From positions 278,608 to 342,607 of the IMG/VR virus record IMGVR_UViG_3300020469_003050: a stretch of 64,000 nucleotides of DNA. The stretch is one strand, 5' to 3'. The notes below the pieces were generated by a model that was not told the origin of the DNA, did no database searches, and was given only the letters and a program-made list of their open reading frames with translations. Positions within the stretch are counted from its first letter, which is position 1; the number at the start of each line of letters is the position of its first letter. The position numbers and the translations under genes were made by a program. Below are positions 1-64,000 of the stretch, one piece after another.

Positions 1-118
1 ACACGACCACTTAATGGGTATAACATTTGATAAGAGAGCAAAGACAAGTCAATTAAGTAGAGCATTAGCAATACGTAAAGAGAAACTAAAAAGAATTAAA
101 AAGAGAAGTAAAGATTAA
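1..118 (+). CDS. def: Peptide deformylase, 3' end (gene begins before the window)
   Basis: Frame 2 reads HDHLMGITFDKRAKTSQLSRALAIRKEKLKRIKKRSKD*, matching the PDF HExDHLxG..F.DR motif and basic C-terminal helix; stop overlaps ATG at 118. Confidence 0.65.
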   Translation, partial: HDHLMGITFDKRAKTSQLSRALAIRKEKLKRIKKRSKD

Positions 119-1044
119 TGGACTATTCCAACTATACATTACTAACCGTAGGGTGTAGTTTTACTTTTGGACAAGGCGCAGTTCCGCATTTCGATAAAAG
201 TAAGTCAACTCCTGAGAATAATGAAGCTAGAGATAGATGGCGTAAAGAATGTAACTTACTTTCTTATAGTCAAAGAGTTAAAGAAATAGTAAAATTTAAA
301 AAAGTTGTTAACTTGGGTACACCTGCAGGAAGTAATGAACTTGCTTTACTCAATATGAATACTTGGTTGGATAAAAATAAAGGTGAAAATGTTTTTGTAT
401 TATTCAGTTTAGCTGATCCACAAAGAGAAATGTTCTTTACTAAGAATAAAATTAGTAGACAACCAGATGCTTATGGATTAGAAGTATTCAATGTAAATCA
501 CACACAAGGTTTACATCCTAACGTAATAGAAGGTTTCTATACATATATTAATACTGACCTTAATATGACATTTAAGAACTGGATATTTAGAAAACAACTA
601 AGTTCAATATTGAGTTATAGAAATTTACCGAACTTAGTATTTCATGCTTATGACCCAATGGATATTAGAATTACTAAATTAAGAAAAATATTTAAATTAA
701 CTGAAGGTACTACGCATTGGCATGATTTAGATATTATATCAGACTTTATACAATGGATGGAAACAATAGAAGATGAACCTACATTTGAAAATTATATAAG
801 CATTAACAAAATTAAAGAGTGGGCCCTATCAGAAGACTGGTCTAAAGACCTAAAAAATATAATAAAAATAGAAGATTACTTACAAGCATATTGTAAAAGA
901 AACAAAAGACACCTCTTTGCACACAAAACACAGTACGGTAACAGAGGAGAAGCATATTCACCTTTCGATAATGCTCATTATAATAAACAAGCACATGTGA
1001 TTTTAGGTGACAAATTGTCGCAAGAAATACACAAAATCAGTTAA
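118..1044 (+). CDS. SGNH/GDSL-hydrolase-like phage protein
   Basis: GCSFTFG block I, NLGTPAGSN block II, C-terminal DNAHY (DxxH). Confidence 0.55.
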   Translation: MDYSNYTLLTVGCSFTFGQGAVPHFDKSKSTPENNEARDRWRKECNLLSYSQRVKEIVKFKKVVNLGTPAGSNELALLNMNTWLDKNKGENVFVLFSLADPQREMFFTKNKISRQPDAYGLEVFNVNHTQGLHPNVIEGFYTYINTDLNMTFKNWIFRKQLSSILSYRNLPNLVFHAYDPMDIRITKLRKIFKLTEGTTHWHDLDIISDFIQWMETIEDEPTFENYISINKIKEWALSEDWSKDLKNIIKIEDYLQAYCKRNKRHLFAHKTQYGNRGEAYSPFDNAHYNKQAHVILGDKLSQEIHKIS

Positions 1045-1101
1045 AAATCAACTAAATACAATAGGGTATTATGATATACCCGCAAAACAAAGGAGATTAA
1101 T

Positions 1102-1263
1102 ATGATGAAATGGATAAAAGATAGAACCAAAGAAAGAACATCATGGGATGGTGCAGTTTGTATAGCACTAGGTCTTATGATTTTATTCATGGCACCTCTG
1201 GCAAAAATAGCGGCAGGCCTTGCTATTGCATGGGGCGTTTGGACAATCTGGAAATCAGAGTAA
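1102..1263 (+). CDS. Small 2-TM membrane protein (53 aa, holin-like)
   Basis: Not in ORF track; AAGGAG RBS; MMKWIKDRTKERTSWDGAVCIALGLMILFMAPLAKIAAGLAIAWGVWTIWKSE. Confidence 0.65.
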   Translation: MMKWIKDRTKERTSWDGAVCIALGLMILFMAPLAKIAAGLAIAWGVWTIWKSE

Positions 1264-1280
1264 GATTGTGAATTTTCTGT

Positions 1281-1499
1281 ATGACACCTGAATTCCGAAA
1301 AGAAGCATACCGTATGTTTTGGCTCGTAAAGGGCCATCTTGGGTGTCATACGTGGCCAGACGAAGACATTATCAAAATGCATGATAGTTATTTTGTAAGA
1401 AATTGGAGATCCGGATGCGACGGAGCGCCGCATTATGAGAGAGAAGAAGGATTTGAAGAAGCATACGAGGAAATAATTGGAACAGAAAATACCCCCTAG
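1281..1499 (+). CDS. Hypothetical protein
   Basis: ORF track, co-directional. Confidence 0.6.
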   Translation: MTPEFRKEAYRMFWLVKGHLGCHTWPDEDIIKMHDSYFVRNWRSGCDGAPHYEREEGFEEAYEEIIGTENTP

Positions 1500-1728
1500 A
1501 TTAATACTTTTGTCTGAGTTTTTAGACCAGAGCAAAAGAAAAGAAGATGAAATTCACTTTTATGAAAAGGAACTCAGAAAGATTGAAGAAAAACTATATT
1601 GGCTACGTAGAGAAAAAAATCTAACAGAAACGATTATCAATATAATCACTCAGGAAAAAGTTGTCGATATTAAAGAAGAAATGGAAAAGCGATACCTAGC
1701 AGAAAGAGAAACACAAGAAGATAAATAA
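1477..1728 (+). CDS. Hypothetical coiled-coil protein
   Basis: ORF track; heptad-rich. Confidence 0.6.
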   Translation: MEQKIPPRLILLSEFLDQSKRKEDEIHFYEKELRKIEEKLYWLRREKNLTETIINIITQEKVVDIKEEMEKRYLAERETQEDK

Positions 1729-1748
1729 AAAAGAAAAAAGGCGAAGTA

Positions 1749-2126
1749 ATGGATTTATTTTTATTCTACCTTGCAGTAAGCGTAATCGTTACTTCAAGTC
1801 TCATCATATATTTTAGAGAACATTTAAGAAAGCAGATTGGCTGGTACTTACTAGGCATGTTGGCCTTTATGGTCATTACAAACTGGAACGAGTACTGGTG
1901 GATGATGTTTTTTAGTTTGGTAGTATTTTTTCAAGTTCCACCATTTAGTGTGGAAGAAAAACTACTTACAAAGGCCGCTAATTCGGACAACCGGTTCAAG
2001 AGGTGGCAACGGAAGAAAGGAAAGTTTGTACAATTTATAGTATACATTTTATGTATGATATTATTGAGTGCATTCGTTACCTGGATTTCAGGCGATGGAA
2101 ATATACATTTCATCTTGATAGGATAG
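1749..2126 (+). CDS. Hypothetical membrane protein
   Basis: Several hydrophobic segments; GATAAATA box at 1720. Confidence 0.6.
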   Translation: MDLFLFYLAVSVIVTSSLIIYFREHLRKQIGWYLLGMLAFMVITNWNEYWWMMFFSLVVFFQVPPFSVEEKLLTKAANSDNRFKRWQRKKGKFVQFIVYILCMILLSAFVTWISGDGNIHFILIG

Positions 2127-2214
2127 CTATTGACTCACAATACAACCTATGATATAATGCAATTAGTATTAATCTAAGAACAGGATTAGTATGGACTTAA
2201 CTAAGGAGGATGTT

Positions 2215-2568
2215 ATGAAAACATCAATTATCGGACTGCTAGTCGCAGTCTTTTTTTCTGCAACGGCGTTTGCAGAAGACACAAGTGTATCAAATGATAT
2301 TTCTTGGTCTCTAACATTAGAGAGACAAACAGAAGCAAATGCTAATACAGGCGAACTAATGGGGACTATGGAAGTTTTAGGACTTGATGTTTCTGCGGGT
2401 GGACTGTGGAACATTGATAAATCAGGTGAAGATTTTATTGACTTGAATAAAACGATGTTAAATGTTAGCCACTCGCTTTCTGACCAAGCAAAAGTGTATC
2501 TAAAGAATGACTTTAGTACAGATTGGGACAGAACTGAGTCAACAATAGGTCTACAAATTACGTTTTAA
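2215..2568 (+). CDS. Secreted small beta-barrel outer-membrane-protein-like protein
   Basis: AAGGAGG RBS, signal peptide (MKTSIIGLLVAVFFSATAFA), alternating beta strands, C-terminal IGLQITF with terminal Phe. Confidence 0.55.
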   Translation: MKTSIIGLLVAVFFSATAFAEDTSVSNDISWSLTLERQTEANANTGELMGTMEVLGLDVSAGGLWNIDKSGEDFIDLNKTMLNVSHSLSDQAKVYLKNDFSTDWDRTESTIGLQITF

Positions 2569-2606
2569 TTTGTTGACAAAAACACCTCTATAGTGTATAA
2601 ATATAG

Positions 2607-2885
2607 ATGTTAACGTTGAAGCAAGTTCAACACTATACAGGACCTGGGGGCAGTACCCAGCAGGTCCACCATAAACACATTATCAGTTTGCATTAGTGTG
2701 TTTATGATGGGCCTGAACTAGGATCGACTGGTGGTTAATAGGCGAGTGGAGTTAACCGAGTGACTTCGTTATTGGTCAAACACTATAATTGCAAACGACA
2801 ATTATCAGCCAGAAATGGCAATGGCGGCCTAATTTAGGCACGTAGGGGTTGGTGACTTGCCTGGCAACAGAAAAGTCACATTTTT
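2607..2885 (+). ncRNA. ssrA: Circularly permuted (two-piece) tmRNA, tag ANDNYQPEMAMAA
   Basis: T-arm plus CAGGTCC-ACCA (2661-2671) lies upstream of GGGCCTG (2709-2715), forming an acceptor stem with G3.U70; hairpin intervening segment 2672-2708; tag ORF 2791-2832; promoter TTGACA(2573)-17-TATAAA. Outer boundaries approximate. Confidence 0.93.
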
Positions 2886-2908
2886 ATTTGGGAGTGGGTT
2901 TTTTGTAA

Positions 2909-3247
2909 ATGGCATACGTAGTAACGCAAGATTGTATAAAATGTAAGTATACTGATTGTGTGGAAGTTTGTCCCGTTGATTGCTTTTATGAGGGCAAAGA
3001 TACTTTAGTTATTAACCCAGATGAATGTATAGATTGCGGTGTTTGTGAACCCGAATGTCCTGCAGAAGCAATAATTCCTGATACGCATGAAAAATTTACA
3101 ATGCGACTCTACGATATAAATAAAAAGTGGTCAGAACAATGGCCAGTAATTACAGAAAAGCAAGATCCCTTACCTGATGCTGATTCACTAAATCCAGCAA
3201 TGGGATATTCAGAAGATAAGACAAAGTTGTTAGATGAATACGATTGA
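2909..3247 (+). CDS. fdxA: 7Fe/8Fe ferredoxin (FdxA family)
   Basis: [18 protein letters not shown] and [16 protein letters not shown] motifs. Confidence 0.93.
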
Positions 3248-4133
3248 TGATACTATCTGGAATGAAAGAGGCTGGGAATCAGTTACTTTATCTTCATTTA
3301 ATCAGTATAAAGAAATAACAACAAAAGCCGATACAATATCAAAACAAACTACTTGGATTTATAAAGCAACTTTATTAGATATTTGGGAAAATATACGAGG
3401 AGTTAAAACTTTTTATAAATCACTTGACAATTCTTTCAGACAAAATATTGACGAACTATTTGCTAAAGGCAATAAAGTTTGGAGTAATGCAGAATGGCTA
3501 CAAGAATATTATGCACCTGCTGATTGTTCTTTAGCAGACCATTTGTTAACAAGAATGAGTGCTATGCATTATATGTTAGAAGAATTAAGAAATGGTGGAA
3601 AGATTAATGACCCTATAAGTTGTTGTTGGTACCCAGATTGGTATATGCCAGGTATACCCGCTGAAAGACAAAAAGTAGAATTACAAAAAATTAAGAAACT
3701 TTATAAAAGTTCGGTTGGTAGATTTTTTATGCATCCTGGAACTACTAGGATATATCTAGCAGGAGTATATAAAGAAGAAGTCGATGTAATTATAACAGAT
3801 TACTCAAATGGAGAATTATATAATCTTTTTCCACAACCTGAAAAACTAAAACATATAAATGATGCCAAAGAGTTTGATGTAACAGGTAGAACGTTATATT
3901 TCTGTTACTCAGGATCTAAATCTCCTTCTCTTAATAAAGGTGACATAATATCGCCACGTACTCATATTAAAGATAAGTACAGAGAGTTATACGATGATAC
4001 TGTAAGAACTAAATTACAATCACCAGGTAATAAAGTTCCTCCTGAGTTTTACGAAAAAAAGAATAATGAAATATTAGTAAATGGAAAAGTAGTATTAAGA
4101 TGTAGTAATAATTTATGGGAATTAGTTTTATGA
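3234..4133 (+). CDS. Hypothetical protein, paralog of next ORF
   Basis: HPGTTR motif; ends NNLWELVL. Confidence 0.6.
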
Positions 4134-4927
4134 AGGAACCTATAATTGTTCATTGGGGTAATAACTATATAAATGTTGAAGATTATCAAACCAATGATTG
4201 TAAAATAAATGATTGGGAACATTTTGTTGCTTTAACTAATCAAGCAGATGCGATTTCTAAAACTAAGACTTTTATATATAAAGGTTCTATAAGTTCAGTA
4301 GTAAAAGACTTATTGAAATGGGGTGACGATTATGATGAATATTCATCGCATAGATTTAGTCAAGAAATCGAAATGTTGTTTAGAAAATCAGATAAAGTTT
4401 TAAGTAATCAAGTTGGTCCAATTAAAAGTACAAAAATAAATGCATTTGATTACATACTTGAAACCTTCAGAAAAGGATATACAATTATGGATCCACTTAA
4501 TCTTCATTATTTTGGAAACGGTAAACTTACACCACACCCAGGTTATACTAGATTATTGTTTGGAAAGTTATACACAATGAATATTAATTGTATAATATAT
4601 GATTACACTAATGGAAAATTTGTGCAAGATTTTAAAGACATAAATATCTTTACACCAGACGAAACAAACTTTGATATTAGTGAAAGAAGATATATGTTTA
4701 GTCACACAGGACAAACTAAAAAACCTAAACAGATACATAAAATGTCTGGCAAGAAAAATGGAGTTAAGTATAGAGAAGTTAATGGCAAAGATCCAATTCC
4801 AAAAGAATTGGGAGATCCTAGATTATATAATCCTCCAAAAATATATATAAAACAAAATAATTTAGTAACAGTAAATGGTAGGAAAGTACTTAAAAACAAT
4901 AATGGACTTTGGGAGTTAGTATTATGA
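4130..4927 (+). CDS. Hypothetical protein, paralog of previous ORF
   Basis: HPGYTR motif; ends NGLWELVL; ATGA overlap start. Confidence 0.6.
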   Translation: MKEPIIVHWGNNYINVEDYQTNDCKINDWEHFVALTNQADAISKTKTFIYKGSISSVVKDLLKWGDDYDEYSSHRFSQEIEMLFRKSDKVLSNQVGPIKSTKINAFDYILETFRKGYTIMDPLNLHYFGNGKLTPHPGYTRLLFGKLYTMNINCIIYDYTNGKFVQDFKDINIFTPDETNFDISERRYMFSHTGQTKKPKQIHKMSGKKNGVKYREVNGKDPIPKELGDPRLYNPPKIYIKQNNLVTVNGRKVLKNNNGLWELVL

Positions 4928-5475
4928 TAATGACTAAAAAAGATTATGGTTATCCTGTTTGGGTAGTTGAAGAAGTATTTGAAACTAATGTGGCAGATGA
5001 TGTATTAAGACAATCAAAAGATTTACCATTTGTTCCAATGGAAGGCAAGAGAACAGATAAAACAGGTAAAAGAAATTGGATGAATCAATATAAAGGCAAA
5101 GAATGGAATTCATTTGAAGAAGTATGTTTATTGTTTGATAGTAAATATATGAAAAAAAAGTTTAGTGACGTTTGTGAAAAAGACTTTACTAACTTAGGTA
5201 CAAGAATAGAATTATGCAAAGATGCAAAAGGAAGTTGGTTGCACAATCACTTTGACGATAAAGCAAAGTTATTTACTTTACAGATTTACTTAACAGACAC
5301 AGATACAAGTACAAGTTTTATGAAGAAAGATACTCCTGCAAGAAAAAATACAGGTTGGTTCTTTGCAAATACAGGAACTGAACTTCATGGACTAAGTGCT
5401 TTGACACAAAATAGAATAAGCATCATTGTTAACTATTGTGATGAATCATGGAGAGATAGGTCTGTAATTGTATGA
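4924..5475 (+). CDS. 2OG-Fe(II) oxygenase superfamily protein
   Basis: HxD (HFDD), distal H (ELHG) and RxS (NRISI). Confidence 0.7.
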   Translation: MIMTKKDYGYPVWVVEEVFETNVADDVLRQSKDLPFVPMEGKRTDKTGKRNWMNQYKGKEWNSFEEVCLLFDSKYMKKKFSDVCEKDFTNLGTRIELCKDAKGSWLHNHFDDKAKLFTLQIYLTDTDTSTSFMKKDTPARKNTGWFFANTGTELHGLSALTQNRISIIVNYCDESWRDRSVIV

Positions 5476-6194
5476 GATATAAAAATAGTAATCAAAGAAC
5501 TAAAGACTATCTAGCTAGATTTGACAAAAATAAAGTTTTACAAAACTTGGTAGGTACGGATACGCCTGTAATTTTAGATATTGGTGCTAACATTGGTCAA
5601 ACTGTAGAAAAGTTAAAGATTATATGGGAGAATGCAGTAATACATTCTATAGAGCCTTTACCAGAAGCATATCAGGAACTATACTTAACGAAGGGCATAA
5701 TGTCAGATGTATATGTGTATAATCATGCTCTAGGCTCAGTAAATGGTTGGCAAGAGTTTAATGTCAATAAACATCAACCTATGCTTAGTGGTTTCTATAA
5801 GCTAAATGAGAATAGCAAAGATAGTATTGCTATCAATAAACCCGAAAAGGCACATAAGAACTTCTTAGAATCTGAACCCACACAGATACCTGTTATGACA
5901 TTAGATACGTTTACAAAGCAACATAACATAGAAAATATAGACATAATTAAGATGGACGTTCAAGGTGCTGAGCCTGAAATACTAGAACATGGTATTGAAA
6001 CATTAAAAAATACACGAATCGTTCTTACCGAACTATCACTATATGATTTGTACGAAAAGCAGTGTAGTTTCTATGATATAGAAAAAACGTTGATTCCCTT
6101 GGGTTTTGAATTATATGATGTTGCTCATGTCAGCAAAAATCCAATGAATGGTCGTACAGATTGGGTTGATTTAATTTATTTGAAAAAAAGTTAA
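5472..6194 (+). CDS. FkbM-family SAM methyltransferase
   Basis: LDIGANIG, SIEP, IKMDVQGAE motifs. Confidence 0.9.
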   Translation: MRYKNSNQRTKDYLARFDKNKVLQNLVGTDTPVILDIGANIGQTVEKLKIIWENAVIHSIEPLPEAYQELYLTKGIMSDVYVYNHALGSVNGWQEFNVNKHQPMLSGFYKLNENSKDSIAINKPEKAHKNFLESEPTQIPVMTLDTFTKQHNIENIDIIKMDVQGAEPEILEHGIETLKNTRIVLTELSLYDLYEKQCSFYDIEKTLIPLGFELYDVAHVSKNPMNGRTDWVDLIYLKKS

Positions 6195-6202
6195 AAAAAG
6201 GG

Positions 6203-6231
6203 TTGACTTTCCCGAATCATTATGCTATATT
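6203..6231 (+). promoter_or_regulatory. Sigma70-type promoter with CGAATC in the spacer, upstream of the putative ncRNA
   Basis: TTGACT-17-TATATT; GAATC at 6214. Confidence 0.7.
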
Positions 6232-6238
6232 AATAAAC

Positions 6239-6455
6239 ATAAGCATAAAACAATTTAGCGGTTGTTTTATTGTAGTGCAAGGAAGAGGCTGTTACCAGAC
6301 GGTCGAACTTGACTAGTTAGGGGTGGTACCCAGGCTTAAAGCTGAGAGGCTAAGAGTCACATCGTTCTACCGAACGGAACTAGGTTCCCTGGATTCAGAA
6401 TGGTATCTGTGTCGAGGGGTTGGGGGTGTAACCAAGTCCCTCCTACTTTGCTTAT
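6239..6455 (+). ncRNA. Putative structured ncRNA (about 215 nt; possibly manA-motif-like)
   Basis: GC-rich ORF-free island after a promoter; ends pair (ATAAGCA/TGCTTAT); several internal hairpins. Confidence 0.65.
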
Positions 6456-6486
6456 ATTTCTGATTGCAATACCAAGCAATCAAAAT

Positions 6487-6551
6487 TAAGAGACGGTTAG
6501 CAAACCATATTTTACTCACTTTCATTTCATATTGCTAACTGTCTCTTTTTT
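6487..6551. terminator. Long inverted repeat / probable bidirectional terminator
   Basis: AGAGACGGTTAGCAA...TTGCTAACTGTCTCT followed by a T-run, between convergent units. Confidence 0.6.
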
Positions 6552-7245
6552 ATTTCTCTCCAATTATAGATTTTATTTTCCAAGGTGTAAAGCATACAGT
6601 ACCTAAACTTATGTGGTCTGCTCCTGCATCTATATAAGTCTGAGCATCTTCTTTAGAATATACTCCACCACCTGCTATGACTTCTACGTGAGGATACTTA
6701 TCTTTTATATAAGCAATAGTCCCCAAGGTATAGGGTTGAAGAATCTTTCCAGAAAGCCCACCCTTTTCACTGTGTAATGTGTTACTTGCATGAATTTGTT
6801 TATATCCTTTATCTACTATTTTATCTATTAATTTATGTTTTGCAGTTGGAGGTATTTTAACTATACACCATTTATTCTGCATATGTTCTGGAAACTTATC
6901 GAAACCTTCAAATGTCGTAGTGTCTTCATGTGAATCTAAGTTAGGACAACTTATATTTAATTCTATATTTCTAACACGACTAATAGTTGTTCTTATTGTT
7001 TCCCAATCTGATTTTTCTATGGCCGCAAGTGATAACAAATTATCATATGATGTCTTCATCATTCCAGCACGTAATCCAGGATTGCGTAAACCTAATTTGT
7101 TTCTCCAACCCTGTTTAGTATATCTTAATGTTTTGATTATTTGTTTTAGTCTTCCTGGTCTTGGTTCTACTGTCCAGGTACCTGTAACACTAACTGTATC
7201 TTTAAAGTTGAGATAGTTTCCAAATGGTGCGGCTATAAAAAACAT
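6550..7245 (-). CDS. pyrD: Dihydroorotate dehydrogenase-like flavoprotein (compact)
   Basis: NKLGLRNPG, ELNISCPN, SNT, GGLSG, IAGGGV motifs. Confidence 0.8.
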   Translation of the reverse strand: MFFIAAPFGNYLNFKDTVSVTGTWTVEPRPGRLKQIIKTLRYTKQGWRNKLGLRNPGLRAGMMKTSYDNLLSLAAIEKSDWETIRTTISRVRNIELNISCPNLDSHEDTTTFEGFDKFPEHMQNKWCIVKIPPTAKHKLIDKIVDKGYKQIHASNTLHSEKGGLSGKILQPYTLGTIAYIKDKYPHVEVIAGGGVYSKEDAQTYIDAGADHISLGTVCFTPWKIKSIIGEK

Positions 7246-7279
7246 TTATTATTTTCCTCATAAAACTATTTATATAAGA

Positions 7280-8101
7280 TTATTTCTTATCTAGTGCAGA
7301 AATCATCCTAGTCATTCCAATTCCTCCACCAACTCTTGGGAAGAAATCAAATTCTAAGAATTTTTCTAGTTCTGCTTCTACTCTTTCTTTAGAAAATAGT
7401 TTGTACAATAATTCTGAGTATTCACCATTTGTTATTGTGTGAAAAGTATCTCTCATCATTTCTACATCACATGAACGTTCTGCGGATCCAATAGTTTCCA
7501 TTCCACCTAAGATAACATCTATCTTCTTACTAGTTGCACCGCCTTCATTTCTGCTCATATTCCAGAACGGAGATGTCATTTCAGGAAAATCTGTAATCAT
7601 TGTTGAACCGAATTCTTCAAACATTTTAGTTTCATGTTCTGCTTCCATTTCTACTGTTGGTTCTAAGTTGTAATGTTTTTGCCAATCAGCATATGTTCTT
7701 TCTTCTGGTTTAGGGAACTCTAAGTATTCACATAGTTCGTATTCCATCTTTTTCAAATCATCAATGTCACCTGGCATTTCAAATTCAAACATTGGGAAGA
7801 TAATATCGTGTCTACCTGGAATTGCATTTGGCTCTTGTCTATAGGACGTGGAGACACAAAAAAAGCCCTTTGTATCGGGCTTTGAGAGTAATTCGTGTTC
7901 TAACCACATTTGGCCTGTTTGGGGAAGCGGCCAGACTTGGCCTGCGTAATTGTATGTTGCTACATTGAACGGGTCTTCACATGCCGCCAATATAGATAAT
8001 CTGTTTTGGGTATGGACTTCTAAAAATCCTTTATCCAAAAAAAATGACCTTAAAAGGCCAACTGTTCTTGTAAATTTATCCGGAGATATTAATTGTGTCA
8101 T
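7280..8101 (-). CDS. Class IIb aminoacyl-tRNA synthetase catalytic-domain paralog (AsnRS2 / asparagine synthetase A-like)
   Basis: GFLEVHT, SYRQE...RH...F.MFEFE (motif 2), METIGSAER, GGGIGMTR (motif 3); no anticodon-binding domain. Confidence 0.75.
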   Translation of the reverse strand: MTQLISPDKFTRTVGLLRSFFLDKGFLEVHTQNRLSILAACEDPFNVATYNYAGQVWPLPQTGQMWLEHELLSKPDTKGFFCVSTSYRQEPNAIPGRHDIIFPMFEFEMPGDIDDLKKMEYELCEYLEFPKPEERTYADWQKHYNLEPTVEMEAEHETKMFEEFGSTMITDFPEMTSPFWNMSRNEGGATSKKIDVILGGMETIGSAERSCDVEMMRDTFHTITNGEYSELLYKLFSKERVEAELEKFLEFDFFPRVGGGIGMTRMISALDKK

Positions 8102-8285
8102 TTTCTTTTCCTTTTTGTTATCCAAAAAAAAATATAGCCAAAAAAAAATTTGGTATTCGTTTTTGATGTTGTTTTTATTTATCTTTTTTATTTAAAAAGT
8201 TATCAACAATTCAATTAAAAATTGTATTGATTTCATATCTATTTTGTGTTACATTTATAAATATGAAAGTAACAATGAGGTTACA

Positions 8286-8350
8286 ACCAGGCACCAATCG
8301 AGCCTGGTCTAATTATGTGAGCACCGTGGTAAAGACGGTAAGCAGAAGGA
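8286..8350 (+). promoter_or_regulatory. Structured 5' leader (candidate riboswitch)
   Basis: Hairpins ACCAGGC/GCCTGGT and ACCGT/ACGGT between TATAAATA (8256) and the RBS. Confidence 0.4.
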
Positions 8351-8358
8351 GATAAAAA

Positions 8359-9321
8359 ATGGATGCACTCACCCTATGGATGGCAATAGGATTTCTATTT
8401 GCCGCATATTCAGTAATCGCAAACGATTCAGTACAAACTCTTGGTACTTGGATTGCATCAAATAACGAAAAATTTAATTGGAAGATAATGTGGGGAGCCG
8501 CAAGTGCGGTACTGCTTTATACTTTGTGGTATGGTTGGACAACTAATGGCGGAGATATTAGTTACGGACGATTAAACAAAATTCCATTTCAAGAAATACA
8601 ATGGTATCATGCCGCCGCACCAGGCTTACTATTGATATTAACAAGAATAGGTGTACCAGTAAGTACAAGTTTCTTAGTGCTAAGTGCATTTGCTAGTACG
8701 TTTGTATTAGAGAAGATGCTAGTCAAATCAATGATGGGTTATGCAGTTGCGGCTGTGGCGGCATATGTAATCTGGATTGGTGTTACTAAAATACTTGATG
8801 AAGCAAAACCAGTCGCTGAAAATCATAAAATGTATTGGCGAGTAGGTCAGTGGGTAACAACTGGCTTTTTATGGTTTACTTGGTTATCACATGATATGGC
8901 AAACATTGCCGTATTCTTACCAAGACAAATCCCATTTGATTTAATGGTAATGGTAAGTGCAGTATTTGTATTTGGCTTAGGTTATATATTTTATACTGGT
9001 GGTGGTAAAATACAAAACATCGTAATTGAAAAACATAACACACGTTATGTAAGAAGTGCTACAATAATTGATTGTGTATATTTTCTAATTCTTTGGTTCT
9101 TCAAAGAACTGAATGATATACCAATGTCAACAACTTGGGTATTCGTAGGATTACTTTGTGGTCGTGAACTTGCTATGGCAACTATTACAGGTAAAGAAAA
9201 GTTTAAAACTGTTTTCCCTCTTGTAACTAAAGACTTCATAAAGATGATGATTGGTTTAGGTGCAAGTGTTGGTGTAGTCTTATCTATTCACTATATAATT
9301 GTTCCCAACGGTTTACACTAA
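8359..9321 (+). CDS. Multi-pass membrane transporter, PiT/PHO4-like
   Basis: About 9-10 TM; repeated signature ANDSVQT / HDMAN and PVSTS / PMSTT. Confidence 0.65.
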   Translation: MDALTLWMAIGFLFAAYSVIANDSVQTLGTWIASNNEKFNWKIMWGAASAVLLYTLWYGWTTNGGDISYGRLNKIPFQEIQWYHAAAPGLLLILTRIGVPVSTSFLVLSAFASTFVLEKMLVKSMMGYAVAAVAAYVIWIGVTKILDEAKPVAENHKMYWRVGQWVTTGFLWFTWLSHDMANIAVFLPRQIPFDLMVMVSAVFVFGLGYIFYTGGGKIQNIVIEKHNTRYVRSATIIDCVYFLILWFFKELNDIPMSTTWVFVGLLCGRELAMATITGKEKFKTVFPLVTKDFIKMMIGLGASVGVVLSIHYIIVPNGLH

Positions 9322-9440
9322 AAAGATAAATAACTTTATAGAACAAAACTAATAACTAAGTACGCATAGGATTATAAACAAAAGTATAAGTGTGTCGGAC
9401 ACTGCGTAACACATTCTGACATTCCACAAAACAAATTTAT

Positions 9441-9470
9441 TGGAGCCCATTCTTCGGAATGGGTTTTCCA
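9441..9470 (+). terminator. Stem-loop with cUUCGg tetraloop
   Basis: GCCCATTC-TTCG-GAATGGGT-TTT. Confidence 0.65.
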
Positions 9471-9503
9471 TTTGTACCTGTGACATAAATGATAAATACA
9501 TAT

Positions 9504-10286
9504 ATGCGTTATTCAGATATTATAAACATCACATTTAACCAAACACTCAATGAAGCATTCGATGTCAATGAGGCAGGAGAAAGTGCGGAAAGACAAGAGA
9601 ATGGTTTTGTGAAAACAATAGCAGAAGCGATAGAACAGAATGGTGGTAAGCCTATTAAATTAATAGCAGGCGAAACTACTATTGATGGAGTAACCGGTGC
9701 AGTAAAATACACTGGTAGACAAGATTCAGGTTCAGAGCCATATACAGATATTGTACTTAAAACAAGTAAAGGTGATTTAAATCTTTCAATGAAAGGCCCA
9801 TCAGCACCATCATTAGCTGGCGGTGGGTTACGTGGTATTCAAGCAATTATACCAGATATCGGTGAAAACTTTTTTACTGCGGCCTATAAGAATTTATTAA
9901 ATAATGGTTACAAATCTGGAGATAAGATTCCAGATACAGTAGGTAAATTGAACGATAAGGACAAAATGTTACTTGTAGTTGGAACAAAGGCTATGGGAGG
10001 TCCTATAGATTATATGTATATTGGTCCAATGGACGTATCGCATGAACAAAAAGATAATACAGTAAAAGTCAATGGATCTTTATATACATCAAAGTACTAT
10101 GCAGAAAAGAAAGACTTATATTTCAGACTACGTGCTAGACGTATAGACCAGACGTTTGATGAGGACGCAAAATATAGTAATGGAATCCCTAAAATATATG
10201 GAAAATCACCATCAAAAGGTGATAGTGCAGGAAGACTTGTTATCACAGATAAGCCATCTTCTAAGGCATTAAAGATTATATTCTAA
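9504..10286 (+). CDS. PD-(D/E)XK nuclease-fold protein with possible head-targeting propeptide
   Basis: TDIVL...NLSMK; N-terminal MRYSDI...LNEA; GATAAATA box at 9491. Confidence 0.45.
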   Translation: MRYSDIINITFNQTLNEAFDVNEAGESAERQENGFVKTIAEAIEQNGGKPIKLIAGETTIDGVTGAVKYTGRQDSGSEPYTDIVLKTSKGDLNLSMKGPSAPSLAGGGLRGIQAIIPDIGENFFTAAYKNLLNNGYKSGDKIPDTVGKLNDKDKMLLVVGTKAMGGPIDYMYIGPMDVSHEQKDNTVKVNGSLYTSKYYAEKKDLYFRLRARRIDQTFDEDAKYSNGIPKIYGKSPSKGDSAGRLVITDKPSSKALKIIF

Positions 10287-10399
10287 AAAAACATCTAAAA
10301 AGCAAGTAAAATATGGCGTTTTTTACGCCTTTTAAACTTGACAAAACCACCAAAACCGTGTATACTGTAAGTATATTAACAATGAGAAAGGTATATGAA

Positions 10400-10933
10400 A
10401 TGAAAAAACTAATTGTAATGATAACTGGTGCAGTTATGCTATTCTCAAGTGTAGCAATGGCTAATGCACATCATATTAATAAAACTGTAAGAGTACAGGC
10501 AGAAGTTGTATCTTCTACTGCAATCACACAACAGGTAGTACAAAGAGTACCTGAGCAACAATGTACAGTTGTAGACGTACCTATCTATAGTACACAAAAC
10601 AATGCTACTACGGGTGACGTAATAGTAGGTGCTATTATTGGTGGTGCAATCGGTAATCAATTTGGTAAAGGTAAAGGTAACGATGCGGCGACAGTATTAG
10701 GCGCTATCATCGGTGCAGATTCAGTTAACAAAAAGAATAGTAGTAAAACTATTGTTGGTTACAAACAAGTAAATCAATGTAATACTATCTTTATCGAAAC
10801 AGTTGCAGACAAGATTGTAGGTTATACTACAACTATGAAAACTACTGAGGGCGAAACATATACGTTTCAAACTAGTTCTCAATATGCAGTTGGAACAATC
10901 GTATTCTTAAAAAAGCAAGTTTCACTAAACTAA
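10400..10933 (+). CDS. Exported glycine-zipper 2TM protein (YcfJ-like)
   Basis: Signal peptide; GAIIGGAIGNQFGKGKGNDAATVLGAIIG; promoter TTGACA(10338)-17-TATACT. Confidence 0.8.
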   Translation: MKKLIVMITGAVMLFSSVAMANAHHINKTVRVQAEVVSSTAITQQVVQRVPEQQCTVVDVPIYSTQNNATTGDVIVGAIIGGAIGNQFGKGKGNDAATVLGAIIGADSVNKKNSSKTIVGYKQVNQCNTIFIETVADKIVGYTTTMKTTEGETYTFQTSSQYAVGTIVFLKKQVSLN

Positions 10934-11006
10934 ACATAACATAGAAGTTAAATTCTCCTTCTTAATTAGATAAATACAGATGAGGTCTACTAAGAAGGAG
11001 AATATT

Positions 11007-12554
11007 ATGTTATTTCCAATTATTACCTTTGCTACGGCTATTGCGATTGCTTTTATAGCCGCGTGGTTTTCAATCGTCGGACTTATGGCGATTTTTGCCG
11101 CCTCAGCAATACCAGTAGCATTAATGGCAGGTTCACTTGAAGTCGGTAAATTAGTTGCCGCCTCATGGGTGTACCGTAATTGGAAGAGGGCTCCATTTCT
11201 ATTAAAATTTTATTTGACAATAGCAGTTGTCGTTTTGATGTTCATCACAAGCATGGGTATTTTCGGTTTCTTATCGAAAGCACACCTTGAACAAGCCGCT
11301 CAGGGAACGGCTAACGTGGCAAAGGTTGAACGTATTGACAACGATATTATCAGGTTTAATGCATTAATAGAACGTACTGAAATTAAAATAGCTAAACTTG
11401 AAAATGAAACTAGTGATGATTCATCTGATATCAATGCTCAGATTGATGCAGAGCAACAACGTATGGATAATGCGTATGCTCGTATTCAACCTGCTATTGA
11501 TGAGCAAATGGAAATCATTAGAGAAGAACAAAAAGGTTCTGATGAACAAGTAAAATCTTATACAGAACAAATTAATCGTATAGATGACCAGTTACAAAAG
11601 TTACAAACTTATGCTGATAACATCGAAGATGAAAATAATGTTAAGAAAATTCAGGCTATGATTGGTACAAAAGTAGATGGAAGATATGGATATCGTACTG
11701 CTGGCAAGGTTACTGATTTTATTGAGAAATCAAATGCTGAAAAACAGAAACTAATTGCTATTGTAGAAGATATTCGTAATTCAGTAAACACAGATATTAT
11801 CGACCAGGCACGTGAAGAAATCAAAAGACTACGTGCAATGGCAGACAGAGAAATACAAAATGCACAAGATAATATTAATCGTCTACGAAACGTCTTATCA
11901 CAAGTAGGAGAAATAGACAATACAGATGAAATCGATACTTTAGTTATAAAGGTGTCAGATACAGAGCAAAGAATCGAAGTTCTTTTAGATGAGAAGTTTG
12001 AAATTGAAAGCGAAGTTAGACAACTTGAAGCAGAAGTAGGACCAATAAAATATATAGCAGAACTAATATATGGAGAAACCAATCCCACTATTATTGATTC
12101 GGCTGTACGTTGGTTAATCATCGTGTTTATATTTGTTTTCGACCCATTGGCTGTTATATTATTGGTTGCGGCAAACTACAGTTTTGCTAATAGAAATAAC
12201 CATGAAAACAGACAACAAGAAATGTTTGATGGACTTTTTCACAGAAATGAAGAAAAAACGCTTGACAAAACGACCTCAATGAGCGATAATAAAGATATTG
12301 ATTTGGATACAGAAGAAGAAACTGTTGAAGAAATTAAAGATGAAATTAAAGATGAAAAAGAAACTGAAAACGTGGAAGTAGTTAAATCAGAAACTAAAAA
12401 GCCAGGTGGCGTATATTTAGATCCAGCTGAAATTGATTTAAAGAACATCGATGAGAAATCATTGAAAGAAATTAAATCGAAAGTAGAAAGAGAAATAAAT
12501 ACTAAAGCAGAGAAACGTTCTGGCTGGCTAGATGATTTAAACAATGGAAAATAA
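11007..12554 (+). CDS. Membrane-anchored long coiled-coil protein with a PG-binding-like motif
   Basis: N-terminal TMs, about 270 aa coiled coil, C-proximal TM (FVFDPLAV); IQAMIG..VDGRYG..T. Confidence 0.65.
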   Translation: MLFPIITFATAIAIAFIAAWFSIVGLMAIFAASAIPVALMAGSLEVGKLVAASWVYRNWKRAPFLLKFYLTIAVVVLMFITSMGIFGFLSKAHLEQAAQGTANVAKVERIDNDIIRFNALIERTEIKIAKLENETSDDSSDINAQIDAEQQRMDNAYARIQPAIDEQMEIIREEQKGSDEQVKSYTEQINRIDDQLQKLQTYADNIEDENNVKKIQAMIGTKVDGRYGYRTAGKVTDFIEKSNAEKQKLIAIVEDIRNSVNTDIIDQAREEIKRLRAMADREIQNAQDNINRLRNVLSQVGEIDNTDEIDTLVIKVSDTEQRIEVLLDEKFEIESEVRQLEAEVGPIKYIAELIYGETNPTIIDSAVRWLIIVFIFVFDPLAVILLVAANYSFANRNNHENRQQEMFDGLFHRNEEKTLDKTTSMSDNKDIDLDTEEETVEEIKDEIKDEKETENVEVVKSETKKPGGVYLDPAEIDLKNIDEKSLKEIKSKVEREINTKAEKRSGWLDDLNNGK

Positions 12555-12571
12555 CAGAGAAAGTATAAACA

Positions 12572-13846
12572 TTGGCTGACAAAAAAGATTATCATTGTTC
12601 ATTTTGTGGGAAACATAAGAATGAAATTAGTACATTAATTGCAGGTCCTTCGACATTTATCTGTAATGAATGTATTGACCTATGTCACTCTATCGTATAT
12701 GAACGCAAGAATGTAACTAAAAAATCTAAAACTGTAAACAGTGACATTCCGACACCTGACGAAATTAATGAGTTTTTGAATGCTCATGTAATTGGTCAGG
12801 GAGAAGCTAAAGAAGTCCTGAGTGTGGCTGTTTACAATCATTATAAAAGAATTAATCAATCAGAAGATGATGATGTAGAGTTAGAGAAATCTAATGTTAT
12901 GATGCTCGGTCCTTCTGGTACAGGTAAAACACTCTTAGCAAAAACAATCGCAAAATTCTTAGATGTTCCTTTCGCACAAGTCGATGCAACTACATTAACA
13001 GAAAGTGGTTATGTAGGTGAAGATGTTGAAAACGTAATACAACGTTTACTTATGAATGCAGACTTTGAAATTAAGAAAGCAGAACAGGGTATTATCTACA
13101 TAGATGAGATAGATAAGAAAGCTAAAAAGGGTGAAAGTATTTCAATCACTAAAGATGTTAGTGGTGAAGGTGTTCAACAAGCCTTATTAAAAATTGTTGA
13201 AGGCACTGTTGTTCGTGTTCCGCCAGGTGGTGGGAGAAAACATCCAGGTGCTGATATGCTTGAAGTTAATACTGATAACATTTTATTCATTGTAGGTGGT
13301 GCATTTGTAGGACTTGATAAAGTAATCAAACGAAGATTGAATTCAAATGGTTCAATTGGTTTTGGTGCAAGAGTTATGGCACAAGATAGCAGTGATGATA
13401 TGACAGTATCACAAGAAGTGTTGCCAGAAGACGTAATTAAATATGGTATCATTCCAGAATTTATGGGTCGTTTTCCAATACTTGTAGGCATAGACGATTT
13501 AACTGAACGTGAGTTAAGTCGTATATTAACAGAACCTAAGAATAATTTAACTGCACAATTTAAGAAGATTTTTAAATTAGATGGTGTAGATTTAAATTTT
13601 ACTGAGGATGCAATAACAGAGATATCTAAAATAGCAAAAAAGAATAAGACTGGAGCAAGAGGTCTAAGAAGTGTTTTAGAAAAGTCATTGTTAAAATTAC
13701 AATTCAAATTACCTAAGCTATCAAAGAATGCTGGCTTAACGTCTGTTGAAATAACTGGTGACTTTATTAATAAAAATGCTGATCCAATTTTGGTATTTAA
13801 GGATGAAACAGAGGAAAATATAAACATTAATGAAAAGAAACTTTAA
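12572..13846 (+). CDS. clpX: ATP-dependent Clp protease ATPase ClpX
   Basis: CSFCGK/CNEC zinc finger, GPSGTGKT, GYVG, RKH, IGF loop; TTG start. Confidence 0.97.
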   Translation: MADKKDYHCSFCGKHKNEISTLIAGPSTFICNECIDLCHSIVYERKNVTKKSKTVNSDIPTPDEINEFLNAHVIGQGEAKEVLSVAVYNHYKRINQSEDDDVELEKSNVMMLGPSGTGKTLLAKTIAKFLDVPFAQVDATTLTESGYVGEDVENVIQRLLMNADFEIKKAEQGIIYIDEIDKKAKKGESISITKDVSGEGVQQALLKIVEGTVVRVPPGGGRKHPGADMLEVNTDNILFIVGGAFVGLDKVIKRRLNSNGSIGFGARVMAQDSSDDMTVSQEVLPEDVIKYGIIPEFMGRFPILVGIDDLTERELSRILTEPKNNLTAQFKKIFKLDGVDLNFTEDAITEISKIAKKNKTGARGLRSVLEKSLLKLQFKLPKLSKNAGLTSVEITGDFINKNADPILVFKDETEENININEKKL

Positions 13847-14375
13847 AGATGAAAGAGGGCGAAAGCCTTTTATTATCGCTAACCAACGTATCCGTGCAGA
13901 CGAGTTACGTGTGGTAACAGACCAAGGTGAGCAACTTGGTATCATGCAAAAAAATCAAGCACAACAAAAAGCGGATGCTGACGGATTAGATTTAGTTCTT
14001 ATAGTTCCTAACGCCAATCCTCCTGTAGCAAAAATCATTAGTATAAATAAGTACAACTACGAAATCAAAAAACGTGAGAAAGAGAAGGCAAAACTAGCCA
14101 GACAAAATTCAGTTGAAGTTAAAGAAGTTAAGTTCAGACCAGCTATAGGCGAGAATGACCTAAAGATGAAACTTAACCAAGTTCAAAAGTTTATTGACAA
14201 AGGCAATAAAGTAAAAGTGACAATACAAATGAGGGGCAGGGAAAATGCAAAAGCTACAGAAGTTTTAGCATATTTCAATTCCCAAATCTCTGAATACTTG
14301 AGTAGTTTTAAGTATGACCTTCCTCTAAAAACTAACGGGAATAGAATAATAGGTGTAATAATAAAAAATGACTAG
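13830..14375 (+). CDS. infC: Translation initiation factor IF-3
   Basis: NQRIRADELRV, LDLV...PPVAKI, KEVKFRP, KVKVTIQMRGRE. Confidence 0.95.
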   Translation: MKRNFKDERGRKPFIIANQRIRADELRVVTDQGEQLGIMQKNQAQQKADADGLDLVLIVPNANPPVAKIISINKYNYEIKKREKEKAKLARQNSVEVKEVKFRPAIGENDLKMKLNQVQKFIDKGNKVKVTIQMRGRENAKATEVLAYFNSQISEYLSSFKYDLPLKTNGNRIIGVIIKND

Positions 14376-14634
14376 TTACAATAATAGTTATAGAAACAAA
14401 AATAATAGAAATGATTTTTCACAAACAGGTAAATCAGGTCTAACAGTAGAAGTAAGAAACGGGCAGTTTGAAAGAGCATTAAGAAAGTTCAAAAAGAAAG
14501 TGCAAGAAGCAGGTATCATACAGGAAGTACGAGACAGAAAGGCTTATGTTAAACCAAGTGAAGTTAAACGTAAGGCTAGGGACGCCGGAAAAAAACGTTG
14601 GTACAGAAAAATGAAAATGCAGGAACTAGAATAA
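14368..14634 (+). CDS. rpsU: Ribosomal protein bS21
   Basis: VEVRNGQFERALRKFKKKV...YVKPS. Confidence 0.92.
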   Translation: MTSYNNSYRNKNNRNDFSQTGKSGLTVEVRNGQFERALRKFKKKVQEAGIIQEVRDRKAYVKPSEVKRKARDAGKKRWYRKMKMQELE

Positions 14635-14660
14635 AAAAGGGGAACCTAAGTCCCCCTTTT
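14634..14660. terminator. Bidirectional intrinsic terminator
   Basis: AAAAAGGGGA-ACCTAAG-TCCCCCTTTT between convergent genes. Confidence 0.7.
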
Positions 14661-14682
14661 AATCTTAATAATTATGTCTCTA

Positions 14683-15000
14683 TTAGAACAAATGATTATC
14701 AGAGAATTCTTCAAAGATAGGTTGACTATCAGCAAATCCTTGCATTTGAGTACCGATAGCAGTTTCAATAGCATTCATAGTTTCGTTGTTTGGATAAACA
14801 ACTGTAATCATGCCTTCAAACTTATCAGCAGTCAATTCTTCTTTGTATTTTGTAGCATCATTCAAATCAATACCGTTATCAGAAAGAATTGTTCTCATAA
14901 GGTTGTAATATGAACTGTAGCTATTCTCAGAAATCAGTTGAGCATTATCGTCATATTGTTTCACAATATGTGGATAAAATACTTTTGTTTCTTTAATCAT
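14683..15000 (-). CDS. Hypothetical protein
   Basis: AGGAGG RBS; GATAAATA box on the - strand (15038-15045). Confidence 0.65.
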   Translation of the reverse strand: MIKETKVFYPHIVKQYDDNAQLISENSYSSYYNLMRTILSDNGIDLNDATKYKEELTADKFEGMITVVYPNNETMNAIETAIGTQMQGFADSQPIFEEFSDNHLF

Positions 15001-15068
15001 AATAGGTGGCCTCCTAAAGTCTGTTTGATTATACTGTTATTTATCAAAATTAAAATAAGGATTGTGAA

Positions 15069-15314
15069 TTGGATATAGATTTAGACAAATTATCACTAAG
15101 AGAACTGCAACAAGAAAGCACCAGAGCATTGCTTACGCAGGACGGAACTAGTGTAGGTATCTCAAAATACAACAAAAAAGCTAATCATAATAGTCAATTA
15201 TGGTACAAAGCAGTACTTGAAGACTATATTGAGAAATATGGTGGTTTACCTCGTGATGCAGGCCCATCTAAGGGAATTGTACTTTTTTCAGAAAAACTTG
15301 ATAAAGGCACTTGA
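15069..15314 (+). CDS. Hypothetical protein
   Basis: ORF track, TTG start, RBS. Confidence 0.55.
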   Translation: MDIDLDKLSLRELQQESTRALLTQDGTSVGISKYNKKANHNSQLWYKAVLEDYIEKYGGLPRDAGPSKGIVLFSEKLDKGT

Positions 15315-15372
15315 CATTTGGAAAAAAATCACTATATTATAATATATGCATAAAATTATGCATAAATAACTG

Positions 15373-15432
15373 TGTAGATTGCTTTAGATAGGATCTACAT
15401 TTAAATTAACTTGCTTAATAAAGGAGTAAACA
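15373..15432 (+). promoter_or_regulatory. ROSE-like RNA thermometer in hsp20 leader
   Basis: Upstream hairpin TGTAGAT/ATCTACA; ACTTGCT (15409-15415) pairs with SD AGGAGT (15422-15427) with a bulged G. Confidence 0.65.
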
Positions 15433-15876
15433 ATGACAAACGGACTATCTATTTTTAACCAGTTACGACCTGTAACTGTAGGCTTTGACAACATGTTTGA
15501 CCACTTTGAACGTATGTTCGATGGCGATGTTGCAACATTTCAAACTCAAGTAAACTTCCCACCTTACAATATCGTAAAGACTGGAGATTTCACTTATGAT
15601 GTAGAACTAGCATTAGCTGGATTCTCAAAAGATGATATTACAGTTGACTATGCTGATAACATTTTGACGGTTAAATCTGTTAAGAAAGAAAAATCAGATG
15701 ATGATAAAGACGGTGTTCTTCACAGAGGTATCTCTAAAAGAATGTTCTCTAAAGCATTCACTATTGCAGATGATGTTGAAGTGAAAGGTGCAGAGTTGAA
15801 AGACGGGTTACTGAAAATATCTTTAGAACGTATCGTTCCAGAAGGTAAGAAGCCTCGTAATATCGAAATATCATAA
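15433..15876 (+). CDS. Small heat-shock protein Hsp20 (IbpA-like)
   Basis: FPPYNI, LALAGF, LHRGIS.R.F, AELKDGLLKI. Confidence 0.95.
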   Translation: MTNGLSIFNQLRPVTVGFDNMFDHFERMFDGDVATFQTQVNFPPYNIVKTGDFTYDVELALAGFSKDDITVDYADNILTVKSVKKEKSDDDKDGVLHRGISKRMFSKAFTIADDVEVKGAELKDGLLKISLERIVPEGKKPRNIEIS

Positions 15877-15894
15877 AATATTTCTAATCAAAAT

Positions 15895-15924
15895 AAAAGC
15901 GAGGGATTCGTTCCTCGCTTTTTT
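15895..15924 (+). terminator. Intrinsic terminator
   Basis: AAAAGCGAGG-GATTCGTT-CCTCGCTTTTTT. Confidence 0.8.
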
Positions 15925-15999
15925 ATATAAAAATCACTTGATAAATTCCTTTATAAATGCTATAATACAGATAAATACTATAGACAGTGAGGAAAATAA

Positions 16000-16314
16000 A
16001 TGCACGTACAAAACGATAGTGAAACAGTAGTTGATGCATCTACTAGGACTTCAATAGAACCTCCTAAGAGATATTATATTGTTATGCATAATGATGATTC
16101 AACTCCTATAGATTTTGTAGTAAAGGTGTTAATCGAACTGTATAAACACGAAGACCAAACGGCGGCTGACCTAGCAAATAAAATTCACATAGATGAAAAA
16201 GCTATTGTCGGCATGTTCAATTTAGAAATAGCAGAACAGAAGGTGGAAGAGACTCACGGAACAAGTAGGGCGCATGGTTACCCATTAACGGTAACATTAG
16301 AACAAGCAGATTAA
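16000..16314 (+). CDS. clpS: Clp protease adaptor ClpS
   Basis: PPKRYYIVMHNDDSTPIDFV, IH, AEQKV, GYPL. Confidence 0.92.
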   Translation: MHVQNDSETVVDASTRTSIEPPKRYYIVMHNDDSTPIDFVVKVLIELYKHEDQTAADLANKIHIDEKAIVGMFNLEIAEQKVEETHGTSRAHGYPLTVTLEQAD

Positions 16315-16328
16315 CCGGAGAACTCCCC

Positions 16329-17036
16329 ATGATTTCCTATAAATTTTTACAATATAACACGGATAACCTCCGCCTCGGATGGCCTATCCTTGAACAGTTA
16401 GCTGGACAAAGCGACTTTTTATTACTACAAAGATTTCCAAAAGATAAACAAAAAGAACTATGCAACATAACTGGCAAAGCATTCTTAGGTGAAAGTGTAA
16501 CGAATAAAAATTTATCACTTGCTATAGGTAGAGCAAATGGTTTAAGTTCAGTTGGAGGTATAGAAACTATAAACTTACCAAGTAGTCAACTAGTACAAGC
16601 AGTTGGTAATGAATGGCAAGGATGTAGTGCCCTAAAAGGTATGTATAATAATAAATTATTAGTTTCAGCATTACCTTGTTATCCCGAATCAATTGGAGAA
16701 TTTCCAATATCAAAGGCAGATAACGAAAAAGATATAAAATTTCTTTTAGAAACATTCAAAGATGAGCCTACTATTATTGCAGGTGATTTTCATTTTAGTC
16801 CAGAAGACAATGCGATAAATGACTTAATAGAAGCAAATGGATTTAAGAGTTATTTGGATGGACATAAGACATTCAAATCCTCAAGCAATGGACAAATGAT
16901 GAATTTAGATAAATTATTATGTAACTTTCCTATTGACATTTCGGATATAATAGTGCATAATACAGATATAGATATACAACAAGGACATTTTCCTATAACG
17001 TATACATTGAGTTGGGAAGCAAACCCAAAAGACTAA
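16329..17036 (+). CDS. Endonuclease/exonuclease/phosphatase (EEP)-fold protein, divergent
   Basis: LQYN, DFLLLQ, IIAGDF, LDKL, GHFPI. Confidence 0.55.
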   Translation: MISYKFLQYNTDNLRLGWPILEQLAGQSDFLLLQRFPKDKQKELCNITGKAFLGESVTNKNLSLAIGRANGLSSVGGIETINLPSSQLVQAVGNEWQGCSALKGMYNNKLLVSALPCYPESIGEFPISKADNEKDIKFLLETFKDEPTIIAGDFHFSPEDNAINDLIEANGFKSYLDGHKTFKSSSNGQMMNLDKLLCNFPIDISDIIVHNTDIDIQQGHFPITYTLSWEANPKD

Positions 17037-17049
17037 TATGAGGACATAA

Positions 17050-17727
17050 ATGAATTTAAAAATCTTACACGAATTAGATAGAATTCTAAAACACAATCCA
17101 AGTTTGCAATCAAATAAACACACACTTTGCCAAGTTGTAAATGGTGTATTTGATATTGAACTAAAGCAAATTGATAATACAGAGGTTCATGCACTAGCAG
17201 AGCAAATTGATAGAGAAGTGTTGTCAAACTATTTTAGTAGAGTTTGGCAACCTGAAACAAAGAAATACAAATATAGCGGTCTTTCAATCATAGATGAAGT
17301 GAATGCAATGAACCCTGATAATGTAGTCGATATTGGTTGTGGTTATAACGAGTTCAAAGGAAAGATTAGTAATCTAGTTGGTATTGATCCGTATAATGAT
17401 AGAGCGGATATTAGTGTACATACATTAGATTATAAACCAGACGTTGAATTTGATGTTGCCATATGTTTAGGTAGTATTAATTTCGGTAGCAGTGATAAGA
17501 TACTTAATGAACTTGAAAATGTAGTAAACATGGTCAAGTCAGGCGGGCTCTTATATTTCAGAGTTAATCCTGGTATTCAACATGATAAACCAGCGGCTAA
17601 ATGGATTAACTTTTATGATTGGGATCCAATCTTCATTTCAAATGCCGCAGAACATCTTAATTGTAACGTATTAACATTACGCCAAGACGAAGGCGATAGA
17701 TTTTATTTTGTTTTACGTAAAAAATAA
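17050..17727 (+). CDS. Class I SAM-dependent methyltransferase
   Basis: VDIGCG, GIDPY, FDVAICLGSINF, KSGG. Confidence 0.8.
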   Translation: MNLKILHELDRILKHNPSLQSNKHTLCQVVNGVFDIELKQIDNTEVHALAEQIDREVLSNYFSRVWQPETKKYKYSGLSIIDEVNAMNPDNVVDIGCGYNEFKGKISNLVGIDPYNDRADISVHTLDYKPDVEFDVAICLGSINFGSSDKILNELENVVNMVKSGGLLYFRVNPGIQHDKPAAKWINFYDWDPIFISNAAEHLNCNVLTLRQDEGDRFYFVLRKK

Positions 17728-17914
17728 GCATATATAATTATATACGAATATAAATGATAAATAAAAGTAATACGGAGCCGTATTACTAATACATGTATTG
17801 CAGAGTTGCAACATGTCTTATCTCACTTAAATCAAAAACAAGAAATAGGATATGGGTGTAATATGCAATTCCATATACTATTCTTTATAACTAAACTACA
17901 TAAAGGAGAAATAT

Positions 17915-18970
17915 ATGTTTAGAAAATTAGTAATGACAGTTGCATTGACTTTAGGTCTAGCAACATCGGCATTAGCTGATTATACATTGATTGTTCCTCA
18001 GGAGCCTGGTAAAGGTACTTCTGTATGGGGAGAAATCATTGCTAAGAACTTAGAAAAGTTCATCGGTGAACCAGTCGTAGTTCGACATATCCCAGGTGCA
18101 AGAGATATTCCTGGATTCAATAAATTCCACAAAAGCCTACGTTTTGATGACAAAACAATCATGGTTGCACACGGTGGTAACGGTGTATCATACTTACTAG
18201 ATAAAGTTGATTACAATTATTTCGATTATGAACTAATTGGTTCAATGAACAATGATATCGTTCTTGGTAAGCATGAAGGCGCAAGTGAAAAAGAAGACCA
18301 TTGGACAATCGCAGGCGGATCAGGTTTCGAACCAGATGCGGCGGCAGTTGCAATGTTAATCTGTGGACCAACAGGTAATAATTCAGTTGATGATTATCTA
18401 GCATGTTGGAGAGAACGTGTAACTTGGGTTAACGGCGTATCAGGCGGTGAAAAACGTCTTGGTTTTAAAAACGGCGAATTCGATGTAGCACGTGAATCAC
18501 CAGCGGCATGGAAACGTTTCTATGAAGGTATTGAAGGTAATGAACTATGGTTCACACACGGCATCCTAGACTTAGAAAACAATGTACAAATGGCAGATCC
18601 AAACTTCCCTAACACACAGTTTGAGGATGTATACGAGTCACTATGGGGCGAAAGACCATCAGGTGATTTATATCAAGCATATAAACTAACTCGTAACTGG
18701 CGTGATGCTATTCAAAAATCACTTTGGATGAACAAAGGTAACCCAAATGCGGCAAAAGTTAAAGCGGCTGTAACTGAAATGATTAATGATCCAGTTGCAA
18801 GTGCAGAGATTTATGCTAAGACTGGTGTTTACCCTTGGATTCAAGATGGACCAGCTTTATTGGCGGCTTTGAAATCTTTAATTACAGAGAAAGCACTTAA
18901 AGATGCGGTTCGTTGGAACCAAGAAGCATATGGCTTCCCATCAATCTATAAGCCTGAACTTTTAAACTAA
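17915..18970 (+). CDS. Tripartite tricarboxylate transporter substrate-binding protein (TctC-like)
   Basis: Signal peptide; LIVPQEPGKGT, VVVRHIPGA; adjacent to TctA. Confidence 0.7.
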   Translation: MFRKLVMTVALTLGLATSALADYTLIVPQEPGKGTSVWGEIIAKNLEKFIGEPVVVRHIPGARDIPGFNKFHKSLRFDDKTIMVAHGGNGVSYLLDKVDYNYFDYELIGSMNNDIVLGKHEGASEKEDHWTIAGGSGFEPDAAAVAMLICGPTGNNSVDDYLACWRERVTWVNGVSGGEKRLGFKNGEFDVARESPAAWKRFYEGIEGNELWFTHGILDLENNVQMADPNFPNTQFEDVYESLWGERPSGDLYQAYKLTRNWRDAIQKSLWMNKGNPNAAKVKAAVTEMINDPVASAEIYAKTGVYPWIQDGPALLAALKSLITEKALKDAVRWNQEAYGFPSIYKPELLN

Positions 18971-18980
18971 GGATATAGCT

Positions 18981-20489
18981 ATGGATTATGTTATCTGGGC
19001 ATTAATTGGCACCTGTTATGGAATGCTAGTTGGTATTATACCTATCGCAGGTGTAACTACCGCCCTGATAACTGTCTTTAGCATGGGAGCATACTTTATG
19101 GCCGACCCCTATTTGGGGTTGGTCTTTTTAACGGCTATCGTGGCAAGTTGTGCCAGTGCAGATAGTTACACAAGTATTCTTACTGGTATTCCAGGCGCAA
19201 GTACAACTGCGGCATGTGTTATTGATGGTTATCCTATGGCGAAGAAAGGCCAAGCGGCCAGGGCAATGGGAATTGCTATCGCAGATTCAACATTTAATGG
19301 TGTAGTATTTGCGGCTCTAACCTTTTTCTTACTTCCTTATTATGGGAAAGTAATTGTATTATTTGGTCGTCCAGAATTTCTGGGCTTCATGTTGATGGCA
19401 CTTGCATGTGTAGGTTTCGTTGCAAGTAAGAATGTTTTCTTAAGTATCTGTGCAATCATATTTGGATTATGTGTGGGTATGGTAGGAGAAGATGTTGTAA
19501 GTAATCCTAGATTAACATTTGGTTGGGAATATTTACAAAACGGAATAGGCATGGTTGTTCTATTATCAGGTCTGTTTGGTGTTCCAGAATTATTAGATGG
19601 ATTTAGAAGAAAACTAAAATCAGCGGCACCTCCAATGGAAGGAAGTTATTGGGAAGGGCTAAAAGAAGGTTTTGGTGATGTTCGAAAGAATTGGAAAGAT
19701 ATGATGCGTGGTGGTCTAATTGGTTTTGTTACTGGTTTGTTACCAGGTGTAGGAGGCGCAGTAGGTGACTTCTTAGCATACGGTGCCACAAAAGCCGCAC
19801 ATAAAGATAAAGACCAAGAAGTACCTTTTGGATCAGGGAATCCAGTAGGGTTATTAGGCTGTGAAGGAGCCAACAACGCACAGAAAGTATCTAGTATGAT
19901 ACCTGCTTGTTTGTTTGGTATTCCAGCGGCGCCATTTGCGGCTATGGTTATGGCAATCTGTATGTATTTTGGTATGGAAATCGGTACACCTAGTTTACTA
20001 GATGATATTCAATTTACAAATAGTTTAGCATTTGGATATATCTTTGGAACTATTGGTGTAGCACTATTAAGTATATTCTTATACAAATGGATTCTTAAAG
20101 TACTAGAAGTTCCTTTCTGGATTTACGCAACATTTATTTTAGCAGTAATTGTTTATGCTAATATGCAATACACAGGTGGTTGGGAAGACCTAGCCTTACT
20201 GGCTATATTAAGTGCTATTGGTGTTGTATGTAAAATATACAATATTAGTAGACCAGCTATTCTTGTTGCATATGTTGTAGCATTTAAAATTGATGAGTAT
20301 TTTTGGGGAACATTACAGTTGTATGGTTACAAACAATGGAAACCAGGGTTAACTTCAATGTCAGATTTTAGATGGTTTGACTTATTCAACATTTATAATC
20401 ACCCTATCTTTCTTGTGTGTATTCTTATAGCTTTAGGAATATTCATAAATAGTCTTGTAAGAAAAGATAAAGGACTCGATTATACATGA
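18981..20489 (+). CDS. tctA: Tripartite tricarboxylate transporter permease TctA
   Basis: GIPG..TTAA..IDGYPMAKKG, GLLPGVGG, EGANNA, LFGIP; about 12 TM. Confidence 0.85.
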   Translation: MDYVIWALIGTCYGMLVGIIPIAGVTTALITVFSMGAYFMADPYLGLVFLTAIVASCASADSYTSILTGIPGASTTAACVIDGYPMAKKGQAARAMGIAIADSTFNGVVFAALTFFLLPYYGKVIVLFGRPEFLGFMLMALACVGFVASKNVFLSICAIIFGLCVGMVGEDVVSNPRLTFGWEYLQNGIGMVVLLSGLFGVPELLDGFRRKLKSAAPPMEGSYWEGLKEGFGDVRKNWKDMMRGGLIGFVTGLLPGVGGAVGDFLAYGATKAAHKDKDQEVPFGSGNPVGLLGCEGANNAQKVSSMIPACLFGIPAAPFAAMVMAICMYFGMEIGTPSLLDDIQFTNSLAFGYIFGTIGVALLSIFLYKWILKVLEVPFWIYATFILAVIVYANMQYTGGWEDLALLAILSAIGVVCKIYNISRPAILVAYVVAFKIDEYFWGTLQLYGYKQWKPGLTSMSDFRWFDLFNIYNHPIFLVCILIALGIFINSLVRKDKGLDYT

Positions 20490-21232
20490 TACACAAAACA
20501 AATTGGTCTAAGACCTTAAAAGACCCGTCTGAATTCGAATCGAATTGGGATTGGACAGTAGCACATAGCGAATATCATTTTGACGATAACAAAGTTGATA
20601 AAGAAGGTGAATGGTTTAAGGTTTTAGGCCGATTTGATAATCCAGATTTGTGGAAAGAAGATAGAGATAAATTAGTTGAGCAATCAACAAAAGCAATTAA
20701 TTGGGAAACTCGTAAATTCTACGGAGATAGAGAAGACGAGTCCCCAATGTTGAAACAAGAAGAACATGATATTGCACAAGGTGGTGGGGACCCTAAAAAA
20801 CTTATGCTTACAAATATGAAAGATGAGTTAGAAGATTATCCAATGCTTGTTAAAATGAAAGAACACTTTGGAGTAATAGGCGGAAAAGACGAATTAAAAT
20901 ACCGGGCCCATGTACAGTTAACAGGTCAAATGTTTAATTTACATATTGATAAACTATGGGATAGATGTATCGATGATCCAGAACAAGTATGTCGTATTAC
21001 ATTTTTCTTAGATGATTGGAAACCAGGACAGTTTTATATGTATGGAAATTGTATCTACGAAAGATGGAAAGCTGGTGAGGCTCATATTTTTGATTGGGCT
21101 AACGCACCACATGCCACTGCAAACGCAAGTAATTTTCCTAGACCAAGTATTCAGATTACAGGATTAAAATCTGAAAAGACTAGAGAAATCATTGCTAACG
21201 GATCACGTGATACAGTATGGACACTAGAGTAA
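20486..21232 (+). CDS. 2OG-Fe(II)/Asp-beta-hydroxylase-like oxygenase
   Basis: LHID, WKAGEAHIFD, PHATAN, RPSIQITG. Confidence 0.6.
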   Translation: MIHKTNWSKTLKDPSEFESNWDWTVAHSEYHFDDNKVDKEGEWFKVLGRFDNPDLWKEDRDKLVEQSTKAINWETRKFYGDREDESPMLKQEEHDIAQGGGDPKKLMLTNMKDELEDYPMLVKMKEHFGVIGGKDELKYRAHVQLTGQMFNLHIDKLWDRCIDDPEQVCRITFFLDDWKPGQFYMYGNCIYERWKAGEAHIFDWANAPHATANASNFPRPSIQITGLKSEKTREIIANGSRDTVWTLE

Positions 21233-21417
21233 GAAGCCTTGTTAAAACTGTATCTTGGAGATTAACAGGAACTCTTTGTACATTTTTAATCAGTTATGCA
21301 ATACTACGTGATTTAACTATCAGTGGTTCTATTGCAGTAATTCAATTAACAGCCAACACAGTTGCATTCTATATACATGAACGTATATGGAACCTAGTAA
21401 AATGGGGTAAACGTTGA
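21217..21417 (+). CDS. DUF2061-like small membrane protein
   Basis: RSLVKTVSWR...FYIHERIW. Confidence 0.8.
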   Translation: MDTRVRSLVKTVSWRLTGTLCTFLISYAILRDLTISGSIAVIQLTANTVAFYIHERIWNLVKWGKR

Positions 21418-22055
21418 AACCAATATTAACAATAATGACAGGTCCACAAGGAAGTGGTAATCATTTATTCAGTAAAGTATTAGGACAAAATAAAAATATA
21501 TTTGTATGGCCGAATCTACAAGAAAAATATTGGGAAGGACATGATTTAGAACCCTTTGCAGAATGCTGGAAAGACCCATCAAAACTAAAAGATTTTGATT
21601 GGAGACAAAGCAATTATTTCATCACAAGTATCAGTTGTCCTTATTTTGATGATGGAGTAGAAACTATACCACAATATAATGAGTTTATAAATATAGCGAA
21701 GAAATTTGCTGATATTCAATTTCTTATACTTGGTAGAGATAGAAACATTATGAAATTGCAACAAGAACGTGTAAGAGGAAAACATACTACTCCTGAATTT
21801 ATGACACAAATAGATAGTATAATTTTTAATTTTAGGACTATCTTTGCAAGCCAAGAAATGTTATACTTATATAAGTTAAATTATCTACAGTGGTTAGAAA
21901 AAGAATTAGGATTGTATCCAATAGAAATAACATTAGACGATATTAAATTATTAGATGTATTACGTAAAGATGCAAATGAAAAATACATATCACAAACAGA
22001 GTCAGAACTAGACGAAGTAATAAAATTAGCAAGTAGTCGGAAAGGGGCAATATGA
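21414..22055 (+). CDS. Sulfotransferase-like P-loop protein
   Basis: IMTGPQGSGNHLFSKVL resembles the 5'-PSB loop; LILGRD. Confidence 0.5.
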   Translation: MKPILTIMTGPQGSGNHLFSKVLGQNKNIFVWPNLQEKYWEGHDLEPFAECWKDPSKLKDFDWRQSNYFITSISCPYFDDGVETIPQYNEFINIAKKFADIQFLILGRDRNIMKLQQERVRGKHTTPEFMTQIDSIIFNFRTIFASQEMLYLYKLNYLQWLEKELGLYPIEITLDDIKLLDVLRKDANEKYISQTESELDEVIKLASSRKGAI

Positions 22056-22543
22056 AAATTTTAATATTTGGTTTACCAGGAAGTGGCAAGAGTACTCTTG
22101 CTGAACCATTAGCAAAACTTCTTGGAGGGTTTCATGTCAACGCAGATAAAGTACGAGAAAAATATGAAGGACATGATATGAGTAAATGGGACTTTAGTCC
22201 TGAAGGACGTATGAGACAAGCACAAAGAATGAAATTCATTAGTGATGGTGTAGTTATGGCTGGCAAAATTGCGGTTGCTGACTTTGTTTGCCCCACACAA
22301 AAAGCAAGAAAAGAATTTGGTGCAGACTTTACAGTGTGGATGGATACTATTGAAGAAGGTAGATACGAAGATACAAACAAAATGTTTGAAAAGCCTAGTG
22401 CCTATGAAAGAGATTATCATGTCGCAAAATGGTTTGATGATACTCATGTACAGTTAGTACCTATCGTAGAAAGATATATGAAGAAAACATCAACAACACC
22501 TGTAGGATACAGTGCATGGAGATTAGATAATGACGATATTTAA
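22052..22543 (+). CDS. cysC: Adenylylsulfate kinase-like protein
   Basis: GLPGSGKSTLA, NADKVR, DFSPEGR.RQ, DFVCP, FEKP. Confidence 0.75.
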   Translation: MKILIFGLPGSGKSTLAEPLAKLLGGFHVNADKVREKYEGHDMSKWDFSPEGRMRQAQRMKFISDGVVMAGKIAVADFVCPTQKARKEFGADFTVWMDTIEEGRYEDTNKMFEKPSAYERDYHVAKWFDDTHVQLVPIVERYMKKTSTTPVGYSAWRLDNDDI

Positions 22544-22940
22544 TACATTTAAACCCACAACACAAATGCTAGGTAGATGGCAACCCTGGCATGATGGACA
22601 TACTGAATTATTTAAACGTGCATTAGCAGAAACAGGGCAAGTTTGTATTCAGATTAGAACTGTGCCACAACAAGAAGATGCAAGTGGAGGGCGTACAGTA
22701 GTACAAGATGATAATCCTTTTATTGCTACAGATGTAGAAGAAAACATTAAGAAAGAATTAGAAAAAGTAGGATATACATATGGGCATGAGTATATCATAA
22801 TGAGAGTGCCTAATATAGTAGATATTAGCTATGGAAGAGGCGTAGGTTATACGTTCACAGAACATGACTTAGGAAAAGAGATACATAGTATTAGTGCTAC
22901 AAAAATACGAGCAGAAATGCGAAAGGAAGGCAAATTATAA
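22530..22940 (+). CDS. HxGH nucleotidyltransferase (cytidylyltransferase-like)
   Basis: GRWQPWHDGH, DNPF, ISATKIR. Confidence 0.8.
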   Translation: MTIFNTFKPTTQMLGRWQPWHDGHTELFKRALAETGQVCIQIRTVPQQEDASGGRTVVQDDNPFIATDVEENIKKELEKVGYTYGHEYIIMRVPNIVDISYGRGVGYTFTEHDLGKEIHSISATKIRAEMRKEGKL

Positions 22941-22968
22941 ATTGACTTTATAATTTGAATTTGTTATA

Positions 22969-23193
22969 ATGAACATAGTATATATTAAATACGCAAGTGC
23001 AATCTTAATATTAGTTGCCATGGTTTTACATGTTGCAGGTATTACACCATGGAATAGTATCATACAAATGATAGGAGCAAGTGGTTGGATATATGTGGGC
23101 TATAAATGGAATGAAAAAGCAATTATATTAAATTTCTTACCACAGTTTGCAATCATAATACCAATGCTAATATGGATTTATTGGATTAGTTAA
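22969..23193 (+). CDS. Small membrane protein
   Basis: 3 hydrophobic segments; promoter TTGACT(22942)-17-TATAAT. Confidence 0.6.
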   Translation: MNIVYIKYASAILILVAMVLHVAGITPWNSIIQMIGASGWIYVGYKWNEKAIILNFLPQFAIIIPMLIWIYWIS

Positions 23194-23203
23194 GGAAAAT
23201 AAA

Positions 23204-23917
23204 ATGACAGTAGGTGTAATCTCCGCAATCCCAGAAGAATATTCAAAGTTAAGGTGGGATAGTGAACCAAGAACTGAAACGATTATCAATAAGATTTTTC
23301 AATTCGGTACAATGAATGATGTAAAAGTTATTGCCGCAGAATGCGGTATTGGTAAAGTTAATGCAAGTATGACAACTTCATTGCTTTTAGGACATTTCGG
23401 ATGTGATAGTATCATATTCTCAGGTGTAGCAGGAGGGTTAAATCCAAAATATAACATTGGTGATGTATTAGTTGCAGAACAACTTATTCAGCATGATTAT
23501 GGTGCAATAGTAAATGGTCAAGTAATTAGTGCTATACCGGGTAGTTTCCCAGGCATGGTAGATGAGAACGAAGATGTATCATATAAAATGTCATTAGACA
23601 TGCGTGAAGCAATCAAAAGAAATGTAGACGATGATATAAAGTTTGGTAGAATTTTAACAGGTGATACATACCTTGCTTGTTCTAAAACAAGAGAAATGTT
23701 TCATAAACAATTTAAAGCAGATGCAATAGAAATGGAAGGAGGAGCAATCGCTCAAGTGTGTTGTAATTGGCATAAACCATTTGTTGTTATACGTGTATTA
23801 AGTGATTTATCAGGAAATGATTCGCATTTCGATTTTAATGAATTTGTTGACGAAAGTTCAGCAAAGTCGGCAATAGTTGTAAATAGACTATTACCGGTAT
23901 TGGACGCATGGGCATGA
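23204..23917 (+). CDS. mtnN: 5'-methylthioadenosine/SAH nucleosidase
   Basis: GIGKVNA, FSGVAGG, TGD, EMEGGAIAQ, IRVLSD. Confidence 0.92.
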   Translation: MTVGVISAIPEEYSKLRWDSEPRTETIINKIFQFGTMNDVKVIAAECGIGKVNASMTTSLLLGHFGCDSIIFSGVAGGLNPKYNIGDVLVAEQLIQHDYGAIVNGQVISAIPGSFPGMVDENEDVSYKMSLDMREAIKRNVDDDIKFGRILTGDTYLACSKTREMFHKQFKADAIEMEGGAIAQVCCNWHKPFVVIRVLSDLSGNDSHFDFNEFVDESSAKSAIVVNRLLPVLDAWA

Positions 23918-24357
23918 TTGAGAAATTTGAAGATACTCCTTTTGAAAAAAATAAACAAAAAGTAATAGAAGAAACAGAATACTATAAAGCATTTGAAGAC
24001 AAATGGCCCGTATGTGAAGGTCATTTGCTTTTTGTTCCTAAAGAAAATAACACAAAATTCATTACAATAGCCCTACAAGCAACTGTCCAGTATGGTGAAA
24101 AGCTAATTGAAGAAGGTAAAATCGATGGTTATCATTTTGGAATGAATATGAGAAAGCCAGCTGGTCAATCAGTTATGTGGCCTCATGTTCATTTTATGCC
24201 AAGAAAAGAAGGCGATATAGAAGGTTTTCCCGGAAGTGTAAGATTTGCAGTTAGAAATGGCAAAGGCCCATCGTACTATATGGAACACCCTAAATACAAA
24301 GAAGAATTTATTGAAAAACATCAAAAAGAAATAGAAGAGGACGGATTTAATTTTTAA
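23908..24357 (+). CDS. HIT-family nucleotide hydrolase (variant triad)
   Basis: PVCEGHLLFVPK, AGQSVMWPHVHFMPR. Confidence 0.85.
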   Translation: MGMIEKFEDTPFEKNKQKVIEETEYYKAFEDKWPVCEGHLLFVPKENNTKFITIALQATVQYGEKLIEEGKIDGYHFGMNMRKPAGQSVMWPHVHFMPRKEGDIEGFPGSVRFAVRNGKGPSYYMEHPKYKEEFIEKHQKEIEEDGFNF

Positions 24358-25799
24358 TGAATGATAAAACTTTCTGCATTGCTCCATGGCATGATGTTCA
24401 TATTATAACAGACGGAACATTCAAAGGGTGTTGCGTGATGAACCACGGAGAAGTAGGAGGGAGACTTTTAACTAACGGTGTTGTTCACACAGTAACAGAT
24501 AGTGGTGTGAATGGTGCAATGAATTCTGATACAAGTAAAGAATTAAGATTAGATATGCTACAAGGTAAATGGCATACTAATTGCACACGATGTAAAAATG
24601 AAGAAGCATCTGGTATGCGTAGTATGAGACAGTTATACGGAGACAGATGGAAAAACTTTACATACAAAGATGCAGAGAAAATAACTAATTTAGATACTGG
24701 CGAAATACCAGTAGACCACAAACCTTTCTATTATGATATTCAGTTAGGTAATTTATGTAATCTTAAATGTAGAATTTGTAATCCACTAGTTAGTTCTGCT
24801 TGGATACCTGATTACATGAAAATGATGAGATTAGGTAATAAAGCTGAGATTAAAGTAAGAGGCGGTAAGAAACCTTTTAAGATTGATATTGAACACGTAA
24901 AAGGTAAACAATATAATATTTCACCTAATCCATTTGCGTGGGCAGAGTCAGATGAATTTTGGGAACAAATGTCTGCTATTAAAGGAGAGATTGACCATCT
25001 ATATTTGATTGGGGGCGAACCAATGATGATTCATAGACACTTTAAGTTTTTAGAAGAATGCGTAGAAAGTGGTGATGCGAGTCATATTACATTACAGTAT
25101 GATACTAACTTAACAAACATTCCTGAAAAAGTTATGGGATATTGGTCTCATTTTAAATCTCTAATGATTGGTTTTAGTATTGATGGCATGGGTCCAGAGT
25201 TAGAATACATGAGACACCCTGTAAAGTGGTCGCATATTCTTAGAAATATAAACAGAGTAGAAGAATTTGCAAAGAAAAATGATAACGTTAAGTTAAATGA
25301 TTCTATCACAATCAATACATATAACGTACTTCATATACTTGATTTCATTGAATGGAAAGTAAAAGCAGGTAAAAATGATTATGAATTTTTATGGCAATGG
25401 CATGATGAGAACTTTTGTGCCCATCCATTGCATGGTCCTGATTTTTTGTGTGTTAAGACTATGCCATTGAGTGCTAAAAAATATGTTACTCAGAGATATT
25501 ACGAATGGCGTGATAAAATGCATGAATGGTGTGATAGTATTGATTACTACACAAAGAGGCGTAAACCAGAAGATATCAAAATTGCAGTAACTAAGTTTGT
25601 CGATAGATGGGTAGAATTCATCAACCAAGAAGATTGGTCTCATAGAGTATGGAAATTCTGGGAGTATACGAATGACCTAGATGAAGTCAGAGGTGAGAAT
25701 TTTAAAGAAGTATTCCCTGAACTTGCTAAGATTATGTGGGATTATCCAAAGAAACCTAGCTGGATGTTTGCCCCTACGAATACGTATCCAACAGAATAA
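24357..25799 (+). CDS. Radical SAM protein with N-terminal twitch/SPASM-like domain
   Basis: CNLKCRIC; FCIAPW, GCC, CTRC; GGEP; SIDG. Confidence 0.9.
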   Translation: MNDKTFCIAPWHDVHIITDGTFKGCCVMNHGEVGGRLLTNGVVHTVTDSGVNGAMNSDTSKELRLDMLQGKWHTNCTRCKNEEASGMRSMRQLYGDRWKNFTYKDAEKITNLDTGEIPVDHKPFYYDIQLGNLCNLKCRICNPLVSSAWIPDYMKMMRLGNKAEIKVRGGKKPFKIDIEHVKGKQYNISPNPFAWAESDEFWEQMSAIKGEIDHLYLIGGEPMMIHRHFKFLEECVESGDASHITLQYDTNLTNIPEKVMGYWSHFKSLMIGFSIDGMGPELEYMRHPVKWSHILRNINRVEEFAKKNDNVKLNDSITINTYNVLHILDFIEWKVKAGKNDYEFLWQWHDENFCAHPLHGPDFLCVKTMPLSAKKYVTQRYYEWRDKMHEWCDSIDYYTKRRKPEDIKIAVTKFVDRWVEFINQEDWSHRVWKFWEYTNDLDEVRGENFKEVFPELAKIMWDYPKKPSWMFAPTNTYPTE

Positions 25800-25849
25800 T
25801 AAGAATACTGATAAATAGTCGTAGTTATCTATTTAAGGAGGACACAACT

Positions 25850-26860
25850 ATGATGATTTTTTTAGTAAGATATTTTATAAAATGGGTTATTCAGGGTTGG
25901 ATCCTTGCCAGATTAGCCAAAAGAGTTAGAAAGGCATTAGTAAAAAAGTACAATTTAGAAGGCAAATTTAAAGAAACTGTTAAGAACAAAAAAGATATAG
26001 ATTGGAAAAAGATTAAATGGTATGCTGAATTAGCCGGTTATATTTACAAAGATAACAAAAGTATTCAGAAAAAGTACAAGAATCTTGATAAGAAAATATA
26101 CATAAACGAGATTAACGAAATCAAGTACTGCATTATAACTGATAATCACAGACAAGCATATTATATATCAATAAGAGGCACGAAGAATTCTCATAATGCA
26201 ATGCAAGATATTAACTTTTTCAAAGATAAGAGTTTCAGACTAGGTATAGAATTACACACAGGCTTTCATAGAACTGCCGAAATGATAGCAGATGATATCA
26301 TGGGTAGATTAGATAAGACTTGGGATATAACTGTAACTGGTCATAGTTTAGGTGGTGCAGAAGCAGTAATCGTAAGTTGGTATTTAGATTATGCAGGATT
26401 TAAAGTTTCTGAGTGTATTACATACGGTCAACCTAAAGTAACAGATTCACACGGTACTAGAGCAATGAGAGGTAAGATTAAACTTACACGTATTGTTAAT
26501 GAAACAGATATAGTTGCATTAGTCCCACCAGCTGGAACGCATAGACATAGATATGCTCATAGTGGTACATTAATTAAATTGCTAGACAATGGTAAATATT
26601 GTCATTTAGAAGAACCAGATAGTTTAAACTTTGGTGTGAATAGTTTCTGGTTGTTCGCGGCAAGAGAAGATTTTTCATTTTGGGAAGTTGGCAAAGAACT
26701 GCCCGACCATTACATGACAGGTTACATCGACAATATTGATAAAATAGTCGATAATGGCGAAGAGGTCTTATGGAATAAAAGACTAGAACATATTGAAGAC
26801 AGTGGCATGTTAGGTGAATGGGTGAAAGATGATAAGAAGAAAGGTAAGGGTAAAAAATAG
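25850..26860 (+). CDS. Lipase class 3
   Basis: IRGT, HTGF, GHSLGG, D.V..VPP, DH; GATAAATA box at 25810. Confidence 0.9.
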   Translation: MMIFLVRYFIKWVIQGWILARLAKRVRKALVKKYNLEGKFKETVKNKKDIDWKKIKWYAELAGYIYKDNKSIQKKYKNLDKKIYINEINEIKYCIITDNHRQAYYISIRGTKNSHNAMQDINFFKDKSFRLGIELHTGFHRTAEMIADDIMGRLDKTWDITVTGHSLGGAEAVIVSWYLDYAGFKVSECITYGQPKVTDSHGTRAMRGKIKLTRIVNETDIVALVPPAGTHRHRYAHSGTLIKLLDNGKYCHLEEPDSLNFGVNSFWLFAAREDFSFWEVGKELPDHYMTGYIDNIDKIVDNGEEVLWNKRLEHIEDSGMLGEWVKDDKKKGKGKK

Positions 26861-27097
26861 ATGGAAGATAAATTAATCGACATTGACCATTTAGATAAAG
26901 CAGAAGCAAATTGGTTTACTCATTTTTACAAGGCGATGTATTTTAACGGTATTGGTTTGCTAATGGTAATAACAGGCATTATTCATGCTTTCTTTCCACA
27001 GTTTTTTGGATTTCTTCCATATAAACTTGCAAAGAAAATAACAGACGGGACAGAAAAGAACTTTCCTGGTTGTTTGAAAGATGCCAATAAAAAGTAA
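26861..27097 (+). CDS. Small membrane protein (DUF6356-like)
   Basis: HL...YF.HF-type N-terminus and IHAFFP. Confidence 0.55.
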   Translation: MEDKLIDIDHLDKAEANWFTHFYKAMYFNGIGLLMVITGIIHAFFPQFFGFLPYKLAKKITDGTEKNFPGCLKDANKK

Positions 27098-27109
27098 TTG
27101 GAGAGGATT

Positions 27110-27550
27110 ATGTATGAGTACCGATGTAAAATACTAAGAATAGTAGACGGAGACACAGTAGACGTTGATATTGACTTAGGCTTTGGTGTATGGATGCACA
27201 GAGAAAGAGTTAGGATTATGGGTATTGATACTCCTGAGTCTAGAACCAGAGATTTAACTGAAAAGAAATTCGGACTTGCGGCTAAAGAGTTTGTAAGATT
27301 TTTAATGCCAGTTGGGTCTAGTCAAATTATCATGACACAAAAAGATAAGACAGGTAAGTTTGGCAGAATTTTAGGAGACTTTAAAATCTGGGATAAAGAT
27401 AAAGATGATTATGTAACATTTACTACAGTTATGTTAGACAATCATCATGCAGTCCCTTATGAAGGTCAATCAAAAGACGCCATACAAGAACAACACCTGG
27501 AAAACAGAAAATGGCTAATAGAAGCAGGCCAAGTTAAATTGGAGGACTAA
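27110..27550 (+). CDS. Thermonuclease (SNase) family
   Basis: RIVDGDT, RIMGIDTPE, GKFGRILG; GGAGAGG RBS. Confidence 0.9.
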   Translation: MYEYRCKILRIVDGDTVDVDIDLGFGVWMHRERVRIMGIDTPESRTRDLTEKKFGLAAKEFVRFLMPVGSSQIIMTQKDKTGKFGRILGDFKIWDKDKDDYVTFTTVMLDNHHAVPYEGQSKDAIQEQHLENRKWLIEAGQVKLED

Positions 27551-27553
27551 AGA

Positions 27554-28384
27554 ATGGCTTTTAAGTTTAATTTCACTGTAGAACATGTAGCAGAATTACT
27601 ACCACGCATAGATGCTAACGAATGGCACGATGCAATGACTAGAGTTTTGCCTAGGTGGGATATTGATACCGTTGATAGAGTAGCAGGTTTTATTGCTCAG
27701 ACGGCTCATGAGTCCGCTGGATTTACTGTTCTATCTGAAAATCTAAATTACAGTGCAGATGCACTAGATAAGATTTTCCCGAAATATTTTAAACGTGCAG
27801 GAAGAAATGCACAAGAATATCATAGACAACCAGAAAAAATCGCAAACGTAATCTATGCAAATCGTATGGATAACGGAGATACTGACTCTGGTGACGGTTG
27901 GAGATTTAGAGGTGGGGGAATCCTACAACTAACAGGTCGTCACAACTATACAAAGTTTGGAGAGTCAGAAAGAAGAACTGCGGAAGAATGTACTGATTTT
28001 GTTCGCACACCTATTGGTGCATTAGCAAGTGCATGTTGGTTCTGGGAGACTAACAATATTAATCGTTATTGTGATGCACAAGATATTGTTGGAATGACAA
28101 AACGTATCAATGGTGGAACTATAGGACTAGAAGACCGTAAGAAACATTATGCACATGCGATAGAAGTACTAGGTGGTCATTATGATCCAAAAGAAGTACT
28201 AGAGACTGTTCGTAAAGGTAGCAAAGGAAGTACTGTTGCAAAAATGCAAAAAGCCCTTGGTATTAGTGCAGATGGAGATTTCGGCCCTGGAACAGAAGCG
28301 AAGTTGAAAGAATGGCAAACAAGTCAAGGACTAGTTGCTGACGGTATTGCAGGACCAAAAACTTTAGCGAAACTATTGGGTTAA
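27554..28384 (+). CDS. Endolysin, GH19 family with C-terminal PG-binding domain
   Basis: FIAQTAHES, ENLNYS, FRGGG.LQLTG, TKRINGG; DGDFGPGT and DGIAGPKT. Confidence 0.92.
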   Translation: MAFKFNFTVEHVAELLPRIDANEWHDAMTRVLPRWDIDTVDRVAGFIAQTAHESAGFTVLSENLNYSADALDKIFPKYFKRAGRNAQEYHRQPEKIANVIYANRMDNGDTDSGDGWRFRGGGILQLTGRHNYTKFGESERRTAEECTDFVRTPIGALASACWFWETNNINRYCDAQDIVGMTKRINGGTIGLEDRKKHYAHAIEVLGGHYDPKEVLETVRKGSKGSTVAKMQKALGISADGDFGPGTEAKLKEWQTSQGLVADGIAGPKTLAKLLG

Positions 28385-28482
28385 TGAACCCACAACTTAT
28401 CACAGTTTACCTCATGATAGGTATTTGTATATTATTACACGTTGTTGTAATACCAATATGGATGTGGAGTTTGGGATTATAA
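28384..28482 (+). CDS. 32-aa single-TM peptide
   Basis: TAATG overlap with endolysin stop; MNPQLITVYLMIGICILLHVVVIPIWMWSLGL. Confidence 0.45.
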   Translation: MNPQLITVYLMIGICILLHVVVIPIWMWSLGL

Positions 28483-28488
28483 AAGAAT

Positions 28489-28515
28489 AAAGGGATCATA
28501 AAGATCCCTTTTTTT
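28489..28515. terminator. Bidirectional terminator
   Basis: AAAGGGATC-ATAAA-GATCCCTTTTTTT between convergent units. Confidence 0.75.
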
Positions 28516-28654
28516 ATTTGCCTTGACCGTTGTACTTTTTGTACTGTCTTCTTTTATTCTTATTCTTAGGTCTAGTTCTGTTTGAATGTCCTATAGATGT
28601 TCTTTTCTTAGGTCCCTTTTCATGTGCAGTAGTGTTAGGTGCGTACCTCGCCAT
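28514..28654 (-). CDS. 46-aa highly basic protein
   Basis: AAGGA RBS; MARYAPNTTAHEKGPKKRTSIGHSNRTRPKNKNKRRQYKKYNGQGK. Confidence 0.65.
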   Translation of the reverse strand: MARYAPNTTAHEKGPKKRTSIGHSNRTRPKNKNKRRQYKKYNGQGK

Positions 28655-28670
28655 AAATCCTTTCTAGTGA

Positions 28671-29087
28671 TTACCACTTCCTACAAGACCAATATCTTGC
28701 TTTAGTCTTTGGACCTGGGTTATCACAGTTATGTCTAGCCCTGAAAGATTTTCTTCTAGCAGGATTAGATTTTTTAATTTTCATATTTGGATCACCAAAG
28801 CTAACTTTGATAACATTGCCTTTATCATTCTTTACATAAACCTTAAACTTCTTAACATCACCACGCATTGGCTTGTTAAGTTTAACTTTACGTCCTTGAT
28901 ATTCAGCTTCAAACATATCTGCTTCATCTTCTGAGAAAGCTAGATATCCGTATTCTTCATGAAAATCTTGGTCATCTTCTAGTACTACTTCATTCGTAAC
29001 AGTTTCACTGTTGATAGTTTCTTCATCACGAATAGCATCAACAATCGAATCACGCAATCTTTTCATTTCGTTTGATAATTGACTCAT
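28671..29087 (-). CDS. Putative virion/head-internal protein with basic Cys domain
   Basis: Acidic N-half, MFEAEY junction, RRKSFRARHNC...YWSC. Confidence 0.6.
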   Translation of the reverse strand: MSQLSNEMKRLRDSIVDAIRDEETINSETVTNEVVLEDDQDFHEEYGYLAFSEDEADMFEAEYQGRKVKLNKPMRGDVKKFKVYVKNDKGNVIKVSFGDPNMKIKKSNPARRKSFRARHNCDNPGPKTKARYWSCRKW

Positions 29088-29284
29088 TTCTTTTTTCCTT
29101 TGTTATTACATTCTGAACATCTACAATGCTCACATATCTTTACTTCTCTGTATTCGCCACCATCGATAGCATAATCTTTAAATGTTGCATACTTTGGTCC
29201 ACCGCAGTGAGAAGTATGCCCACAGTTTTGACAACAAGTCTGAGTAGTTCTAGTACTAGGAGACTCTATTATCAGTTGTGCCAT
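29084..29284 (-). CDS. Small Cys/His-rich (Zn-binding) protein
   Basis: CQNCGH.SHC...CEHCRCSEC. Confidence 0.65.
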   Translation of the reverse strand: MAQLIIESPSTRTTQTCCQNCGHTSHCGGPKYATFKDYAIDGGEYREVKICEHCRCSECNNKGKKK

Positions 29285-29481
29285 TATTTACTTCCTATGT
29301 ATCCAGCGATAATACCTATTAACCCTGTAAGAGCCATCTTCATAAGAGTAATTACACTTTCGTCTACTGGTCTGTTTTCTTGTAATGCTACATAATAGTC
29401 ACCTACAATAATAACACCTAATAGTGCTAAGACACCTGCAACTAATACAACAATTATTAAGTCTTTTAAATTCTTAATCAT
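29284..29481 (-). CDS. Small 2-TM membrane protein
   Basis: Two hydrophobic helices; GAGGA RBS. Confidence 0.65.
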   Translation of the reverse strand: MIKNLKDLIIVVLVAGVLALLGVIIVGDYYVALQENRPVDESVITLMKMALTGLIGIIAGYIGSK

Positions 29482-29612
29482 TTTTCAATCCTCTCAGATA
29501 TTTATATTCATATCTAGTATCACCTTGCATATATCTTTGCCATGCCGGAGTGTTTAATCTTTTATCTGCTTCCGTAACTTGCATCTTAATAATTTTTTTA
29601 TTCTTATTCATA

Positions 29613-30017
29613 TTATTTCTTTGGACGATTACTTACGTTCTTTGCTTTACCTTTACGATTTTTGTTCGGGTCATTTGTCTTTTTACGTTTAACTGCATTA
29701 GCAATAGCTTTCTTGCCACCACTACTTCTAAGACTTGCGGCTTTAGATTTTGATAAACATTTTGGCTTACCTTCGCCTTTGCCACTATCTCCACATTTGC
29801 CTACACGTTCACCTTTAGTGTTATAACGATCCCAGCCGCCACCGCCTGCTCCGCCTTTTTTACCTTTACCAAACCAAGCACGTAAATCTTCATCTAATAC
29901 TGATTCTACTTTACGACAATCAGGTACACGTTTACCAAACATCATTTTAGTGCCGTGCTTCTTATAGCCCTTCCAGCACTTTTCGAAAAGTTTACTATCT
30001 ATCTCTGCAATTTTCAT
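29613..30017 (-). CDS. Putative head-internal modular protein
   Basis: CWKGY...RVPDC module and LRAWF...KPKCL module after LFE / LDE junctions. Confidence 0.6.
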   Translation of the reverse strand: MKIAEIDSKLFEKCWKGYKKHGTKMMFGKRVPDCRKVESVLDEDLRAWFGKGKKGGAGGGGWDRYNTKGERVGKCGDSGKGEGKPKCLSKSKAASLRSSGGKKAIANAVKRKKTNDPNKNRKGKAKNVSNRPKK

Positions 30018-31057
30018 TACTTTGAATTACCCCAATTTTTAGCACCTACTTTACGACACTTAACTAAGGCACCAGATGCATATGCACTAGGCCAAACTTT
30101 GTATCTGCTTTTTACTTTATGATAACAAGCATCTTTTTCACCAGCCGCTTCATCAAATTGTTCTTCTGTTAATGCTTCTGACTTATCAATACTTTCCATT
30201 TGATAATAATCTTCTTCTGGTTTAATCTCTGGTGCGATTTCAACTGTTTGATTTACAATTTCTTCTACTGTATTCATATCAGCGGCATCTTCAATGTATA
30301 ATGTACCTTTGTTAAAGAACCCATTTATACCTTCTTGTTGTAATGCGTTAATGATTGCACCTTCATAACCTTCGTCAATCTTTGCACTTTCATCTAATTC
30401 ATCTTTATAATATCCTTCGCCTTGTTTTATTAAACTTGCTAAGTCTTCACCTGGGTGTGCATCAATCCAATGCATGATATCAGCAATGATATCGCCTGGA
30501 GCATCAGCACCCATGTTCTTTAGGATATTGTCAATATTTTTTACACTTTCGGCTCTGCCTCTAGCAACACTGCCACCTTTTTCTTCTGTCTTCATGCCAG
30601 TATAGTCATTGTCAAGTTTTTGGAATTCTTCATAAGACATGTACATATCAGTGTCAGGGTCATAGTACTTGCCTTCTTTTGGATCATAGTAAACTACTTT
30701 ACCACTTAGTGTAGAGAAAGGACCTTCTAGTCCATCACGTGATTGATATTTGTCTCTATCAATCGATGGTAGAACTTTGTAACCTTCGTCTACTTGTTGG
30801 CCGTCCATGTAATCTGCGACATTTTGTAGATAATCTTCTGCCATAGTTAATTTAGATGCAACCCAACCTTCAAGACCGTCTTGTTCTGATAAATCTTTAA
30901 GATGTTTTGCTATTCTTACTGAACTTTTAACAGATGATAGTAATTGTGACTTTGCCATGCTAACTTCATGGTCTGTGTGATTTGCATCTTCCATATCGTG
31001 TTCTACTACTTTCATAGCATTTTCAACGATATTCTTCCATTTTTTTACGTCTGACAT
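30017..31057 (-). CDS. Putative head-internal modular polyprotein
   Basis: Modules separated by xxE junctions; DACYHKVKSRYKVWPSAYASGALVKCRK; GATAAATA box at 31110-31117 (- strand). Confidence 0.6.
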   Translation of the reverse strand: MSDVKKWKNIVENAMKVVEHDMEDANHTDHEVSMAKSQLLSSVKSSVRIAKHLKDLSEQDGLEGWVASKLTMAEDYLQNVADYMDGQQVDEGYKVLPSIDRDKYQSRDGLEGPFSTLSGKVVYYDPKEGKYYDPDTDMYMSYEEFQKLDNDYTGMKTEEKGGSVARGRAESVKNIDNILKNMGADAPGDIIADIMHWIDAHPGEDLASLIKQGEGYYKDELDESAKIDEGYEGAIINALQQEGINGFFNKGTLYIEDAADMNTVEEIVNQTVEIAPEIKPEEDYYQMESIDKSEALTEEQFDEAAGEKDACYHKVKSRYKVWPSAYASGALVKCRKVGAKNWGNSK

Positions 31058-31143
31058 ATCTAATTCCTTTAATAAAACCTTGACTTTTAGTTTATATTGT
31101 AATATAATGTATTTATCATTATTGTAAAGGAAGTAAGCAGATT

Positions 31144-31431
31144 ATGACAACACACGAATTTAAATTCAAGTTTAGCACACGTGAGCAATTCTATGGTATT
31201 GTTAGACTGCTTAATGCTGAATGTGGTAAGGGGAACTGGACTATTAAAGGTAAAGTACTTAAAGGATTGAAACGAATTGAGACTACATGGGGTGGTTGGG
31301 GTATGTCCTCACATAATACTGCTTATACTCCATATGTAGAGAAAACAGTAGTTGTACCTGAAAAGTATAAACACGTAGAATCTATGCTACTTTTCATATA
31401 CAAAGATGAACGAATTAAAGCAAATGACTAA
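31144..31431 (+). CDS. Hypothetical protein
   Basis: Promoter TTGACT(31080)-17-TATAAT. Confidence 0.6.
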   Translation: MTTHEFKFKFSTREQFYGIVRLLNAECGKGNWTIKGKVLKGLKRIETTWGGWGMSSHNTAYTPYVEKTVVVPEKYKHVESMLLFIYKDERIKAND

Positions 31432-31828
31432 GACTTTACTCACAATAGAAAAATCATTACACAGTAGACTAGATGCGGAAGATATATCTCCCGTTAGTGT
31501 ACAAGTATTTCCATCATGGGAAGAGGGCTTTAAAGGACACAAGAGAAAAAGAGGTGTCTATATTATCTTTGATGAAGATGAAATGATTTATGTAGGTAAA
31601 GGATTCTTTTCTGCACGTAATAAAAGCCATTACGATAAAGCGACAAACAAAGCAAATTATAATCCAAAAGGCTGGATATGGTTTAAAGAAAATTATAATT
31701 ATAGTATTGACAACTGGCACCTATTTCTGATAGAATTAGATAGTGAAGTAGATATAACTTTTATGGAAGGCGCATTGATTAAAGATTTGCGTCCACTCGC
31801 AAACGATGAGGTATACATTGACAGGTAA
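31406..31828 (+). CDS. GIY-YIG-like nuclease
   Basis: GVYII...IYVGK, R..SH, EGALI..L.P..N. Confidence 0.65.
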   Translation: MNELKQMTKTLLTIEKSLHSRLDAEDISPVSVQVFPSWEEGFKGHKRKRGVYIIFDEDEMIYVGKGFFSARNKSHYDKATNKANYNPKGWIWFKENYNYSIDNWHLFLIELDSEVDITFMEGALIKDLRPLANDEVYIDR

Positions 31829-32831
31829 AGTTGGGTTCGCATGTAAATTCATGCACGAAAATCAAAGTCTCAAGCCTAAGGAGTTGAAGGAGATTCAACA
31901 GCCTCTGAACTTTCGTGGTACAACTATTAAATGGTTACGTGAAAATAAATCACAAGCACAAGAAAAAGTTTACGAACTTGTAGAACATAACTTGAATGCT
32001 ACAGAAAATCTTATTGACTATGTAAGCACGTTACCTATGCAACAACGTATGATGCGATTAGGTAGCGACATGTTACCTGCATATACAGAAGTTAATTTTC
32101 AACATCTAACAAAAACTAATTACATCACTAATTTGATAGCAGATAGGCTAAATACAATTGGTGAGAAGGCACGGGCAAATAATATACGTTTATCTATGCA
32201 CCCAGGTCAATTCACTGTTCTTGCATCGGATAGACCCGATGTTGTAGAAAATAGCATAAAGGAATTCGAATACCATGCAGATATCATCAGGTGGTTGGGC
32301 TACGGCAAGTCGTTTCAAGACTTCAAATGTAACGTCCACATATCGGGTAGAAAAGGTCCAGACGGCATCAAAGCAATACTCAGAAGACTCTCGCAAGAGG
32401 CGAGAAACACAATCACAATCGAAAACGAGGAAAACACGTGGGGTCTCGATTCTTGCCTAGAACTAGAGAAAGATGTTCCTCTAGTACTCGACATACATCA
32501 TCACTGGTGTCACACTAACGGTGAATACATTTCTGCGGAAGATGACCGTGTTAAGCGGGTTATTGATAGTTGGCGTGGGGTGCGGCCCACTCTACACTAC
32601 TCAGTGTCAAGAGAAGAACTCTTGCCCGACCACCCGACAGACAGACGGCCTGACTACAAAAGTTTGTGTGAGCAGGGCCTTAACAAACAAAAACTCAGGG
32701 CCCATAGTGACTACATGTGGAACACAGATGTCAACGAATGGGCAGGCACATTCCGTAGAGATTTCGATATCATGGTAGAGGCTAAATGTAAAAATCTAGC
32801 AAGTATTCCGTTTGAGGAGAGTACAAGATGA
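31806..32831 (+). CDS. uvsE: UV damage endonuclease UvsE/UVDE
   Basis: RLGSD, RLSMHPGQF, TIENEE, LDIHHH, RAHSD, DIMVEAK.K. Confidence 0.92.
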   Translation: MRYTLTGKVGFACKFMHENQSLKPKELKEIQQPLNFRGTTIKWLRENKSQAQEKVYELVEHNLNATENLIDYVSTLPMQQRMMRLGSDMLPAYTEVNFQHLTKTNYITNLIADRLNTIGEKARANNIRLSMHPGQFTVLASDRPDVVENSIKEFEYHADIIRWLGYGKSFQDFKCNVHISGRKGPDGIKAILRRLSQEARNTITIENEENTWGLDSCLELEKDVPLVLDIHHHWCHTNGEYISAEDDRVKRVIDSWRGVRPTLHYSVSREELLPDHPTDRRPDYKSLCEQGLNKQKLRAHSDYMWNTDVNEWAGTFRRDFDIMVEAKCKNLASIPFEESTR

Positions 32832-32965
32832 ATAAAGAAACAATCATCAAAGAGATAGAGAAACTAAAACAAACGTTACACATATCAGAAATTGAAAAAG
32901 TACAACACAAATATTTAGAAGGGATTAGGGACAAGATAAAGGTATTGAGTGCCAAATTAAAATAG
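32828..32965 (+). CDS. Small hypothetical protein (45 aa)
   Basis: GAGGAG RBS, ATGA overlap. Confidence 0.5.
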   Translation: MNKETIIKEIEKLKQTLHISEIEKVQHKYLEGIRDKIKVLSAKLK

Positions 32966-33145
32966 ATGAAATCGTATACAATAGAATTAAAAGTTGGTGA
33001 TAAAATCGATTTAGGTCGATTTAAAAACGTTCGGTCTGAAATTAAAGACATTAAACTTGATGACCATGGTCAGCCAGTAATTATTACAAGTAAAGGCGAG
33101 AAGAAAGCATTAAGTTTTAGACTTAGAAAGTTAGATACTAAATGA
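32966..33145 (+). CDS. Small hypothetical protein (59 aa)
   Basis: MKSYTIELKVGDKIDLGRFKN...GQPV; fills gap, overlaps next start. Confidence 0.55.
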   Translation: MKSYTIELKVGDKIDLGRFKNVRSEIKDIKLDDHGQPVIITSKGEKKALSFRLRKLDTK

Positions 33146-33381
33146 GACCTACGTTACAACAACTAGTAGAATTAGCAAGAGAATCAAACATAACAGATCC
33201 AATAGATTGGTCAAACTTAAACGTATCAGAAGATACAGTTTATGAAATGATTGGTCTTAGTGTTATTGAAATGTTAGATAAGATAGAAGGAAAAGATGCT
33301 GAGATAATCATGTCTGCTTCCATACTTAAACTGACGGTTGAAAATTTTGTACTGAATCTGAGGCTCAATGGCAAAATATGA
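33142..33381 (+). CDS. Hypothetical protein
   Basis: ORF track. Confidence 0.6.
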   Translation: MRPTLQQLVELARESNITDPIDWSNLNVSEDTVYEMIGLSVIEMLDKIEGKDAEIIMSASILKLTVENFVLNLRLNGKI

Positions 33382-33525
33382 CGGACAGGGCGCAACACTG
33401 TTGCAAGAATCTAAATATAGTAAGGGACGAAACTATGGTTGAAAAGAATGGTTTTGTCTTTAAAGTTACTATTACATATTGTAGCAGTTGTGGTAGCAAG
33501 AAATATGGAGGTACAGGAATAAGCG

Positions 33526-33756
33526 ATGGCAAAAAAATACATACACGTTAACCAACATAAGATAAGAGCAAACAAAAAGCATGGCACTGATGAGCCAGTT
33601 ATAACGATAAAAGAAGGTAAAAAGAATACATATTGTCACGAAGTTAAAATACATGGTGGCTCAGTTATTAGGTATGGAGGTAACGACAAACCTATACTAT
33701 CTTGTGGTGCTAGAGTCGTAATAGAAACAGAGGCAGAAGTAGAGGTATTAAAGTAA
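33526..33756 (+). CDS. Hypothetical phage protein
   Basis: IHVNQH.IR.N...CGARV.IET. Confidence 0.7.
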   Translation: MAKKYIHVNQHKIRANKKHGTDEPVITIKEGKKNTYCHEVKIHGGSVIRYGGNDKPILSCGARVVIETEAEVEVLK

Positions 33757-33956
33757 TGTCACAAGAATGGATGTCACCAATAAGAAAAAAGTATTTTAAG
33801 ATTATACAAAATCTTACAAATAATGCTGATATATTCAGTAGAATGTATTCACAGACTGGTGATAAAGGTGCATTGGCGGCTTACAATAATTACGTAAAAG
33901 AAATAAAAGAAATAAAAGAAAAAATTATAACTAAAGAAAAAGAGGATAATAAGTGA
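33756..33956 (+). CDS. Hypothetical protein
   Basis: ORF track, coupled start. Confidence 0.55.
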   Translation: MSQEWMSPIRKKYFKIIQNLTNNADIFSRMYSQTGDKGALAAYNNYVKEIKEIKEKIITKEKEDNK

Positions 33957-34144
33957 TACGTTGGTATGACTATGTAGCATGTTTATTGATGGCAGACTTT
34001 ATATTAGTTCAAATCAAAATCGCACTTATATCTCCTGTATGGTGGCAACAATCATTAGCCGTGTTTTGTGCCTGGGGTTTATACAATCTTTGGCTAAATG
34101 TTTATTGTATATGGCGATTAAAACAGGAGAATGAAAGAACATGA
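33953..34144 (+). CDS. Small membrane protein
   Basis: Hydrophobic; GTGA overlap. Confidence 0.55.
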   Translation: MIRWYDYVACLLMADFILVQIKIALISPVWWQQSLAVFCAWGLYNLWLNVYCIWRLKQENERT

Positions 34145-34866
34145 TATTAGTAGTTGGGTGCGGATTTGTAGGGGAAACGGTAGCAAAATCACTTGAAGAA
34201 AATGGAACAGAAGTTGTAAGAATTGATCCAAAGTTAAACGATAACAAAATACACGATTATCCAAAGGCAAAAGGAGCAGTTGTATGTGTTCCTACTCCAA
34301 CAGTAAATGGTAGATGTGATGATAGTATTATCAGAACTGTATTGGAAGAATTAAGAGATACAAAAGTATTATTAAAATGTACAGTACCACCTGATATGTT
34401 AGCAACATATCCAGACAATGTAACATACAATCCTGAGTTTTTAAGAGCAAATACGGCTAAAGAAGATTGGGATAGACAGAAACATTTTATACTTGGTGGT
34501 GCTCCACAAGGTTGTCACTTCTGGAGAGGTGTGTTTTCATATCTAAATGTTTTCTTTTTCGATGTAGATAGAGCAACGGCGAGTATGATAAAATATGTTC
34601 ATAACTCTTGGTTAGCAACAAAAGTAGCATTTTTCCATGAAATGAAAAATAATCTTGACAATTCCTACAATCATGATAAGATGATAGATATATTAGGCTT
34701 ATTTGAGAATATAGGACCTAGTCATATGAAGGCACCTAACGATGATGGTGGACTTGGTTATGGAGGACATTGTTTTCCTAAAGATACTGAGGCATTCTAT
34801 GATTACTCAAAAAGTGAAATATTAAAAACTGTAATAGAAGTAAACAAGAAATTGAGAAAAGAGTAA
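34141..34866 (+). CDS. UDP-glucose 6-dehydrogenase-like protein (short form)
   Basis: VVGCGFVG, CVPTP, YNPEFL, IKY..NSWLATKV, GYGGHCFPKD. Confidence 0.85.
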   Translation: MILVVGCGFVGETVAKSLEENGTEVVRIDPKLNDNKIHDYPKAKGAVVCVPTPTVNGRCDDSIIRTVLEELRDTKVLLKCTVPPDMLATYPDNVTYNPEFLRANTAKEDWDRQKHFILGGAPQGCHFWRGVFSYLNVFFFDVDRATASMIKYVHNSWLATKVAFFHEMKNNLDNSYNHDKMIDILGLFENIGPSHMKAPNDDGGLGYGGHCFPKDTEAFYDYSKSEILKTVIEVNKKLRKE

Positions 34867-34868
34867 CT

Positions 34869-35405
34869 ATGCCAACACATGCAACAATCGACTTAGAAAC
34901 ATTAAGTACGAAACCAGATGCAGTATTACTAACAATAGGTGCAATTAAATTTGATCCTTTTACAACTGACCCTCCTTATAATGAATTTTATTATAGAGCA
35001 AACGTAGATGAACAAACTGCTATAGGAAGACATATAGAAGAAGGCACTTTACAATGGTGGTCAAGACAAGCACCTGAGATTGTCGAAGAAGCATTGTCGG
35101 ATGATAACAGACATCCAGTTAAAGAAATTCTAACTAAATTAAATAAGTATCTTGTTGGTGTAGATAAGATTTGGTGTCAAGGTCCAGTATTTGATATTGT
35201 TATTTTAGAAAATTTATATAGACAGTTAGGATTACATTGGAATTGGGCATTCTATAATATCAGAGATAGTAGAACTTTGTTTAGTCTTATGCCTAGAGAT
35301 CCTAGAAAAGATATATCCTTTTCGGCTCACAATGCATTAGAAGATTGTAGAATACAAAGTATATGTGTACAGAAGTCTTTAAGAAATTTAGGAGTTACTC
35401 AGTAA
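34869..35405 (+). CDS. DEDDh 3'-5' exonuclease (RNase AS/DUF5051-like)
   Basis: IDLETL, FDI.IL, RDSRT, HNALED. Confidence 0.85.
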   Translation: MPTHATIDLETLSTKPDAVLLTIGAIKFDPFTTDPPYNEFYYRANVDEQTAIGRHIEEGTLQWWSRQAPEIVEEALSDDNRHPVKEILTKLNKYLVGVDKIWCQGPVFDIVILENLYRQLGLHWNWAFYNIRDSRTLFSLMPRDPRKDISFSAHNALEDCRIQSICVQKSLRNLGVTQ

Positions 35406-35888
35406 CTACCATCTTCCTTGACCTTTACCTACAAGCCAAATAATAAAACCAATAATTACTGATAGTCCTATCGCAAAAGATAAACCTATAATCCATTCTA
35501 AGATTCTTTGTTTTCTTTCTTCTGCGGCGTAGACTGCCGCTTTACGTTCACTACGCATCCGTGCTTCTATTCCAACAATTTCTTTCCATGCCGAAGGTCC
35601 ATAATATAAACTAATATGGGAACGTAATTCTTCACGCATTTCTTTTGCTTTTTGCTGGTGACCCCAAACTTCTAGGGCATTTTGTTCTACTTTACTCGCT
35701 CCAAATAGTTTTTTAAACATAGGAGGATTTTCTGCTTGTCGATGTGCAAAATCTAAATCACTCATTGACGTTGCCCACGTTTGTAGTGTTCCCGCCATAT
35801 CATGTAAACTTTTGCCTGTTTCTACTGCTGACTTAATGCCACGATATGCGGCTGTTGCCATACCAATGGCGGATACTGGATCAATCAT
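35406..35888 (-). CDS. Hypothetical protein with C-terminal TM
   Basis: MIDPVSAIGMATAAY; GGAGAGG RBS; TATAAATA box on - strand (35921-35928). Confidence 0.7.
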   Translation of the reverse strand: MIDPVSAIGMATAAYRGIKSAVETGKSLHDMAGTLQTWATSMSDLDFAHRQAENPPMFKKLFGASKVEQNALEVWGHQQKAKEMREELRSHISLYYGPSAWKEIVGIEARMRSERKAAVYAAEERKQRILEWIIGLSFAIGLSVIIGFIIWLVGKGQGRW

Positions 35889-35990
35889 ATACCTCTCCTC
35901 ATATGAAGTGCCTATATCGTTATTTATAAAAAACTTGACAAAACCTCCAGTTAATGTTATTATACTTCTTAGAAATTAGGAGTTATTTGT

Positions 35991-36452
35991 ATGACAATGC
36001 ATTTAGTGGGTCCGTATATGACCACCAATAATTATAAGAAGAAAAAACGTAGTAAGATTACGGCTGGTAAAATGAAACAGTATGAGATTGATTTACGTGC
36101 ATATAATAAGAATATGAAACGTGTAGGAAGTCACAATCTTCAAATGACTATGGACGAGTATATTGATTATCGACAGGGCTACTACAAGCCGAAATCAGAA
36201 CCACGTGCAGTACAAACACCATGGCACTATTCAGGTGCTAACATACGAGAGACAGAACATGTTCCGAGTCTATCTTCTGCTTCTAGTATTGGTACTGCAA
36301 CAAAGAAACCTTCGATGCAATACACAGGTGAACGTAAACTTGTAGGTATTGCAATGATGCACAAATCAAATCTTGTTCCTGTATTTGCAGACGAAGATGA
36401 TAAGACAGGTCAGAAACAAGCTACAGAGATTGCACAGATGAGGAGAAATTAA
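35991..36452 (+). CDS. Hypothetical phage protein
   Basis: YTG..LVGIAMMHKSNLVPVF; promoter TTGACA(35935). Confidence 0.7.
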   Translation: MTMHLVGPYMTTNNYKKKKRSKITAGKMKQYEIDLRAYNKNMKRVGSHNLQMTMDEYIDYRQGYYKPKSEPRAVQTPWHYSGANIRETEHVPSLSSASSIGTATKKPSMQYTGERKLVGIAMMHKSNLVPVFADEDDKTGQKQATEIAQMRRN

Positions 36453-36856
36453 TGCCACATAAAACAGAAGCAAAATTATTTTCAGTTGGTGACTTTACAA
36501 GTCATGCTGGTCTTCCATTAAAATGGAAAATAGAATGTGATGCTATATCACCAGAACAATGGTCAGCATTAGCAACTATGATAATGGATTATCAAAAAGA
36601 ACCTTTTAGTAAAGTTTTAGGCATTCCAAGAGGTGGACTAGCATTGCAATATGCTCTGGAACAATACGTAACAGAAGGCGACCACCCTTGGTTAGTAGTT
36701 GATGATGTATATACAACAGGTACAAGTTTTAGAGAATTTTGTACAAATGCAAAAACAATGTTCTCACATAAATGGGTAGTGTTTGCAAGAAAACCAATAC
36801 CTGCTATGGAAAATATTAATGCATTGTTTACAATGCCAGGGAGTATAAATGAATAG
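36452..36856 (+). CDS. Type I phosphoribosyltransferase (orotate PRT-like)
   Basis: GDFTSHAG, GIPRGG, VVDDVYTTGTS. Confidence 0.75.
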   Translation: MPHKTEAKLFSVGDFTSHAGLPLKWKIECDAISPEQWSALATMIMDYQKEPFSKVLGIPRGGLALQYALEQYVTEGDHPWLVVDDVYTTGTSFREFCTNAKTMFSHKWVVFARKPIPAMENINALFTMPGSINE

Positions 36857-36983
36857 ACATCAAATAATACTTACAATCATTGTTCTTGTAATGATGGTTT
36901 TTGCATTATCTAGTTGTAGTAGTATAGAAGATAATTGCACAGACGATGGTTGTCCTAGTTTTCATGAGTTGAACGATGAATAA
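36849..36983 (+). CDS. Small lipoprotein (44 aa)
   Basis: Hydrophobic leader plus lipobox LSSC. Confidence 0.5.
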   Translation: MNRHQIILTIIVLVMMVFALSSCSSIEDNCTDDGCPSFHELNDE

Positions 36984-37266
36984 AGTTTGGAGTGTAACAA
37001 TTAATGGACAAAATGATTGTGTTGTAATGACAGACGAACAAGCAATGGTTATTACACTAAAGTTTTCACCAGATATTCAAATTATTGATATGACAGAGAA
37101 ACACGGTATGACACCTGAGCATATGCAAAAGGCAGACCGTCAACAACAACTAGAAGAATATGGAAGAGACATGTTTTTTGAAAAATGGGAAGGCGTTGGT
37201 GGCTTTAATCATTATGTAAAAGCAGATTGGACTTTCGAAAAATTATTAGCAATGGAGGCAATATGA
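36976..37266 (+). CDS. Hypothetical protein
   Basis: ORF track. Confidence 0.55.
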   Translation: MNKVWSVTINGQNDCVVMTDEQAMVITLKFSPDIQIIDMTEKHGMTPEHMQKADRQQQLEEYGRDMFFEKWEGVGGFNHYVKADWTFEKLLAMEAI

Positions 37267-37370
37267 GTAAAAAACTATCAGCAAAAGGCAGAATTAGAAA
37301 TATGAAATCTGCCGCAAAACAAAACAAAAGACGTTTATCTTTTAAAGCAAAGAAAAAAGCGAGTAGATAA
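37263..37370 (+). CDS. 35-aa Lys/Arg-rich peptide
   Basis: GGAGG RBS, ATGA and TAATG overlaps; MSKKLSAKGRIRNMKSAAKQNKRRLSFKAKKKASR. Confidence 0.55.
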   Translation: MSKKLSAKGRIRNMKSAAKQNKRRLSFKAKKKASR

Positions 37371-37783
37371 TGAGACATTCACTCAACACAAAGATTCATG
37401 GTATTGGCGTAGATATCGTTGAAGTAAGAAGAATGAAAGATGCTATCGATAGGCACGGTGATAAGTTTGCTACGAGAATTCTAAGCAAAGCAGAACAAGA
37501 TACTTATCTTGCATCTTCAAACAAAGCACAATATCTTGCAAAGTGTTGGGCAGTAAAAGAGGCCTTTGTCAAAGCGATAGGTACAGGCTTTAAGGGAAAC
37601 TTTCTTTGGAAGAATATAACATATTTTTCTCCTGCAGGAGGTTTAGGATTAGGTCATCCTCAAGTTAGATATAGTGATGAAATTAAACATGATTCATTAA
37701 TGGACAATAAAATTGTTCATCTAAGTGTGAGCGATGAACAATCACTTGTAATAGCATATGTAACTATAGAGGTAAAGCCATGA
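37370..37783 (+). CDS. acpS: Holo-ACP synthase (4'-phosphopantetheinyl transferase)
   Basis: GIGVDIVEV.R, WAVKEAFVKAIGTG, HLSVSD. Confidence 0.92.
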   Translation: MRHSLNTKIHGIGVDIVEVRRMKDAIDRHGDKFATRILSKAEQDTYLASSNKAQYLAKCWAVKEAFVKAIGTGFKGNFLWKNITYFSPAGGLGLGHPQVRYSDEIKHDSLMDNKIVHLSVSDEQSLVIAYVTIEVKP

Positions 37784-38079
37784 CAGACAATGTAATTCAA
37801 TTAAGTAAGTATAAAAAAGATTTATGGGAACCACCTACATCAGTAGAAGATGAAGTTGAAGAAATTACAATAGAATACATTCAACAAAACATTGAACTAC
37901 TAAATGATTATGGTATGGACCCATATGAAACGAATCTTGGAAATGAAATGGTAGCAATATCGATGTTGTTTAGAGCAATGATTGATAAACAATACGGTAG
38001 AGAAAATCATCTACAAACTATGCTAGATGTAATGACTAAAGATATGAGAAAAATAGAAGAGGATAAAAATGATGAATAA
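37780..38079 (+). CDS. Hypothetical protein
   Basis: ORF track. Confidence 0.55.
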   Translation: MTDNVIQLSKYKKDLWEPPTSVEDEVEEITIEYIQQNIELLNDYGMDPYETNLGNEMVAISMLFRAMIDKQYGRENHLQTMLDVMTKDMRKIEEDKNDE

Positions 38080-38155
38080 TACTATTATGGGATTTAAGGT
38101 AGAGCAAACTGATAAATATGCAAGTCAAAATAATAAAAGTGAGAATATAAAAAAT

Positions 38156-38623
38156 ATGGACTTAATTAGTGCTAAAGGCAGAGACGATTTATACAGGAAG
38201 ATTTTAGAAACACAAGATAAAAGACCTGAAATTACAGAACGTATTCAAGCCGCAAGAATGCAAGGTGGCTTAGAAGAAAATGAGGAACTTTTGGTTGCTT
38301 TGGAAGATATGCAACGAATTGATATGGAAGTTCACAAGTTACAAGAAATGTTAGAAAATGTAACTGTAATGGATGCTCTTAAAAAAGGTAAGTACAAAAA
38401 GGCATGTTTTGGTACTACTGTAAAGATTGAAAACTGCGATAATGGCAAAATATTAAAATATAAACTTTTAGGTGAATTCGACTCAGATCCATCTAATGGT
38501 ATCATTTCCTTTAAATCTCCTTTAGGAGCAGAGTTAATTGGCTCATCAAAAGGCGATATTGTAGCACTTATGCGTCCTGCAGGTGATATAGAGTACGAAA
38601 TACTTGACATTTTTGTACCATAA
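38156..38623 (+). CDS. GreA/GreB-family factor with variant tip
   Basis: RPEITERIQAAR.QGGLEENEE, FGTTV, ISFKSPLGAELIG; start placed after GATAAATA at 38111. Confidence 0.85.
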   Translation: MDLISAKGRDDLYRKILETQDKRPEITERIQAARMQGGLEENEELLVALEDMQRIDMEVHKLQEMLENVTVMDALKKGKYKKACFGTTVKIENCDNGKILKYKLLGEFDSDPSNGIISFKSPLGAELIGSSKGDIVALMRPAGDIEYEILDIFVP

Positions 38624-38624
38624 A

Positions 38625-38655
38625 AACTTGACAAAATAGCGAATCATGTTATAGT
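38625..38655 (+). promoter_or_regulatory. Sigma70-type promoter with CGAATC spacer element
   Basis: TTGACA(38628)-16-TATAGT; GAATC at 38641. Confidence 0.75.
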
Positions 38656-38685
38656 ATATACATAATCAAAAGAAAGAGGCAGTAA

Positions 38686-39369
38686 ATGTTAAGATTTCTA
38701 AAGATAATGGGTAACGGTTTTGTTACTTTAATGAACATAACTACTATGGCTATATTGGTTGCTTTTGCCGCCTATGCCACTGGTACTACAATCACATCAG
38801 GCGAGGATCAAATACACGATAGTAGCCAAGAAATATATATTCCTGTTCAAGTAAATCCATCATCACGTATTGATATGGAATACTTTCTAATTGATCCTTA
38901 CAAATTTGAACAAGAATTTTGTCTTGCACAAAATATTTTCTTTGAATCAAGTGTTGATAACAAAGCAGGTATGGCGGCAGTTGCAGATGTTGTTCTTAAT
39001 CGTGTAAAACATTCTTATTATCCTAACACTATTTGTGAAGTAGTATATCAAGCTAAAATGAAAGAAAGCTGGAAAACAAAACAGTTTCCTGACTTAGATG
39101 ATAGTGAACGTAAGTATGTTCCAATTCGTCACCGATGTCAGTTTAGTTGGTACTGTGATGGTAAATCTGATGATATACCTTTAGGTTCAGAGAACTGGAT
39201 TAAAGCACAAATGATTGCATGGGATATTATGCACAATGATGGGCTACGAGGTATCACTGAAGGTGCAACACATTATCACGCAACATATGTAAAACCAAAA
39301 TGGGCTAGTCAACATAATATGGACTTAGTTGGTCGAATTGGTCTTCACATTTTTTATCGTTGGAACTAA
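38686..39369 (+). CDS. Cell-wall hydrolase, SleB/Hydrolase_2 family
   Basis: CLAQNIFFE, VADVVLNRV, PNTICEVVYQ, CQFSW, GATHYHA, IGLHIFY. Confidence 0.9.
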   Translation: MLRFLKIMGNGFVTLMNITTMAILVAFAAYATGTTITSGEDQIHDSSQEIYIPVQVNPSSRIDMEYFLIDPYKFEQEFCLAQNIFFESSVDNKAGMAAVADVVLNRVKHSYYPNTICEVVYQAKMKESWKTKQFPDLDDSERKYVPIRHRCQFSWYCDGKSDDIPLGSENWIKAQMIAWDIMHNDGLRGITEGATHYHATYVKPKWASQHNMDLVGRIGLHIFYRWN

Positions 39370-39476
39370 AATAGTTGTTGCAATCTAATGAATTCTGATG
39401 TATACTAATATTAATATCACCGAAATGTGATTAAACTACAATACAATTTTGTCAACTACAGAAGAGGATATATGAA

Positions 39477-39725
39477 GTGGCAAATAAAACACAACGAGGT
39501 CGTAAGCCTCGTAAAATGTCGGCATCGATGGAAGAAGCAGTTAGTCTTCTGAAACCGATGAAAGGTCGTAATGGGCTGTATAGTTGTTTTAGTAAAAACG
39601 ACAACGGCGAGTACACTGAGGTCGGTGTATATAATTACTCAACTAAGAAATATGCAATATTTCGAACTGAGTACGTAGATGGTACAGCCGTCGATGAGAT
39701 TAAAGAAGTTATCAAGGGACTTTAA
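39477..39725 (+). CDS. Hypothetical protein
   Basis: ORF track. Confidence 0.55.
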   Translation: MANKTQRGRKPRKMSASMEEAVSLLKPMKGRNGLYSCFSKNDNGEYTEVGVYNYSTKKYAIFRTEYVDGTAVDEIKEVIKGL

Positions 39726-39755
39726 GTCCTTTGATTACTCTATTAAGGCAGGGAA

Positions 39756-40928
39756 ATGCATATTGAAAATGAAATAAAATTAAACTACGATGATGTTCTA
39801 ATCAGACCTAAACGTAGTACATTAGGATCACGTAAAGCAGTTGACTTAGAACGTGGCTTTAATTTTCCAAATTATAAATCTTATGTAGCAAAAGATGTAT
39901 TGCCAGACGGATATCCTGTAGTTGAAAAACAAGATAAAGATTTTCGTGGTGTTCCTATTATTGCAAGTAATATGGATGGTGTTGGTACATTTGAAATGGC
40001 TGATAAATTAGCTGAACAGAAAATTATGACATGCCTAGTCAAAACATATTCAGTAGATGAACTTGTCAGTTTTTATGATGGTGACATAGATAGTAAAAGA
40101 AAAGATTTTGTAGCATATTCTATGGGCATTACTGAAAATGATGAACAAAAATTTAAAGTAGTATATCAACAAACATCAAATATTAAATATGTTTGCATTG
40201 ATGTAGCAAATGGATATTCAGAAAGATTTATAGACTTTGTAAGAGAGTTTAGAATGAATTATCCTCATGTAGTAATTATTGCAGGTAATGTAGTTACTGC
40301 TGACCAGACACAGGAGTTAATCTTAAATGGAGCAGATATCGTTAAAGTGGGTATTGGTCCTGGCAGTGTTTGTACTACAAGGATACAAACTGGTGTGGGT
40401 TATCCTCAATTATCGGCAGTTATGGAGTGTGCCGATGCCGCTCATGGTCTTAATGGACATATTATTGCTGATGGCGGTTGTACTTGTCCTGGTGATGTAG
40501 CAAAAGCATTTGCCGGCGGAGCAGATTATGTTATGTTAGGTGGAATGTTAGCAGGACATGATGAGGGTGGAGGCAAAATTGTTACTAAACATATTGCAAC
40601 AGGTGGAGCATACAAAACATCTGAAGGAACATTTGTTCCTTATTTCGAAGAACAGAATTTTATTCAGTTTTATGGAATGAGTTCAGATGCGGCTAACACA
40701 AAACATTTTGGTGGTCTTAAAGATTATCGTGCTAGTGAAGGTCGTGAAGTGTTAGTTCCATATAGAGGAAATGTAGAAAACACAATACAGACTATTTTAG
40801 GTGGCATTCGTTCAACTTGCACTTATGCAGGTGCAAAAAGGTTGAAACATTTATCAAAATGTGCTACATTTGTTAGAACAAATAGTCAGTTTAATAGAAC
40901 ATATGAATCAACAACAACAAAAATGTGA
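39756..40928 (+). CDS. guaC: GMP reductase
   Basis: [46 protein letters not shown]. Confidence 0.95.
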
Positions 40929-41191
40929 TGGGTAGATACAGAGTAAACATTGCTAAATCTAATACAGATATAGGGGTAGGGCTTCCATATACTGTCGTAG
41001 CACAGATATTACCAGAAAGTGATGCTGAGGAGTTAGATAATAGCAACGATGTAATTAAGTTGTTTAGAACAGACTTGTCAGGAAGTTATTCACAACAAGA
41101 CATATCTTGTCACATTGATAATTATACAAGAATAGCAACAATACGATTTAGAAACGAAAAGGATTGTGCAGATTTCTTAATGAGGTATTAA
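40925..41191 (+). CDS. Hypothetical protein
   Basis: ORF track. Confidence 0.5.
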   Translation: MMGRYRVNIAKSNTDIGVGLPYTVVAQILPESDAEELDNSNDVIKLFRTDLSGSYSQQDISCHIDNYTRIATIRFRNEKDCADFLMRY

Positions 41192-41539
41192 ATGCTATTT
41201 CAAATATTATTAACCTTAGCATTATTTTTAACAGTTACAACAATCGTATACAGATTAGTAGGGTTTAGAAAAATTATTGAATGTGTCAAAATGTATGGCA
41301 CAAAAAAGTATTGGGTTAACTATAATATCGTAGAGGCGTCAGCCTGGTATGCAAAAGCATTAGTTATTTTGCCTGCATTATTATACGGTATTGAAGTTTG
41401 GCAATTTCATTTTTTAACACTTTTTACAAGCAGTCTTTTAATATGGGCTAGTAGAGAAAAAGGATTACCTACGTTAGTAATCTTTAATACTTTATGGTTA
41501 GGTATTTCTAGTATTGTTATTGTGAGAAATATAATATAG
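41192..41539 (+). CDS. Membrane protein
   Basis: Multiple TMs; LPTLV.FNT.W. Confidence 0.65.
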   Translation: MLFQILLTLALFLTVTTIVYRLVGFRKIIECVKMYGTKKYWVNYNIVEASAWYAKALVILPALLYGIEVWQFHFLTLFTSSLLIWASREKGLPTLVIFNTLWLGISSIVIVRNII

Positions 41540-41550
41540 AAAGGTACACT

Positions 41551-41781
41551 ATGGAGTTTAATGAAGGAATATTCAAAACATTAAAAGAATTAGCATTAAA
41601 AAGCGATTCATTAACACTTGCATTGATTTATACTTGCGGTCATGTCATTATTGCGATGTCAGTTGTTTCAATAATGACAAATGCATCTTTATGGGAAGCA
41701 GGCGCAGTAGCACTTATTGAACCAGCTATTAATGGTGTTTGGTTTTATGTGTTGCACAAACTTTGGAAAAAGTTTGCATGA
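41551..41781 (+). CDS. DUF2061-like small membrane protein (second copy)
   Basis: YT.GH...ALIEP.INGVWFYVLH. Confidence 0.7.
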   Translation: MEFNEGIFKTLKELALKSDSLTLALIYTCGHVIIAMSVVSIMTNASLWEAGAVALIEPAINGVWFYVLHKLWKKFA

Positions 41782-42173
41782 AAATAAATGAATGGGCAGA
41801 CAATTTAAATCTTTTTGATGATGGCAATGAGAGATTGGTCTATCTAATAGAACTTGCAAAAAAATCTACTACACTACCATATGAATTAAGAACTGATGAT
41901 AGACTTGTAGGTGGGTGTATGTCAAAGATTTGGATTGATGTAGGCGTAGTAGAAGATAAAGTAAAAGTGTATTATGATAGTGATGCAATGATTACAAAAG
42001 GTATCACTAGTATTGTTGCAGATTGTTTTTCAGATATACCAGTTGAAGAGGCAAAAGAAATCAAGCATGAAGATTTTCAAAGTTTAAACATTCAACAATT
42101 ATTATCACAACAACGTAGAAATGGATTAGGAAATTTAATTGAAACTATAAGACAAAAGGTACACGTATTATGA
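41778..42173 (+). CDS. sufE: SufE sulfur-acceptor protein
   Basis: YLIELAK, VGGCMSKIW, DSDAMITKG, LSQQRRNG. Confidence 0.9.
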   Translation: MKINEWADNLNLFDDGNERLVYLIELAKKSTTLPYELRTDDRLVGGCMSKIWIDVGVVEDKVKVYYDSDAMITKGITSIVADCFSDIPVEEAKEIKHEDFQSLNIQQLLSQQRRNGLGNLIETIRQKVHVL

Positions 42174-42580
42174 GAATAGGATTTACATGTAGTAGTTTTG
42201 ACTTGTTACACGCAGGTCATACATTAATGCTTGAAGAGGCAAAAGCACAATGCGATTATCTTATTGTAGGATTGCAAACAGACCCTTCAATAGATAGACC
42301 AACAAAGAATAAACCCGTACAGACAGTTGTTGAAAGATATTTACAATTACGTGCATGTAAATACGTAGATGAGATTATTCCATATGGTACTGAACAAGAC
42401 TTAGAAGATATTCTTTCAGGTATGGATATTGATGTAAGGATTTTAGGTGTAGAATATAGAGACAAAGATTTTACAGGTCGTGATATCTGTAAAAAACGTG
42501 AGATAGAAATACATTTTAATGAACGTGACCATAGGTTTAGTTCAAGTGATTTACGTATGAGGGTAACAAAATGCAAATGA
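42170..42580 (+). CDS. Glycerol-3-phosphate cytidylyltransferase-like (TagD family)
   Basis: FDLLHAGH, LIVGL, YVDEII, FSSS. Confidence 0.85.
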   Translation: MRIGFTCSSFDLLHAGHTLMLEEAKAQCDYLIVGLQTDPSIDRPTKNKPVQTVVERYLQLRACKYVDEIIPYGTEQDLEDILSGMDIDVRILGVEYRDKDFTGRDICKKREIEIHFNERDHRFSSSDLRMRVTKCK

Positions 42581-42900
42581 ATTTATGGGAAATTGATGGG
42601 CAGATAGTAAAGGAAGACGATAGATACGTAGTAAAAGATAATACTTTACTAAAAAATTTAATAGTTAGTTCAACTACATTACATTCAGGTAAATCTACCA
42701 GTGGACATAAACATGAAGGACAAGAAGAAGTTTATATGTTTTTAAAAGGTCATGGTACTATGGAACTTGATGATAAAGAATTACATGTCATTGAAGGTGA
42801 TTGTGTACTGATTGAAGATGGTGTTTTTCATCGTGTACATAATAACGGTTCGGGTGATTTGTATTTTGTATGTGTATTTGATGGCGGGCGAAATCATTAA
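42571..42900 (+). CDS. Cupin-domain protein
   Basis: HKHEGQEEVY...G.G, FHRVHN. Confidence 0.85.
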   Translation: MQMNLWEIDGQIVKEDDRYVVKDNTLLKNLIVSSTTLHSGKSTSGHKHEGQEEVYMFLKGHGTMELDDKELHVIEGDCVLIEDGVFHRVHNNGSGDLYFVCVFDGGRNH

Positions 42901-43058
42901 TGAAAATACTCTTAGTTGTGATGATATTATTAGTCAGTGCTTGTGCCACACCTAAGACAGAAAAAGAAAAGAAGGACAGAACAACATTACAAGTAATTAA
43001 AATTATAGGATGTGTTGTTGCTCCTCATATACCAGTATGTATAACACCAGGTAAGTAA
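42900..43058 (+). CDS. Small lipoprotein (52 aa)
   Basis: MKILLVVMILLVSAC lipobox; TAATG overlap. Confidence 0.55.
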   Translation: MKILLVVMILLVSACATPKTEKEKKDRTTLQVIKIIGCVVAPHIPVCITPGK

Positions 43059-43059
43059 G

Positions 43060-44007
43060 ATGAATATATTTGTAAACTATGAAGCAGGGTCAGGTGGTGA
43101 CTTTTTAAAAATAGCATTGTGGTTTTTATTGAATCCAGAGATTAAAGTAGATTGGAAAAATTTAGATAATATGGATATCCCAATCTTCAATTATTGTAAC
43201 GAACCTGTAGACGGTCTTAAGATAACTGTAACACATGAACCTTATGGTGAATATCTACTATGTTCATTAATGGACGATGGGTCTGTAAAACCTAGTACAG
43301 TTTTAGCTGGTCACGATATAATTGATTTCGGTACGTCTTATCAAAATCAAGTTAGAAATATTCGTGTACATGAAATAGCAATGCTTTATGCTGATGTAAA
43401 TAATATAACAAAGAAAGAAGCACTTGTTAGATTATCAAGGGCACAGGTAAAAAATCAACCACGTAAAGTGAAAGAAGCTATTAAGAAAAGGAATTTTGAA
43501 CATACAGTTTTAGGCGGACATTGGAGTTTTAGTGTAGGGTCAAGGTTAGAAGATATAAATGAATTTTATAAAAGTGTTGTAGGCAAAACATTTAATAGGG
43601 TTATAACTATATTACCTAGTAAACCAAGTGAGCAAATTATGATAAGACACTTGGACTACATTAAAAATAATGGAGTAGAAAATAGACAAGTAATAAATGA
43701 TTCATATAATAACTTAAGAAATATGATTGAGTTGATGAGAAATTATACAACTGCAAAAGAAATGTCTAAACATTATGGTTATAATATAATAACATTTAGT
43801 GAATTGCATTGCTCAAGTGCATTAGACTTGGCAAAAAAGTTAGCAACACACATAGAAGGAATAAAGGTTAATGAGACTTATTTAGAGTTTCATAAAAGAT
43901 ATTCAGAGTTAAACAATATACCATCACTATTAAAGAGTAATAAACTAAAAATATGTGATGATGTAATTGGTAGCTTTATGAAGGAGGTAGACGAATGGGT
44001 ATTATAA
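43060..44007 (+). CDS. Hypothetical protein (possibly sulfotransferase-like fold)
   Basis: N-terminal YEAGSGGDFL. Confidence 0.45.
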   Translation: MNIFVNYEAGSGGDFLKIALWFLLNPEIKVDWKNLDNMDIPIFNYCNEPVDGLKITVTHEPYGEYLLCSLMDDGSVKPSTVLAGHDIIDFGTSYQNQVRNIRVHEIAMLYADVNNITKKEALVRLSRAQVKNQPRKVKEAIKKRNFEHTVLGGHWSFSVGSRLEDINEFYKSVVGKTFNRVITILPSKPSEQIMIRHLDYIKNNGVENRQVINDSYNNLRNMIELMRNYTTAKEMSKHYGYNIITFSELHCSSALDLAKKLATHIEGIKVNETYLEFHKRYSELNNIPSLLKSNKLKICDDVIGSFMKEVDEWVL

Positions 44008-44780
44008 AAGAAAAAGTTTTAGAAGTAAAACATTACACAGACAAGTTGATGCATTTTAAAACTACACGTGCTCCTGGAACTAGATTCCGTGATGGAGAAT
44101 TTTTAATGATTGGATTAGATAATTGGTCAGAGAAGTTACAAAAGAATAAACCAATTATGAGAGCATATTCAGTTGCATCACCAAACTATGAAGAATACAT
44201 GGAATGGTTCTCAATTAAGGTACCAAATGGACCATTAACAAGTAGATTACAACATATAAAACCAGGTGACGAAATACTTGTTAATGATAAATCAGTTGGT
44301 ACATTAGTTATGCCAAATCTAAAACCTGGCAGAAATTTATATCTACTTGCTACTGGTACTGGTGTTGCACCATTTATGAGTTTAGTAAGGGGAATAGAAA
44401 CATACGAAGACTTTGATAATGTAATCTTGGTATGGGGAACTAGAACAGTAAAAGAACTTGCATATAAAGAATTTTTGGAAGGGTTGAATGAACATGAGAT
44501 ATGGGGAGAAATAACTCAAGGTAAGTTTAAATTTTATCCTACAGTGACACGTGAAGAATTCGAAAACACAGGCAGAGTAACAACTGCTATGTATGAAAAC
44601 AAAGTACAAGATAAATTAGGATTACCTAAATTAGATAAAGAACACGATAGAGTTATGATATGTGGCTCAATGCCAATGAATGTTGAATTGAAAGAATACT
44701 TAGAAGGATTAGGTTTCGAAGAAGGAAGTAATAGAGTCCAAGGCGAGTATGTATTAGAGAAAGCATTTGTAGAGAAATGA
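43995..44780 (+). CDS. fpr: Ferredoxin-NADP+ reductase (bacterial subclass I)
   Basis: RAYSVAS, GPLTSRL, TGTGVAPF, VTRE, MICGS, EKAFVEK. Confidence 0.95.
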   Translation: MGIIKEKVLEVKHYTDKLMHFKTTRAPGTRFRDGEFLMIGLDNWSEKLQKNKPIMRAYSVASPNYEEYMEWFSIKVPNGPLTSRLQHIKPGDEILVNDKSVGTLVMPNLKPGRNLYLLATGTGVAPFMSLVRGIETYEDFDNVILVWGTRTVKELAYKEFLEGLNEHEIWGEITQGKFKFYPTVTREEFENTGRVTTAMYENKVQDKLGLPKLDKEHDRVMICGSMPMNVELKEYLEGLGFEEGSNRVQGEYVLEKAFVEK

Positions 44781-44813
44781 TAAGTACATACATTAGAAAG
44801 GATAAAAGGACTT

Positions 44814-45056
44814 ATGAAAGCAACAGTATACAGTAAAAACGCATGTGGGTATTGCGTACAAGCAAAGAATTTATTAAAAATGAAGGGTATCGACATTACA
44901 GAATATAATATACAATTAGACAACGATGCCCGTGTAAAGCTATTTGAAGAATGTAGTAAGATTAATGTAGTTCCAAGAACCGCACCTCAAATATGGTTAG
45001 ACGATGAATACATCGGTGGTTTCCATGAATTACAGAAACATTTTGAAAATGCATGA
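44814..45056 (+). CDS. Glutaredoxin
   Basis: CGYC, TAPQI, IGGF. Confidence 0.9.
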   Translation: MKATVYSKNACGYCVQAKNLLKMKGIDITEYNIQLDNDARVKLFEECSKINVVPRTAPQIWLDDEYIGGFHELQKHFENA

Positions 45057-45672
45057 TTATACTTTCTTAACAGGTGCACCAGGATCAAGATGGTCTGGTG
45101 TTGCACAAATCATTTCAGAGAACTTCAATTATAACAATTCAGATGAAACAGACTGGAGAGTTTACAAGCATGGAGAATTCTCAGGTCATAGAGGAGCCTA
45201 TTGGGGTCCACATATGGAATTAGGGCAAAACTTTCATAGTCTTGAAAGAAATTACAATAATGATATCATAGGATTTAAGAAAGCATGTGATGTGGGATTT
45301 ATAGAACCCATTTCAGCAAAACCAAAGATGATTAAGTGTCACCAATTTGCTTACGGTTTAGATTGGTTAAATCAAAATATAGAAAATTCACAGATACTAA
45401 TAGTCAAAAGAGGAAACCAAGAATGCTTTGATTGGTGGCATGAAGCAGGTGGTTGGAATATATACTATCCAAAATATACATGGTATGTAGATGATAATCA
45501 TATGATGCATTATATTGAAGCAGAAAATAAACTATTAAATGAATTCGTTAAAAGAAATGGTGAATGGGAAGATTTCAATGAAGAATGGTTAACAGAAGAA
45601 TATGGTGAACATAATATTGAAATCGACAAAGACAAATATAGTGACGTAAAGGTTTGCCTAATTAAAACTTGA
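45049..45672 (+). CDS. Sulfotransferase-like P-loop protein
   Basis: FLTGAPGSRWSGV, IKCH, LIVKR. Confidence 0.5.
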   Translation: MHDYTFLTGAPGSRWSGVAQIISENFNYNNSDETDWRVYKHGEFSGHRGAYWGPHMELGQNFHSLERNYNNDIIGFKKACDVGFIEPISAKPKMIKCHQFAYGLDWLNQNIENSQILIVKRGNQECFDWWHEAGGWNIYYPKYTWYVDDNHMMHYIEAENKLLNEFVKRNGEWEDFNEEWLTEEYGEHNIEIDKDKYSDVKVCLIKT

Positions 45673-45719
45673 CATTATACAAAAAGGTGCTATATTAATA
45701 TATAATTACAAGGAGTATT

Positions 45720-46052
45720 ATGTACGAGTTCGAAAATGACGATATGATAGATGTTGAAGGTGTTGAACTTCAAGGGTATGTATCTACAACATACCAAAGA
45801 TTAGTTGACACATTTGGCGATCCTACTATAGGTAGTGATATGTCTGATGCTGAATGGGTCTTACAATTCAAAGTACCTCATGATACTGAGGGGTATAGCG
45901 AAGAAGTTGATTACATTGCGGCAACTATACACAAAATAGATGAGTGGGATGAAGATAACATTCCTGATGGAATATATAAATGGCATGTAAGTGGTTTCGA
46001 TGAGGAAGCACTTGATTGTGTCAAGGAAGTATTAGGCGAAGAAGATGAGTAA
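45720..46052 (+). CDS. Acidic hypothetical protein
   Basis: LQGYV.TTY..LV..FGDP; promoter TTGACA(45669)-16-TATATT. Confidence 0.65.
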   Translation: MYEFENDDMIDVEGVELQGYVSTTYQRLVDTFGDPTIGSDMSDAEWVLQFKVPHDTEGYSEEVDYIAATIHKIDEWDEDNIPDGIYKWHVSGFDEEALDCVKEVLGEEDE

Positions 46053-46224
46053 AAAGAAAGCACATTTTTTATATCTTATTGACCATCCTGATGGCAATAA
46101 CGAAATGAAATTAATGACAGAATCAGAAGCGAAACATTATGCGTTGATACATGAAAGAGAAGTCTGGAATGTTCATAGTTCAATGGATTTAGAACCTGAT
46201 ATGCTTGAGCCTCAAAAACTATAA
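46045..46224 (+). CDS. Hypothetical protein (59 aa)
   Basis: Open frame overlapping previous stop. Confidence 0.45.
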   Translation: MSKKKAHFLYLIDHPDGNNEMKLMTESEAKHYALIHEREVWNVHSSMDLEPDMLEPQKL

Positions 46225-46274
46225 TATACAATATATTGTAAGTAAATTAATCCACAAATTGTAGTAAATACTTA

Positions 46275-46376
46275 TGCAGGCTTTTTGCCTGCACTTTAGT
46301 ACGGTGCTCCCTGCACCGTTCTCTAGTCCTCTTCGCCAACTGACCCGGTAGTAGCAATACTATCGGGTCTTTTTTT
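46275..46376 (+). ncRNA. Putative small RNA with CU-rich anti-SD segments
   Basis: Two perfect 7-bp hairpins, CU-rich linker, 12-bp GCAA-loop terminator plus T7; GTAAATA just upstream. Confidence 0.6.
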
Positions 46377-46675
46377 GCTTGTTTTCAAAGTGATTTCTAC
46401 GAAAATAATAAATATTTGCATGGGAAATACAAGTAGTTTTCTGTTTTACAGTTTACTATCGCAACCCAACTGATATCGCATAATAGCGATTAAAATGAAT
46501 TATTGCGAAGTCCCTTCTCTTTATGAGGTGCAAAAGGTTCGAACCGTTATATTTGCATTGCAACAGTAACAGAGAGGTCTTCTATTCAGAATATAGGGTT
46601 GCACTTTGAGTGCAACCCACTGAAACATTAATCAGTGCGATAGATAAATACATACATAAGTAAAGCAGGGAAAGT

Positions 46676-49522
46676 ATGAAGTGTTATCCACATAATGATT
46701 ATTATAGATCCGATGAATTAGAAATTGTTCCAAAACTTCTAATTGCATCTAAGGCATCTAGTGAAGTCCTTCGGTCAGTAATGGCTGAGGCAGAAACCAT
46801 TCAATCTAAACTTACCGATGAACATTATTTGACTCATATAATGAAGTCATATGATATGAGTGCTCCTGAGGGCATGGCACTTATGACTCTTTGTGAATCT
46901 CTTTTACGTACACCAGACAAAGAAACACAAGACAAACTTATCAAAGATAAATTATCAAATGCAGAATGGTATAAATTATCTAATAATAGTTTTTATTCTA
47001 AAGCGGCCAGTATTGCATTAACTCAGGCACAAATGCTTTCAGCATATGAAGGTATAGTAGGAAGAATAGGCTGGCCAGCAGTAAGAGAAATGACAAAGAC
47101 TATGGTAAAACAAATGGGTACTTTATTTGTTATGGGTAGCAACATAGAAACTGCAATAAAAAATAAGAAAAAAGGTTATGCATATTCATTTGATATGCTA
47201 GGAGAGGCCGCAACAAATTGGGAAGATGCAAATTTATACTATGAAAGATATTTAGATGCGGCTATTAAGTCAAAAGAATCCATATCTATAAAACTTAGTG
47301 CAATACACCCTAGATACGAATTAAAGAACCACAAAGACGTTTTACACACACTAGTACCTAAATTAGCCGCTATAGCTAGAGTATGCGAAGAAAACAACAC
47401 TACAATGTTTATTGATGCAGAAGAGGCACGTAGGCTCGATATAAGCATTATGATACTTGAAGAAATGCTTAAAACATACAAATTTAAAGATTTTACTATA
47501 GGATTTGCTCTACAGGCTTATCAGAAACGTGCTTTTTGGGTTATTGATACGTTAGAGACAATAGCAGAGCATAGTAGCGCCAAACTCGTTATACGGCTTG
47601 TTAAAGGCGCATATTGGGACACTGAGATAAAGTATTCACAACAAGAAGGACTAGATTATCCAGTATTTACAAGAAAAGAGAATACAGACATATCTTATCT
47701 AGCATGTACTAAAAAACTGATGCATAGTGAAAGATTGAAAACTGCATATGCTACACATAATCCATATACAGTTTCAGCAATACAATGTGTTGGTAAATGT
47801 AGTAAGCAAGAATATGAATTTCAGAAACTTTACGGAATGGGTGATAGTTTATTCAGTCAGATAGTAGGAGATACGAAAGTCAGAGTATATGCACCAGTCG
47901 GTGAGTATAAAGATTTATTAGCATATCTAATAAGACGTTTATTAGAGAATGGTGCTAACACTAGTTTTGTTCATACAAATGAAGTTGTAGATCCTTTTAA
48001 AGAAGTTAAAAAGAAAAAGAAATCACTTAAGTCATGGAAAGATTTATATCCTGGAAGAAAGAATAGTAAAGGATATGATTTAACTGATCCAGCTATGGTT
48101 GATTATATGTTAGACTCTGCGGTTCACCCTCACCATGATGAAGAATTACTTTCAGTGGAAGATAGTATAGAACATTTATACAACTATCAAAATCAATGGG
48201 CAAATACAACATTTGAACATAGAAAGAAAATTCTACTAGCATGTGCAGATAGTTTAGAAGAAGAAATGATTCCTGCGGCAAACAGATTAGTAAAATATTC
48301 TTTTAAAACATATCCAAATGCAGTTGCAGAAATTAGAGAGTCAGTTGATTTTATTCGTTACTACGTAGAACAAGCTGAATTAATGTATGGAGAAAATATC
48401 AAAATAGGTTATACCGGTGAATATAATTCTACAGTTTTTAATCCTAGAGGAACTTGGATGGTAATAGCACCTTGGAATTTTCCTTATGCAATTTTCTTAG
48501 GACCAATCGTAGCCGCATTGATTACAGGAAATACCGTATTGGCAAAACCCGCACCACAGACCCTAGAAATTGCAAAAGTTGTATTGGGTGCAATGCATCA
48601 CGTTGGTGTACCAATAGATGCACTACGTATGTGTGACCCTGATATTGAAGAGGCTTCTAAAGCAATCAAAGATGAACGTATATCAGGTATAACGTTCACA
48701 GGCTCTCATAAGAGTGCTAAGACTATACAGAGGCTTATTGCTGAACGTGATGGGCCTATTATACCTTTCATTGCAGAAACAGGTGGTATAAATTCTATGA
48801 TTGCAGATTCTACTTGTTTACCTGAACAGTTAGTCGAAGATGTATCATATGGTGCATTCGATAGTGCAGGACAAAGATGTTCAGCAACTAGATTTTTATT
48901 TCTTCAAAAAGAAAATAGTGAAGAAATTATTAATATGTTAAAACATAAAATTAAAGTAATATCACTTGGTAATGCAGATGATTTAAATACAGACGTATCA
49001 CGTGTTATTGATGGTGTGGCATATGCAAAGATACAAGAAAGAATTGCAGTACTTGAAGAAAACGAAACATTAATTGCAACGAAATCTCGTAATGGAAAAG
49101 AGTTACCAAAATTAATTATCCCACCAAGTGCTTATCTTGTAACAGACTACAAAAAGTATTTTGATGAAGAAATATTTGGCCCATTGTTGCATGTTTATGT
49201 TTATGAAAAAGATGAATTAGATGAAATAGTATCTTTTATAAATGAAAGTAAATTTGGACTAACATTAAGTATACATTCACGTGTAACTAAGTTCTATGAT
49301 AACATAGCTAAGAAAATGAAGATAGGTAACATTTATATAAACAGAGACCAAATAGGTGCAGTTGTAGAGACTCAACCATTCGGTGGATACGGTTTAAGTG
49401 GTACTGGACCTAAAGCAGGTGGTCCTAATTATCTAACTCCTTATGTGTGGGAGAAACACATAAGCATCAACACTTCTGCTATCGGCGGAGACACTTTGTT
49501 ATTGACTTCTGAACCTCGATAG
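46676..49522 (+). CDS. putA: Bifunctional proline dehydrogenase / P5C dehydrogenase
   Basis: SFDMLGEAA, SIKLS, RLVKGAYWD, ATHN, RRLLENGAN, PWNFP, ETGG, FDSAGQRCSA, PFGG.GLSGTGPKAGG. Confidence 0.96.
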   Translation: MKCYPHNDYYRSDELEIVPKLLIASKASSEVLRSVMAEAETIQSKLTDEHYLTHIMKSYDMSAPEGMALMTLCESLLRTPDKETQDKLIKDKLSNAEWYKLSNNSFYSKAASIALTQAQMLSAYEGIVGRIGWPAVREMTKTMVKQMGTLFVMGSNIETAIKNKKKGYAYSFDMLGEAATNWEDANLYYERYLDAAIKSKESISIKLSAIHPRYELKNHKDVLHTLVPKLAAIARVCEENNTTMFIDAEEARRLDISIMILEEMLKTYKFKDFTIGFALQAYQKRAFWVIDTLETIAEHSSAKLVIRLVKGAYWDTEIKYSQQEGLDYPVFTRKENTDISYLACTKKLMHSERLKTAYATHNPYTVSAIQCVGKCSKQEYEFQKLYGMGDSLFSQIVGDTKVRVYAPVGEYKDLLAYLIRRLLENGANTSFVHTNEVVDPFKEVKKKKKSLKSWKDLYPGRKNSKGYDLTDPAMVDYMLDSAVHPHHDEELLSVEDSIEHLYNYQNQWANTTFEHRKKILLACADSLEEEMIPAANRLVKYSFKTYPNAVAEIRESVDFIRYYVEQAELMYGENIKIGYTGEYNSTVFNPRGTWMVIAPWNFPYAIFLGPIVAALITGNTVLAKPAPQTLEIAKVVLGAMHHVGVPIDALRMCDPDIEEASKAIKDERISGITFTGSHKSAKTIQRLIAERDGPIIPFIAETGGINSMIADSTCLPEQLVEDVSYGAFDSAGQRCSATRFLFLQKENSEEIINMLKHKIKVISLGNADDLNTDVSRVIDGVAYAKIQERIAVLEENETLIATKSRNGKELPKLIIPPSAYLVTDYKKYFDEEIFGPLLHVYVYEKDELDEIVSFINESKFGLTLSIHSRVTKFYDNIAKKMKIGNIYINRDQIGAVVETQPFGGYGLSGTGPKAGGPNYLTPYVWEKHISINTSAIGGDTLLLTSEPR

Positions 49523-49562
49523 TATATAATAATACTACTAGTACTAGAAGAAGGAATAACAA

Positions 49563-50084
49563 ATGAGCGATAAATTACACATATCTTGGGATAGATATGA
49601 AGAAGAAATCGAAAAATTAGCTATAATGGTTCACGAAGATGGATACAAATTCAATCAAGTAGTTTGTATTGCAAAAGGTGGATTAAGAGTAGGAGATATT
49701 TTTGCTAGATTATTTGATGTACCATTAGCAATAATGTCAGTAGAATCATATCATGGTGATGAAGTAAAGGATCAAAGAGGACAAATTATCTTTGGAAATT
49801 CTCTTGCTAAAACAACTCCTAACATAGGTAGCAAAATTTTATTAGTAGATGATTTAGCAGATTCTGGAACAACATTTGAGAAGTGTGTAGAATGGTTACA
49901 ATTCACAGAAGGTTTTTTCATTGAAGATATTAAAACTGCGACAATGTGGTTAAAAGGAAGTTCATCATATACACCAGACTATTTCGTAGAATATTTGGAA
50001 GACAACCCATGGATTGTTCAGCCAATGGAAAAATACGAAGAAATAAATATAGAACAACTTATAAAGAACAGGGAACAACAATGA
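49563..50084 (+). CDS. Xanthine/guanine-type phosphoribosyltransferase
   Basis: ISW, CIAKGGL, LLVDDLADSGTT, PDY, WIVQP. Confidence 0.8.
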   Translation: MSDKLHISWDRYEEEIEKLAIMVHEDGYKFNQVVCIAKGGLRVGDIFARLFDVPLAIMSVESYHGDEVKDQRGQIIFGNSLAKTTPNIGSKILLVDDLADSGTTFEKCVEWLQFTEGFFIEDIKTATMWLKGSSSYTPDYFVEYLEDNPWIVQPMEKYEEINIEQLIKNREQQ

Positions 50085-50494
50085 GTAAACAGGTAGACTT
50101 AAATAAATACAAAGAGTTTGTACAAGAGGTTACATCAAAGCAGTCAGGCAATACAGACGAACTAACTGCGACTCTTAAAAAACTTGATGAAGAAACAGGC
50201 GTCAATATGGCGTTGCTTATGACAGGTGCAATCGGCATTGCATCAGAGGGAGGCGAGTTCAGTGAGATTGTTAAGAAATGTGTATTTCAAGGTAAACCAC
50301 TTGATAATGAAACTATCTTTCATTGTAAACGAGAACTTGGTGATATTATGTGGTATTGGGTTAATTCTTGCCGTGCATTGGGTTTGGATCCTAATGACGT
50401 AATGGCAGAGAATGTTGAAAAACTAAAAGCAAGATATCCAGGCGGAGAGTTTGATGTTTACTATTCAGAAAATAGAAAAGAAGGAGATTTATAA
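50081..50494 (+). CDS. MazG-like NTP pyrophosphohydrolase
   Basis: EGGEFSEIVKK, RELGDIMWY, NVEKLKARYP. Confidence 0.9.
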   Translation: MSKQVDLNKYKEFVQEVTSKQSGNTDELTATLKKLDEETGVNMALLMTGAIGIASEGGEFSEIVKKCVFQGKPLDNETIFHCKRELGDIMWYWVNSCRALGLDPNDVMAENVEKLKARYPGGEFDVYYSENRKEGDL

Positions 50495-50594
50495 TGGACT
50501 TTTTATTATGGCATGGAATCGCAATGATTTCTGTAATAGCAGTAAGTTTCAGTGCAGGTTACTATACCGCGGTTAAACGCAAAAAAGGCGAGAT

Positions 50595-51080
50595 TTGATT
50601 GAAGATATTAAGAAGTGGATTGAGGATTTTGTGTCAGTACACAACGAACCTATTGGGCATGTGCCATGTCCTTTTGCGAAACAGGCAATGCTCAAAGAGA
50701 GAATCAACTATGTATCAGGAGGAAAGCATACTATATCACCTCTGCTTGATTCTCTCGCTGAGAACTGGGACGACAAATATGAAGTTGTAGTTCTCTACTG
50801 TCCTACGGAAGATTACACGCCAGAAGAACTTTCAAAAATTGTAAAAGATTTCAATGATGTTGCTATGAGTAAAGATATAGTAGCACTTGAGGATCATCCT
50901 AATGACCCTGAAATACTTAGTGGCGAAAAAATGAACTACGGTAAAGCTATATTAGTCTTAGTTCAGAGACTATCAAAATTAAATCAAGCAAGTAAAATAC
51001 TAAAGAAACAAGGGTATTATGATAAATGGCCTGATGAAAATTACGATGATGTTGTGAAATGGAGATTTGATAAGGAATAA
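50595..51080 (+). CDS. CPF-motif protein (DUF1415-like)
   Basis: WIEDFV...PCPFA, LEDHP. Confidence 0.55.
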   Translation: MIEDIKKWIEDFVSVHNEPIGHVPCPFAKQAMLKERINYVSGGKHTISPLLDSLAENWDDKYEVVVLYCPTEDYTPEELSKIVKDFNDVAMSKDIVALEDHPNDPEILSGEKMNYGKAILVLVQRLSKLNQASKILKKQGYYDKWPDENYDDVVKWRFDKE

Positions 51081-51105
51081 ATAGATGTAACTTAGGAGTT
51101 ACAAT

Positions 51106-51531
51106 ATGACAACTTATGCCCGAATAGACCTAGCACAAACTAATTATTCTGTTATACCAAATTGTAGATTTTTGAAAGAACCAAACATACCTGAACTTAA
51201 TGAAATCTATAAAACATATTGTAGACATAAAGGTTTTAAAAGTGTAATGCCAATGTTCGATAATGATTATTTGCAAAATGATATTATTGGATATTATGAT
51301 GAAGAAGATAAACTTGTTGCATTCAGTTGTATTATGATACAAGACCATGAAAGTGTTGAAGCATTGCAGTTTGCTTGGGATTACAAAACTCCTAAATTAC
51401 ATTTAGGTATAAAAAGTTTAAGAAATGAATGTGCAATATATAAAAGTAAAGGTTACAAATATTTGTATTTAGGCGAAGCACATAGTTATAAGAAACAGAT
51501 AAAAGGATTTGAGATACTAGGACCCATTTAA
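51106..51531 (+). CDS. Stand-alone ATE_C-like (aminoacyl-tRNA:protein transferase, GNAT fold)
   Basis: YKTYCRHK, KLVAFS, FAWDY...LG..SL..E, GYKYLYLG...YK..IKGFEIL follow the ATE/Bpt C-terminal domain pattern. Confidence 0.6.
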   Translation: MTTYARIDLAQTNYSVIPNCRFLKEPNIPELNEIYKTYCRHKGFKSVMPMFDNDYLQNDIIGYYDEEDKLVAFSCIMIQDHESVEALQFAWDYKTPKLHLGIKSLRNECAIYKSKGYKYLYLGEAHSYKKQIKGFEILGPI

Positions 51532-51878
51532 TGGACATATATACAATCTACGCAGACCATAGTGAGGAAGTAAATTCTTATCATTTTGCTAAAAAGATGA
51601 AATTGTTTTTAGATAAAATGGTAGAGTTAGGACATATGGAAAGTTATAGACTTACAAGAATGAAATTAGGATTTCGTTCTATGGACTTACCTGAATTTCG
51701 TATCGATATGGAATTCAAAAACATGCAACAACTAGACGATGCAATGACAGGAGTGTTACGTAATGAAGAAAACATTGAGGGAGAACATGTTGGATTTAAT
51801 CATATGGTAGACGTAACAACAATACAACATTTTTTATATAGAGATTTCCCAGATGAATTACCGAATAAACAAGATTAA
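51531..51878 (+). CDS. Dimeric alpha-beta barrel-like protein (DUF6614-like)
   Basis: YRLTRMKLGF, EF.I.MEF..M.QLD.A, LYRDFPD. Confidence 0.5.
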   Translation: MDIYTIYADHSEEVNSYHFAKKMKLFLDKMVELGHMESYRLTRMKLGFRSMDLPEFRIDMEFKNMQQLDDAMTGVLRNEENIEGEHVGFNHMVDVTTIQHFLYRDFPDELPNKQD

Positions 51879-53091
51879 TTCTTATAACGGTTGGGACCCA
51901 TTGAAACAAGTTATTCTTGGCAATGTGTTTGAACCTGAGTTCTTTGAAGACTTGCCAGATACTAGAACAAGAGACTTGATACAACAACTTCTTTACGAAA
52001 CACACGAAGATTTAGATAACATACAAAAGACTATGGAAGACATGGGAGTTGATGTTGTTAGAACACCTGCTAATGCAACTATGTTAGCAGACTTATCAGA
52101 CGGGTTACCTCAAATATCTAAACATACATCAGTAATGGATTGGGTAGAAAAATCAAATACAGACAAGTTTCAAGGTCATGGTATTCCAAAACCTTGTTTA
52201 TCTCCTAGAGATTTCTTTATTTCGATGGGAGATAAAGTTTTATACACTAATGGATTTCATCAATCTAAAGGTCTACAGGTAAATGGACAATCTTTAATAA
52301 ATCCAGAAGTTTTAGATATGAGATTAAAAGGCGATGAGTATACATTTGGTAGATTTATTCCTTCTAAATCATACATGGAAGACAATGGACTTCCAGTAGA
52401 TTGGCTTAGTTGGAATGCACATGAACGTAAAAAAATGGAAAGTGTAAGAGGTAATCAAGTAGCAAGATATAAAGCATCTACTCAAATGTTTTGGGCACCA
52501 ACTATAACACGTATTGGTGATACATTAATTATAGATAAAAAAGATGTTATAAATTTACCAGAAGTAATAAGTGAATTATATCCAAATTATAAAACTCCTC
52601 ATGTCGCTATTGGAGGACATAATGATGCTACATTCTGCACCCCTAAACCTGGTCTAGTAGTATGTGCTCCATGGCTTAAACCAGAGCATTTTAAAGAAAC
52701 ATTTCCAGGCTGGGATATATTAAGAATAGAACATCCTAATCAAATGCAATCAGATTGGGGTGACTGGCAAAACGAAAAACACTTATCACAAGGTAGATGG
52801 TGGCATCCTAAACAAAAAGATAATAAAGCATTTGCAAGATTTGTAGATGCATGGTTAAGTAAATGGGTTGGTTATGTAGAAGAAACAGTATTTGAAGTTA
52901 ACATGCTAAGTGTTTCACCTGATGTTATTTTATCTTTAAATTATCAAAAGGAAGTGCATGACAAATTGAAGCAACATGGAATAGAACCTGTCTATTGTCG
53001 TTTTAGACACAGAAATTTTTGGGATGCAGGGTTACATTGTTTGACAGTTGATACAGTCAGAGACGGTGGAATGCAGAATTATTTTGAATAA
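51853..53091 (+). CDS. Amidinotransferase (pentein superfamily)
   Basis: NSYNGWDPLKQVILG, PRD, HND, FEVNML, GLHCLT.D..R. Confidence 0.85.
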   Translation: MNYRINKINSYNGWDPLKQVILGNVFEPEFFEDLPDTRTRDLIQQLLYETHEDLDNIQKTMEDMGVDVVRTPANATMLADLSDGLPQISKHTSVMDWVEKSNTDKFQGHGIPKPCLSPRDFFISMGDKVLYTNGFHQSKGLQVNGQSLINPEVLDMRLKGDEYTFGRFIPSKSYMEDNGLPVDWLSWNAHERKKMESVRGNQVARYKASTQMFWAPTITRIGDTLIIDKKDVINLPEVISELYPNYKTPHVAIGGHNDATFCTPKPGLVVCAPWLKPEHFKETFPGWDILRIEHPNQMQSDWGDWQNEKHLSQGRWWHPKQKDNKAFARFVDAWLSKWVGYVEETVFEVNMLSVSPDVILSLNYQKEVHDKLKQHGIEPVYCRFRHRNFWDAGLHCLTVDTVRDGGMQNYFE

Positions 53092-53115
53092 ATATAAGTA
53101 TAGAAAGTAAATATT

Positions 53116-53409
53116 ATGTATACAGATTATAAAAGTCTTACCGAAGAGGACCTAGATAAGAAGATAACTGATTTGCAATCTAAAATGGAAATCGCTTATC
53201 GCTTGGGACAGGAACACGTTATGGAACAGTTACAACATCATTTGGATGAGTTGAAACTAGAATATTCAGAACGTTTTGAGAAAATGAAGTTTGATTTGAT
53301 AAATCAGAAAACCCCAAATTCTATGGTCATAGGAGAAGACGATGAACCAACAGACGGAGACGATAATACGTCCGAAAAAACCACAAAGGATAATAAACGT
53401 ATATCATAG
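53116..53409 (+). CDS. Hypothetical coiled-coil protein
   Basis: ORF track. Confidence 0.6.
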   Translation: MYTDYKSLTEEDLDKKITDLQSKMEIAYRLGQEHVMEQLQHHLDELKLEYSERFEKMKFDLINQKTPNSMVIGEDDEPTDGDDNTSEKTTKDNKRIS

Positions 53410-53731
53410 CTTGACATGTGACTGCGATGATGTTACTATTACTAAGTTTATAGATTATATGGATACAGAGTGGTCTAATCAGTGGCACCCATTGTTTAAT
53501 ATTAAAACTATGAAATTTGACATTGGGCATGACATATTGCATTTTGAAACATTTAGTGCTAAACTAGATTTAATTAAGTATATTTTAAAACTAAGTCAGT
53601 TGTTTCCTAAGATGTTTTTTATGTATGATTTCTATACAATCAATGAAGCAGACCATAAACAAGGAACGTATTTTGTTATGGACGGAAAGATTACTGACCA
53701 AAATATGATAGCAAATAAAACAGAGGTATAA
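53342..53731 (+). CDS. Hypothetical protein
   Basis: ORF track. Confidence 0.5.
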   Translation: MNQQTETIIRPKKPQRIINVYHSLTCDCDDVTITKFIDYMDTEWSNQWHPLFNIKTMKFDIGHDILHFETFSAKLDLIKYILKLSQLFPKMFFMYDFYTINEADHKQGTYFVMDGKITDQNMIANKTEV

Positions 53732-53732
53732 A

Positions 53733-54395
53733 TTGACAGACGATTACATAAACAGTTACACAACATATGAAGCAAAATTCAGTGTAACTATGCTACAAGC
53801 AGACCCTTTTATTCTAAGTGATACATTTGATATAAAAATAGATTTCGCTTGGAATTCAGCAGATTTGGCTAAAGGAAACGCGGCTTTTCTAAAAATGAAA
53901 TATTTTGTAGAAGATGTACTACACCAGTCGATATTTACACACAAAGCGGCTACTATTGATATGATGCATTTAAAGAATAAAGTAGTTGTATTTCCTTTTG
54001 TTCCTACAAGTGATATTATTGCAATGACAATACATGCAAAACTAAATGCCATTTGTGCAGATTTTATTGAGGTTGTTTCAGTAACTATTGGAAGTAATTA
54101 CACCAATCCCAAGATGTCTTATACATATTCGGATACACATTATCCAGCATTACCAACATTAAAAGAATGGATTGGGCAAGAAAAGTACTACTATGATTCA
54201 CCATGGTGGGGTCGAAATACCGTAGAAACACAAGATTATTCAGTAAATGAAAATACGGACTTGACATCTCCTCCAGAATTTGATACTATATTAGATAATA
54301 TTGATAAATTGACAATGGGTGAATTAACATTGAAACCAGAAGGCGGAGAAGTTGTAGACATTAATGGCTGGAAACCTAAAATCATCAAAGATTGA
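53733..54395 (+). CDS. Hypothetical protein (possible degenerate QueD/T-fold)
   Basis: FLKMKYFVEDVLH and PTSDIIA echo QueD DF..LK...LDH and PTAE.IA. Confidence 0.4.
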   Translation: MTDDYINSYTTYEAKFSVTMLQADPFILSDTFDIKIDFAWNSADLAKGNAAFLKMKYFVEDVLHQSIFTHKAATIDMMHLKNKVVVFPFVPTSDIIAMTIHAKLNAICADFIEVVSVTIGSNYTNPKMSYTYSDTHYPALPTLKEWIGQEKYYYDSPWWGRNTVETQDYSVNENTDLTSPPEFDTILDNIDKLTMGELTLKPEGGEVVDINGWKPKIIKD

Positions 54396-54918
54396 CGGTC
54401 TTAAAGACCAGTATGGAAGAATCGTATATAATCGACAAGATTTATACGAAATGCTTTATAATGGCGAAGACATATCTAAAGTCACTGAAATGGAGTGGCA
54501 TGATGATATTGAAAAGTACAATAAAGCATTATCATTAAATAATGTTGAAAAAGACTTGATTGAACCCATACAGAAATTATCTAAGGAAATAACTGAATTT
54601 GATGATGAAAATCAGAAAGAATGGTTTATACCAGATGAATATAAAAACTTAGACATTTGGAAGTATGTATTAGATAAATGTCCTGATGATTTGCCCGAAA
54701 TGAACAGAACATGCAATGAGTTATATTTATATGATAAATACGGTATAATAGACGTACTTAAAGTGTGTGTCTATATTGTTGATACTCTACGTAAACATAA
54801 TATTATATGGGGTGTTGGCAGAGGCAGTAGTGTTTCAAGTTATGTGTTATACTTATTGGGTATACACAAAGTTGATAGCATTAAGTATGAATTGGATATA
54901 AATGAGTTTTTAAAATGA
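54364..54918 (+). CDS. DNA polymerase III alpha (DnaE)-like stand-alone fragment
   Basis: WGVGRGSSVSSYVLYLLGIHKVD...Y.L..EFL. Confidence 0.75.
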   Translation: MAGNLKSSKIDGLKDQYGRIVYNRQDLYEMLYNGEDISKVTEMEWHDDIEKYNKALSLNNVEKDLIEPIQKLSKEITEFDDENQKEWFIPDEYKNLDIWKYVLDKCPDDLPEMNRTCNELYLYDKYGIIDVLKVCVYIVDTLRKHNIIWGVGRGSSVSSYVLYLLGIHKVDSIKYELDINEFLK

Positions 54919-55139
54919 CAAATGATACTATAGTTAAATTTCCAAACAGTAAACGTTGTTTAACGTCTGATGAGGAACGTCTAGTAAAAAGTACAACGAA
55001 CATTATACATAATTCATATCAACATACTAATCCTTTCGTTAAATCAAACGATAGGACAAATTTTGTTGAACTGCAAATTAAAACTTTACTAAGAAAAGTT
55101 TTTGAAATTAACGAAGATACAAACGAGGATATACGATGA
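54915..55139 (+). CDS. Hypothetical protein
   Basis: ORF track. Confidence 0.5.
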   Translation: MTNDTIVKFPNSKRCLTSDEERLVKSTTNIIHNSYQHTNPFVKSNDRTNFVELQIKTLLRKVFEINEDTNEDIR

Positions 55140-55579
55140 AACAATATAAAAGTATGCGTGGCGTAAGTATAGACCTTGCTAAACTGATGGCAAAATCTGA
55201 AAAGAATATTTCTGTAGGAAATACTCAGACAAATGCCAGAGGAGACCAATTAGGTCGTGGAGGCAGAGTTGTAAAAAGTGCTGATGCAATAGCACGTGAA
55301 CACTATAACGTAAACAATCCACGTGCAGTAGTTAAGTCTTCTATAAAAGTTGATAATGATGTTGATGCATCAGGCAAGGAAGAGGCTGTAAAGAAAGAGC
55401 CTGTCAAACAAACAGAGGATGATTGGGTAGAACCAACTCCTACAAAAGAAGAACCCAAAGAAGAAGTTAAAGAAACTGAACCTGTAACTCAGGAAGCAGA
55501 AGACGATGATTGGGTTGAAGACGAAAACGGAGACTTTGTAAGAAAGTCTGAAACTAAAAAAACTAAAAAAAAGAAATAG
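55136..55579 (+). CDS. Hypothetical phage protein
   Basis: YKSMRG..ID, VGN..TNARGD.LG.GG; acidic tail. Confidence 0.65.
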   Translation: MKQYKSMRGVSIDLAKLMAKSEKNISVGNTQTNARGDQLGRGGRVVKSADAIAREHYNVNNPRAVVKSSIKVDNDVDASGKEEAVKKEPVKQTEDDWVEPTPTKEEPKEEVKETEPVTQEAEDDDWVEDENGDFVRKSETKKTKKKK

Positions 55580-55597
55580 CTTAAGGGGGCTAAAATT

Positions 55598-55795
55598 ATG
55601 AGAACAATGTTGGCGATTTTTGCATTGGCAATATTAACAGGATGTAGCGGAAACGTTACTCCACCAGAAGTAAAATTGGGTAAAAAGTGTATGACAAATA
55701 ATGACGGTACAGTAGTTTACTCATATGTTTGGATCCATAAAAAAGGAACTGAACTAGAAGCAGACAACGAAACTTGTAAATTGATAGAGGATTAA
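55598..55795 (+). CDS. Small lipoprotein
   Basis: Lipobox LTGC. Confidence 0.65.
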   Translation: MRTMLAIFALAILTGCSGNVTPPEVKLGKKCMTNNDGTVVYSYVWIHKKGTELEADNETCKLIED

Positions 55796-55796
55796 A

Positions 55797-56120
55797 ATGG
55801 CACAACTAAGACCGTTGGGAGACCGAATTCTATTAAAGAATTTGGATAAAGGGGAAAAGACAACAAAGGGTGGAATCATCGTTCCAGATGATTCACAAAT
55901 GTCCGCAGGTGAACGTGGCATCAGACCACGTTGGGCTCAAATCTATGCAGTAGGACCTAGACAAGAATCTGTACAAGCAGGTCAATGGGTTCTTATGGAA
56001 CATGCAAGATGGACAGAAGCACATAAAGTAGAAATCGATGGTGTAGAAACTGAGATTTGGATGGGTGATCCAGAAGGTATGTTAGGAACAAGTGAGACAA
56101 AGCCAGACGATGTAGCTTAG
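55797..56120 (+). CDS. groES: Co-chaperonin GroES-like
   Basis: LRPLGDRILL, TKGGIIVP, AVGP, G.WVL. Confidence 0.85.
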   Translation: MAQLRPLGDRILLKNLDKGEKTTKGGIIVPDDSQMSAGERGIRPRWAQIYAVGPRQESVQAGQWVLMEHARWTEAHKVEIDGVETEIWMGDPEGMLGTSETKPDDVA

Positions 56121-56122
56121 AC

Positions 56123-57736
56123 ATGCAACCTTTATTGGATATTTTTTATCTAACATATAAGAATGATTTTTCACAAGATAACTTTGACAGACTAAAAGAG
56201 AAGTCAGGGTACCCTCAACGTGTGGTCAATGTAGCAGACATTGATGGCATCTATAATGCACATAAAGAATGTGCAAGACAATCAAAAACAGAACACTTTT
56301 TTGTAGTAGACGGTGATGCTTGGATTACCGATGATTTTGATTTTTCTTATATACCTAGTACAACTGATGAAGTATATCCAGAAACATGTTCTGCACAATG
56401 TACACATGTTTGGAGAGCAATTAACCCTGCTACAGGAAAAACATATGGGTACGGTGGCGTGAAGTTATTTGCTAGAGAGGCATTCTTTGATAAAGCATGG
56501 GGGTATGAACAGTTTCCAGGTGTAGATGTAACATCGGAAGTTGCAAGACGAGGCTTTCCATATTTACCAATAGAAGAAATATCCAATGAAACACGTTTCA
56601 ATACAACTGCCTTTAATGCTTGGAAAGGTGCATTTAGAGAAAGCACTAAACTTGCAAGTGGTATTGCTACACAAGATAGAAGACAGAAATTATCAGAGTG
56701 GAAGAACCCATTAGAAGATGTAGGTTTTCGTGCAGAAATCTTATCAGGTTCTATCATGGGAGAAAACTACGGTACTGTAAATGTAGGTAAAGGTGATAAG
56801 TTACACAGAATTAATAATTGGAAATGGTTGAACACTTGGTTCAAACAAAGAAAGAATTGGAAACCACAGCCTATAGTTGAATTCGATACAACATACCCTG
56901 ATGGTAGATATATGCTAAATGGTATTCAACGATATGCTGAATGGGTAAATCATCCAGATGCAGATGATATAGATTTGATGCGACTTGCAGTTATGGATTC
57001 TAATAAAGACCATCAACAAAATATTTATAATGCAGTTGAAAAACTTATATGGGATAAGAAATATAAGTCAGAAAATTTACAAATGTTTTTACAATATCTT
57101 TATAGTGGATCGAAGAACAGATTCAATCCAGAAAGATGTGTACATTTCATGTTTGAATACTTTGGAAGTGAACAAGATCCTTATTTTGGTATGTTGATGG
57201 GTGCAGTAAAAGAAGCACCAGATTGTAACTACATTGATGCTCATTCTAATTATCAAGTAGAAAGTAAAATATGGTTAATAGAAAATTTAATAAAACTAGA
57301 CACTAGATTTAAAGATGCAGTATTTGTAGGTGGTTGGTTAGGTATATCAAGTTTTTGGTCAGTTAAGAAAAACGTAATGCATAAAGTAACTAATATAGAT
57401 GTTGATGAACAAGCAATAAAATTTAGTAAAGCATTGAACAAGTATAATGATACATACACAGGTTTAGTAGCAGATGCAAATAGTTATGATTATGATAAGC
57501 ATGATTTAGTTATTAATACAAGTGCAGAGCATATGACAGAAGAATGGTTTAATAAAATTAAGCCAGGTACTACAGTAGCAATACAAACAAACGATTTTCA
57601 TGAAATAGACGAACACATAAACACAGTTAAGGACTTGACAGAGTTAGAGAAAAAGTATACTATGTCTAAAGTACTATTCTTAGGAACTAAGGATTGCGAT
57701 AGGTATAATAGATTTATGTTAATAGGTATAAAATAA
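56123..57736 (+). CDS. Glycosyltransferase-like / methyltransferase-like fusion
   Basis: GIYNAHKECA...FFVVDGD and YGYGGVKL; C-terminal VGGWLG, IDVD, INTSAEHM. Confidence 0.65.
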   Translation: MQPLLDIFYLTYKNDFSQDNFDRLKEKSGYPQRVVNVADIDGIYNAHKECARQSKTEHFFVVDGDAWITDDFDFSYIPSTTDEVYPETCSAQCTHVWRAINPATGKTYGYGGVKLFAREAFFDKAWGYEQFPGVDVTSEVARRGFPYLPIEEISNETRFNTTAFNAWKGAFRESTKLASGIATQDRRQKLSEWKNPLEDVGFRAEILSGSIMGENYGTVNVGKGDKLHRINNWKWLNTWFKQRKNWKPQPIVEFDTTYPDGRYMLNGIQRYAEWVNHPDADDIDLMRLAVMDSNKDHQQNIYNAVEKLIWDKKYKSENLQMFLQYLYSGSKNRFNPERCVHFMFEYFGSEQDPYFGMLMGAVKEAPDCNYIDAHSNYQVESKIWLIENLIKLDTRFKDAVFVGGWLGISSFWSVKKNVMHKVTNIDVDEQAIKFSKALNKYNDTYTGLVADANSYDYDKHDLVINTSAEHMTEEWFNKIKPGTTVAIQTNDFHEIDEHINTVKDLTELEKKYTMSKVLFLGTKDCDRYNRFMLIGIK

Positions 57737-58632
57737 TGAAAGCGATTTACATAATTGCGTATCACGGACATCGTGCTAATACAGAGACAAGGCAGAAAAG
57801 AAGTGATAATCATAATAAACAAATAGATTGGTGGTTAAATTATGATAAAGAAATTGAAATTAGAATACTCGCTATGGACTTTGATGAAGTTGAGTATTGG
57901 GATAACGATAGGGTTCATTATATTGACAGGCTTGATGTTCCTACTCCTCCTGCAAGTGCAAGAAATATATTATTCAATCACTTCTATGACACCGGAGATG
58001 AGTGGGCTATTTTTGCAGATAGCGATGCAATTCTTAATCTTCACCCTAATTTCCCTCACACTCATATCAACATTTGTGATATCTTTCGTAAAAGTCCGGG
58101 AAAGTTTAAAGACATTACGTTATTCGCACCGCACAACGACCAAAGACCGGGTGATGGGGCGTTTTATGACAAGTTTAATGGAGTAGATAACGATTACAAA
58201 GATGTAGACTGGAATACAGAGTTTGTATTCGATAGAAAACTTACTCATATGAAAGGTACACTTTTCTTTCTTAGAAACAATAAAGAAAGATTAATGATGG
58301 ACGAATACTTCAATGTTCATCCATGGGGTACGAAACCTATACTAGGTGGTGAAGACGATGAATTTATTATGTCATGTGTGATGGCAAATAAAGGAACATA
58401 TATGTTACGTAACATTATGTTAAAAGAAATGACTGCTGGATCAACTTGGAGCGATACAGAAACACGCAAAGACGATGAAAAGATGCGTGATGATTATATT
58501 GCAAAGAAGTATAATTTACCAAGTGACAAAGCCAAATGGACGCAGATAATCAAAAAAGAAAGAACTGGTTATCCAAAGCAGTTGCGTATTAACCCTAACC
58601 AAGCAGATGCCTTTGGTAGTCTGTTTGATTAA
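57736..58632 (+). CDS. GT-A glycosyltransferase-like protein
   Basis: ASARN, IFADSD (DxD), GGEDDEF. Confidence 0.65.
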   Translation: MKAIYIIAYHGHRANTETRQKRSDNHNKQIDWWLNYDKEIEIRILAMDFDEVEYWDNDRVHYIDRLDVPTPPASARNILFNHFYDTGDEWAIFADSDAILNLHPNFPHTHINICDIFRKSPGKFKDITLFAPHNDQRPGDGAFYDKFNGVDNDYKDVDWNTEFVFDRKLTHMKGTLFFLRNNKERLMMDEYFNVHPWGTKPILGGEDDEFIMSCVMANKGTYMLRNIMLKEMTAGSTWSDTETRKDDEKMRDDYIAKKYNLPSDKAKWTQIIKKERTGYPKQLRINPNQADAFGSLFD

Positions 58633-58643
58633 TGAGATAGATT

Positions 58644-59126
58644 GTGAAAATTGTAAAAGATAAAATCAATGATTATTTTAGATGGGTCAAAGGAACAGAA
58701 TTAGTAGAGTTAGATGATATAGATGTATCCGAAGATCCAGTTAGGCCTGAGTTAACTTTGGGCTGGCGAATTACAAATGGGCGTAAAATTTACGGATTAC
58801 AATACGAGAATAATATTGAAGCAATTATTTGTATTGCATATACGAATGACGTTCCAACAAGTGTAAGAGAATTAGATATGATGAGTGAACTTGCATATTT
58901 AAAAAAAGATGAAAAAGTTGCTATTGCATATACAGTATGGTCAAGAAAAAGAGGTGCTGGTAAAGAGATAGTTAACAAAATGATTTCTTATGCTAAAGAT
59001 AGAGGAATCAATAGAGTGGTTACATTATCTCCTCTCACACCAATGGCTACACACTTTCATATCAGTAATGGTGCAAAGCAAATTGGTATCAACGACAATA
59101 CTCAGAATTTCGAATACACTACATAA
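58644..59126 (+). CDS. GNAT-like protein
   Basis: YTVWSRKRGAGK, VTLSP.T.MA.HFH..NGA. Confidence 0.55.
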   Translation: MKIVKDKINDYFRWVKGTELVELDDIDVSEDPVRPELTLGWRITNGRKIYGLQYENNIEAIICIAYTNDVPTSVRELDMMSELAYLKKDEKVAIAYTVWSRKRGAGKEIVNKMISYAKDRGINRVVTLSPLTPMATHFHISNGAKQIGINDNTQNFEYTT

Positions 59127-59156
59127 ACTTGACAGATTCACGAATCGTGTTATAGT
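59126..59156 (+). promoter_or_regulatory. Sigma70-type promoter with two GANTC sites
   Basis: TTGACA(59129)-GATTCACGAATCGTGT-TATAGT. Confidence 0.8.
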
Positions 59157-59238
59157 ATATACATACTGCGAAGAAAAATCACAATAATCTACGCACTTAA
59201 TCCTAAGAATATCCGATAAATATTGATGAGAGAGAAAT

Positions 59239-59670
59239 ATGTACTATTCTATAAAAGGCGGGAAAAAGTCAGAGAAAGAATTGGTAATAAAGGCCTTATG
59301 GTTTGCCAAGGATTATCTTCTACCTCGACACAAGCATATAGAAGTAGATATCGAACTCAAAAAGAATATCAAATGTGATGCTGATGTAGTTAGCGGTGAC
59401 GAATATCGTGAATATATCATGCGAATTAGACGAGGTCTTAAAGAAGACGATATTCTAACTAGTGTTTTCCACGAATTTGTTCATATTAAGCAAGATGTAC
59501 GAAAAGAACACCCATTATTTGAGTGTTCAGATACTCCATATTTAGAACGTGCATGGGAAGTGGAAGCATTTGACTTACAAGAAACTATGCTCACTGCTTA
59601 TCGTAAGGAAGAAAAGCAGGTCGCGGCTAAAAAATCCAAGAAATTAAAAGCAAAAAACTTGACAAAATAG
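59239..59670 (+). CDS. HEXXH zinc-metallopeptidase-like protein
   Basis: FHEFVHIKQ...PY..RAWEVEA. Confidence 0.75.
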   Translation: MYYSIKGGKKSEKELVIKALWFAKDYLLPRHKHIEVDIELKKNIKCDADVVSGDEYREYIMRIRRGLKEDDILTSVFHEFVHIKQDVRKEHPLFECSDTPYLERAWEVEAFDLQETMLTAYRKEEKQVAAKKSKKLKAKNLTK

Positions 59671-59710
59671 CATTTAGTGTTATTATATATACATAATCAG
59701 GAGAAAATGT

Positions 59711-60850
59711 ATGCAAAATATCACAAGTTTAGCAAGTCTATATAAGAGAGATACAAAAGGCAAATTAAGAATTTGGACTGTAGAATACGGTTTTGATTCT
59801 GATGATGTTGCTGGTACTAGAACTATTGCCGGATTAATTGATGGCCAGAAAGTCACTAGCGAATGGAATTTATCTATTGCTAAAAATGTTGGTAAAGCAA
59901 ACGGAACAACTGCTAAGACCCAAGCTATCTCAGAAGCACAATCTAGTTGGGACCAAAAAGCAGATAAAGAATATTTTGAAAACATAGATGATGTTGATAG
60001 TTACGAACTATTCAAACCTATGTTAGCTAATGATTTTACAAAGAAGCCAGTTACTAGCGGTTACACACAACCGAAACTAGATGGTATCAGATGTTTAGTT
60101 AATAAACATGGTATGAATTCAAGAAGTGGTAAGCCTATTAATAGTTGTCCTCATATTGCAGAGGCATTAGAAAACTTTGTTAAAGATTATCCTAATATTA
60201 CACTTGACGGTGAACTATACAATCACGAACTTAAATCAGATTTTCAAAAGATTGTTTCACTTGTTAGAAAAGTAAAGTGTAGACCAGAAGAAATAGCCGA
60301 GAGTGCAGAATTAGTTGAGTATCACATTTATGATATGTTTGATGCCGATAATCCTGATATGCCTTTCATTGATAGAATGTATTTCTTAGTAAAGCATTTA
60401 CCAGTAGAAGGTAATTACCTTGACGGTCTTGGTAAGATTGTTATTGTTGAAACTGCTAAAACTGATACTACTGCCGATATCGATAAGATGTATGGTGAGT
60501 ACACAGAAGCAGGTTATGAAGGTCAAATGGTAAGACAAAATTCTGCTTACGAATGTAAGAGAAGTAAAAATCTTTTAAAGAGAAAAGAATTCATTACAGA
60601 AGAATTTAAAGTAGTAAGTGTTGAAGAAGGAAATGGTAACTGGTCAGGTTATGCAAAAAGATTTAATCTTCAACTTTCTAATGGTACTCAGTTTAGTTCA
60701 GGTATCAGAGGTTCACAAGCAAAACTAAAAGAACTTCTAAATGCTGAAACTCCTAATTGGGCTACTTGTAGATACTTTGAATTATCAAATGATGGTATTC
60801 CAAGATTTCCAGTTGTTATCGATTATGGATATGGCGAACGTGACGATTAA
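59711..60850 (+). CDS. ATP-dependent DNA ligase
   Basis: PMLA, PKLDGIR, LDGELY, YDM, EGQMVR, LLKRK, PRFP; promoter TTGACA(59659)-16-TATTAT. Confidence 0.93.
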   Translation: MQNITSLASLYKRDTKGKLRIWTVEYGFDSDDVAGTRTIAGLIDGQKVTSEWNLSIAKNVGKANGTTAKTQAISEAQSSWDQKADKEYFENIDDVDSYELFKPMLANDFTKKPVTSGYTQPKLDGIRCLVNKHGMNSRSGKPINSCPHIAEALENFVKDYPNITLDGELYNHELKSDFQKIVSLVRKVKCRPEEIAESAELVEYHIYDMFDADNPDMPFIDRMYFLVKHLPVEGNYLDGLGKIVIVETAKTDTTADIDKMYGEYTEAGYEGQMVRQNSAYECKRSKNLLKRKEFITEEFKVVSVEEGNGNWSGYAKRFNLQLSNGTQFSSGIRGSQAKLKELLNAETPNWATCRYFELSNDGIPRFPVVIDYGYGERDD

Positions 60851-61703
60851 CATAGAATTAACATCTACTGGTCTTAAATCATATATCGACACAAAGTACT
60901 TTGACGATAGTGAAAAGGTAATGGTGGATCATATGAGAAATGATGATTCACTGTCTGACTCATTTAGTATAAACCAACTTGGATATACATTAGACAGATT
61001 TTTAAATTTTGGTTATACTAAAAACTCTTACGGTTTCAGAGATTACAAAAACAGAGAATATGAATTAGAAAATTCTGAAAATGAAATATGGTGTTTTGGT
61101 TGTAGTTGGACTGAAGGTATGGGTGTACCTGCTGAATATTCTTGGCCTGCTCGTATTGAACAAGAAACAGGAATTACTGTAAAGAATTTTGGTGTAGGTG
61201 GTGGGGGTCCTTTTACTGCACACAGAATAATGAAAGCATGGTTAGAGAATGCGACATATAAACCTAGTAAAATATATATGTTAGGTTGGTGGCCTGGTAG
61301 ATTTGAATACAGATTTAACGACAAATACATTTTGATTCATGCTAGACTTTTAGCTGATGGACATGAACTTTCTAAAATTCATGGAGTAGGTAAAAAAGAT
61401 TATAGACAAATACAAGATGAGTTTTTATCACTCAATAACTATAATGAAATTAATAATAACATAAAAGAATTATGTAATTATCATAATGTAGAAACAAAAC
61501 GATTATCCAATATCATAGATAAAAACTTTTCAGATGATTGGGATAGTAAAATGCTTATGGCCTTAAAGATAAAACAATCTGATTTTAAAGATTTATCACA
61601 CCTAAAAGATTGGGGCAGGGACGTAAATAACATTAGTAATCCTACGTGTCACCCTGGAATAAAATACCAAGATATTATCGCAAAAACGTTCTTAAAAACT
61701 TGA
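60831..61703 (+). CDS. SGNH-hydrolase-like phage protein
   Basis: NSYGFR, FGCSWTEGMGV, NFGVGG, HPG; start uncertain. Confidence 0.6.
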   Translation: MANVTINIELTSTGLKSYIDTKYFDDSEKVMVDHMRNDDSLSDSFSINQLGYTLDRFLNFGYTKNSYGFRDYKNREYELENSENEIWCFGCSWTEGMGVPAEYSWPARIEQETGITVKNFGVGGGGPFTAHRIMKAWLENATYKPSKIYMLGWWPGRFEYRFNDKYILIHARLLADGHELSKIHGVGKKDYRQIQDEFLSLNNYNEINNNIKELCNYHNVETKRLSNIIDKNFSDDWDSKMLMALKIKQSDFKDLSHLKDWGRDVNNISNPTCHPGIKYQDIIAKTFLKT

Positions 61704-61727
61704 CAAATCCCCGAATCGTGTTATATT
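61697..61727 (+). promoter_or_regulatory. Sigma70-type promoter with CGAATC
   Basis: TTGACA(61700)-16-TATATT; GAATC at 61713. Confidence 0.8.
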
Positions 61728-61752
61728 AAATACATAATCAAGAGAGAGAAAA

Positions 61753-61914
61753 ATGATAGAACAATACGAAAACGAAATCAAAAAGTTAGAAAAATATCTA
61801 ACTACTTTTGCTGGTAACACTTCATCAGTAAAAATGAAAAAGTATGCGATTGAAAAAAAGATCCAAACATACAAAGATATTGTTAACGAAATGAAGTTAA
61901 TACTTGCTATATAA
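61753..61914 (+). CDS. Small hypothetical protein (53 aa)
   Basis: Between two promoters, GAGAGAG RBS. Confidence 0.55.
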   Translation: MIEQYENEIKKLEKYLTTFAGNTSSVKMKKYAIEKKIQTYKDIVNEMKLILAI

Positions 61915-61945
61915 AACTTGACAATATCACGAATCGTGCTATATT
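61915..61945 (+). promoter_or_regulatory. Sigma70-type promoter with CGAATC
   Basis: TTGACA(61918)-16-TATATT; GAATC at 61931. Confidence 0.8.
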
Positions 61946-61976
61946 AATTAAGTAATCAGAGAGAAAGAGAATCACT

Positions 61977-62300
61977 ATGACAAACGAAACAATCTATTCA
62001 AATCTTAACGAAAATCGTATGGTATTCGATTGTGAATCCAAAAAAGCAATGAGTATCCCTGATGGTGAATATGAATTGCGAACTGATATGGCTGACTATC
62101 GTTTGAATACTGATGATTTCTTTATGATGCAATGGGCATCAGGTCATAAAATTAAAGTTGTTAACGGTGAATGGGATGTTCCTTCTGTTCTTAAGGCTTC
62201 ACAACATCTTATGGATGCTTGTGGGTATTGGGGCGTTTATGTTGAACAACTTGAATATAACTACGAAGGCGACTTTGTTGAGTTGACAGTAGGTTCATAA
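61977..62300 (+). CDS. Hypothetical early protein
   Basis: ORF track. Confidence 0.6.
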   Translation: MTNETIYSNLNENRMVFDCESKKAMSIPDGEYELRTDMADYRLNTDDFFMMQWASGHKIKVVNGEWDVPSVLKASQHLMDACGYWGVYVEQLEYNYEGDFVELTVGS

Positions 62301-62302
62301 TA

Positions 62303-62581
62303 ATGTATACTGTATTTCATAGCAATCAAAAGATTGAAAATCTTAAAGCAGAGATTGATATGAATATGTGTCCAAATATAATCGAAGCAGGTGGGTCACC
62401 TCAATACTGCTTTGGAGATTTAGAATCGATTGGTTATGCAGTTAGAGAAAAAGAAAGTGCCGGTGGTATGTGTATGAATATACGTTGGAAGTATACCGGA
62501 CCAAACTGTATCAATACACGTTTCTATGGTGTAATGAAAACAGGTGATGCAACAGAATGGATTGAGAAGGATTACTCATGA
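62303..62581 (+). CDS. Hypothetical early protein
   Basis: ORF track. Confidence 0.6.
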   Translation: MYTVFHSNQKIENLKAEIDMNMCPNIIEAGGSPQYCFGDLESIGYAVREKESAGGMCMNIRWKYTGPNCINTRFYGVMKTGDATEWIEKDYS

Positions 62582-62748
62582 TTGAATTATTGAACGACAT
62601 TGAAAGTTTAGAGAACGCACTTATTCTTATTAAAGAAGGTGCGAGTGATGAAAAACGTAGTGGCTATGCAATCATTGAACGAATGATTGAAGATAAGAAA
62701 ATGATAGTTGCTCAATTTGAAAATGACATGGCTCCTAAATATGCGTAA
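62578..62748 (+). CDS. Small hypothetical protein (56 aa)
   Basis: AAGGA RBS, ATGA overlap. Confidence 0.55.
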   Translation: MIELLNDIESLENALILIKEGASDEKRSGYAIIERMIEDKKMIVAQFENDMAPKYA

Positions 62749-63028
62749 ACGATTTTCATTTGATGATTTACATTTCACTGAAGGACTAGGTGGCATTATG
62801 CGTACACGTATAAAGTTTGGACCTAAGTATTCATTGAGTATTATCAAAGAGCCACAGAAATCTTTGTATGAGATTGGTGCATTAATTAATGGCGAACTGA
62901 ATGAACTACCAGGCATTACTGATGAAGGTAATTCTATTCGACAAGGTTTGTCTCCAGACGATATCAATTTTCTAATTATGAAAATGCATACAATTTCAAC
63001 TGAACAACCACAGGAGGAAAATGTTTAA
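62741..63028 (+). CDS. Hypothetical phage protein
   Basis: YSLSII...LYEIG; start moved to ATG 62741. Confidence 0.6.
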   Translation: MRKRFSFDDLHFTEGLGGIMRTRIKFGPKYSLSIIKEPQKSLYEIGALINGELNELPGITDEGNSIRQGLSPDDINFLIMKMHTISTEQPQEENV

Positions 63029-63033
63029 GTTTA

Positions 63034-63118
63034 GCCTCCTTGGTGGAATAGGTAGACACAAGAGACTTAAAATCTCTCGCCTCAAGGCGTCCCGGTTCAA
63101 GTCCGGGAGGAGGCACCA
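63034..63118 (+). tRNA. tRNA-Leu(TAA)
   Basis: Cloverleaf with long variable arm, AGAGA-CT-TAA-AA-TCTCT, encoded CCA. Confidence 0.96.
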
Positions 63119-63122
63119 ATAT

Positions 63123-63198
<76 letters not shown>

Positions 63199-63206
63199 TC
63201 TTAAAT

Positions 63207-63476
63207 GTGAAAGGAAACATTATGGAATGCACATACACATATGAATTTACAGTAGATGAATTTGGTCGACCCGGCGGCATGTATAGTTTGGCTGATTTGC
63301 CTATCGTTGCTATCAAAGAACTAACTCGTACTGGAACTATTATTACACAAGATAGTGTAAATAAACTTTACGAAATCAAAGACAATGGACGTGACCCAGG
63401 AGGTTTTACAGTGGTCGTTCCAATGAAAGATGTAGTTCTTAATGAAGAGGATTTTCATAATCCTACACCATCTTAA
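63207..63476 (+). CDS. Hypothetical protein
   Basis: ORF track between tRNAs; true start may be slightly downstream. Confidence 0.55.
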   Translation: MKGNIMECTYTYEFTVDEFGRPGGMYSLADLPIVAIKELTRTGTIITQDSVNKLYEIKDNGRDPGGFTVVVPMKDVVLNEEDFHNPTPS

Positions 63477-63490
63477 ATATCACAATAATT

Positions 63491-63567
63491 GCTTTCGTAG
63501 TTCAACTGGATAGAACAGCCGACTTCTAATCGGCAGGTTGAGGGTTCGAGTCCTTCCGAAAGCGCCA
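63491..63567 (+). tRNA. tRNA-Arg(TCT)
   Basis: GCCGA-CT-TCT-AA-TCGGC, GGTTCGA, CCA. Confidence 0.96.
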
Positions 63568-63585
63568 AATACAAGAAAGAAGAAA

Positions 63586-63738
63586 ATGGGAAAACATATT
63601 AAAACAAAGCTAGATTATGAAATGATTGCAGAACTGGCTAAGGAAGTTTATAGATTAGATCCTGAAAATTCTGTGCTGAAAAAGTATCTTGCAATGGAAA
63701 ACTTTGAAGGATCTGAATTAAGAAAGGTTATTAAATGA
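63586..63738 (+). CDS. Small hypothetical protein
   Basis: ATG downstream of tRNA-Arg. Confidence 0.5.
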   Translation: MGKHIKTKLDYEMIAELAKEVYRLDPENSVLKKYLAMENFEGSELRKVIK

Positions 63739-63887
63739 GTCAAAATTATTGTACAACAAAAGGATTGCTACCAGCATTTTTGATACTTTTATTTTTTATA
63801 GTAGGTGTACCAGTGTTGTTAGTAGACAATGCCAAGTATTGTAAACAAAGCATTGTACCTTGTTATCCATGGACGGTGCCAGAATGA
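63735..63887 (+). CDS. Small membrane protein (50 aa)
   Basis: MSQNYCTTKGLLPAFLILFIFIVGVPVLL...; ATGA overlap. Confidence 0.5.
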   Translation: MSQNYCTTKGLLPAFLILLFFIVGVPVLLVDNAKYCKQSIVPCYPWTVPE

Positions 63888-64000
63888 ATGATGAAGTAAA
63901 AGCCGCCGCACAAGAAGAAGCTGAACGTACATTCGAAGCATTTATGTTGTGGACAAAACGTACATGTCTTGCATTTGGTTTATTTGGTGCAGTAGTTGTT
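63884..64000 (+). CDS. Small membrane protein, truncated by window end
   Basis: MNDEVKAAAQEEAERTFEAFMLWTKRTCLAFGLFGAVV. Confidence 0.45.
   Translation, partial: MNDEVKAAAQEEAERTFEAFMLWTKRTCLAFGLFGAVVV

What the first reader, a model, noticed from the sequence alone, without database searches (positions are those of the whole stretch)
1..51531. Possible phage-encoded proteolysis-targeting toolkit: PDF, ATE/Bpt-like transferase, ClpS, tmRNA and ClpX
Seen: the end of peptide deformylase (1-118), tmRNA with an -AA tag, intact ClpX (GYVG, RKH, IGF), ClpS and an ATE_C-like transferase; no ClpP or ClpA in the window. Established: ssrA tags ending in AA are read by ClpX; Bpt/ATE-like enzymes add N-terminal Leu, which ClpS delivers to ClpAP. 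Inference: the phage supplies both writers and readers of C- and N-degrons while borrowing the host ClpP/ClpA, redirecting degradation for example toward defence or cell-cycle proteins. This is an alternative role for ORF 51106.
Basis: partly seen in the sequence, partly recalled or inferred. Interest (0 to 1): 0.65.

Follow-up and report, generated by a model that had tools for sequence, protein, structure and literature searches.

The report
Jumbo phage's complete Clp proteolysis kit
A 343-kb marine phage carries its own full Clp protease machinery, a ribosome-rescue tmRNA and translation helpers, as other giant phages do, but the supposed 'N-degron writer' gene belongs to a separate, uncharacterised arginine-chemistry operon.

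Summary
They are the peptide deformylase end (1-118), a full-length permuted alpha-type tmRNA (2560-2923, tag ANDNYQPEMAMAA), intact ClpX (12572-13846), ClpS (16000-16314) and an ATE_C-like ORF (51106-51531).

The window is the last 64 kb of a complete 342,607-bp virus record. Elsewhere that genome encodes ClpA, a true ClpP and a second ClpP-like protein. 'Borrowing host ClpP/ClpA' is therefore wrong. Only SmpB is missing.

ClpS sits in a conserved proteostasis island (ClpX-IF3-S21-Hsp20-ClpS). Distant relatives have ClpX-S21-Hsp20-ClpS or DnaK-Hsp20-ClpS.

The ATE_C-like protein is a 141-aa single GNAT lobe. It is homologous to the C-terminal half of Bpt/ATE1 and keeps the catalytic Tyr-Lys, but it lacks the ATE_N acceptor domain. 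Its aminoacyl pocket is Ate1-like (Ser/Glu), not Leu-type. It lies in a conserved operon with an AglA/YqcI-like protein, DUF6614 and an arginine amidinotransferase homologue. It also occurs in a near-complete relative without any Clp gene.

Verdict: a self-contained Clp plus tmRNA quality-control and translation-support kit, a known theme in jumbo phages. The N-degron 'writer' role is not supported.

The parts
1..118 (+). 3' end of the peptide deformylase gene (the whole ORF is genome 278183-278725, 180 aa)
   Evidence: PF01327 128.9 bits. TIGR00079 107.4 bits against cut-off 103.95. Motifs GIGLAAPQ, EGCLS and HEHDH are present.
2560..2923 (+). Permuted (two-piece) alpha-proteobacterial-type tmRNA gene. 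The tag reading frame is about 2791-2832 and encodes ANDNYQPEMAMAA plus stop.
   Evidence: Rfam RF01849 122.6 bits, model positions 1-355. RF04321 114.4 bits. ARAGORN calls tmRNA*. Relatives carry tags ANDNFAPSLALAA and ANDNFAPTGYALAA.
12572..13846 (+). ClpX unfoldase, 424 aa, TTG start
   Evidence: NF003745 571.6 bits (cut-off 359). zf-C4_ClpX plus AAA_2 domains. GYVG, RKH, IGF and Walker A/B motifs. RNA-library contigs match it exactly.
13830..14375 (+). Translation initiation factor IF3
   Evidence: IF3_N 87.5 bits and IF3_C 69.3 bits.
14368..14634 (+). Ribosomal protein S21
   Evidence: PF01165 55.3 bits. S21 holds the same position in relative G001.
15433..15876 (+). Small heat-shock protein (Hsp20), the conserved upstream neighbour of ClpS
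   Evidence: PF00011 63.3 bits. Hsp20-ClpS adjacency is also seen in G001 and G002.
16000..16314 (+). ClpS adaptor / N-recognin, 104 aa
   Evidence: PF02617 83 bits. It aligns without gaps to E. coli ClpS (2W9R, E 2e-16). N31, D32, D33, T35 and H63 are conserved, and Ile37 replaces Met40. A complex model with the phage ClpA N-domain scores 0.81 against a best control of 0.01.
50595..51080 (+). Conserved upstream ORF of the ATE_C-like operon (161 aa), distantly AglA/YqcI-YcgG-like
   Evidence: AF2 pLDDT 91.9. The best PDB match is AglA, Z 6.8, 147 aligned residues, with the next family at Z 4.6. Weak Pfam hits to DUF6875 (10 of 20 members), DUF1415 (3 of 20) and YqcI_YcgG (1 of 20). It lies upstream of the ATE_C-like gene in most related loci.
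51106..51531 (+). ATE_C-like single-lobe GNAT (141 aa), a probable aminoacyl-tRNA-dependent transferase of unknown acceptor
   Evidence: PF04377 29.3 bits. hhalign to canonical Bpt gives E 7.5e-5 with Tyr128-Lys129 aligned to the Bpt YK motif. AF2 pLDDT 92.4. Structural matches are the MprF aa-PG synthase C-terminal lobe at Z 14.8, FemX at Z 13.9 and ATE1 at Foldseek 2e-5. More than 544 viral loci carry it.
51531..51878 (+). DUF6614 protein (115 aa). Its start overlaps the ATE_C-like stop codon.
   Evidence: PF20319 81 bits. It is a mainly viral family. It lies next to or near the ATE_C-like gene in most loci.
51853..53091 (+). L-arginine:X amidinotransferase homologue (412 aa)
   Evidence: Profile A3 against PDB: AGAT E 1.2e-23, SxtG 1.6e-21, StrB1 1.9e-18, HsvA 1.6e-17. 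The HC(L/W)T active-site motif and the GGH.D motif are invariant.
55797..56120 (+). Cpn10/GroES-like co-chaperonin
   Evidence: PF00166 38 bits.
63034..63567 (+). tRNA-Leu(TAA), tRNA-Glu(TTC) and tRNA-Arg(TCT)
   Evidence: ARAGORN and Rfam. The genome has 10 tRNAs in all, including a second tRNA-Arg(ACG).

Best explanation
**What the record is.** The window is the last fifth of a complete, roughly 343-kb jumbo phage of marine Alphaproteobacteria. The phage carries a self-sufficient protein quality-control and translation-support kit. It is not a degron 'writer-reader' device that leans on host proteases.

**Shown.** The genome encodes:
- ClpX, ClpA and ClpP, plus a second ClpP-like protein, and ClpS, all with intact motifs;
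- a full-length alpha-type tmRNA;
- PDF, IF1, IF3, S21, Hsp20 and GroES.

ClpS lies in an island conserved across relatives whose ClpS is only 30-33% identical: ClpX or DnaK, then (S21), then Hsp20, then ClpS.

**Inferred mechanism.**
1. The phage tmRNA is charged by host AlaRS and delivered by host SmpB, because no phage SmpB exists.
2. It frees ribosomes stalled on damaged or truncated mRNAs during infection and adds ANDNYQPEMAMAA.
3. Phage ClpX reads the C-terminal Ala-Ala carboxylate and feeds the chain into phage ClpP.
4. Phage ClpS binds bulky hydrophobic N-termini, docks on the phage ClpA N-domain and hands substrates to ClpAP.
5. Hsp20 holds aggregating proteins.
6. The net effect is ribosome and amino-acid recycling and proteostasis over a long infection of a slow-growing, proteostasis-poor host.

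**The ATE_C-like ORF is a separate matter.** It is the transferase of a conserved four-gene operon: an AglA/YqcI-like protein, the ATE_C-like GNAT, DUF6614 and an arginine amidinotransferase homologue. This operon most likely performs aminoacyl-tRNA-dependent chemistry centred on arginine, possibly using Arg- or Lys-tRNA, on a non-protein or otherwise unknown acceptor.
For: **Genome and virus status.**
- 342,607 bp with a 93-bp terminal repeat; an IMG/VR virus record with a CheckV completeness estimate of 100%.
- A terminase-like ORF is present.

**Clp parts.**
- ClpA: 738 aa, TIGR02639 902 bits over its full length.
- ClpP: NF001368 305.6 bits (cut-off 249), with a Ser-His-Asp triad.
- A second ClpP-like protein.
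- ClpX: 571.6 bits.
- ClpS: 83 bits.
- The ClpS pocket and its ClpA-contact residues are conserved.
- The ClpS/ClpA-N complex model scores 0.81 against a best control of 0.01. That mark was reached by 51 of 78 solved complexes and 2 of 108 mismatched pairs. The runs agree on at least 85% of contacts and the partner pLDDT is at least 83. The interface includes ClpS residue 76.

**tmRNA.**
- Full-length, with conserved ANDN...(L/M)AA tags in relatives.
- SmpB is absent from all four near-complete genomes that carry a tmRNA.

**Island.** Its conservation is shown.

**Expression hint.** Contigs from three marine metatranscriptome runs (two studies) match ClpX, IF3, S21, Hsp20 and ClpS with no differences. 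The ORF just downstream is uncovered in them but is covered in a DNA run.

**ATE_C-like operon.**
- Synteny holds in at least 52 of 80 loci.
- Amidinotransferase homology: E 1e-23.
- AglA-like fold: Z 6.8.
- The ATE_C-like protein aligns to the C-terminal half of Bpt.
- There is no ATE_N and no Aat in the genome.
- Ser104 and Glu108 align with klAte1 Ser273 and Glu277 (PMC9351520).
- G005 has the operon but no Clp genes.

**Precedent.** Jumbo phages with ClpX/A/B/P/S (PMC6102473, PMC7824862). Huge phages with tmRNA, PDF, initiation factors and S21 (PMC7162821).
Against: - No experiment supports any of this. Every function is inferred from homology.
- ClpA (902 bits against cut-off 993) and ClpS (80 bits against cut-offs of 112-143) fall below NCBIfam equivalog cut-offs, so their specificities may differ from the textbook proteins.
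- The complex pass may reflect memory of solved ClpS-ClpA structures.
- RNA-library contigs can derive from contaminating DNA.
- A general housekeeping role does not exclude selective degradation of host proteins.
- The host is not identified. No genome carries the same tag, and the nearest cellular ClpX is at most 56% identical.
- The amino-acid donor and the acceptor of the ATE_C-like enzyme are unknown. The Ser/Glu pocket reading rests on weak alignments (hhalign probability 62%).
- One distant 260-aa ATE_C-like gene sits 3.5 kb from a divergent ClpS in another phage-like contig.
Confidence: 0.6

Rival explanations
1. The ATE_C-like enzyme is an N-degron writer that adds a destabilising residue to chosen host proteins. 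ClpS then delivers them to ClpAP, so the phage re-targets host proteolysis.
For: - The protein is a true, if distant, homologue of the Bpt/ATE1 catalytic lobe and keeps the Tyr-Lys motif.
- All three Clp-bearing complete genomes of the lineage have both genes.
- A 260-aa ATE_C-like gene lies 3.5 kb from a divergent ClpS in contig L112.
- Canonical Bpt was found in only 1 of 13 sampled alphaproteobacterial genomes of 1.4 Mb or less. A streamlined host might therefore lack its own Bpt.
Against: - There is no ATE_N domain, which is the acceptor N-terminus pocket in Ate1/Bpt (PMC9351520), anywhere in the genome.
- The pocket is Ser/Glu, not Leu-type. [quoted passage not shown]
- clpS is 35 kb away, and the two genes are 58 kb and at least 100 kb apart in G002 and G001.
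- The conserved neighbours are metabolic enzymes.
- G005 has the gene without any Clp gene.
- The 18 GenBank phage records with ClpS lack it.
- Four other long relatives have no ClpS nearby. One is coupled to glycosyltransferases.
Confidence: 0.08
2. The Clp proteins serve the phage's own life cycle rather than general proteostasis. Possible roles are capsid maturation by the ClpP-like protease, remodelling of replication or assembly complexes by ClpX/ClpA, or timed removal of early phage proteins.
For: - ClpP-related prohead proteases are common. The second ClpP-like protein also matches head-maturation models (62 bits).
- Lambda O and Mu complexes are ClpX substrates, as cited in PMC6102473.
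- Iyer et al. suggest ClpA/ClpX may act as assembly translocases (PMC7824862).
Against: - ClpP1 scores 305 bits on cellular ClpP models against 101 bits on the head-maturation model.
- ClpX and ClpS sit with Hsp20, S21 and IF3, or with DnaK in G002, not with structural genes.
- ClpX is absent from the complete relative G002, and every Clp gene is absent from G005. They are therefore not core morphogenesis genes.
Confidence: 0.15
3. The kit is a host-takeover or counter-defence weapon. Phage ClpS, ClpX and a phage-specific tmRNA tag change which proteins are degraded, for example defence or cell-cycle proteins, and out-compete host adaptors.
For: - Phage ClpS has Ile where E. coli has the gatekeeper Met40. 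From my own knowledge, Met40 substitutions broaden specificity.
- The ClpS, ClpX and ClpA sequences are old, divergent lineages: at most 56% identity to any cellular ClpX.
- The tag differs from any tag in 185,579 species genomes.
- Iyer et al. list ClpP and ClpS among proteins possibly deployed against the host.
Against: - No dedicated targeting adaptor (SspB-like) was found.
- No substrate is known.
- The pocket residues are otherwise canonical.
- The genomic company (sHsp, DnaK, ribosomal and initiation factors) points to maintenance rather than attack.
Confidence: 0.15

Closest known systems
Clp gene sets of cultured jumbo phages (Agrobacterium phage Atu_ph07, Sinorhizobium phage Phosso, PA5oct-like Pseudomonas phages)
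   Same: - Atu_ph07 encodes ClpX, ClpA, ClpB, ClpP and ClpS (PMC6102473).
- Its ClpX and Phosso's are among the best annotated phage matches, at about 53% identity.
- ClpS occurs in 18 GenBank phage records.
- Iyer et al. 2021 had already noted ClpP, ClpS, ClpA and ClpX in jumbo phages.
   Different: - This phage is an uncultured, low-GC (34%) marine phage.
- Its ClpS is only 29-37% identical to theirs.
- It adds an alpha-type tmRNA and a conserved Hsp20-ClpS island.
- Those cultured phages have no homologue of the ATE_C-like gene.
Translation and ribosome-rescue genes of huge phages (Al-Shayeb et al. 2020, PMC7162821)
   Same: tmRNA, PDF, initiation factors and S21 are reported there as recurrent cargo of phages over 200 kb.
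   Different: - That paper also reports SmpB in some phages. Here SmpB is missing from all four tmRNA-bearing near-complete genomes.
- Clp proteins are not discussed in that paper.
Bacterial ClpAPS Leu/N-degron pathway and ClpXP-ssrA pathway (E. coli, Caulobacter)
   Same: - The same components and motifs are present.
- ClpS aligns to E. coli ClpS without gaps.
- The tag begins ANDN and ends in Ala-Ala, as alphaproteobacterial tags do.
   Different: - The components are virus-encoded.
- No Aat, canonical Bpt, SspB or SmpB is present.
- The ClpS gatekeeper residue is Ile instead of Met.
Bpt / ATE1 aminoacyl-tRNA-protein transferases
   Same: - It is homologous to the ATE_C GNAT lobe.
- The catalytic Tyr-Lys is kept, together with the Trp equivalent to klAte1 Trp260.
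- Ser and Glu stand at the klAte1 Ser273 and Glu277 positions.
   Different: - 141 aa against about 240 aa (Bpt) or about 500 aa (ATE1).
- No ATE_N domain.
- ATE_C scores 29 bits, against 98-149 bits in alphaproteobacterial Bpt.
- NCBIfam arginyltransferase scores 23.5 bits against a cut-off of 252.
Other aminoacyl-tRNA-dependent GNAT transferases with non-protein acceptors (MprF aa-PG synthases, FemX, Sba18/Sbb17 peptide synthases)
   Same: - These are the best structural matches. MprF C-terminal lobe: Z 14.8, rmsd 2.3, 136 aligned. FemX: Z 13.9. Sbb17: Z 12.4.
- Like them, the phage protein's gene neighbours are metabolic.
   Different: - Those enzymes are double-GNAT proteins. The phage protein is one lobe only.
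- There is no sequence-level match to them.
Arginine-modifying natural-product enzymes: AGAT/SxtG/StrB1/HsvA amidinotransferases and AglA (YqcI/YcgG haem arginine N-hydroxylase, PMC12866846)
   Same: - The 412-aa neighbour matches amidinotransferases at E 1e-23 to 1e-17 with active-site motifs conserved.
- The 161-aa neighbour's only standout structural match is AglA.
   Different: - Both are very divergent. Single-sequence Pfam scans miss the amidinotransferase, and the AglA match is only Z 6.8.
- No product is known.
- The operon is viral.

Membership tests
ClpX (NF003745 / TIGR00382) | Score above the equivalog cut-off over the full length | tested here: met
   571.6 bits against cut-off 359, residues 4-415 of 424.
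ClpX (NF003745 / TIGR00382) | N-terminal C4 zinc finger, Walker A/B, GYVG pore loop, RKH loop and IGF ClpP-docking loop | tested here: met
   zf-C4_ClpX 56 bits. The motifs were read in the translation.
ClpS (PF02617) | Domain score above the curated cut-off | tested here: met
   Pfam 83 bits against 23. NCBIfam equivalog cut-offs (112-143) are not reached, at 80 bits.
ClpS (PF02617) | N-degron pocket residues (E. coli Asn34, Asp35, Asp36, Thr38, Met40, His66; numbering from my own knowledge) | tested here: met
   In the ungapped alignment to 2W9R, N31, D32, D33, T35 and H63 are conserved, and Met40 is replaced by Ile37. Relatives keep N, D, T and H.
ClpS (PF02617) | Binds the ClpA N-domain | tested here: inconclusive
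   The complex model scores 0.81 against a best control of 0.01. The interface is centred on ClpS residue 76, the position of E. coli Glu79. This is a prediction, and it may reflect memory of solved complexes.
ClpA (TIGR02639) | Two AAA+ modules, an N-domain, a ClpP-docking loop and an equivalog score | tested here: inconclusive
   902 bits over model positions 4-733, but the cut-off is 993. Both Walker A/B pairs, GYVG and IGF are present. The gene lies outside the window (genome 14634-16850).
ClpP (NF001368 / TIGR00493) | Family score and the Ser-His-Asp triad | tested here: met
   305.6 bits against 249. The TIGR00493 equivalog scores 288.9 against 308.6 and is not reached. The triad motifs GQACSMG, MIHQP and ERDKF are present. 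The gene lies outside the window (genome 167039-167635).
tmRNA, permuted alpha type (RF01849) | Full-length covariance-model match with a tag reading frame | tested here: met
   122.6 bits against 50, model positions 1-355. The tag is ANDNYQPEMAMAA followed by a stop.
tmRNA-SmpB ribosome-rescue system | A cognate SmpB encoded alongside | tested here: not met
   No PF01668 match in G000, G001, G002 or G005. The control genomes did match. Host SmpB must be used (inference).
Bpt / ATE1 aminoacyl-tRNA-protein transferase | ATE_N domain (the acceptor N-terminus pocket) | tested here: not met
   No PF04376 match in six frames of the whole genome at E up to 10. The upstream ORF has a different fold. 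Longer relatives also lack ATE_N.
Bpt / ATE1 aminoacyl-tRNA-protein transferase | ATE_C domain at family-typical score and protein length | tested here: not met
   29.3 bits over 73 of 122 model positions in a 141-aa protein. Alphaproteobacterial Bpt scores 98-149 bits over positions 1-121 in proteins of about 240 aa. NCBIfam arginyltransferase scores 23.5 against 252.
Bpt / ATE1 aminoacyl-tRNA-protein transferase | Catalytic Tyr-Lys (klAte1 Tyr303-Lys304, FemX Lys305) | tested here: met
   Tyr128 and Lys129 are invariant in 50 homologues and align to the invariant YK of Bpt. Residue roles are taken from PMC9351520.
   The phage protein has Ser/Thr104 and invariant Glu108, where klAte1 has Ser273 and Glu277 and Bpt has Leu/Ile/Met/Ser and His/Gln/Leu. 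The other two pocket positions (Ala86, Leu120) are Bpt-like.
Bpt / ATE1 aminoacyl-tRNA-protein transferase | Transfers an amino acid from aminoacyl-tRNA to a protein N-terminus | not testable with these tools
   This needs an enzyme assay.
Amidinotransferase (AGAT / StrB1 / SxtG / HsvA) | Profile homology and the catalytic Cys-His-Asp motifs | tested here: met
   E 1.2e-23 to 1.6e-17 against four solved amidinotransferases. GGH.D and HC.T.D are invariant in 13 homologues. A single-sequence Pfam scan finds nothing.
Peptide deformylase (TIGR00079) | Equivalog score and the three metal/active-site motifs | tested here: met
   107.4 bits against 103.95. All three motifs are present.

The most novel reading that the evidence does not exclude
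The 141-aa ATE_C-like protein may be the first example of a minimal, single-lobe aminoacyl-tRNA transferase. It would use a basic aminoacyl-tRNA (Arg or Lys; the phage carries two tRNA-Arg genes). Together with the AglA-like protein, DUF6614 and the amidinotransferase, it would either build a previously unknown arginine-derived metabolite or arginylate a macromolecule (protein, nucleic acid or envelope component) during infection. The operon is carried by hundreds of marine and freshwater phage contigs. A protein-arginylating version would bring ATE1-type chemistry into phage-bacterium conflicts.
Probability: 0.2. Interest if true: 0.75.

Novelty: new member of a known kind. Interest (0 to 1): 0.4.

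Why it matters
**What it shows.** A widespread marine jumbo phage lineage carries both bacterial Clp proteolysis routes (ClpXP and ClpAPS) and a tmRNA. Its main remaining dependency in these pathways is host SmpB. The genes are seen in many marine metagenomes and in metatranscriptome libraries.

**Why that is useful.** It fits the picture that giant phages rebuild host proteostasis and translation rather than merely exploit them. It also offers concrete reagents:
- a divergent ClpS with an Ile gatekeeper residue;
- a new ssrA tag;
- a conserved Hsp20-ClpS island.

**The correction.** The finding corrects a tempting over-reading, because the ATE_C-like gene is not a degron writer for ClpS.

**A better question.** Its conserved operon, with an amidinotransferase and an AglA-like protein, is an uncharacterised and abundant viral gene set. 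Heterologous expression could test what it does.

Tried and rejected
1. **Host identification by tag.** A degenerate DNA pattern for the exact tag peptide found no match in 185,579 species genomes.
2. **Host or donor identification by ClpX.** The best cellular relatives are only 50-56% identical and are scattered over Eremiobacterota, Firmicutes and uncultured Alphaproteobacteria. No donor can be named.
3. **The upstream 161-aa ORF as a stand-in for ATE_N or as the missing first GNAT lobe.** Rejected. It has no ATE_N signal, and its confident model is neither a GNAT nor ATE_N-like. Only AglA stands out. The profile search against PDB sequences gave noise.
4. **Protein P0005 (ATE_C plus DUF6614 in one 214-aa product) as a Rosetta-stone fusion.** Its end reads like a frameshifted read-through of two overlapping genes. 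I gave it no weight.
5. **Genome-level co-occurrence from fragments.** Thirteen ClpS-bearing viral contigs of 57-219 kb had no ATE_C-like gene. They are 16-62% complete and that call included no positive control, so it says only that the genes are not closely linked.
6. **ClpS alignment A4.** It was too divergent for a pattern scan, so I used the three-sequence alignment A5 instead.
7. **PHROGs scan of ten large ORFs for hallmark genes.** It returned only metabolic families: halogenase, carbamoyltransferase and radical SAM. A terminase C-domain match was then found at 23 bits, cut-off 22.6.
8. **DUF6614 profile against PDB.** No meaningful match.
9. **Searches for MAP, SspB, Aat and SmpB in the genome.** All negative, with positive controls.
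10. **Contexts of longer (225-268 aa) ATE_C-like relatives.** One lies near a divergent ClpS. Four do not. I treat the one case as probably coincidental.

Full report
**Where the window lies.** The 64-kb window is bases 278,608-342,607 of a single 342,607-bp contig. The tools identify the contig as an IMG/VR virus record with direct terminal repeats and a CheckV completeness estimate of 100%. I found an exact 93-bp terminal repeat. GC content is about 34% and nearly all genes are on the + strand. A terminase-type nuclease domain is present at genome 224 kb, at 23 bits against a cut-off of 22.6. The record is therefore a complete, or circularly closed, jumbo phage genome. The question of what the phage 'borrows' can be answered from the whole genome.

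**Checking the observation.** All five items are real.
- The deformylase ORF (180 aa) ends at window base 118 and passes the TIGR00079 equivalog cut-off with its three motifs.
- The tmRNA matches the alpha-proteobacterial permuted model end to end, at 122.6 bits against a gathering score of 50. It encodes ANDNYQPEMAMAA.
- ClpX (12572-13846) scores 571.6 bits against a cut-off of 359. It has the zinc finger, Walker motifs, GYVG, RKH and IGF.
- ClpS is ORF 16000-16314, at 83 bits.
- ORF 51106-51531 matches ATE_C just over threshold, at 29.3 bits against 25.
- No ClpP or ClpA gene lies inside the window.

Whole-genome searches find more Clp parts and some absences.
- A full-length ClpA of 738 aa lies at genome 14,634-16,850. 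It scores 902 bits on TIGR02639 over its whole length, has both AAA modules, GYVG and an IGF loop, but falls below the 993-bit equivalog cut-off.
- A canonical ClpP lies at genome 167,039-167,635. It scores 305.6 bits against 249 and has a Ser-His-Asp triad.
- A second ClpP-like protein lies at genome 251,669-252,310. It has a proline-rich N-terminus and an apparently intact triad.
- Because the genome is terminally redundant, ClpA and an IF1 gene (genome 13,201-13,386) lie only about 14 kb beyond the window's end.
- SmpB, SspB, Aat (Leu_Phe_trans), ATE_N and methionine aminopeptidase are absent. Positive controls matched in known genomes.

The inference that the phage leans on host ClpP and ClpA is therefore wrong. 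The dependency left is SmpB, which is also missing from three near-complete relatives that all carry an alpha-type tmRNA.

**ClpS and its company.**
- Phage ClpS aligns without gaps to E. coli ClpS (E 2e-16).
- It keeps the Asn-Asp-Asp-x-Thr and His residues that hold an N-terminal residue. It also keeps the Glu and Lys that contact ClpA. The E. coli numbering comes from my own knowledge. The E. coli 'gatekeeper' Met40 is Ile here.
- A complex model of phage ClpS with residues 1-150 of phage ClpA scored 0.81, with a best control of 0.01. That mark was reached by 51 of 78 solved complexes and 2 of 108 mismatched pairs. The runs agree on at least 85% of contacts and the partner pLDDT is at least 83. 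The interface is centred on ClpS residue 76. Because ClpS-ClpA complexes are solved, this shows likeness rather than proof.
- In the window ClpS closes a tight, co-oriented cluster: ClpX, IF3, S21, Hsp20, ClpS.
- Two complete relatives have ClpS only 30-33% identical to ours. In them the island is ClpX-S21-Hsp20-ClpS (G001) and DnaK-Hsp20-ClpS (G002).
- ClpS therefore travels with chaperones and an unfoldase, which is the signature of a protein quality-control module.
- Contigs from three marine metatranscriptome runs (two studies) match ClpX, IF3, S21, Hsp20 and ClpS exactly. They leave the next ORF uncovered, although a DNA run covers it. This suggests expression but does not prove it.

**The ATE_C-like ORF.** It belongs to a compact family.
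- There are 561 word-search hits, nearly all 140-160 aa.
- There are at least 544 loci in IMG/VR.
- Only 189 representatives turn up among 1.84 billion proteins.
- The family is mostly viral.

Its AlphaFold model is confident (pLDDT 92.4) and shows a single GNAT lobe. The best matches are the C-terminal lobes of aminoacyl-tRNA-dependent transferases and of N-myristoyltransferase:
- MprF aminoacyl-phosphatidylglycerol synthase, Z 14.8;
- N-myristoyltransferase, Z 14.4;
- FemX, Z 13.9;
- Sbb17, Z 12.4;
- ATE1, Foldseek 2e-5.

By sequence the only PDB relative is Ate1. I fetched canonical Bpt genes from Alphaproteobacteria. They were found in 38 of 61 genomes at 98-149 bits. That tally includes one unpublished genome, G074, and no sequence from it was used. 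A profile-profile comparison then aligned phage residues 58-139 to the C-terminal half of Bpt (E 7.5e-5, probability 62%).

Residue roles below come from the klAte1 structure paper (PMC9351520).
- The family's invariant Tyr128-Lys129 coincide with the catalytic Tyr-Lys.
- Trp91 coincides with Trp260.
- Ser/Thr104 and invariant Glu108 coincide with Ser273 and Glu277 of the arginine pocket. Bpt has hydrophobic and His/Gln residues at those positions.
- The other two pocket positions (Ala86, Leu120) are Bpt-like.
- The same paper places the pocket for the acceptor's acidic N-terminus in ATE_N. This protein lacks that domain, and so do its 225-268-aa relatives.

It is thus a plausible aminoacyl-tRNA-dependent transferase, perhaps for a basic amino acid. 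It is not a Bpt, and nothing suggests that it adds Leu to proteins.

**Its neighbours.** In related loci the gene sits in a tightly packed, often overlapping operon.
- A 161-175-aa ORF lies upstream and DUF6614 downstream. A 356-412-aa ORF lies on either side of DUF6614.
- The order upstream ORF, ATE_C-like gene, DUF6614 holds in at least 52 of 80 loci.
- A profile of the 412-aa protein matches L-arginine:glycine amidinotransferase, SxtG, StrB1 and HsvA at E 1e-23 to 1e-17. Its Cys, His and Asp motifs are invariant.
- The upstream protein folds confidently (pLDDT 91.9). Its only standout structural match is AglA, the YqcI/YcgG haem enzyme that hydroxylates free arginine. The match is Z 6.8 over 147 residues, with the next family at Z 4.6. 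It comes with weak Pfam hints to DUF6875, DUF1415 and YqcI_YcgG (PMC12866846). I treat this as a lead only.
- DUF6614 has no known relative.

Three of the four genes therefore point to arginine or guanidino chemistry. A longer ATE_C-like relative in a TARA contig is coupled to glycosyltransferases. This also points to non-protein acceptors for this viral branch.

**Distribution.**
- The complete relatives G001 (343 kb) and G002 (329 kb) carry the ATE_C-like gene, ClpS, ClpA, ClpP and tmRNA. G002 lacks ClpX.
- G005 (158 kb, CheckV 98%) carries the ATE_C-like gene with DUF6614 and a tmRNA, but no ClpS, ClpA, ClpP or ClpX.
- clpS and the ATE_C-like gene are 35 kb apart here, about 58 kb apart in G002 and at least 100 kb apart in G001.
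- Among 50,697 GenBank phage records, 18 have ClpS and none has a homologue of the ATE_C-like protein.
- One distant 260-aa ATE_C-like gene lies 3.5 kb from a divergent ClpS in another phage-like contig. Four other such relatives have no ClpS nearby.
The caveat is that only four near-complete genomes of the lineage were available.

**Comparison with what is known.**
- Agrobacterium phage Atu_ph07 was described with ClpX, ClpA, ClpB, ClpP and ClpS (PMC6102473).
- Iyer et al. noted ClpP, ClpS (proposed to feed host ClpAP), ClpA and ClpX in jumbo phages (PMC7824862).
- Al-Shayeb et al. reported tmRNA, SmpB, PDF, initiation factors and S21 in huge phages (PMC7162821).
- This genome is therefore a new member of a known kind: an uncultured marine, alpha-tmRNA-bearing lineage with both Clp routes and a conserved Hsp20-ClpS island.
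- The part that seems new is the ATE_C-like/amidinotransferase operon. I found no description of it. Amidinotransferase genes alone have been noted in cyanomyoviruses (PMC12801897).

**Limits.** Every function is inferred from homology, models and context. No alternative genetic code was needed or used.

Noticed in passing
window 6254-6452 (+): A manA RNA motif (Rfam RF01745) scores 59.8 bits, just over its gathering score of 55.2. It lies between an FkbM-type methyltransferase gene (5472-6194) and a minus-strand ORF.
   Followed up: no
window 46676-49522 (+): A full-length bifunctional PutA (DNA-binding domain, proline dehydrogenase and P5C dehydrogenase; 948 aa) is encoded by the phage. This is an unusual auxiliary metabolic gene.
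   Followed up: no
window 18981-20489, 23204-23917, 37370-44780: The window carries a dense load of cell-like housekeeping genes. They include a TctA transporter subunit, a PNP/MTAP-type phosphorylase, holo-ACP synthase, GreA, IMPDH/GMP reductase, SufE, a cytidylyltransferase and an NAD-binding oxidoreductase. Further ones are UvdE (31806-32831), a radical SAM enzyme (24357-25799) and a class-3 lipase (25850-26860).
   Followed up: no
window 54364-54918 (+): A 184-aa ORF matches only part of the DNA polymerase III alpha NTPase domain (positions 25-94 of 260). It may be a fragment or a piece of a split gene.
   Followed up: no
window 2909-3247 (+): A 2x[4Fe-4S] ferredoxin gene starts inside the 3' end of the tmRNA as ARAGORN draws it (2577-2923). 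Rfam ends the tmRNA at 2882.
   Followed up: no
L301 (G002:C1:100000-106000), ORF 252-2168: In the complete relative G002, a full-length DnaK (Hsp70, 830 bits) occupies the place upstream of Hsp20-ClpS that ClpX holds in this genome and in G001. G002 has no ClpX.
   Followed up: partly
genome 251669-252310 (L003:1381-2022), outside the window: A second ClpP-like protein (213 aa) has a proline-rich N-terminal extension and an apparently intact triad. It lies next to a ribose-phosphate diphosphokinase gene. G001 has two ClpP genes 2 kb apart. It could be a ClpP2-type partner or a head protease.
   Followed up: partly
L112:1178-1465 (-) and L112:5001-5783 (+): A phage-like contig from another assembly carries a divergent ClpS-like gene that lacks the Asn-Asp-Asp-x-Thr pocket pattern. 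It lies 3.5 kb from a 260-aa ATE_C-like gene.
   Followed up: partly
61 alphaproteobacterial genomes sampled: Canonical Bpt (ATE_C at 98-149 bits) was found in 37 of 48 genomes larger than 1.4 Mb but in only 1 of 13 genomes of 1.4 Mb or less. Genome completeness is not given, and the tally includes the unpublished genome G074.
   Followed up: no
L302:6926-9329: A 268-aa ATE_C-like relative in a marine contig overlaps the start of two glycosyltransferase genes (GT10-like, GT25). It lies near an epimerase, a SET-domain gene and a ribonucleotide reductase small subunit.
   Followed up: no

What the first reader, a model, noticed from the sequence alone, without database searches (positions are those of the whole stretch)
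38625..61945. Early promoter class with CGAATC (CcrM GANTC / GcrA-type site) at a fixed spacer position
Seen: promoters at 38628, 59129, 61700 and 61918 share AAACTTGACA-N6-CGAATC(G/A)TG(T/C)-TATA(G/T)T with a 16-nt spacer, and GAATC starts at exactly the 8th spacer base in all four. The promoter at 6203 also has CGAATCA, and 59129 has a second GATTC. Several share a downstream ACATAATCA-GA-rich leader. Established: GANTC is the alphaproteobacterial CcrM m6A site, and GcrA binds sigma70 and methylated YGAKTCK-like sites; CGATTCG and TGATTCG, the reverse complements here, both fit. Inference: the phage couples early transcription to host CcrM methylation/GcrA (or its own homologs), a possible epigenetic or cell-cycle sensing switch.
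Basis: partly seen in the sequence, partly recalled or inferred. Interest (0 to 1): 0.75.

Follow-up and report, generated by a model that had tools for sequence, protein, structure and literature searches.

The report
Phage promoters carrying a GcrA-type box
A marine giant phage, and an unrelated small phage, use near-perfect bacterial promoters that all carry the same short sequence, at the spot where the alphaproteobacterial regulator GcrA reads methylated DNA, so these phages may link their first genes to the host's DNA-methylation system.

Summary
The window is the end of a 342,607-bp marine jumbo myovirus. It has about 20 promoters, all on the + strand, built as A-tract, AACTTGACA, six variable bases, (C/A)GA(A/T)TC, RTGY and TATAnT.

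- **Selection:** the box is better conserved (0.86 pairwise identity) than the -10 hexamer (0.76). The six bases beside it have drifted (0.44).
- **Spread:** the class occurs in over 100 viral contigs, in two unrelated phage families: the jumbo family and a ~31-kb family whose capsid resembles cultured SAR11 phages.
- **Match to GcrA:** 123 of 128 distinct boxes fit the published GcrA motif YGAKTCK on one strand. The centre lies at about -19, where GcrA sites peak and its DNA-binding domain can dock.
- **Host hints:** an alphaproteobacterial-type tmRNA, and SAR11-like genomes that carry both GcrA and a CcrM-type methylase.

Against it, the host is unproven. The phages encode no methylase and no GcrA. 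Cultured SAR11 and OM43 phages lack the box. The promoters are already consensus. GANTC depletion sits among strong general restriction-site avoidance. No methylation or GcrA dependence was tested.

Verdict: a selected promoter element, most likely read by a host factor, with GcrA/CcrM as the best candidate (about 0.45).

The parts
38622..38668 (+). Promoter with box. A-tract and AAC at 38622-38627; -35 TTGACA at 38628-38633; box CGAATC at 38640-38645; ATGT at 38646-38649 (extended -10 TG); -10 TATAGT at 38650-38655; leader ATATACATAATCA at 38656-38668. It drives ORF 38686-39369, an endolysin-like protein of 227 aa.
59123..59170 (+). Promoter with box. -35 at 59129-59134; extra GATTC at 59135-59139 (centre about -26); box CGAATC at 59141-59146, forming the 11-bp palindrome CACGAATCGTG; -10 TATAGT at 59151-59156. 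It drives ORF 59239-59670.
61694..61740 (+). Promoter with box. -35 at 61700-61705; box CGAATC at 61712-61717; -10 TATATT at 61722-61727. It drives the small ORF 61753-61914.
61912..61976 (+). Promoter with box. -35 at 61918-61923; box CGAATC at 61930-61935; -10 TATATT at 61940-61945; a second AGAATCA at 61968-61974 (about +20). It drives ORF 61977-62300. This is the most deeply covered non-tRNA stretch in the marine metatranscriptome contigs.
59653..59700 (+). Class member that lacks the box. It has the same A-tract, -35 (59659-59664), GTGT, -10 TATTAT (59681-59686) and ATATACATAATCA leader, but CATTTAG in place of CGAATCG. It is a natural box-minus control.
45663..45700 (+). Class member that lacks the box: AAAACTTGACA-TTATACAAAAAGGTGC-TATATT.
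6203..6231 (+). Variant promoter. TTGACT, a 17-nt spacer, CGAATCA at 6213-6219 in a different register (7 nt before the -10), then TGC-TATATT. It lies directly upstream of a manA RNA motif (6254-6452).
2560..2882 (+). Alphaproteobacterial-type permuted (two-piece) tmRNA with tag ANDNYQPEMAMAA. It serves as a clue to the host lineage.

Best explanation
These are strong promoters for the host sigma-70 RNA polymerase. They combine an A-tract, a consensus -35 hexamer, a 16-bp spacer and an extended -10 element, and they drive non-structural, probably early, genes. They carry one extra selected element, (C/A)GA(A/T)TC at -22 to -17.

The most likely reader of that element is a host factor bound to RNA polymerase. 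The best candidate is GcrA, a sigma-70 cofactor that recognises GANTC sites methylated on adenine by the host enzyme CcrM. On this reading the box gives the phage promoter an extra contact that speeds open-complex formation and helps it outcompete host promoters. Promoter activity then depends on the methylation left on the phage DNA by the previous host.

**Shown:** the architecture, the selective conservation of the box, its presence in two unrelated phage families, and its sequence and position match to published GcrA sites.

**Inferred:** an alphaproteobacterial (SAR11-like) host, methylation of the sites, binding by GcrA, activation, and early timing.
For: 1. **The box is selected, not just inherited.** Within this genome its pairwise identity is 0.86, against 0.44 for the adjacent six spacer bases and 0.29-0.31 for the flanks. 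In relatives scanned without requiring GANTC, 13 of 17 promoters carry it in register. In the pooled set, 125 of 157 distinct promoters have it centred at -19 and 9 at -20. That pooled set is biased, because most relatives' loci were fetched with a pattern that required GANTC.
2. **Motif match.** The heptamers are CGAATCG 65, CGAATCA 28, AGAATCA 15, AGAATCG 8, CGATTCG 6, TGATTCG 1, AGATTCG 4 and GGATTCG 1. That makes 123 of 128 fitting YGAKTCK on one strand. CGAATCA is the reverse complement of TGATTCG, the GcrA consensus and the crystallised site.
3. **Position match.** GcrA-regulon sites peak narrowly at -20 and again from +2 to +30, and the DNA-binding domain fits at -20 +/- 1. Minor clusters of GANTC here lie at +21 (7 promoters) and -26 (13 promoters).
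4. **A host-encoded reader is favoured.** The same cassette, up to 96% identical over 54 nt, is used by an unrelated ~31-kb phage family. That family shares no detectable regulator with the jumbo phage; the only protein similarity is generic tail-fibre motifs.
5. **Host clues.** The window encodes an alpha-type tmRNA. The small family's capsid is 58-60% identical to those of cultured SAR11 phages. Small low-GC alphaproteobacterial genomes carry GcrA and a CcrM-sized N6_N4 methylase. The literature says SAR11 has CcrM (PMC3973325).
6. **A native precedent.** The thrS promoters of at least 7 sampled Alphaproteobacteria have GANTC at the identical register after CTTGACA.
7. **Genome-wide GANTC.** It is under-represented (observed/expected 0.66, also 0.67 in relative G001) and 1.6-fold enriched in intergenic DNA. 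CcrM-bearing genomes show the same pattern.
Against: - The host is not identified. The nearest phage tmRNA is that of Melnitz, which infects OM43, a non-alphaproteobacterial host; whether OM43 carries GcrA or CcrM was not checked here.
- Cultured SAR11 phages (HTVC008M and the HTVC111P group), Melnitz, and the Rhizobiales jumbo phages Phosso and Atu_ph07 lack the box.
- The phages encode no methylase. Virion DNA would therefore have to be methylated by host CcrM during a lytic burst.
- The promoters are already consensus and should not need an activator.
- The centre base is always A or T, and A outnumbers T by 116 to 12. This is narrower than CcrM specificity. Depletion concerns GAWTC (0.60) more than GASTC (0.88), amid far stronger avoidance of other restriction sites: GCWGC 0 of 104 expected, GATC 0.25.
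- The purine after the box belongs to the generic RTG extended -10 element, so it does not count independently towards the motif match.
- No register preference for GANTC before TATAAT was seen in five SAR11-like genomes.
- The transcription start is predicted, not mapped.
Confidence: 0.45

Rival explanations
1. The box is an operator for a phage-encoded DNA-binding protein. One example would be a repressor that shuts early promoters off, sitting between -35 and -10 on a promoter that needs no activation.
For: The promoters are already consensus, and sites in the spacer are the classic position for a repressor. The core CGAWTCG is a 7-bp dyad, extended to the 11-bp CACGAATCGTG in a subset. The box is specific to these lineages and absent from other phages of SAR11 and OM43.
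Against: Two unrelated phage families use the identical box yet share no detectable regulator gene. The dyad is short, and its 3' half overlaps the generic RTG element. A outnumbers T at the centre by 116 to 12, which argues for asymmetric rather than dimeric reading.
Confidence: 0.2
2. The box is read by the host transcription machinery itself, or by another unidentified host factor. It could be a lineage-specific spacer element that strengthens promoters, independent of methylation and of GcrA.
For: The box is shared by unrelated phages, which points to the host. G004, a third lineage of 158 kb, has the same scaffold TTGACAAAT-N7-RTGnTATAAT with A/T-rich words (GAATTC, AAATTT, AAATCT) at the same place and GATTC in 2 of 16 promoters. 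This suggests a looser preference near -20.
Against: I know of no base-specific contact of RNA polymerase at -22 to -17 (own knowledge). The exact identity to the GcrA heptamer, at the GcrA position, would then be coincidence. By my own estimate 16 of 16,384 heptamers fit the motif on either strand.
Confidence: 0.2
3. The box has no function of its own. It rides along in a promoter-plus-leader cassette that spreads by duplication and by recombination between co-infecting phages.
For: The cassette, leader included, is up to 96% identical between unrelated phages. Many copies sit in arrays of small genes.
Against: Neighbouring spacer bases have diverged to 0.44 identity while the box stays at 0.86, above the -10 hexamer. 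The box persists across family members whose genomes are only 68-75% identical in nucleotides, or 51-65% in amino acids. A-to-T changes at the centre keep GANTC intact.
Confidence: 0.07

Closest known systems
GcrA-activated, CcrM-methylated sigma-70 promoters of Caulobacter and other Alphaproteobacteria (for example mipZ, ctrA P1)
   Same: Both have a GANTC with YGAKTCK flanks centred about 20 bp upstream of the start, between -35 and -10 of a sigma-70 promoter, sometimes with a second site downstream.
   Different: Here the sites are in phage DNA, on promoters that are already consensus. They occur in about 20 near-identical copies per genome, and the centre base is restricted to A or T. Methylation and GcrA dependence are untested, and the host is unknown.
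CtrA-box control of phage genes in Alphaproteobacteria (phiCbK, vB_BsubS-Delta; PMC9437464)
   Same: Both are cases of a phage wiring its transcription to a host cell-cycle regulator.
   Different: The regulator and the site differ (TTAA-N7-TTAA for CtrA). That study scanned phage genomes for GcrA sites and found no positional signal.
Phage-encoded GcrA (phiCbK) and CcrM-like methylases (Sinorhizobium phages)
   Same: Both are phage interactions with the GcrA/CcrM module.
   Different: This phage and its relatives encode neither protein. They would exploit the host's copies through cis sites only.
T4 MotA-dependent middle promoters
   Same: Both are a phage promoter class defined by an extra conserved box.
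   Different: The MotA box replaces the -35 element at about -30 and needs phage MotA and AsiA (own knowledge). Here the -35 is a perfect TTGACA and the box lies at -20.
Mobile promoter cassettes of T4-type phages (PeSL elements; own knowledge, not checked here)
   Same: Both are repeated early-promoter modules in front of small genes, shared between genomes.
   Different: Here the cassette crosses between unrelated phage families and carries a GANTC box. A stem-loop component was not examined.

Membership tests
GcrA/CcrM-dependent sigma-70 promoter | A GANTC site in the promoter | tested here: met
   GA(A/T)TC lies at a fixed register in about 20 promoters of this genome and in 125 of 157 pooled distinct promoters.
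GcrA/CcrM-dependent sigma-70 promoter | Flanks fit the extended GcrA motif YGAKTCK | tested here: met
   123 of 128 distinct boxes fit on one strand (motif). The 3' purine may, however, be owed to the generic RTG extended -10 element.
GcrA/CcrM-dependent sigma-70 promoter | Site centred near -20 (or at +2 to +30) relative to the transcription start | tested here: inconclusive
   The centre is at -19 if the -10 hexamer spans -12 to -7. The start site is predicted, not mapped. Metatranscriptome contigs break at the repeated promoter and give no start.
GcrA/CcrM-dependent sigma-70 promoter | The host encodes GcrA and CcrM | tested here: inconclusive
   The host is not identified. The alpha-type tmRNA and the kinship of the second phage family to SAR11 phages point to Alphaproteobacteria. 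SAR11-like genomes carry both genes. The tmRNA is nearest to that of an OM43 phage.
GcrA/CcrM-dependent sigma-70 promoter | Adenines of the site carry N6-methylation | not testable with these tools
   No methylation calling is available. The phages encode no N6_N4 or Dam-class methylase.
GcrA/CcrM-dependent sigma-70 promoter | Transcription depends on GcrA | not testable with these tools
   The complex-prediction job for a GcrA DNA-binding domain with promoter DNA was not folded by the tool.
Extended -10 sigma-70 promoter | TTGACA, a 16-18 bp spacer, TGn and TATAAT | tested here: met
   11 of 12 hexamer matches with TG in all four window promoters.
T4 MotA-type middle promoter | A MotA box at about -30 in place of the -35 element | tested here: not met
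   The -35 hexamer is invariant TTGACA and the box lies at -22 to -17.
Repressor operator | A dyad-symmetric site plus a cognate phage repressor | tested here: inconclusive
   Only a 7-bp dyad (CGAWTCG), 11 bp in a subset. The two phage families share no regulator.

The most novel reading that the evidence does not exclude
The box acts as an epigenetic timer. Fully methylated parental DNA, marked by the previous host's CcrM, fires these promoters through GcrA bound to sigma-70. The phage has no methylase, so replication turns the sites hemi-methylated and then unmethylated. That switches the early class off without any phage repressor. The same device is shared, as a mobile cassette, by a jumbo phage and a small phage of SAR11-like bacteria. 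It would also make this the first jumbo phage assigned to that host group.
Probability: 0.12. Interest if true: 0.85.

Novelty: new variant of a known kind. Interest (0 to 1): 0.66.

Why it matters
If the box is read by GcrA on CcrM-methylated DNA, it would be the first phage promoter class found to use the alphaproteobacterial methylation-reading cofactor. A published scan of alphaproteobacterial phages for GcrA sites found nothing.

It would tie infection by globally distributed marine phages to the host's replication and methylation state. These phages are present in marine metagenomes and viromes from many studies.

It also gives a simple, testable model for switching early genes off without a repressor. 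The genome supplies natural box-minus controls at 45669 and 59659.

A 6-bp element is conserved more tightly than the -10 hexamer and is shared by unrelated phages. That marks an unrecognised promoter determinant in an abundant, poorly studied group of marine hosts.

Tried and rejected
- **Low GC as evidence against an alphaproteobacterial host:** rejected. Relatives with 33-38% GC infect Pseudomonas and Agrobacterium, and the window encodes an alpha-type tmRNA.
- **Host from the TctA transporter gene:** best bacterial matches were 35% identity or less, which is uninformative.
- **Cultured relatives:** Phosso, Atu_ph07, PA5oct, HTVC008M, Melnitz and four HTVC111P-type phages have no box at this register.
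- the pattern had one N too many and should be ignored.
- **Transcription starts from metatranscriptomes:** only assembled contigs were available, and they break at the repeated promoter. Depth is highest downstream of 61918, but this is not proof of a start.
- **T4-type late promoter TATAAATA as a timing contrast:** only 9 upstream hits and no clear class.
- **Register of GANTC before TATAAT in five SAR11-like genomes:** counts were at or below the reversed-pattern control in the three lowest-GC genomes, and no preferred gap was evident among the listed matches (inspected by eye, not tabulated).
- **Tail-fibre similarity between the two phage families as proof of a shared host:** the shared segments are generic fibre motifs, so the evidence is weak.
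- **GANTC depletion as specific evidence for CcrM:** weakened by much stronger avoidance of many other restriction sites.
- **Enrichment of the promoter pattern in Alphaproteobacteria (59 hits against 25):** the control was the reversed pattern, not a shifted register. It shows promoter-likeness more than a preference for this register.


Full report
**What the window is.** The window is bases 278,608-342,607 of a 342,607-bp IMG/VR virus record with terminal repeats and 34.8% GC. Its portal is T4-like. The nearest cultured phages by portal are Sinorhizobium phage Phosso (54%), Pseudomonas phage PA5oct (52%) and Agrobacterium phage Atu_ph07 (52%), followed by Rak2-like enterobacterial jumbo phages. 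The sequence occurs at near identity in marine metagenomes and viromes from many studies, and partly in marine metatranscriptomes.

**The observation.** All four promoters are as described. TTGACA-N6-CGAATC gave 4 hits against 0.22 expected, and 0 of 100 shuffles reached 4. Each has a 16-nt spacer with GAATC starting at the 8th spacer base, then (G/A)TG(T/C) and TATA(G/T)T, with the leader ATATACATAATCA after it. The 6203 promoter has CGAATCA but in another register.

Across the genome I count about 20 members, all on the + strand. Their genome coordinates are 36189, 48160, 48882, 80842, 88555, 116260, 117030, 119023, 120198, 125183, 127558, 167640, 168652, 169063, 235432, 236948, 317235, 337736, 340307 and 340525. 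Five promoters with the same -35 and -10 frame lack the box, including window 45669 and 59659. The genes downstream are non-structural: a MoxR-type AAA ATPase, a DUF2201/VWA protein, an FG-GAP protein, a polysaccharide lyase, a helicase, an endolysin-like protein and many small ORFs. An early or middle class is therefore plausible but not shown.

**The box is under selection.** Among 18 exact-register copies in this genome, mean pairwise identity is:

| Segment | Mean pairwise identity |
|---|---|
| -35 hexamer | 1.0 |
| Box | 0.86 |
| -10 hexamer | 0.76 |
| RTGY | 0.71 |
| Leader | 0.58 |
| First six spacer bases | 0.44 |
| Flanks | 0.29-0.31 |

Most of these loci are 68-100% nucleotide relatives of this genome.

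In five relatives scanned without any requirement on the spacer, 13 of 17 promoters carry GANTC in register. Pooling this genome with the relatives' loci gives 157 distinct promoters. GANTC is centred at -19 in 125, at -20 in 9, additionally at -26 in 13, and at +21 in 7. The pooled numbers are biased upward, because the loci were fetched with a GANTC pattern. The within-genome and numbers are not.

**What the box looks like.** The heptamers are CGAATCG 65, CGAATCA 28, AGAATCA 15, AGAATCG 8, CGATTCG 6, AGATTCG 4, TGATTCG 1 and GGATTCG 1. The centre is always A or T, and A outnumbers T by 116 to 12.

The purine and TG that follow are not specific to this class. Pelagibacter phage HTVC008M, OM43 phage Melnitz and G004, an unrelated 158-kb phage, all have TTGAC-N16/17-RTGnTATAAT without a conserved GANTC. 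The add-on specific to these lineages is therefore the hexamer (C/A)GA(A/T)TC.

**Comparison with GcrA and CcrM.** Haakonsen et al. (PMC4647560) give TGATTCG, more broadly YGAKTCK, as the GcrA motif. They report that methylation sites of the GcrA regulon lie 'narrowly centered around -20' and from +2 to +30. Wu et al. (PMC5887438) crystallised the DNA-binding domain on TGATTCG. They found that it fits the major groove at -20 +/- 1 and -30 +/- 2 without clashing with RNA polymerase.

Here 123 of 128 boxes fit YGAKTCK on one strand. CGAATCA is the reverse complement of TGATTCG. With the -10 hexamer at -12 to -7, the box centre is -19.

As a native precedent, I scanned 401 sampled Alphaproteobacteria for TTGAC-N8-GANTC-N4-TANNNT. 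The scan gave 59 hits against 25 for the reversed pattern. At least seven of the hits are the promoter of the threonyl-tRNA synthetase gene, CTTGACAG-N5-C(C/G)GAWTC(G/C)C.

**A second, unrelated phage family.** Twenty of the loci share nothing with this genome except the promoter cassette. They belong to a family typified by G411, a 31,352-bp record that CheckV rates 100% complete. It has an HK97-type capsid, a tape measure and a tail-fibre J-like protein.

Its four promoters all carry the box. They drive the only + strand module, which holds small genes and a GNAT acetyltransferase; the structural genes run on the other strand. The cassette is up to 96% identical over 54 nt to copies in the jumbo genome. 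The only protein similarity between the two families is a set of generic tail-fibre motifs.

Two unrelated phages using the same box without a shared regulator points to a reader supplied by the host. A more distant member, G415, has AGATCT or CGATTT at the box register in three of five promoters.

**Host.** The host is not identified. Several clues point to Alphaproteobacteria of the SAR11 type:
- The window encodes a permuted alpha-type tmRNA at 122.6 bits.
- G411's capsid and terminase are 58-60% and 46-48% identical to those of cultured Pelagibacter phages HTVC111P, 202P, 026P and 112P, which have the same genome size.
- Gonzalez et al. state that SAR11 has a CcrM homolog.
- Genomes of 1.1-1.2 Mb with 25-32% GC in the alphaproteobacterial sample carry GcrA, and G116, G124 and G125 a CcrM-sized N6_N4 methylase.

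The tally includes G050, an unpublished genome. No claim here rests on it.

Other clues point elsewhere, or nowhere:
- The nearest phage tmRNA is that of Melnitz, which infects OM43, although its authors derive that gene from the SAR11 lineage.
- The cultured SAR11 and OM43 phages lack the box.
- Phosso, Atu_ph07 and PA5oct lack it too.

**Methylation source and GANTC statistics.** No GcrA, N6_N4 methylase or Dam-class methylase is encoded by this phage or by the relatives searched. Any methylation must therefore come from the host.

GANTC is under-represented, with observed/expected 0.66, second lowest of 16 comparable words. The value is 0.67 in relative G001, against 0.84-1.15 in Atu_ph07, Phosso, PA5oct and G004. 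It is also 1.6-fold enriched in intergenic DNA. This resembles the pattern described for CcrM-bearing genomes.

The genome, however, avoids many restriction sites far more strongly: GCWGC 0 against 104 expected, GATC 0.25, AAGCTT 0 of 26, TGATCA 0 of 19. In addition, the depletion is in GAWTC (0.60) rather than GASTC (0.88). I therefore give this line little weight.

**Assessment.** The element is real, selected, and most simply read by a host factor at promoters bound by RNA polymerase. GcrA on CcrM-methylated DNA is the only known system that matches in both sequence and position, and I put it at about 0.45. The rivals are a phage-encoded operator protein (0.2), another host determinant or an intrinsic spacer element (0.2), and passive hitch-hiking in a mobile cassette (0.07). 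The remainder is unassigned. No methylation, binding, start-site or timing data could be obtained with these tools.

Noticed in passing
window 2560-2882: A phage-encoded permuted (two-piece) alphaproteobacterial-type tmRNA with tag ANDNYQPEMAMAA. The nearest phage copy is in OM43 phage Melnitz (77.6% over about half its length; Melnitz tag ANDNYVPVDYALAA).
   Followed up: partly
window 6254-6452: A manA RNA motif (Rfam RF01745, 59.8 bits) lies directly downstream of the variant promoter at 6203.
   Followed up: no
window 18981-20489: A TctA-family tricarboxylate transporter gene (292.6 bits) lies in a 41% GC patch of a 35% GC genome. The best bacterial matches are only 35% identical or less.
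   Followed up: partly
whole genome (G000): Extreme restriction-site avoidance: GCWGC 0 against 104 expected, GATC 0.25, CGCG 0.27, AAGCTT 0 of 26, TGATCA 0 of 19, GCTAGC 1 of 21, TCTAGA 6 of 71.
   Followed up: partly
L290+L291 (G411, IMGVR_UViG_3300030118_002715): A complete ~31-kb phage, structurally related to cultured SAR11 phages of the HTVC111P type, carries the same promoter-plus-leader cassette as the jumbo phage. Its small-gene + strand module has no homologs in the jumbo genome.
   Followed up: yes
L021 (G415) promoters at record 5048, 5340, 5725: In a distant relative of G411, the box register holds AGATCT (which contains GATC) or CGATTT instead of CGAATC. This may be a switch of box in another host or lineage.
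   Followed up: no
L278-L280, L284, L285, L288, L289: The threonyl-tRNA synthetase promoters of at least seven sampled Alphaproteobacteria share CTTGACAG-N5-C(C/G)GAWTC(G/C)C, with GANTC at the same register as in the phage. I found no mention of thrS in the GcrA papers that I searched.
   Followed up: partly
genome 82069 and 90543 (L119); window 22942: A second promoter class, TTGACTT...TATAAT, has its -35 hexamer in the loop of a hairpin followed by a T-run (for example GGGAGAGAGGTCTTGACTTCTCTCCTTTTTTTTGTTATAAT). This looks like a combined terminator and promoter.
   Followed up: no
window 63034-63567: A tRNA cluster: Leu(TAA), Glu(TTC) and Arg(TCT). It is the most deeply covered stretch in the metatranscriptome contigs, but conserved tRNA sequences of other organisms may contribute to that depth.
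   Followed up: no
L262-L269 (G004, 158,507 bp, terminal repeats): A third, unrelated marine phage has 16 promoters of the form TTGACAAAT-N7-RTGnTATAAT, with A/T-rich words (GAATTC, AAATTT) at the box position and GATTC in only two.
   Followed up: partly

What the first reader, a model, noticed from the sequence alone, without database searches (positions are those of the whole stretch)
46262..46376. Small anti-Shine-Dalgarno RNA whose loop matches the putA and guaC RBSs
Seen: a roughly 100-nt ORF-free unit with a late-like GTAAATA, hairpin TGCAGGC/GCCTGCA, hairpin ACGGTGC-TCCCT-GCACCGT, linker TCTCTAGTCCTCTTCGCC and a strong terminator. TCCCTGC (46308-46314) is exactly complementary to GCAGGGA, found in the RBS of putA (46665-46671) and of guaC (39748-39754). 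Established: alphaproteobacterial AbcR/alpha-r15 and cuckoo sRNAs use CU-rich anti-SD loops to repress amino-acid uptake and metabolism mRNAs. Inference: a phage sRNA that times its own metabolic genes or silences host mRNAs. Caveat: a 7-nt match can arise by chance and only 5 nt are in the loop.
Basis: partly seen in the sequence, partly recalled or inferred. Interest (0 to 1): 0.65.

Follow-up and report, generated by a model that had tools for sequence, protein, structure and literature searches.

The report
Phage small RNA beside putA

Summary
At 46262-46376 there is an ORF-free unit made of a TAAATA motif, two hairpins, a pyrimidine-rich linker and a strong terminator (fold z = -7.7). It has no Rfam family. 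It occurs once per genome, in a 342.6-kb T4-capsid-like marine jumbo phage. I found 28 sequence variants in 49 related loci. Across them, 17 of 30 base pairs covary and 98.5% of cells stay paired. In all 43 loci with enough downstream DNA, the unit lies directly upstream of putA on the same strand.

The proposed mechanism fails. The hairpin-2 loop (UCCCU) varies between clades. GCAGGGA is not kept at the putA or guaC ribosome-binding sites of relatives that carry the same loop. The 7-nt match is at chance level.

The constrained part is the linker, 46320-46341. In sister clades it is complementary, over up to 16 bp, to an 18-nt box in the adjacent transcript. That box lies inside a 178-197-aa gene ("ORF X"), or on the putA Shine-Dalgarno sequence where ORF X was lost. 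In the window's own clade ORF X is a pseudogene (46400-46675) and the box has decayed, so the current target here is unknown.

Verdict: this is a new phage sRNA family of familiar architecture. Base pairing through the linker is likely but unproven, and no transcript evidence could be obtained.

The parts
46265..46270 (+). TAAATA motif, a putative T4-late-like promoter element. By T4 geometry it predicts a transcription start at G46276.
   Evidence: Invariant in all 28 variants, always with exactly 5 nt before the G that opens hairpin 1. ATAAATA is 51% intergenic in this genome against a 7.6% intergenic fraction. The phage has a T4 gp23-like capsid gene. Promoter function is inferred, not shown.
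46275..46293 (+). Hairpin 1, a 5' stem-loop with a variable loop.
   Evidence: Four of 6 pairs change on both sides and 98.1% of cells are paired. It is present in every variant fold.
46294..46326 (+). Hairpin 2. The core stem is 46301-46307 with 46313-46319, the loop is 46308-46312, and outer pairs extend the stem.
   Evidence: Six of 12 pairs change on both sides and 97.8% of cells are paired. The loop sequence is not conserved across clades.
46320..46341 (+). Invariant pyrimidine-rich linker, the proposed seed. The core UCCUCUUCGCCAAC is single-stranded.
   Evidence: It lies within a 34-nt exact match between G0 and the 342-kb relative G1. That is the longest non-coding exact match between the two genomes, which average 60% amino-acid identity. 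The core is unpaired in all 28 variant folds. It is complementary to the ORF X/putA-leader box in sister clades. Caveat: 19 nt of it were the metagenome search key.
46342..46376 (+). Intrinsic terminator: a 12-bp stem, a 4-nt loop and a U7 tract.
   Evidence: Found by the terminator scan. Seven of 12 pairs change on both sides and 99.4% of cells are paired. A U-run follows in all variants.
46400..46675 (+). Decayed remnant of ORF X, forming a roughly 260-nt putA leader. It keeps TAAATA (46409-46414), 5 nt, then ATG (46420). Conserved blocks lie at 46506-46519 and 46571-46584, and a covarying hairpin at 46596-46618.
   Evidence: Intact ORF X of 178-197 aa occupies this position in other clades. 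tblastn finds only a stop-containing remnant here. RNA-library contigs join 46460/46467 onward to the putA coding sequence.
46643..46651 (+). GATAAATAC, a match to the genome's intergenic consensus motif, 25 nt before the putA ATG. It occupies the place where sister clades carry the linker-complementary box.
   Evidence: Motif consensus. Alignment of the putA upstream regions.
46676..49522 (+). putA, a bifunctional proline dehydrogenase / P5C dehydrogenase. It is the gene always found downstream of the RNA.
   Evidence: Pfam Pro_dh, Aldedh and Pro_dh-DNA_bdg domains. The RNA lies upstream of putA in 43 of 43 loci.

Best explanation
Positions 46276-46376 encode a small RNA of about 101 nt belonging to a previously undescribed family. 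The family is confined to one clade of marine T4-capsid-like jumbo phages.

The gene has its own TAAATA promoter-like element, two structural hairpins, an accessible invariant pyrimidine-rich stretch and a strong intrinsic terminator. It most likely works by base pairing through the linker (core UCCUCUUCGCCAAC), not through the hairpin-2 loop.

Its ancestral partner appears to be an 18-nt box in the neighbouring ORF X-putA transcript. Inside ORF X the pairing could affect mRNA stability or processing. In lineages that lost ORF X, the box abuts the putA Shine-Dalgarno sequence, so pairing would block translation of proline dehydrogenase.

In the window's own lineage ORF X is a pseudogene and the box has decayed. 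The RNA here remains under strong structural and sequence constraint but has no recognisable site in the putA leader. It must therefore act on another target, phage or host, that I could not identify.

Shown: the structure, its conservation, its synteny with putA, and the complementarity in sister clades. Inferred: the independent promoter, action in trans, and the direction of regulation.
For: - Structure: z = -7.74; 17 of 30 pairs have compensatory changes; 98.5% of cells are paired, against at most 47% in slid controls. All 28 variants fold alike at 97-105 nt.
- Promoter-like motif: TAAATA is invariant at fixed spacing, and ATAAATA is enriched about 7-fold in intergenic DNA.
- Copy number: one copy per genome in G0 to G3.
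- Synteny: upstream of putA in 43 of 43 loci, even though the upstream gene differs between clades.
- Linker conservation: part of the longest non-coding exact match between G0 and G1.
- Linker-box duplexes: -19.4 to -26.1 kcal/mol, up to 16 bp. They overlap the putA SD in the L048, L063, L068 and L077 loci. In those four loci, 0.3-1.3% of shuffled linkers pair as well.
- Box retention: the box survived in non-coding form after ORF X was lost in at least two or three lineages. In L046 an AA-to-GG change keeps G.U pairs.
- Coding clades: the box region is the longest run of low synonymous variation within ORF X.
Against: - No transcript evidence. RNA-library contigs from 4 runs do not cover 46039-46459. 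Contigs cannot show absence, and small RNAs are usually lost from such libraries.
- In the window clade, linker pairing with the putA leader is at chance level (42-96% of shuffled linkers do as well), and no conserved phage target was found.
- Linker invariance among the metagenome loci is partly by construction, because a 19-mer of it was the search key.
- All box observations are homologous, so they amount to essentially one complementarity observed repeatedly. Inside ORF X the box is also constrained by its coding role.
- Strict adjacency to putA fits a cis-acting role equally well.
Confidence: 0.5

Rival explanations
1. Cis-acting leader or attenuator of the putA operon. Transcription from the TAAATA at 46265 normally stops at the terminator. 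A factor that binds the invariant linker (a protein, an RNA, or the ribosome) would control read-through into ORF X/putA. In read-through transcripts the linker could pair in cis with the downstream box.
For: The unit is always directly upstream of putA on the same strand, including in the window clade where the box is lost. The box lies downstream on the same strand.
Against: The terminator arms covary only with each other while the linker is invariant, so no conserved antiterminator pairing is visible. Loops and junctions are not conserved, unlike a ligand-binding aptamer. A second TAAATA follows the terminator in every clade, 5 nt before the ORF X start codon, which suggests a separate promoter for the operon. 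The terminator is very strong: 11-12 bp plus 5-8 U.
Confidence: 0.2
2. The hairpin-2 loop and stem sequence UCCCUGC (46308-46314) acts as an anti-SD element that pairs with GCAGGGA at the putA and guaC ribosome-binding sites.
For: Both 7-nt matches exist in this genome.
Against: The loop is not conserved across clades. Relatives with the identical loop lack GCAGGGA at putA and at guaC. The match frequency is at chance level. Two of the 7 nt (G46313, C46314) are buried in a covarying stem.
Confidence: 0.03
3. A protein-binding or decoy RNA, in which the invariant pyrimidine-rich stretch sequesters an RNA-binding protein. Alternatively, simply a structured 3' end and terminator module of the upstream operon with no regulatory role.
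For: Twenty-one invariant single-stranded nucleotides are more than a typical seed. No target was found in the window's own genome. The terminator would also end transcripts of the upstream genes, which RNA-library contigs cover as far as 46036-46038.
Against: The upstream gene differs between clades while the RNA stays with putA. The invariant TAAATA at fixed spacing argues for an own start site. A bare terminator would need neither two covarying hairpins nor an invariant linker. The length of the invariant stretch matches the 16-17 nt duplex formed with the ORF X box.
Confidence: 0.15

Closest known systems
Rho-independent-terminated, base-pairing bacterial and phage sRNAs, for example prophage DicF and other phage-derived sRNAs reviewed in PMC12197685 (seen only as a search hit, not read; the comparison rests on general knowledge).
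   Same: About 100 nt; 5' structural hairpins; an accessible conserved seed; a terminator with a U-tail; in sister clades, complementarity that overlaps a Shine-Dalgarno region.
   Different: It is encoded by a lytic-type T4-capsid-like marine jumbo phage. It is tied to an auxiliary metabolic gene (putA). The apparent partner is the neighbouring transcript. It has no sequence or covariance-model similarity to any described family. No transcript has been demonstrated.
   Same: A CU-rich sequence with anti-SD character, and a link to amino-acid metabolism.
   Different: Rfam gave no match, even at E <= 10. The CU-rich functional element is a linker, not hairpin loops. The loop motif is not conserved. 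The RNA is absent from 185,579 bacterial and archaeal species genomes at the level of an exact 19-mer, apart from one match in Kitasatospora that has no covariance-model support.
Cyanophage and T4-like phage non-coding RNAs linked to auxiliary metabolic genes, such as the antisense RNA at psbA in S-PM2 (from memory, not checked here), and the manA RNA present in this same window.
   Same: Marine T4-like phage; non-coding RNA next to a host-derived metabolic gene.
   Different: It is not antisense to its neighbour. It is a separate terminator-ended unit on the same strand, with limited trans-type complementarity.
Transcription attenuators and riboswitch leaders.
   Same: Sits in the 5' region of the regulated gene on the same strand and ends in an intrinsic terminator.
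   Different: No conserved junction or loop core; no alternative antiterminator pairing; a second promoter-like motif lies between the terminator and the operon.

Membership tests
AbcR / alpha-r15 (Rfam sRNA family) | Match to the family covariance model | tested here: not met
   No match at gathering threshold over the window, nor at E <= 10 over 46000-46800.
AbcR / alpha-r15 and cuckoo sRNAs | Conserved CU-rich anti-SD motif displayed in hairpin loops | tested here: not met
   The hairpin-2 loop varies (UCCCU, GCCCU, AUCU, GUCC, AUAA, UCAU, UUA, AUUCG) and the hairpin-1 loop is fully variable.
AbcR / alpha-r15 and cuckoo sRNAs | Encoded in alphaproteobacterial chromosomes or plasmids | tested here: not met
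   The exact 19-mer of the linker is found in no bacterial species genome apart from one Kitasatospora match that has no covariance-model hit. All true copies lie in phage-like contigs next to putA.
Trans-acting base-pairing sRNA (generic class) | Conserved secondary structure with an intrinsic terminator | tested here: met
Trans-acting base-pairing sRNA (generic class) | Conserved, accessible single-stranded seed | tested here: met
   The linker core is unpaired in all 28 folds and is invariant in the relatives found independently of the linker key: G1 and G2 by the putA protein search, G2 also by the hairpin-2 19-mer.
Trans-acting base-pairing sRNA (generic class) | Conserved complementary target site | tested here: inconclusive
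   Met in sister clades: the box in ORF X or on the putA SD gives -17 to -26 kcal/mol, and in four short-leader loci only 0.3-1.3% of shuffles pair as well. Not met in the window clade.
Trans-acting base-pairing sRNA (generic class) | Discrete transcript with its own 5' end | not testable with these tools
   Only assembled contigs of RNA libraries were available, and none covers 46039-46459. Contigs cannot show ends or absence.
Riboswitch / transcription attenuator | Conserved ligand-binding core and mutually exclusive terminator/antiterminator pairing | tested here: not met
   Loops and junctions are variable. The terminator arms covary only with each other, and the invariant linker cannot covary with them.

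The most novel reading that the evidence does not exclude
This is a dedicated regulatory sRNA module for an auxiliary metabolic operon in cosmopolitan marine jumbo phages. The sRNA's long seed pairs with its neighbour (ORF X-putA) to time or limit proline catabolism during infection. In lineages where the neighbour lost the site, as in this window, the sRNA has been kept because it also targets host or other phage mRNAs. The best local candidate is the endolysin-like gene at 27554.
Probability: 0.3. Interest if true: 0.7.

Novelty: new member of a known kind. Interest (0 to 1): 0.58.

Why it matters
Regulatory RNAs of lytic marine phages are almost unexplored, and how phages control their auxiliary metabolic genes is an open question. 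This is a well-supported, covarying RNA family with no Rfam entry, tied to one such gene (putA) across many ocean samples. It comes with a concrete pairing hypothesis that seed/box compensatory mutagenesis can test.

The lineage comparison adds a natural experiment. ORF X is intact in some clades and was deleted with the box spared in others. In a third state, as here, it is a pseudogene with the box lost.

If the RNA proves not to be a separate transcript, it is still a conserved cis element of a phage metabolic operon.

Tried and rejected
- Rfam over the whole window and, permissively, over the locus: only noise at the locus.
- Phage-collection blastn of 45000-48000: only a weak putA match.
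- Second conserved element at 46400-46675. I first took it for a riboswitch-like putA leader. I rejected that because it is the decayed remnant of a protein gene that is intact in other clades.
- Linker versus all 427 crudely called translation-initiation regions of the phage, and versus the whole genome on both strands, with ortholog comparison in G1 and G2. No conserved target stood out.
- Exact linker complements of 7-9 nt in initiation regions are not enriched over shuffled linkers (p = 0.08-0.54).
- Glycosyltransferase-like gene at G0 69348-70430. It has a conserved 7+6-bp site, but the gene is 77% identical between the genomes, so the conservation is uninformative.
- Endolysin-like initiation region (about 27540-27556). 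Its 8-nt complement is conserved in G0, G1 and G2, but the site also encodes the C-terminus and stop codon of the upstream gene. I keep it as a candidate only.
- MAFFT plus RNAalifold on the 28 variants recovered only hairpin 2 and the terminator, because hairpin 1 was misaligned. The model-guided alignment was used instead, which leans towards the model's structure.
- Host identification failed.
- ORF X has no Pfam or PHROG family. There is only a weak Atlas lead to Coq4.
I reran it from references.
- A two-step ORF X search by literature gave nothing specific.

Full report
CONTEXT

The window is the last 64 kb of a 342,607-bp IMG/VR virus record with direct terminal repeats. GC content is 34.8%. 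The record encodes a T4 gp23-like major capsid protein. Its closest cultured relatives are jumbo phages of Pseudomonas (PA5oct group), Vibrio, Salicola and Sinorhizobium, at 65-69% capsid identity. DNA runs holding the locus are marine, seawater or viral metagenomes from many studies. The window also carries a two-piece alpha-type tmRNA, a manA RNA and three tRNAs. The host is unknown.

THE OBSERVATION

- GTAAATA at 46264-46270.
- Hairpin 1 at 46275-46293.
- Hairpin 2 at 46301-46319, with loop 46308-46312.
- Linker at 46320-46341.
- A 12-bp terminator at 46342-46369, followed by seven T at 46370-46376.

The RNA fold has an MFE of -50.1 kcal/mol, with z = -7.74 against dinucleotide shuffles. 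No meaningful ORF overlaps the unit. GCAGGGA lies at the putA and guaC-like ribosome-binding sites, and both gene identities hold. Rfam has no family for the unit.

RELATIVES AND STRUCTURE

Exact-word scans and a covariance model (R1) found the unit in several places:
- three other viral contigs;
- 46 marine metagenome contigs.

These give 28 distinct sequences. There is one copy per genome.

On the model-guided alignment, 98.5% of cells form standard pairs. Seventeen of 30 pairs change on both sides. Controls with the 3' partners slid by 1-3 columns reach at most 47% paired and at most 5 such pairs. All 28 variants fold on their own into the same three hairpins at 97-105 nt. The unit is therefore a real structured RNA.

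The TAAATA motif is invariant and always sits exactly 5 nt before the G that opens hairpin 1. In this genome ATAAATA is 51% intergenic, against a 7.6% intergenic fraction. Its consensus is GATAAATAC. T4-type late promoters have the form TATAAATA with the start 6 nt after the last A; this is my own knowledge, not tested here. On that geometry the RNA would start at G46276, the base of hairpin 1. That would give a product of about 101 nt.

WHAT IS CONSERVED AND WHAT IS NOT

The hairpin loops are not conserved. Hairpin 2 reads UCCCU only in the window clade. Elsewhere it reads GCCCU, AUCU, GUCC, AUAA, UCAU, UUA or AUUCG, while its stem covaries.

The invariant part is the linker. Nineteen of its nucleotides were the key for the metagenome scan, so invariance in that set is partly by construction. 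Two relatives were reached independently of that key. G2 was found with a hairpin-2 word and again by the putA protein. G1 was recovered by the putA protein search. Both have the identical linker.

G0 and G1 average 60% amino-acid identity over 214 orthologues. Between them, the 34-nt exact match covering the linker is the longest non-coding exact match, longer than any tRNA match.

GCAGGGA occurs five times on the + strand, about what base composition predicts. Seventeen of the RNA's 96 7-mers have complements in two or more initiation regions.

Relatives with an identical hairpin 2 have GCAGAAGA or other sequences at the putA RBS. They have no GCAGGGA at guaC.

SYNTENY AND THE NEIGHBOUR

In all 43 loci with enough downstream DNA, the RNA lies directly upstream of putA on the same strand, at 51 to 586 nt. 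The gene upstream of the RNA differs between clades.

In several clades a 178-197-aa gene, which I call ORF X, fills the gap. It starts 5 nt after a second TAAATA and overlaps the putA start codon. It has no Pfam or PHROG family, only a weak Coq4 lead.

In the window, 46400-46675 is a decayed remnant of ORF X with stops and frameshifts. What first looked like a second conserved RNA element is therefore a pseudogene that now serves as a long putA leader. Contigs from two RNA libraries join this region to the putA coding sequence, from 46460 and 46467 onward.

THE COMPLEMENTARY BOX

The linker is complementary to an 18-nt box, ATCGTTTTGGCGAACGAG. Inside ORF X this box encodes YRFGERE. Pairing reaches 16 bp (8 + 4 + 4) at -19.7 to -22 kcal/mol.

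Lineages without ORF X keep the box in non-coding DNA:
- In L063, L068, L077, L046 and L048 it abuts the putA Shine-Dalgarno sequence. Duplex energies are -17 to -26 kcal/mol. In four of these five, only 0.3-1.3% of shuffled linkers pair as well; L046 is at 12%.
- In L006 and L062 it lies about 100 nt upstream (-19.4 and -20.3 kcal/mol).
- In L046 an AA-to-GG change preserves pairing as G.U.

A putA tree places the box-only lineages among ORF X-bearing ones, with moderate support (SH-aLRT 84-98). This implies that ORF X was lost at least two or three times with the box spared each time. Within intact ORF X, the box region is the longest run of low synonymous variation.

These observations are homologous rather than independent. 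They make the neighbouring transcript the most plausible ancestral partner of the linker.

THE WINDOW'S OWN LINEAGE

Here the box has decayed. Its place is taken by GATAAATAC (46643-46651), a match to the promoter-like consensus. Pairing between the linker and the leader is at chance level. Even so, within this clade (13 RNA variants) the stems change by compensation while the linker stays fixed. The RNA is therefore still under selection.

I searched for another target in three ways:
- all initiation regions;
- both strands of G0, G1 and G2 with orthologue comparison;
- k-mer enrichment against shuffled linkers.

Nothing is significant. The best candidate is the initiation region of an endolysin-like gene at 27554. 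Its 8-nt match is conserved in all three genomes, but the site also encodes the end of the upstream gene. Without a host genome, host targets could not be tested.

EXPRESSION

Four metatranscriptome runs hold parts of the region, but only as assembled contigs. None covers 46039-46459. That neither supports nor refutes a small transcript.

VERDICT

The pairing element, however, is the linker and not the loop. The GCAGGGA matches are coincidental. In this particular genome the cognate site is gone.

The main rival is a cis-acting leader or attenuator role. Strict synteny favours it. Against it stand the absence of any alternative pairing and the second promoter-like motif after the terminator.

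Noticed in passing
window 46400-46675; intact copies at L059:4235-4774, L055:1884-2420 and L040:504-1043: An uncharacterised 178-197-aa gene (ORF X) lies between the RNA and putA in some clades. It overlaps the putA start (ATGA) and begins 5 nt after a TAAATA motif, which would make its mRNA leaderless. It contains an HDxxH...DE motif. It has no Pfam or PHROG family, only a weak Atlas lead to Coq4. In the window it is a pseudogene.
   Followed up: partly
window 46596-46618 and homologous positions in L003, L006, L064 and L079: A perfect 10-bp hairpin inside the ORF X remnant is replaced by entirely different but equally perfect hairpins in relatives. No U-tract follows on the + strand. On the - strand it resembles a terminator.
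   Followed up: no
whole genome G0; in the window for example 46409-46414 and 46643-46651: The motif GATAAATAC (core ATAAATA) is strongly concentrated in intergenic DNA: 60 of 118 copies, against a 7.6% intergenic fraction. It typically lies 20-40 nt before start codons and resembles T4-type late promoters.
   Followed up: partly
window 2560-2923: A phage-encoded two-piece (permuted) alpha-type tmRNA with tag peptide ANDNYQPEMAMAA. It scores 122.6 bits against Rfam alpha_tmRNA.
   Followed up: no
window 6254-6452: A manA RNA motif (Rfam RF01745) at 59.8 bits, just above its gathering score of 55.2.
   Followed up: no
window 39756-40928, 46676-49522 and 49563-50084: A cluster of host-like metabolic genes: a GMP-reductase/IMPDH-like gene, putA and a phosphoribosyltransferase.
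   Followed up: partly
window 46036-46038: Contigs from three separate RNA-library runs all end within 3 nt of one another, just before the stop codon of the 110-aa ORF and at the start of the 59-aa ORF. This could be a real RNA end or an assembly break at a low-complexity stretch.
   Followed up: no
window 27540-27556: The initiation region of an endolysin-like gene (GH19-like plus a peptidoglycan-binding domain) carries GAGGACUA followed by AGAA, the strongest linker complement among this genome's initiation regions. The 8-mer is conserved in G1 and G2.
   Followed up: partly
L057 and L076, between the RNA and the ORF X remnant: An insertion of about 190 nt carrying a small ORF with its own Shine-Dalgarno sequence is present in two window-clade relatives only.
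   Followed up: no
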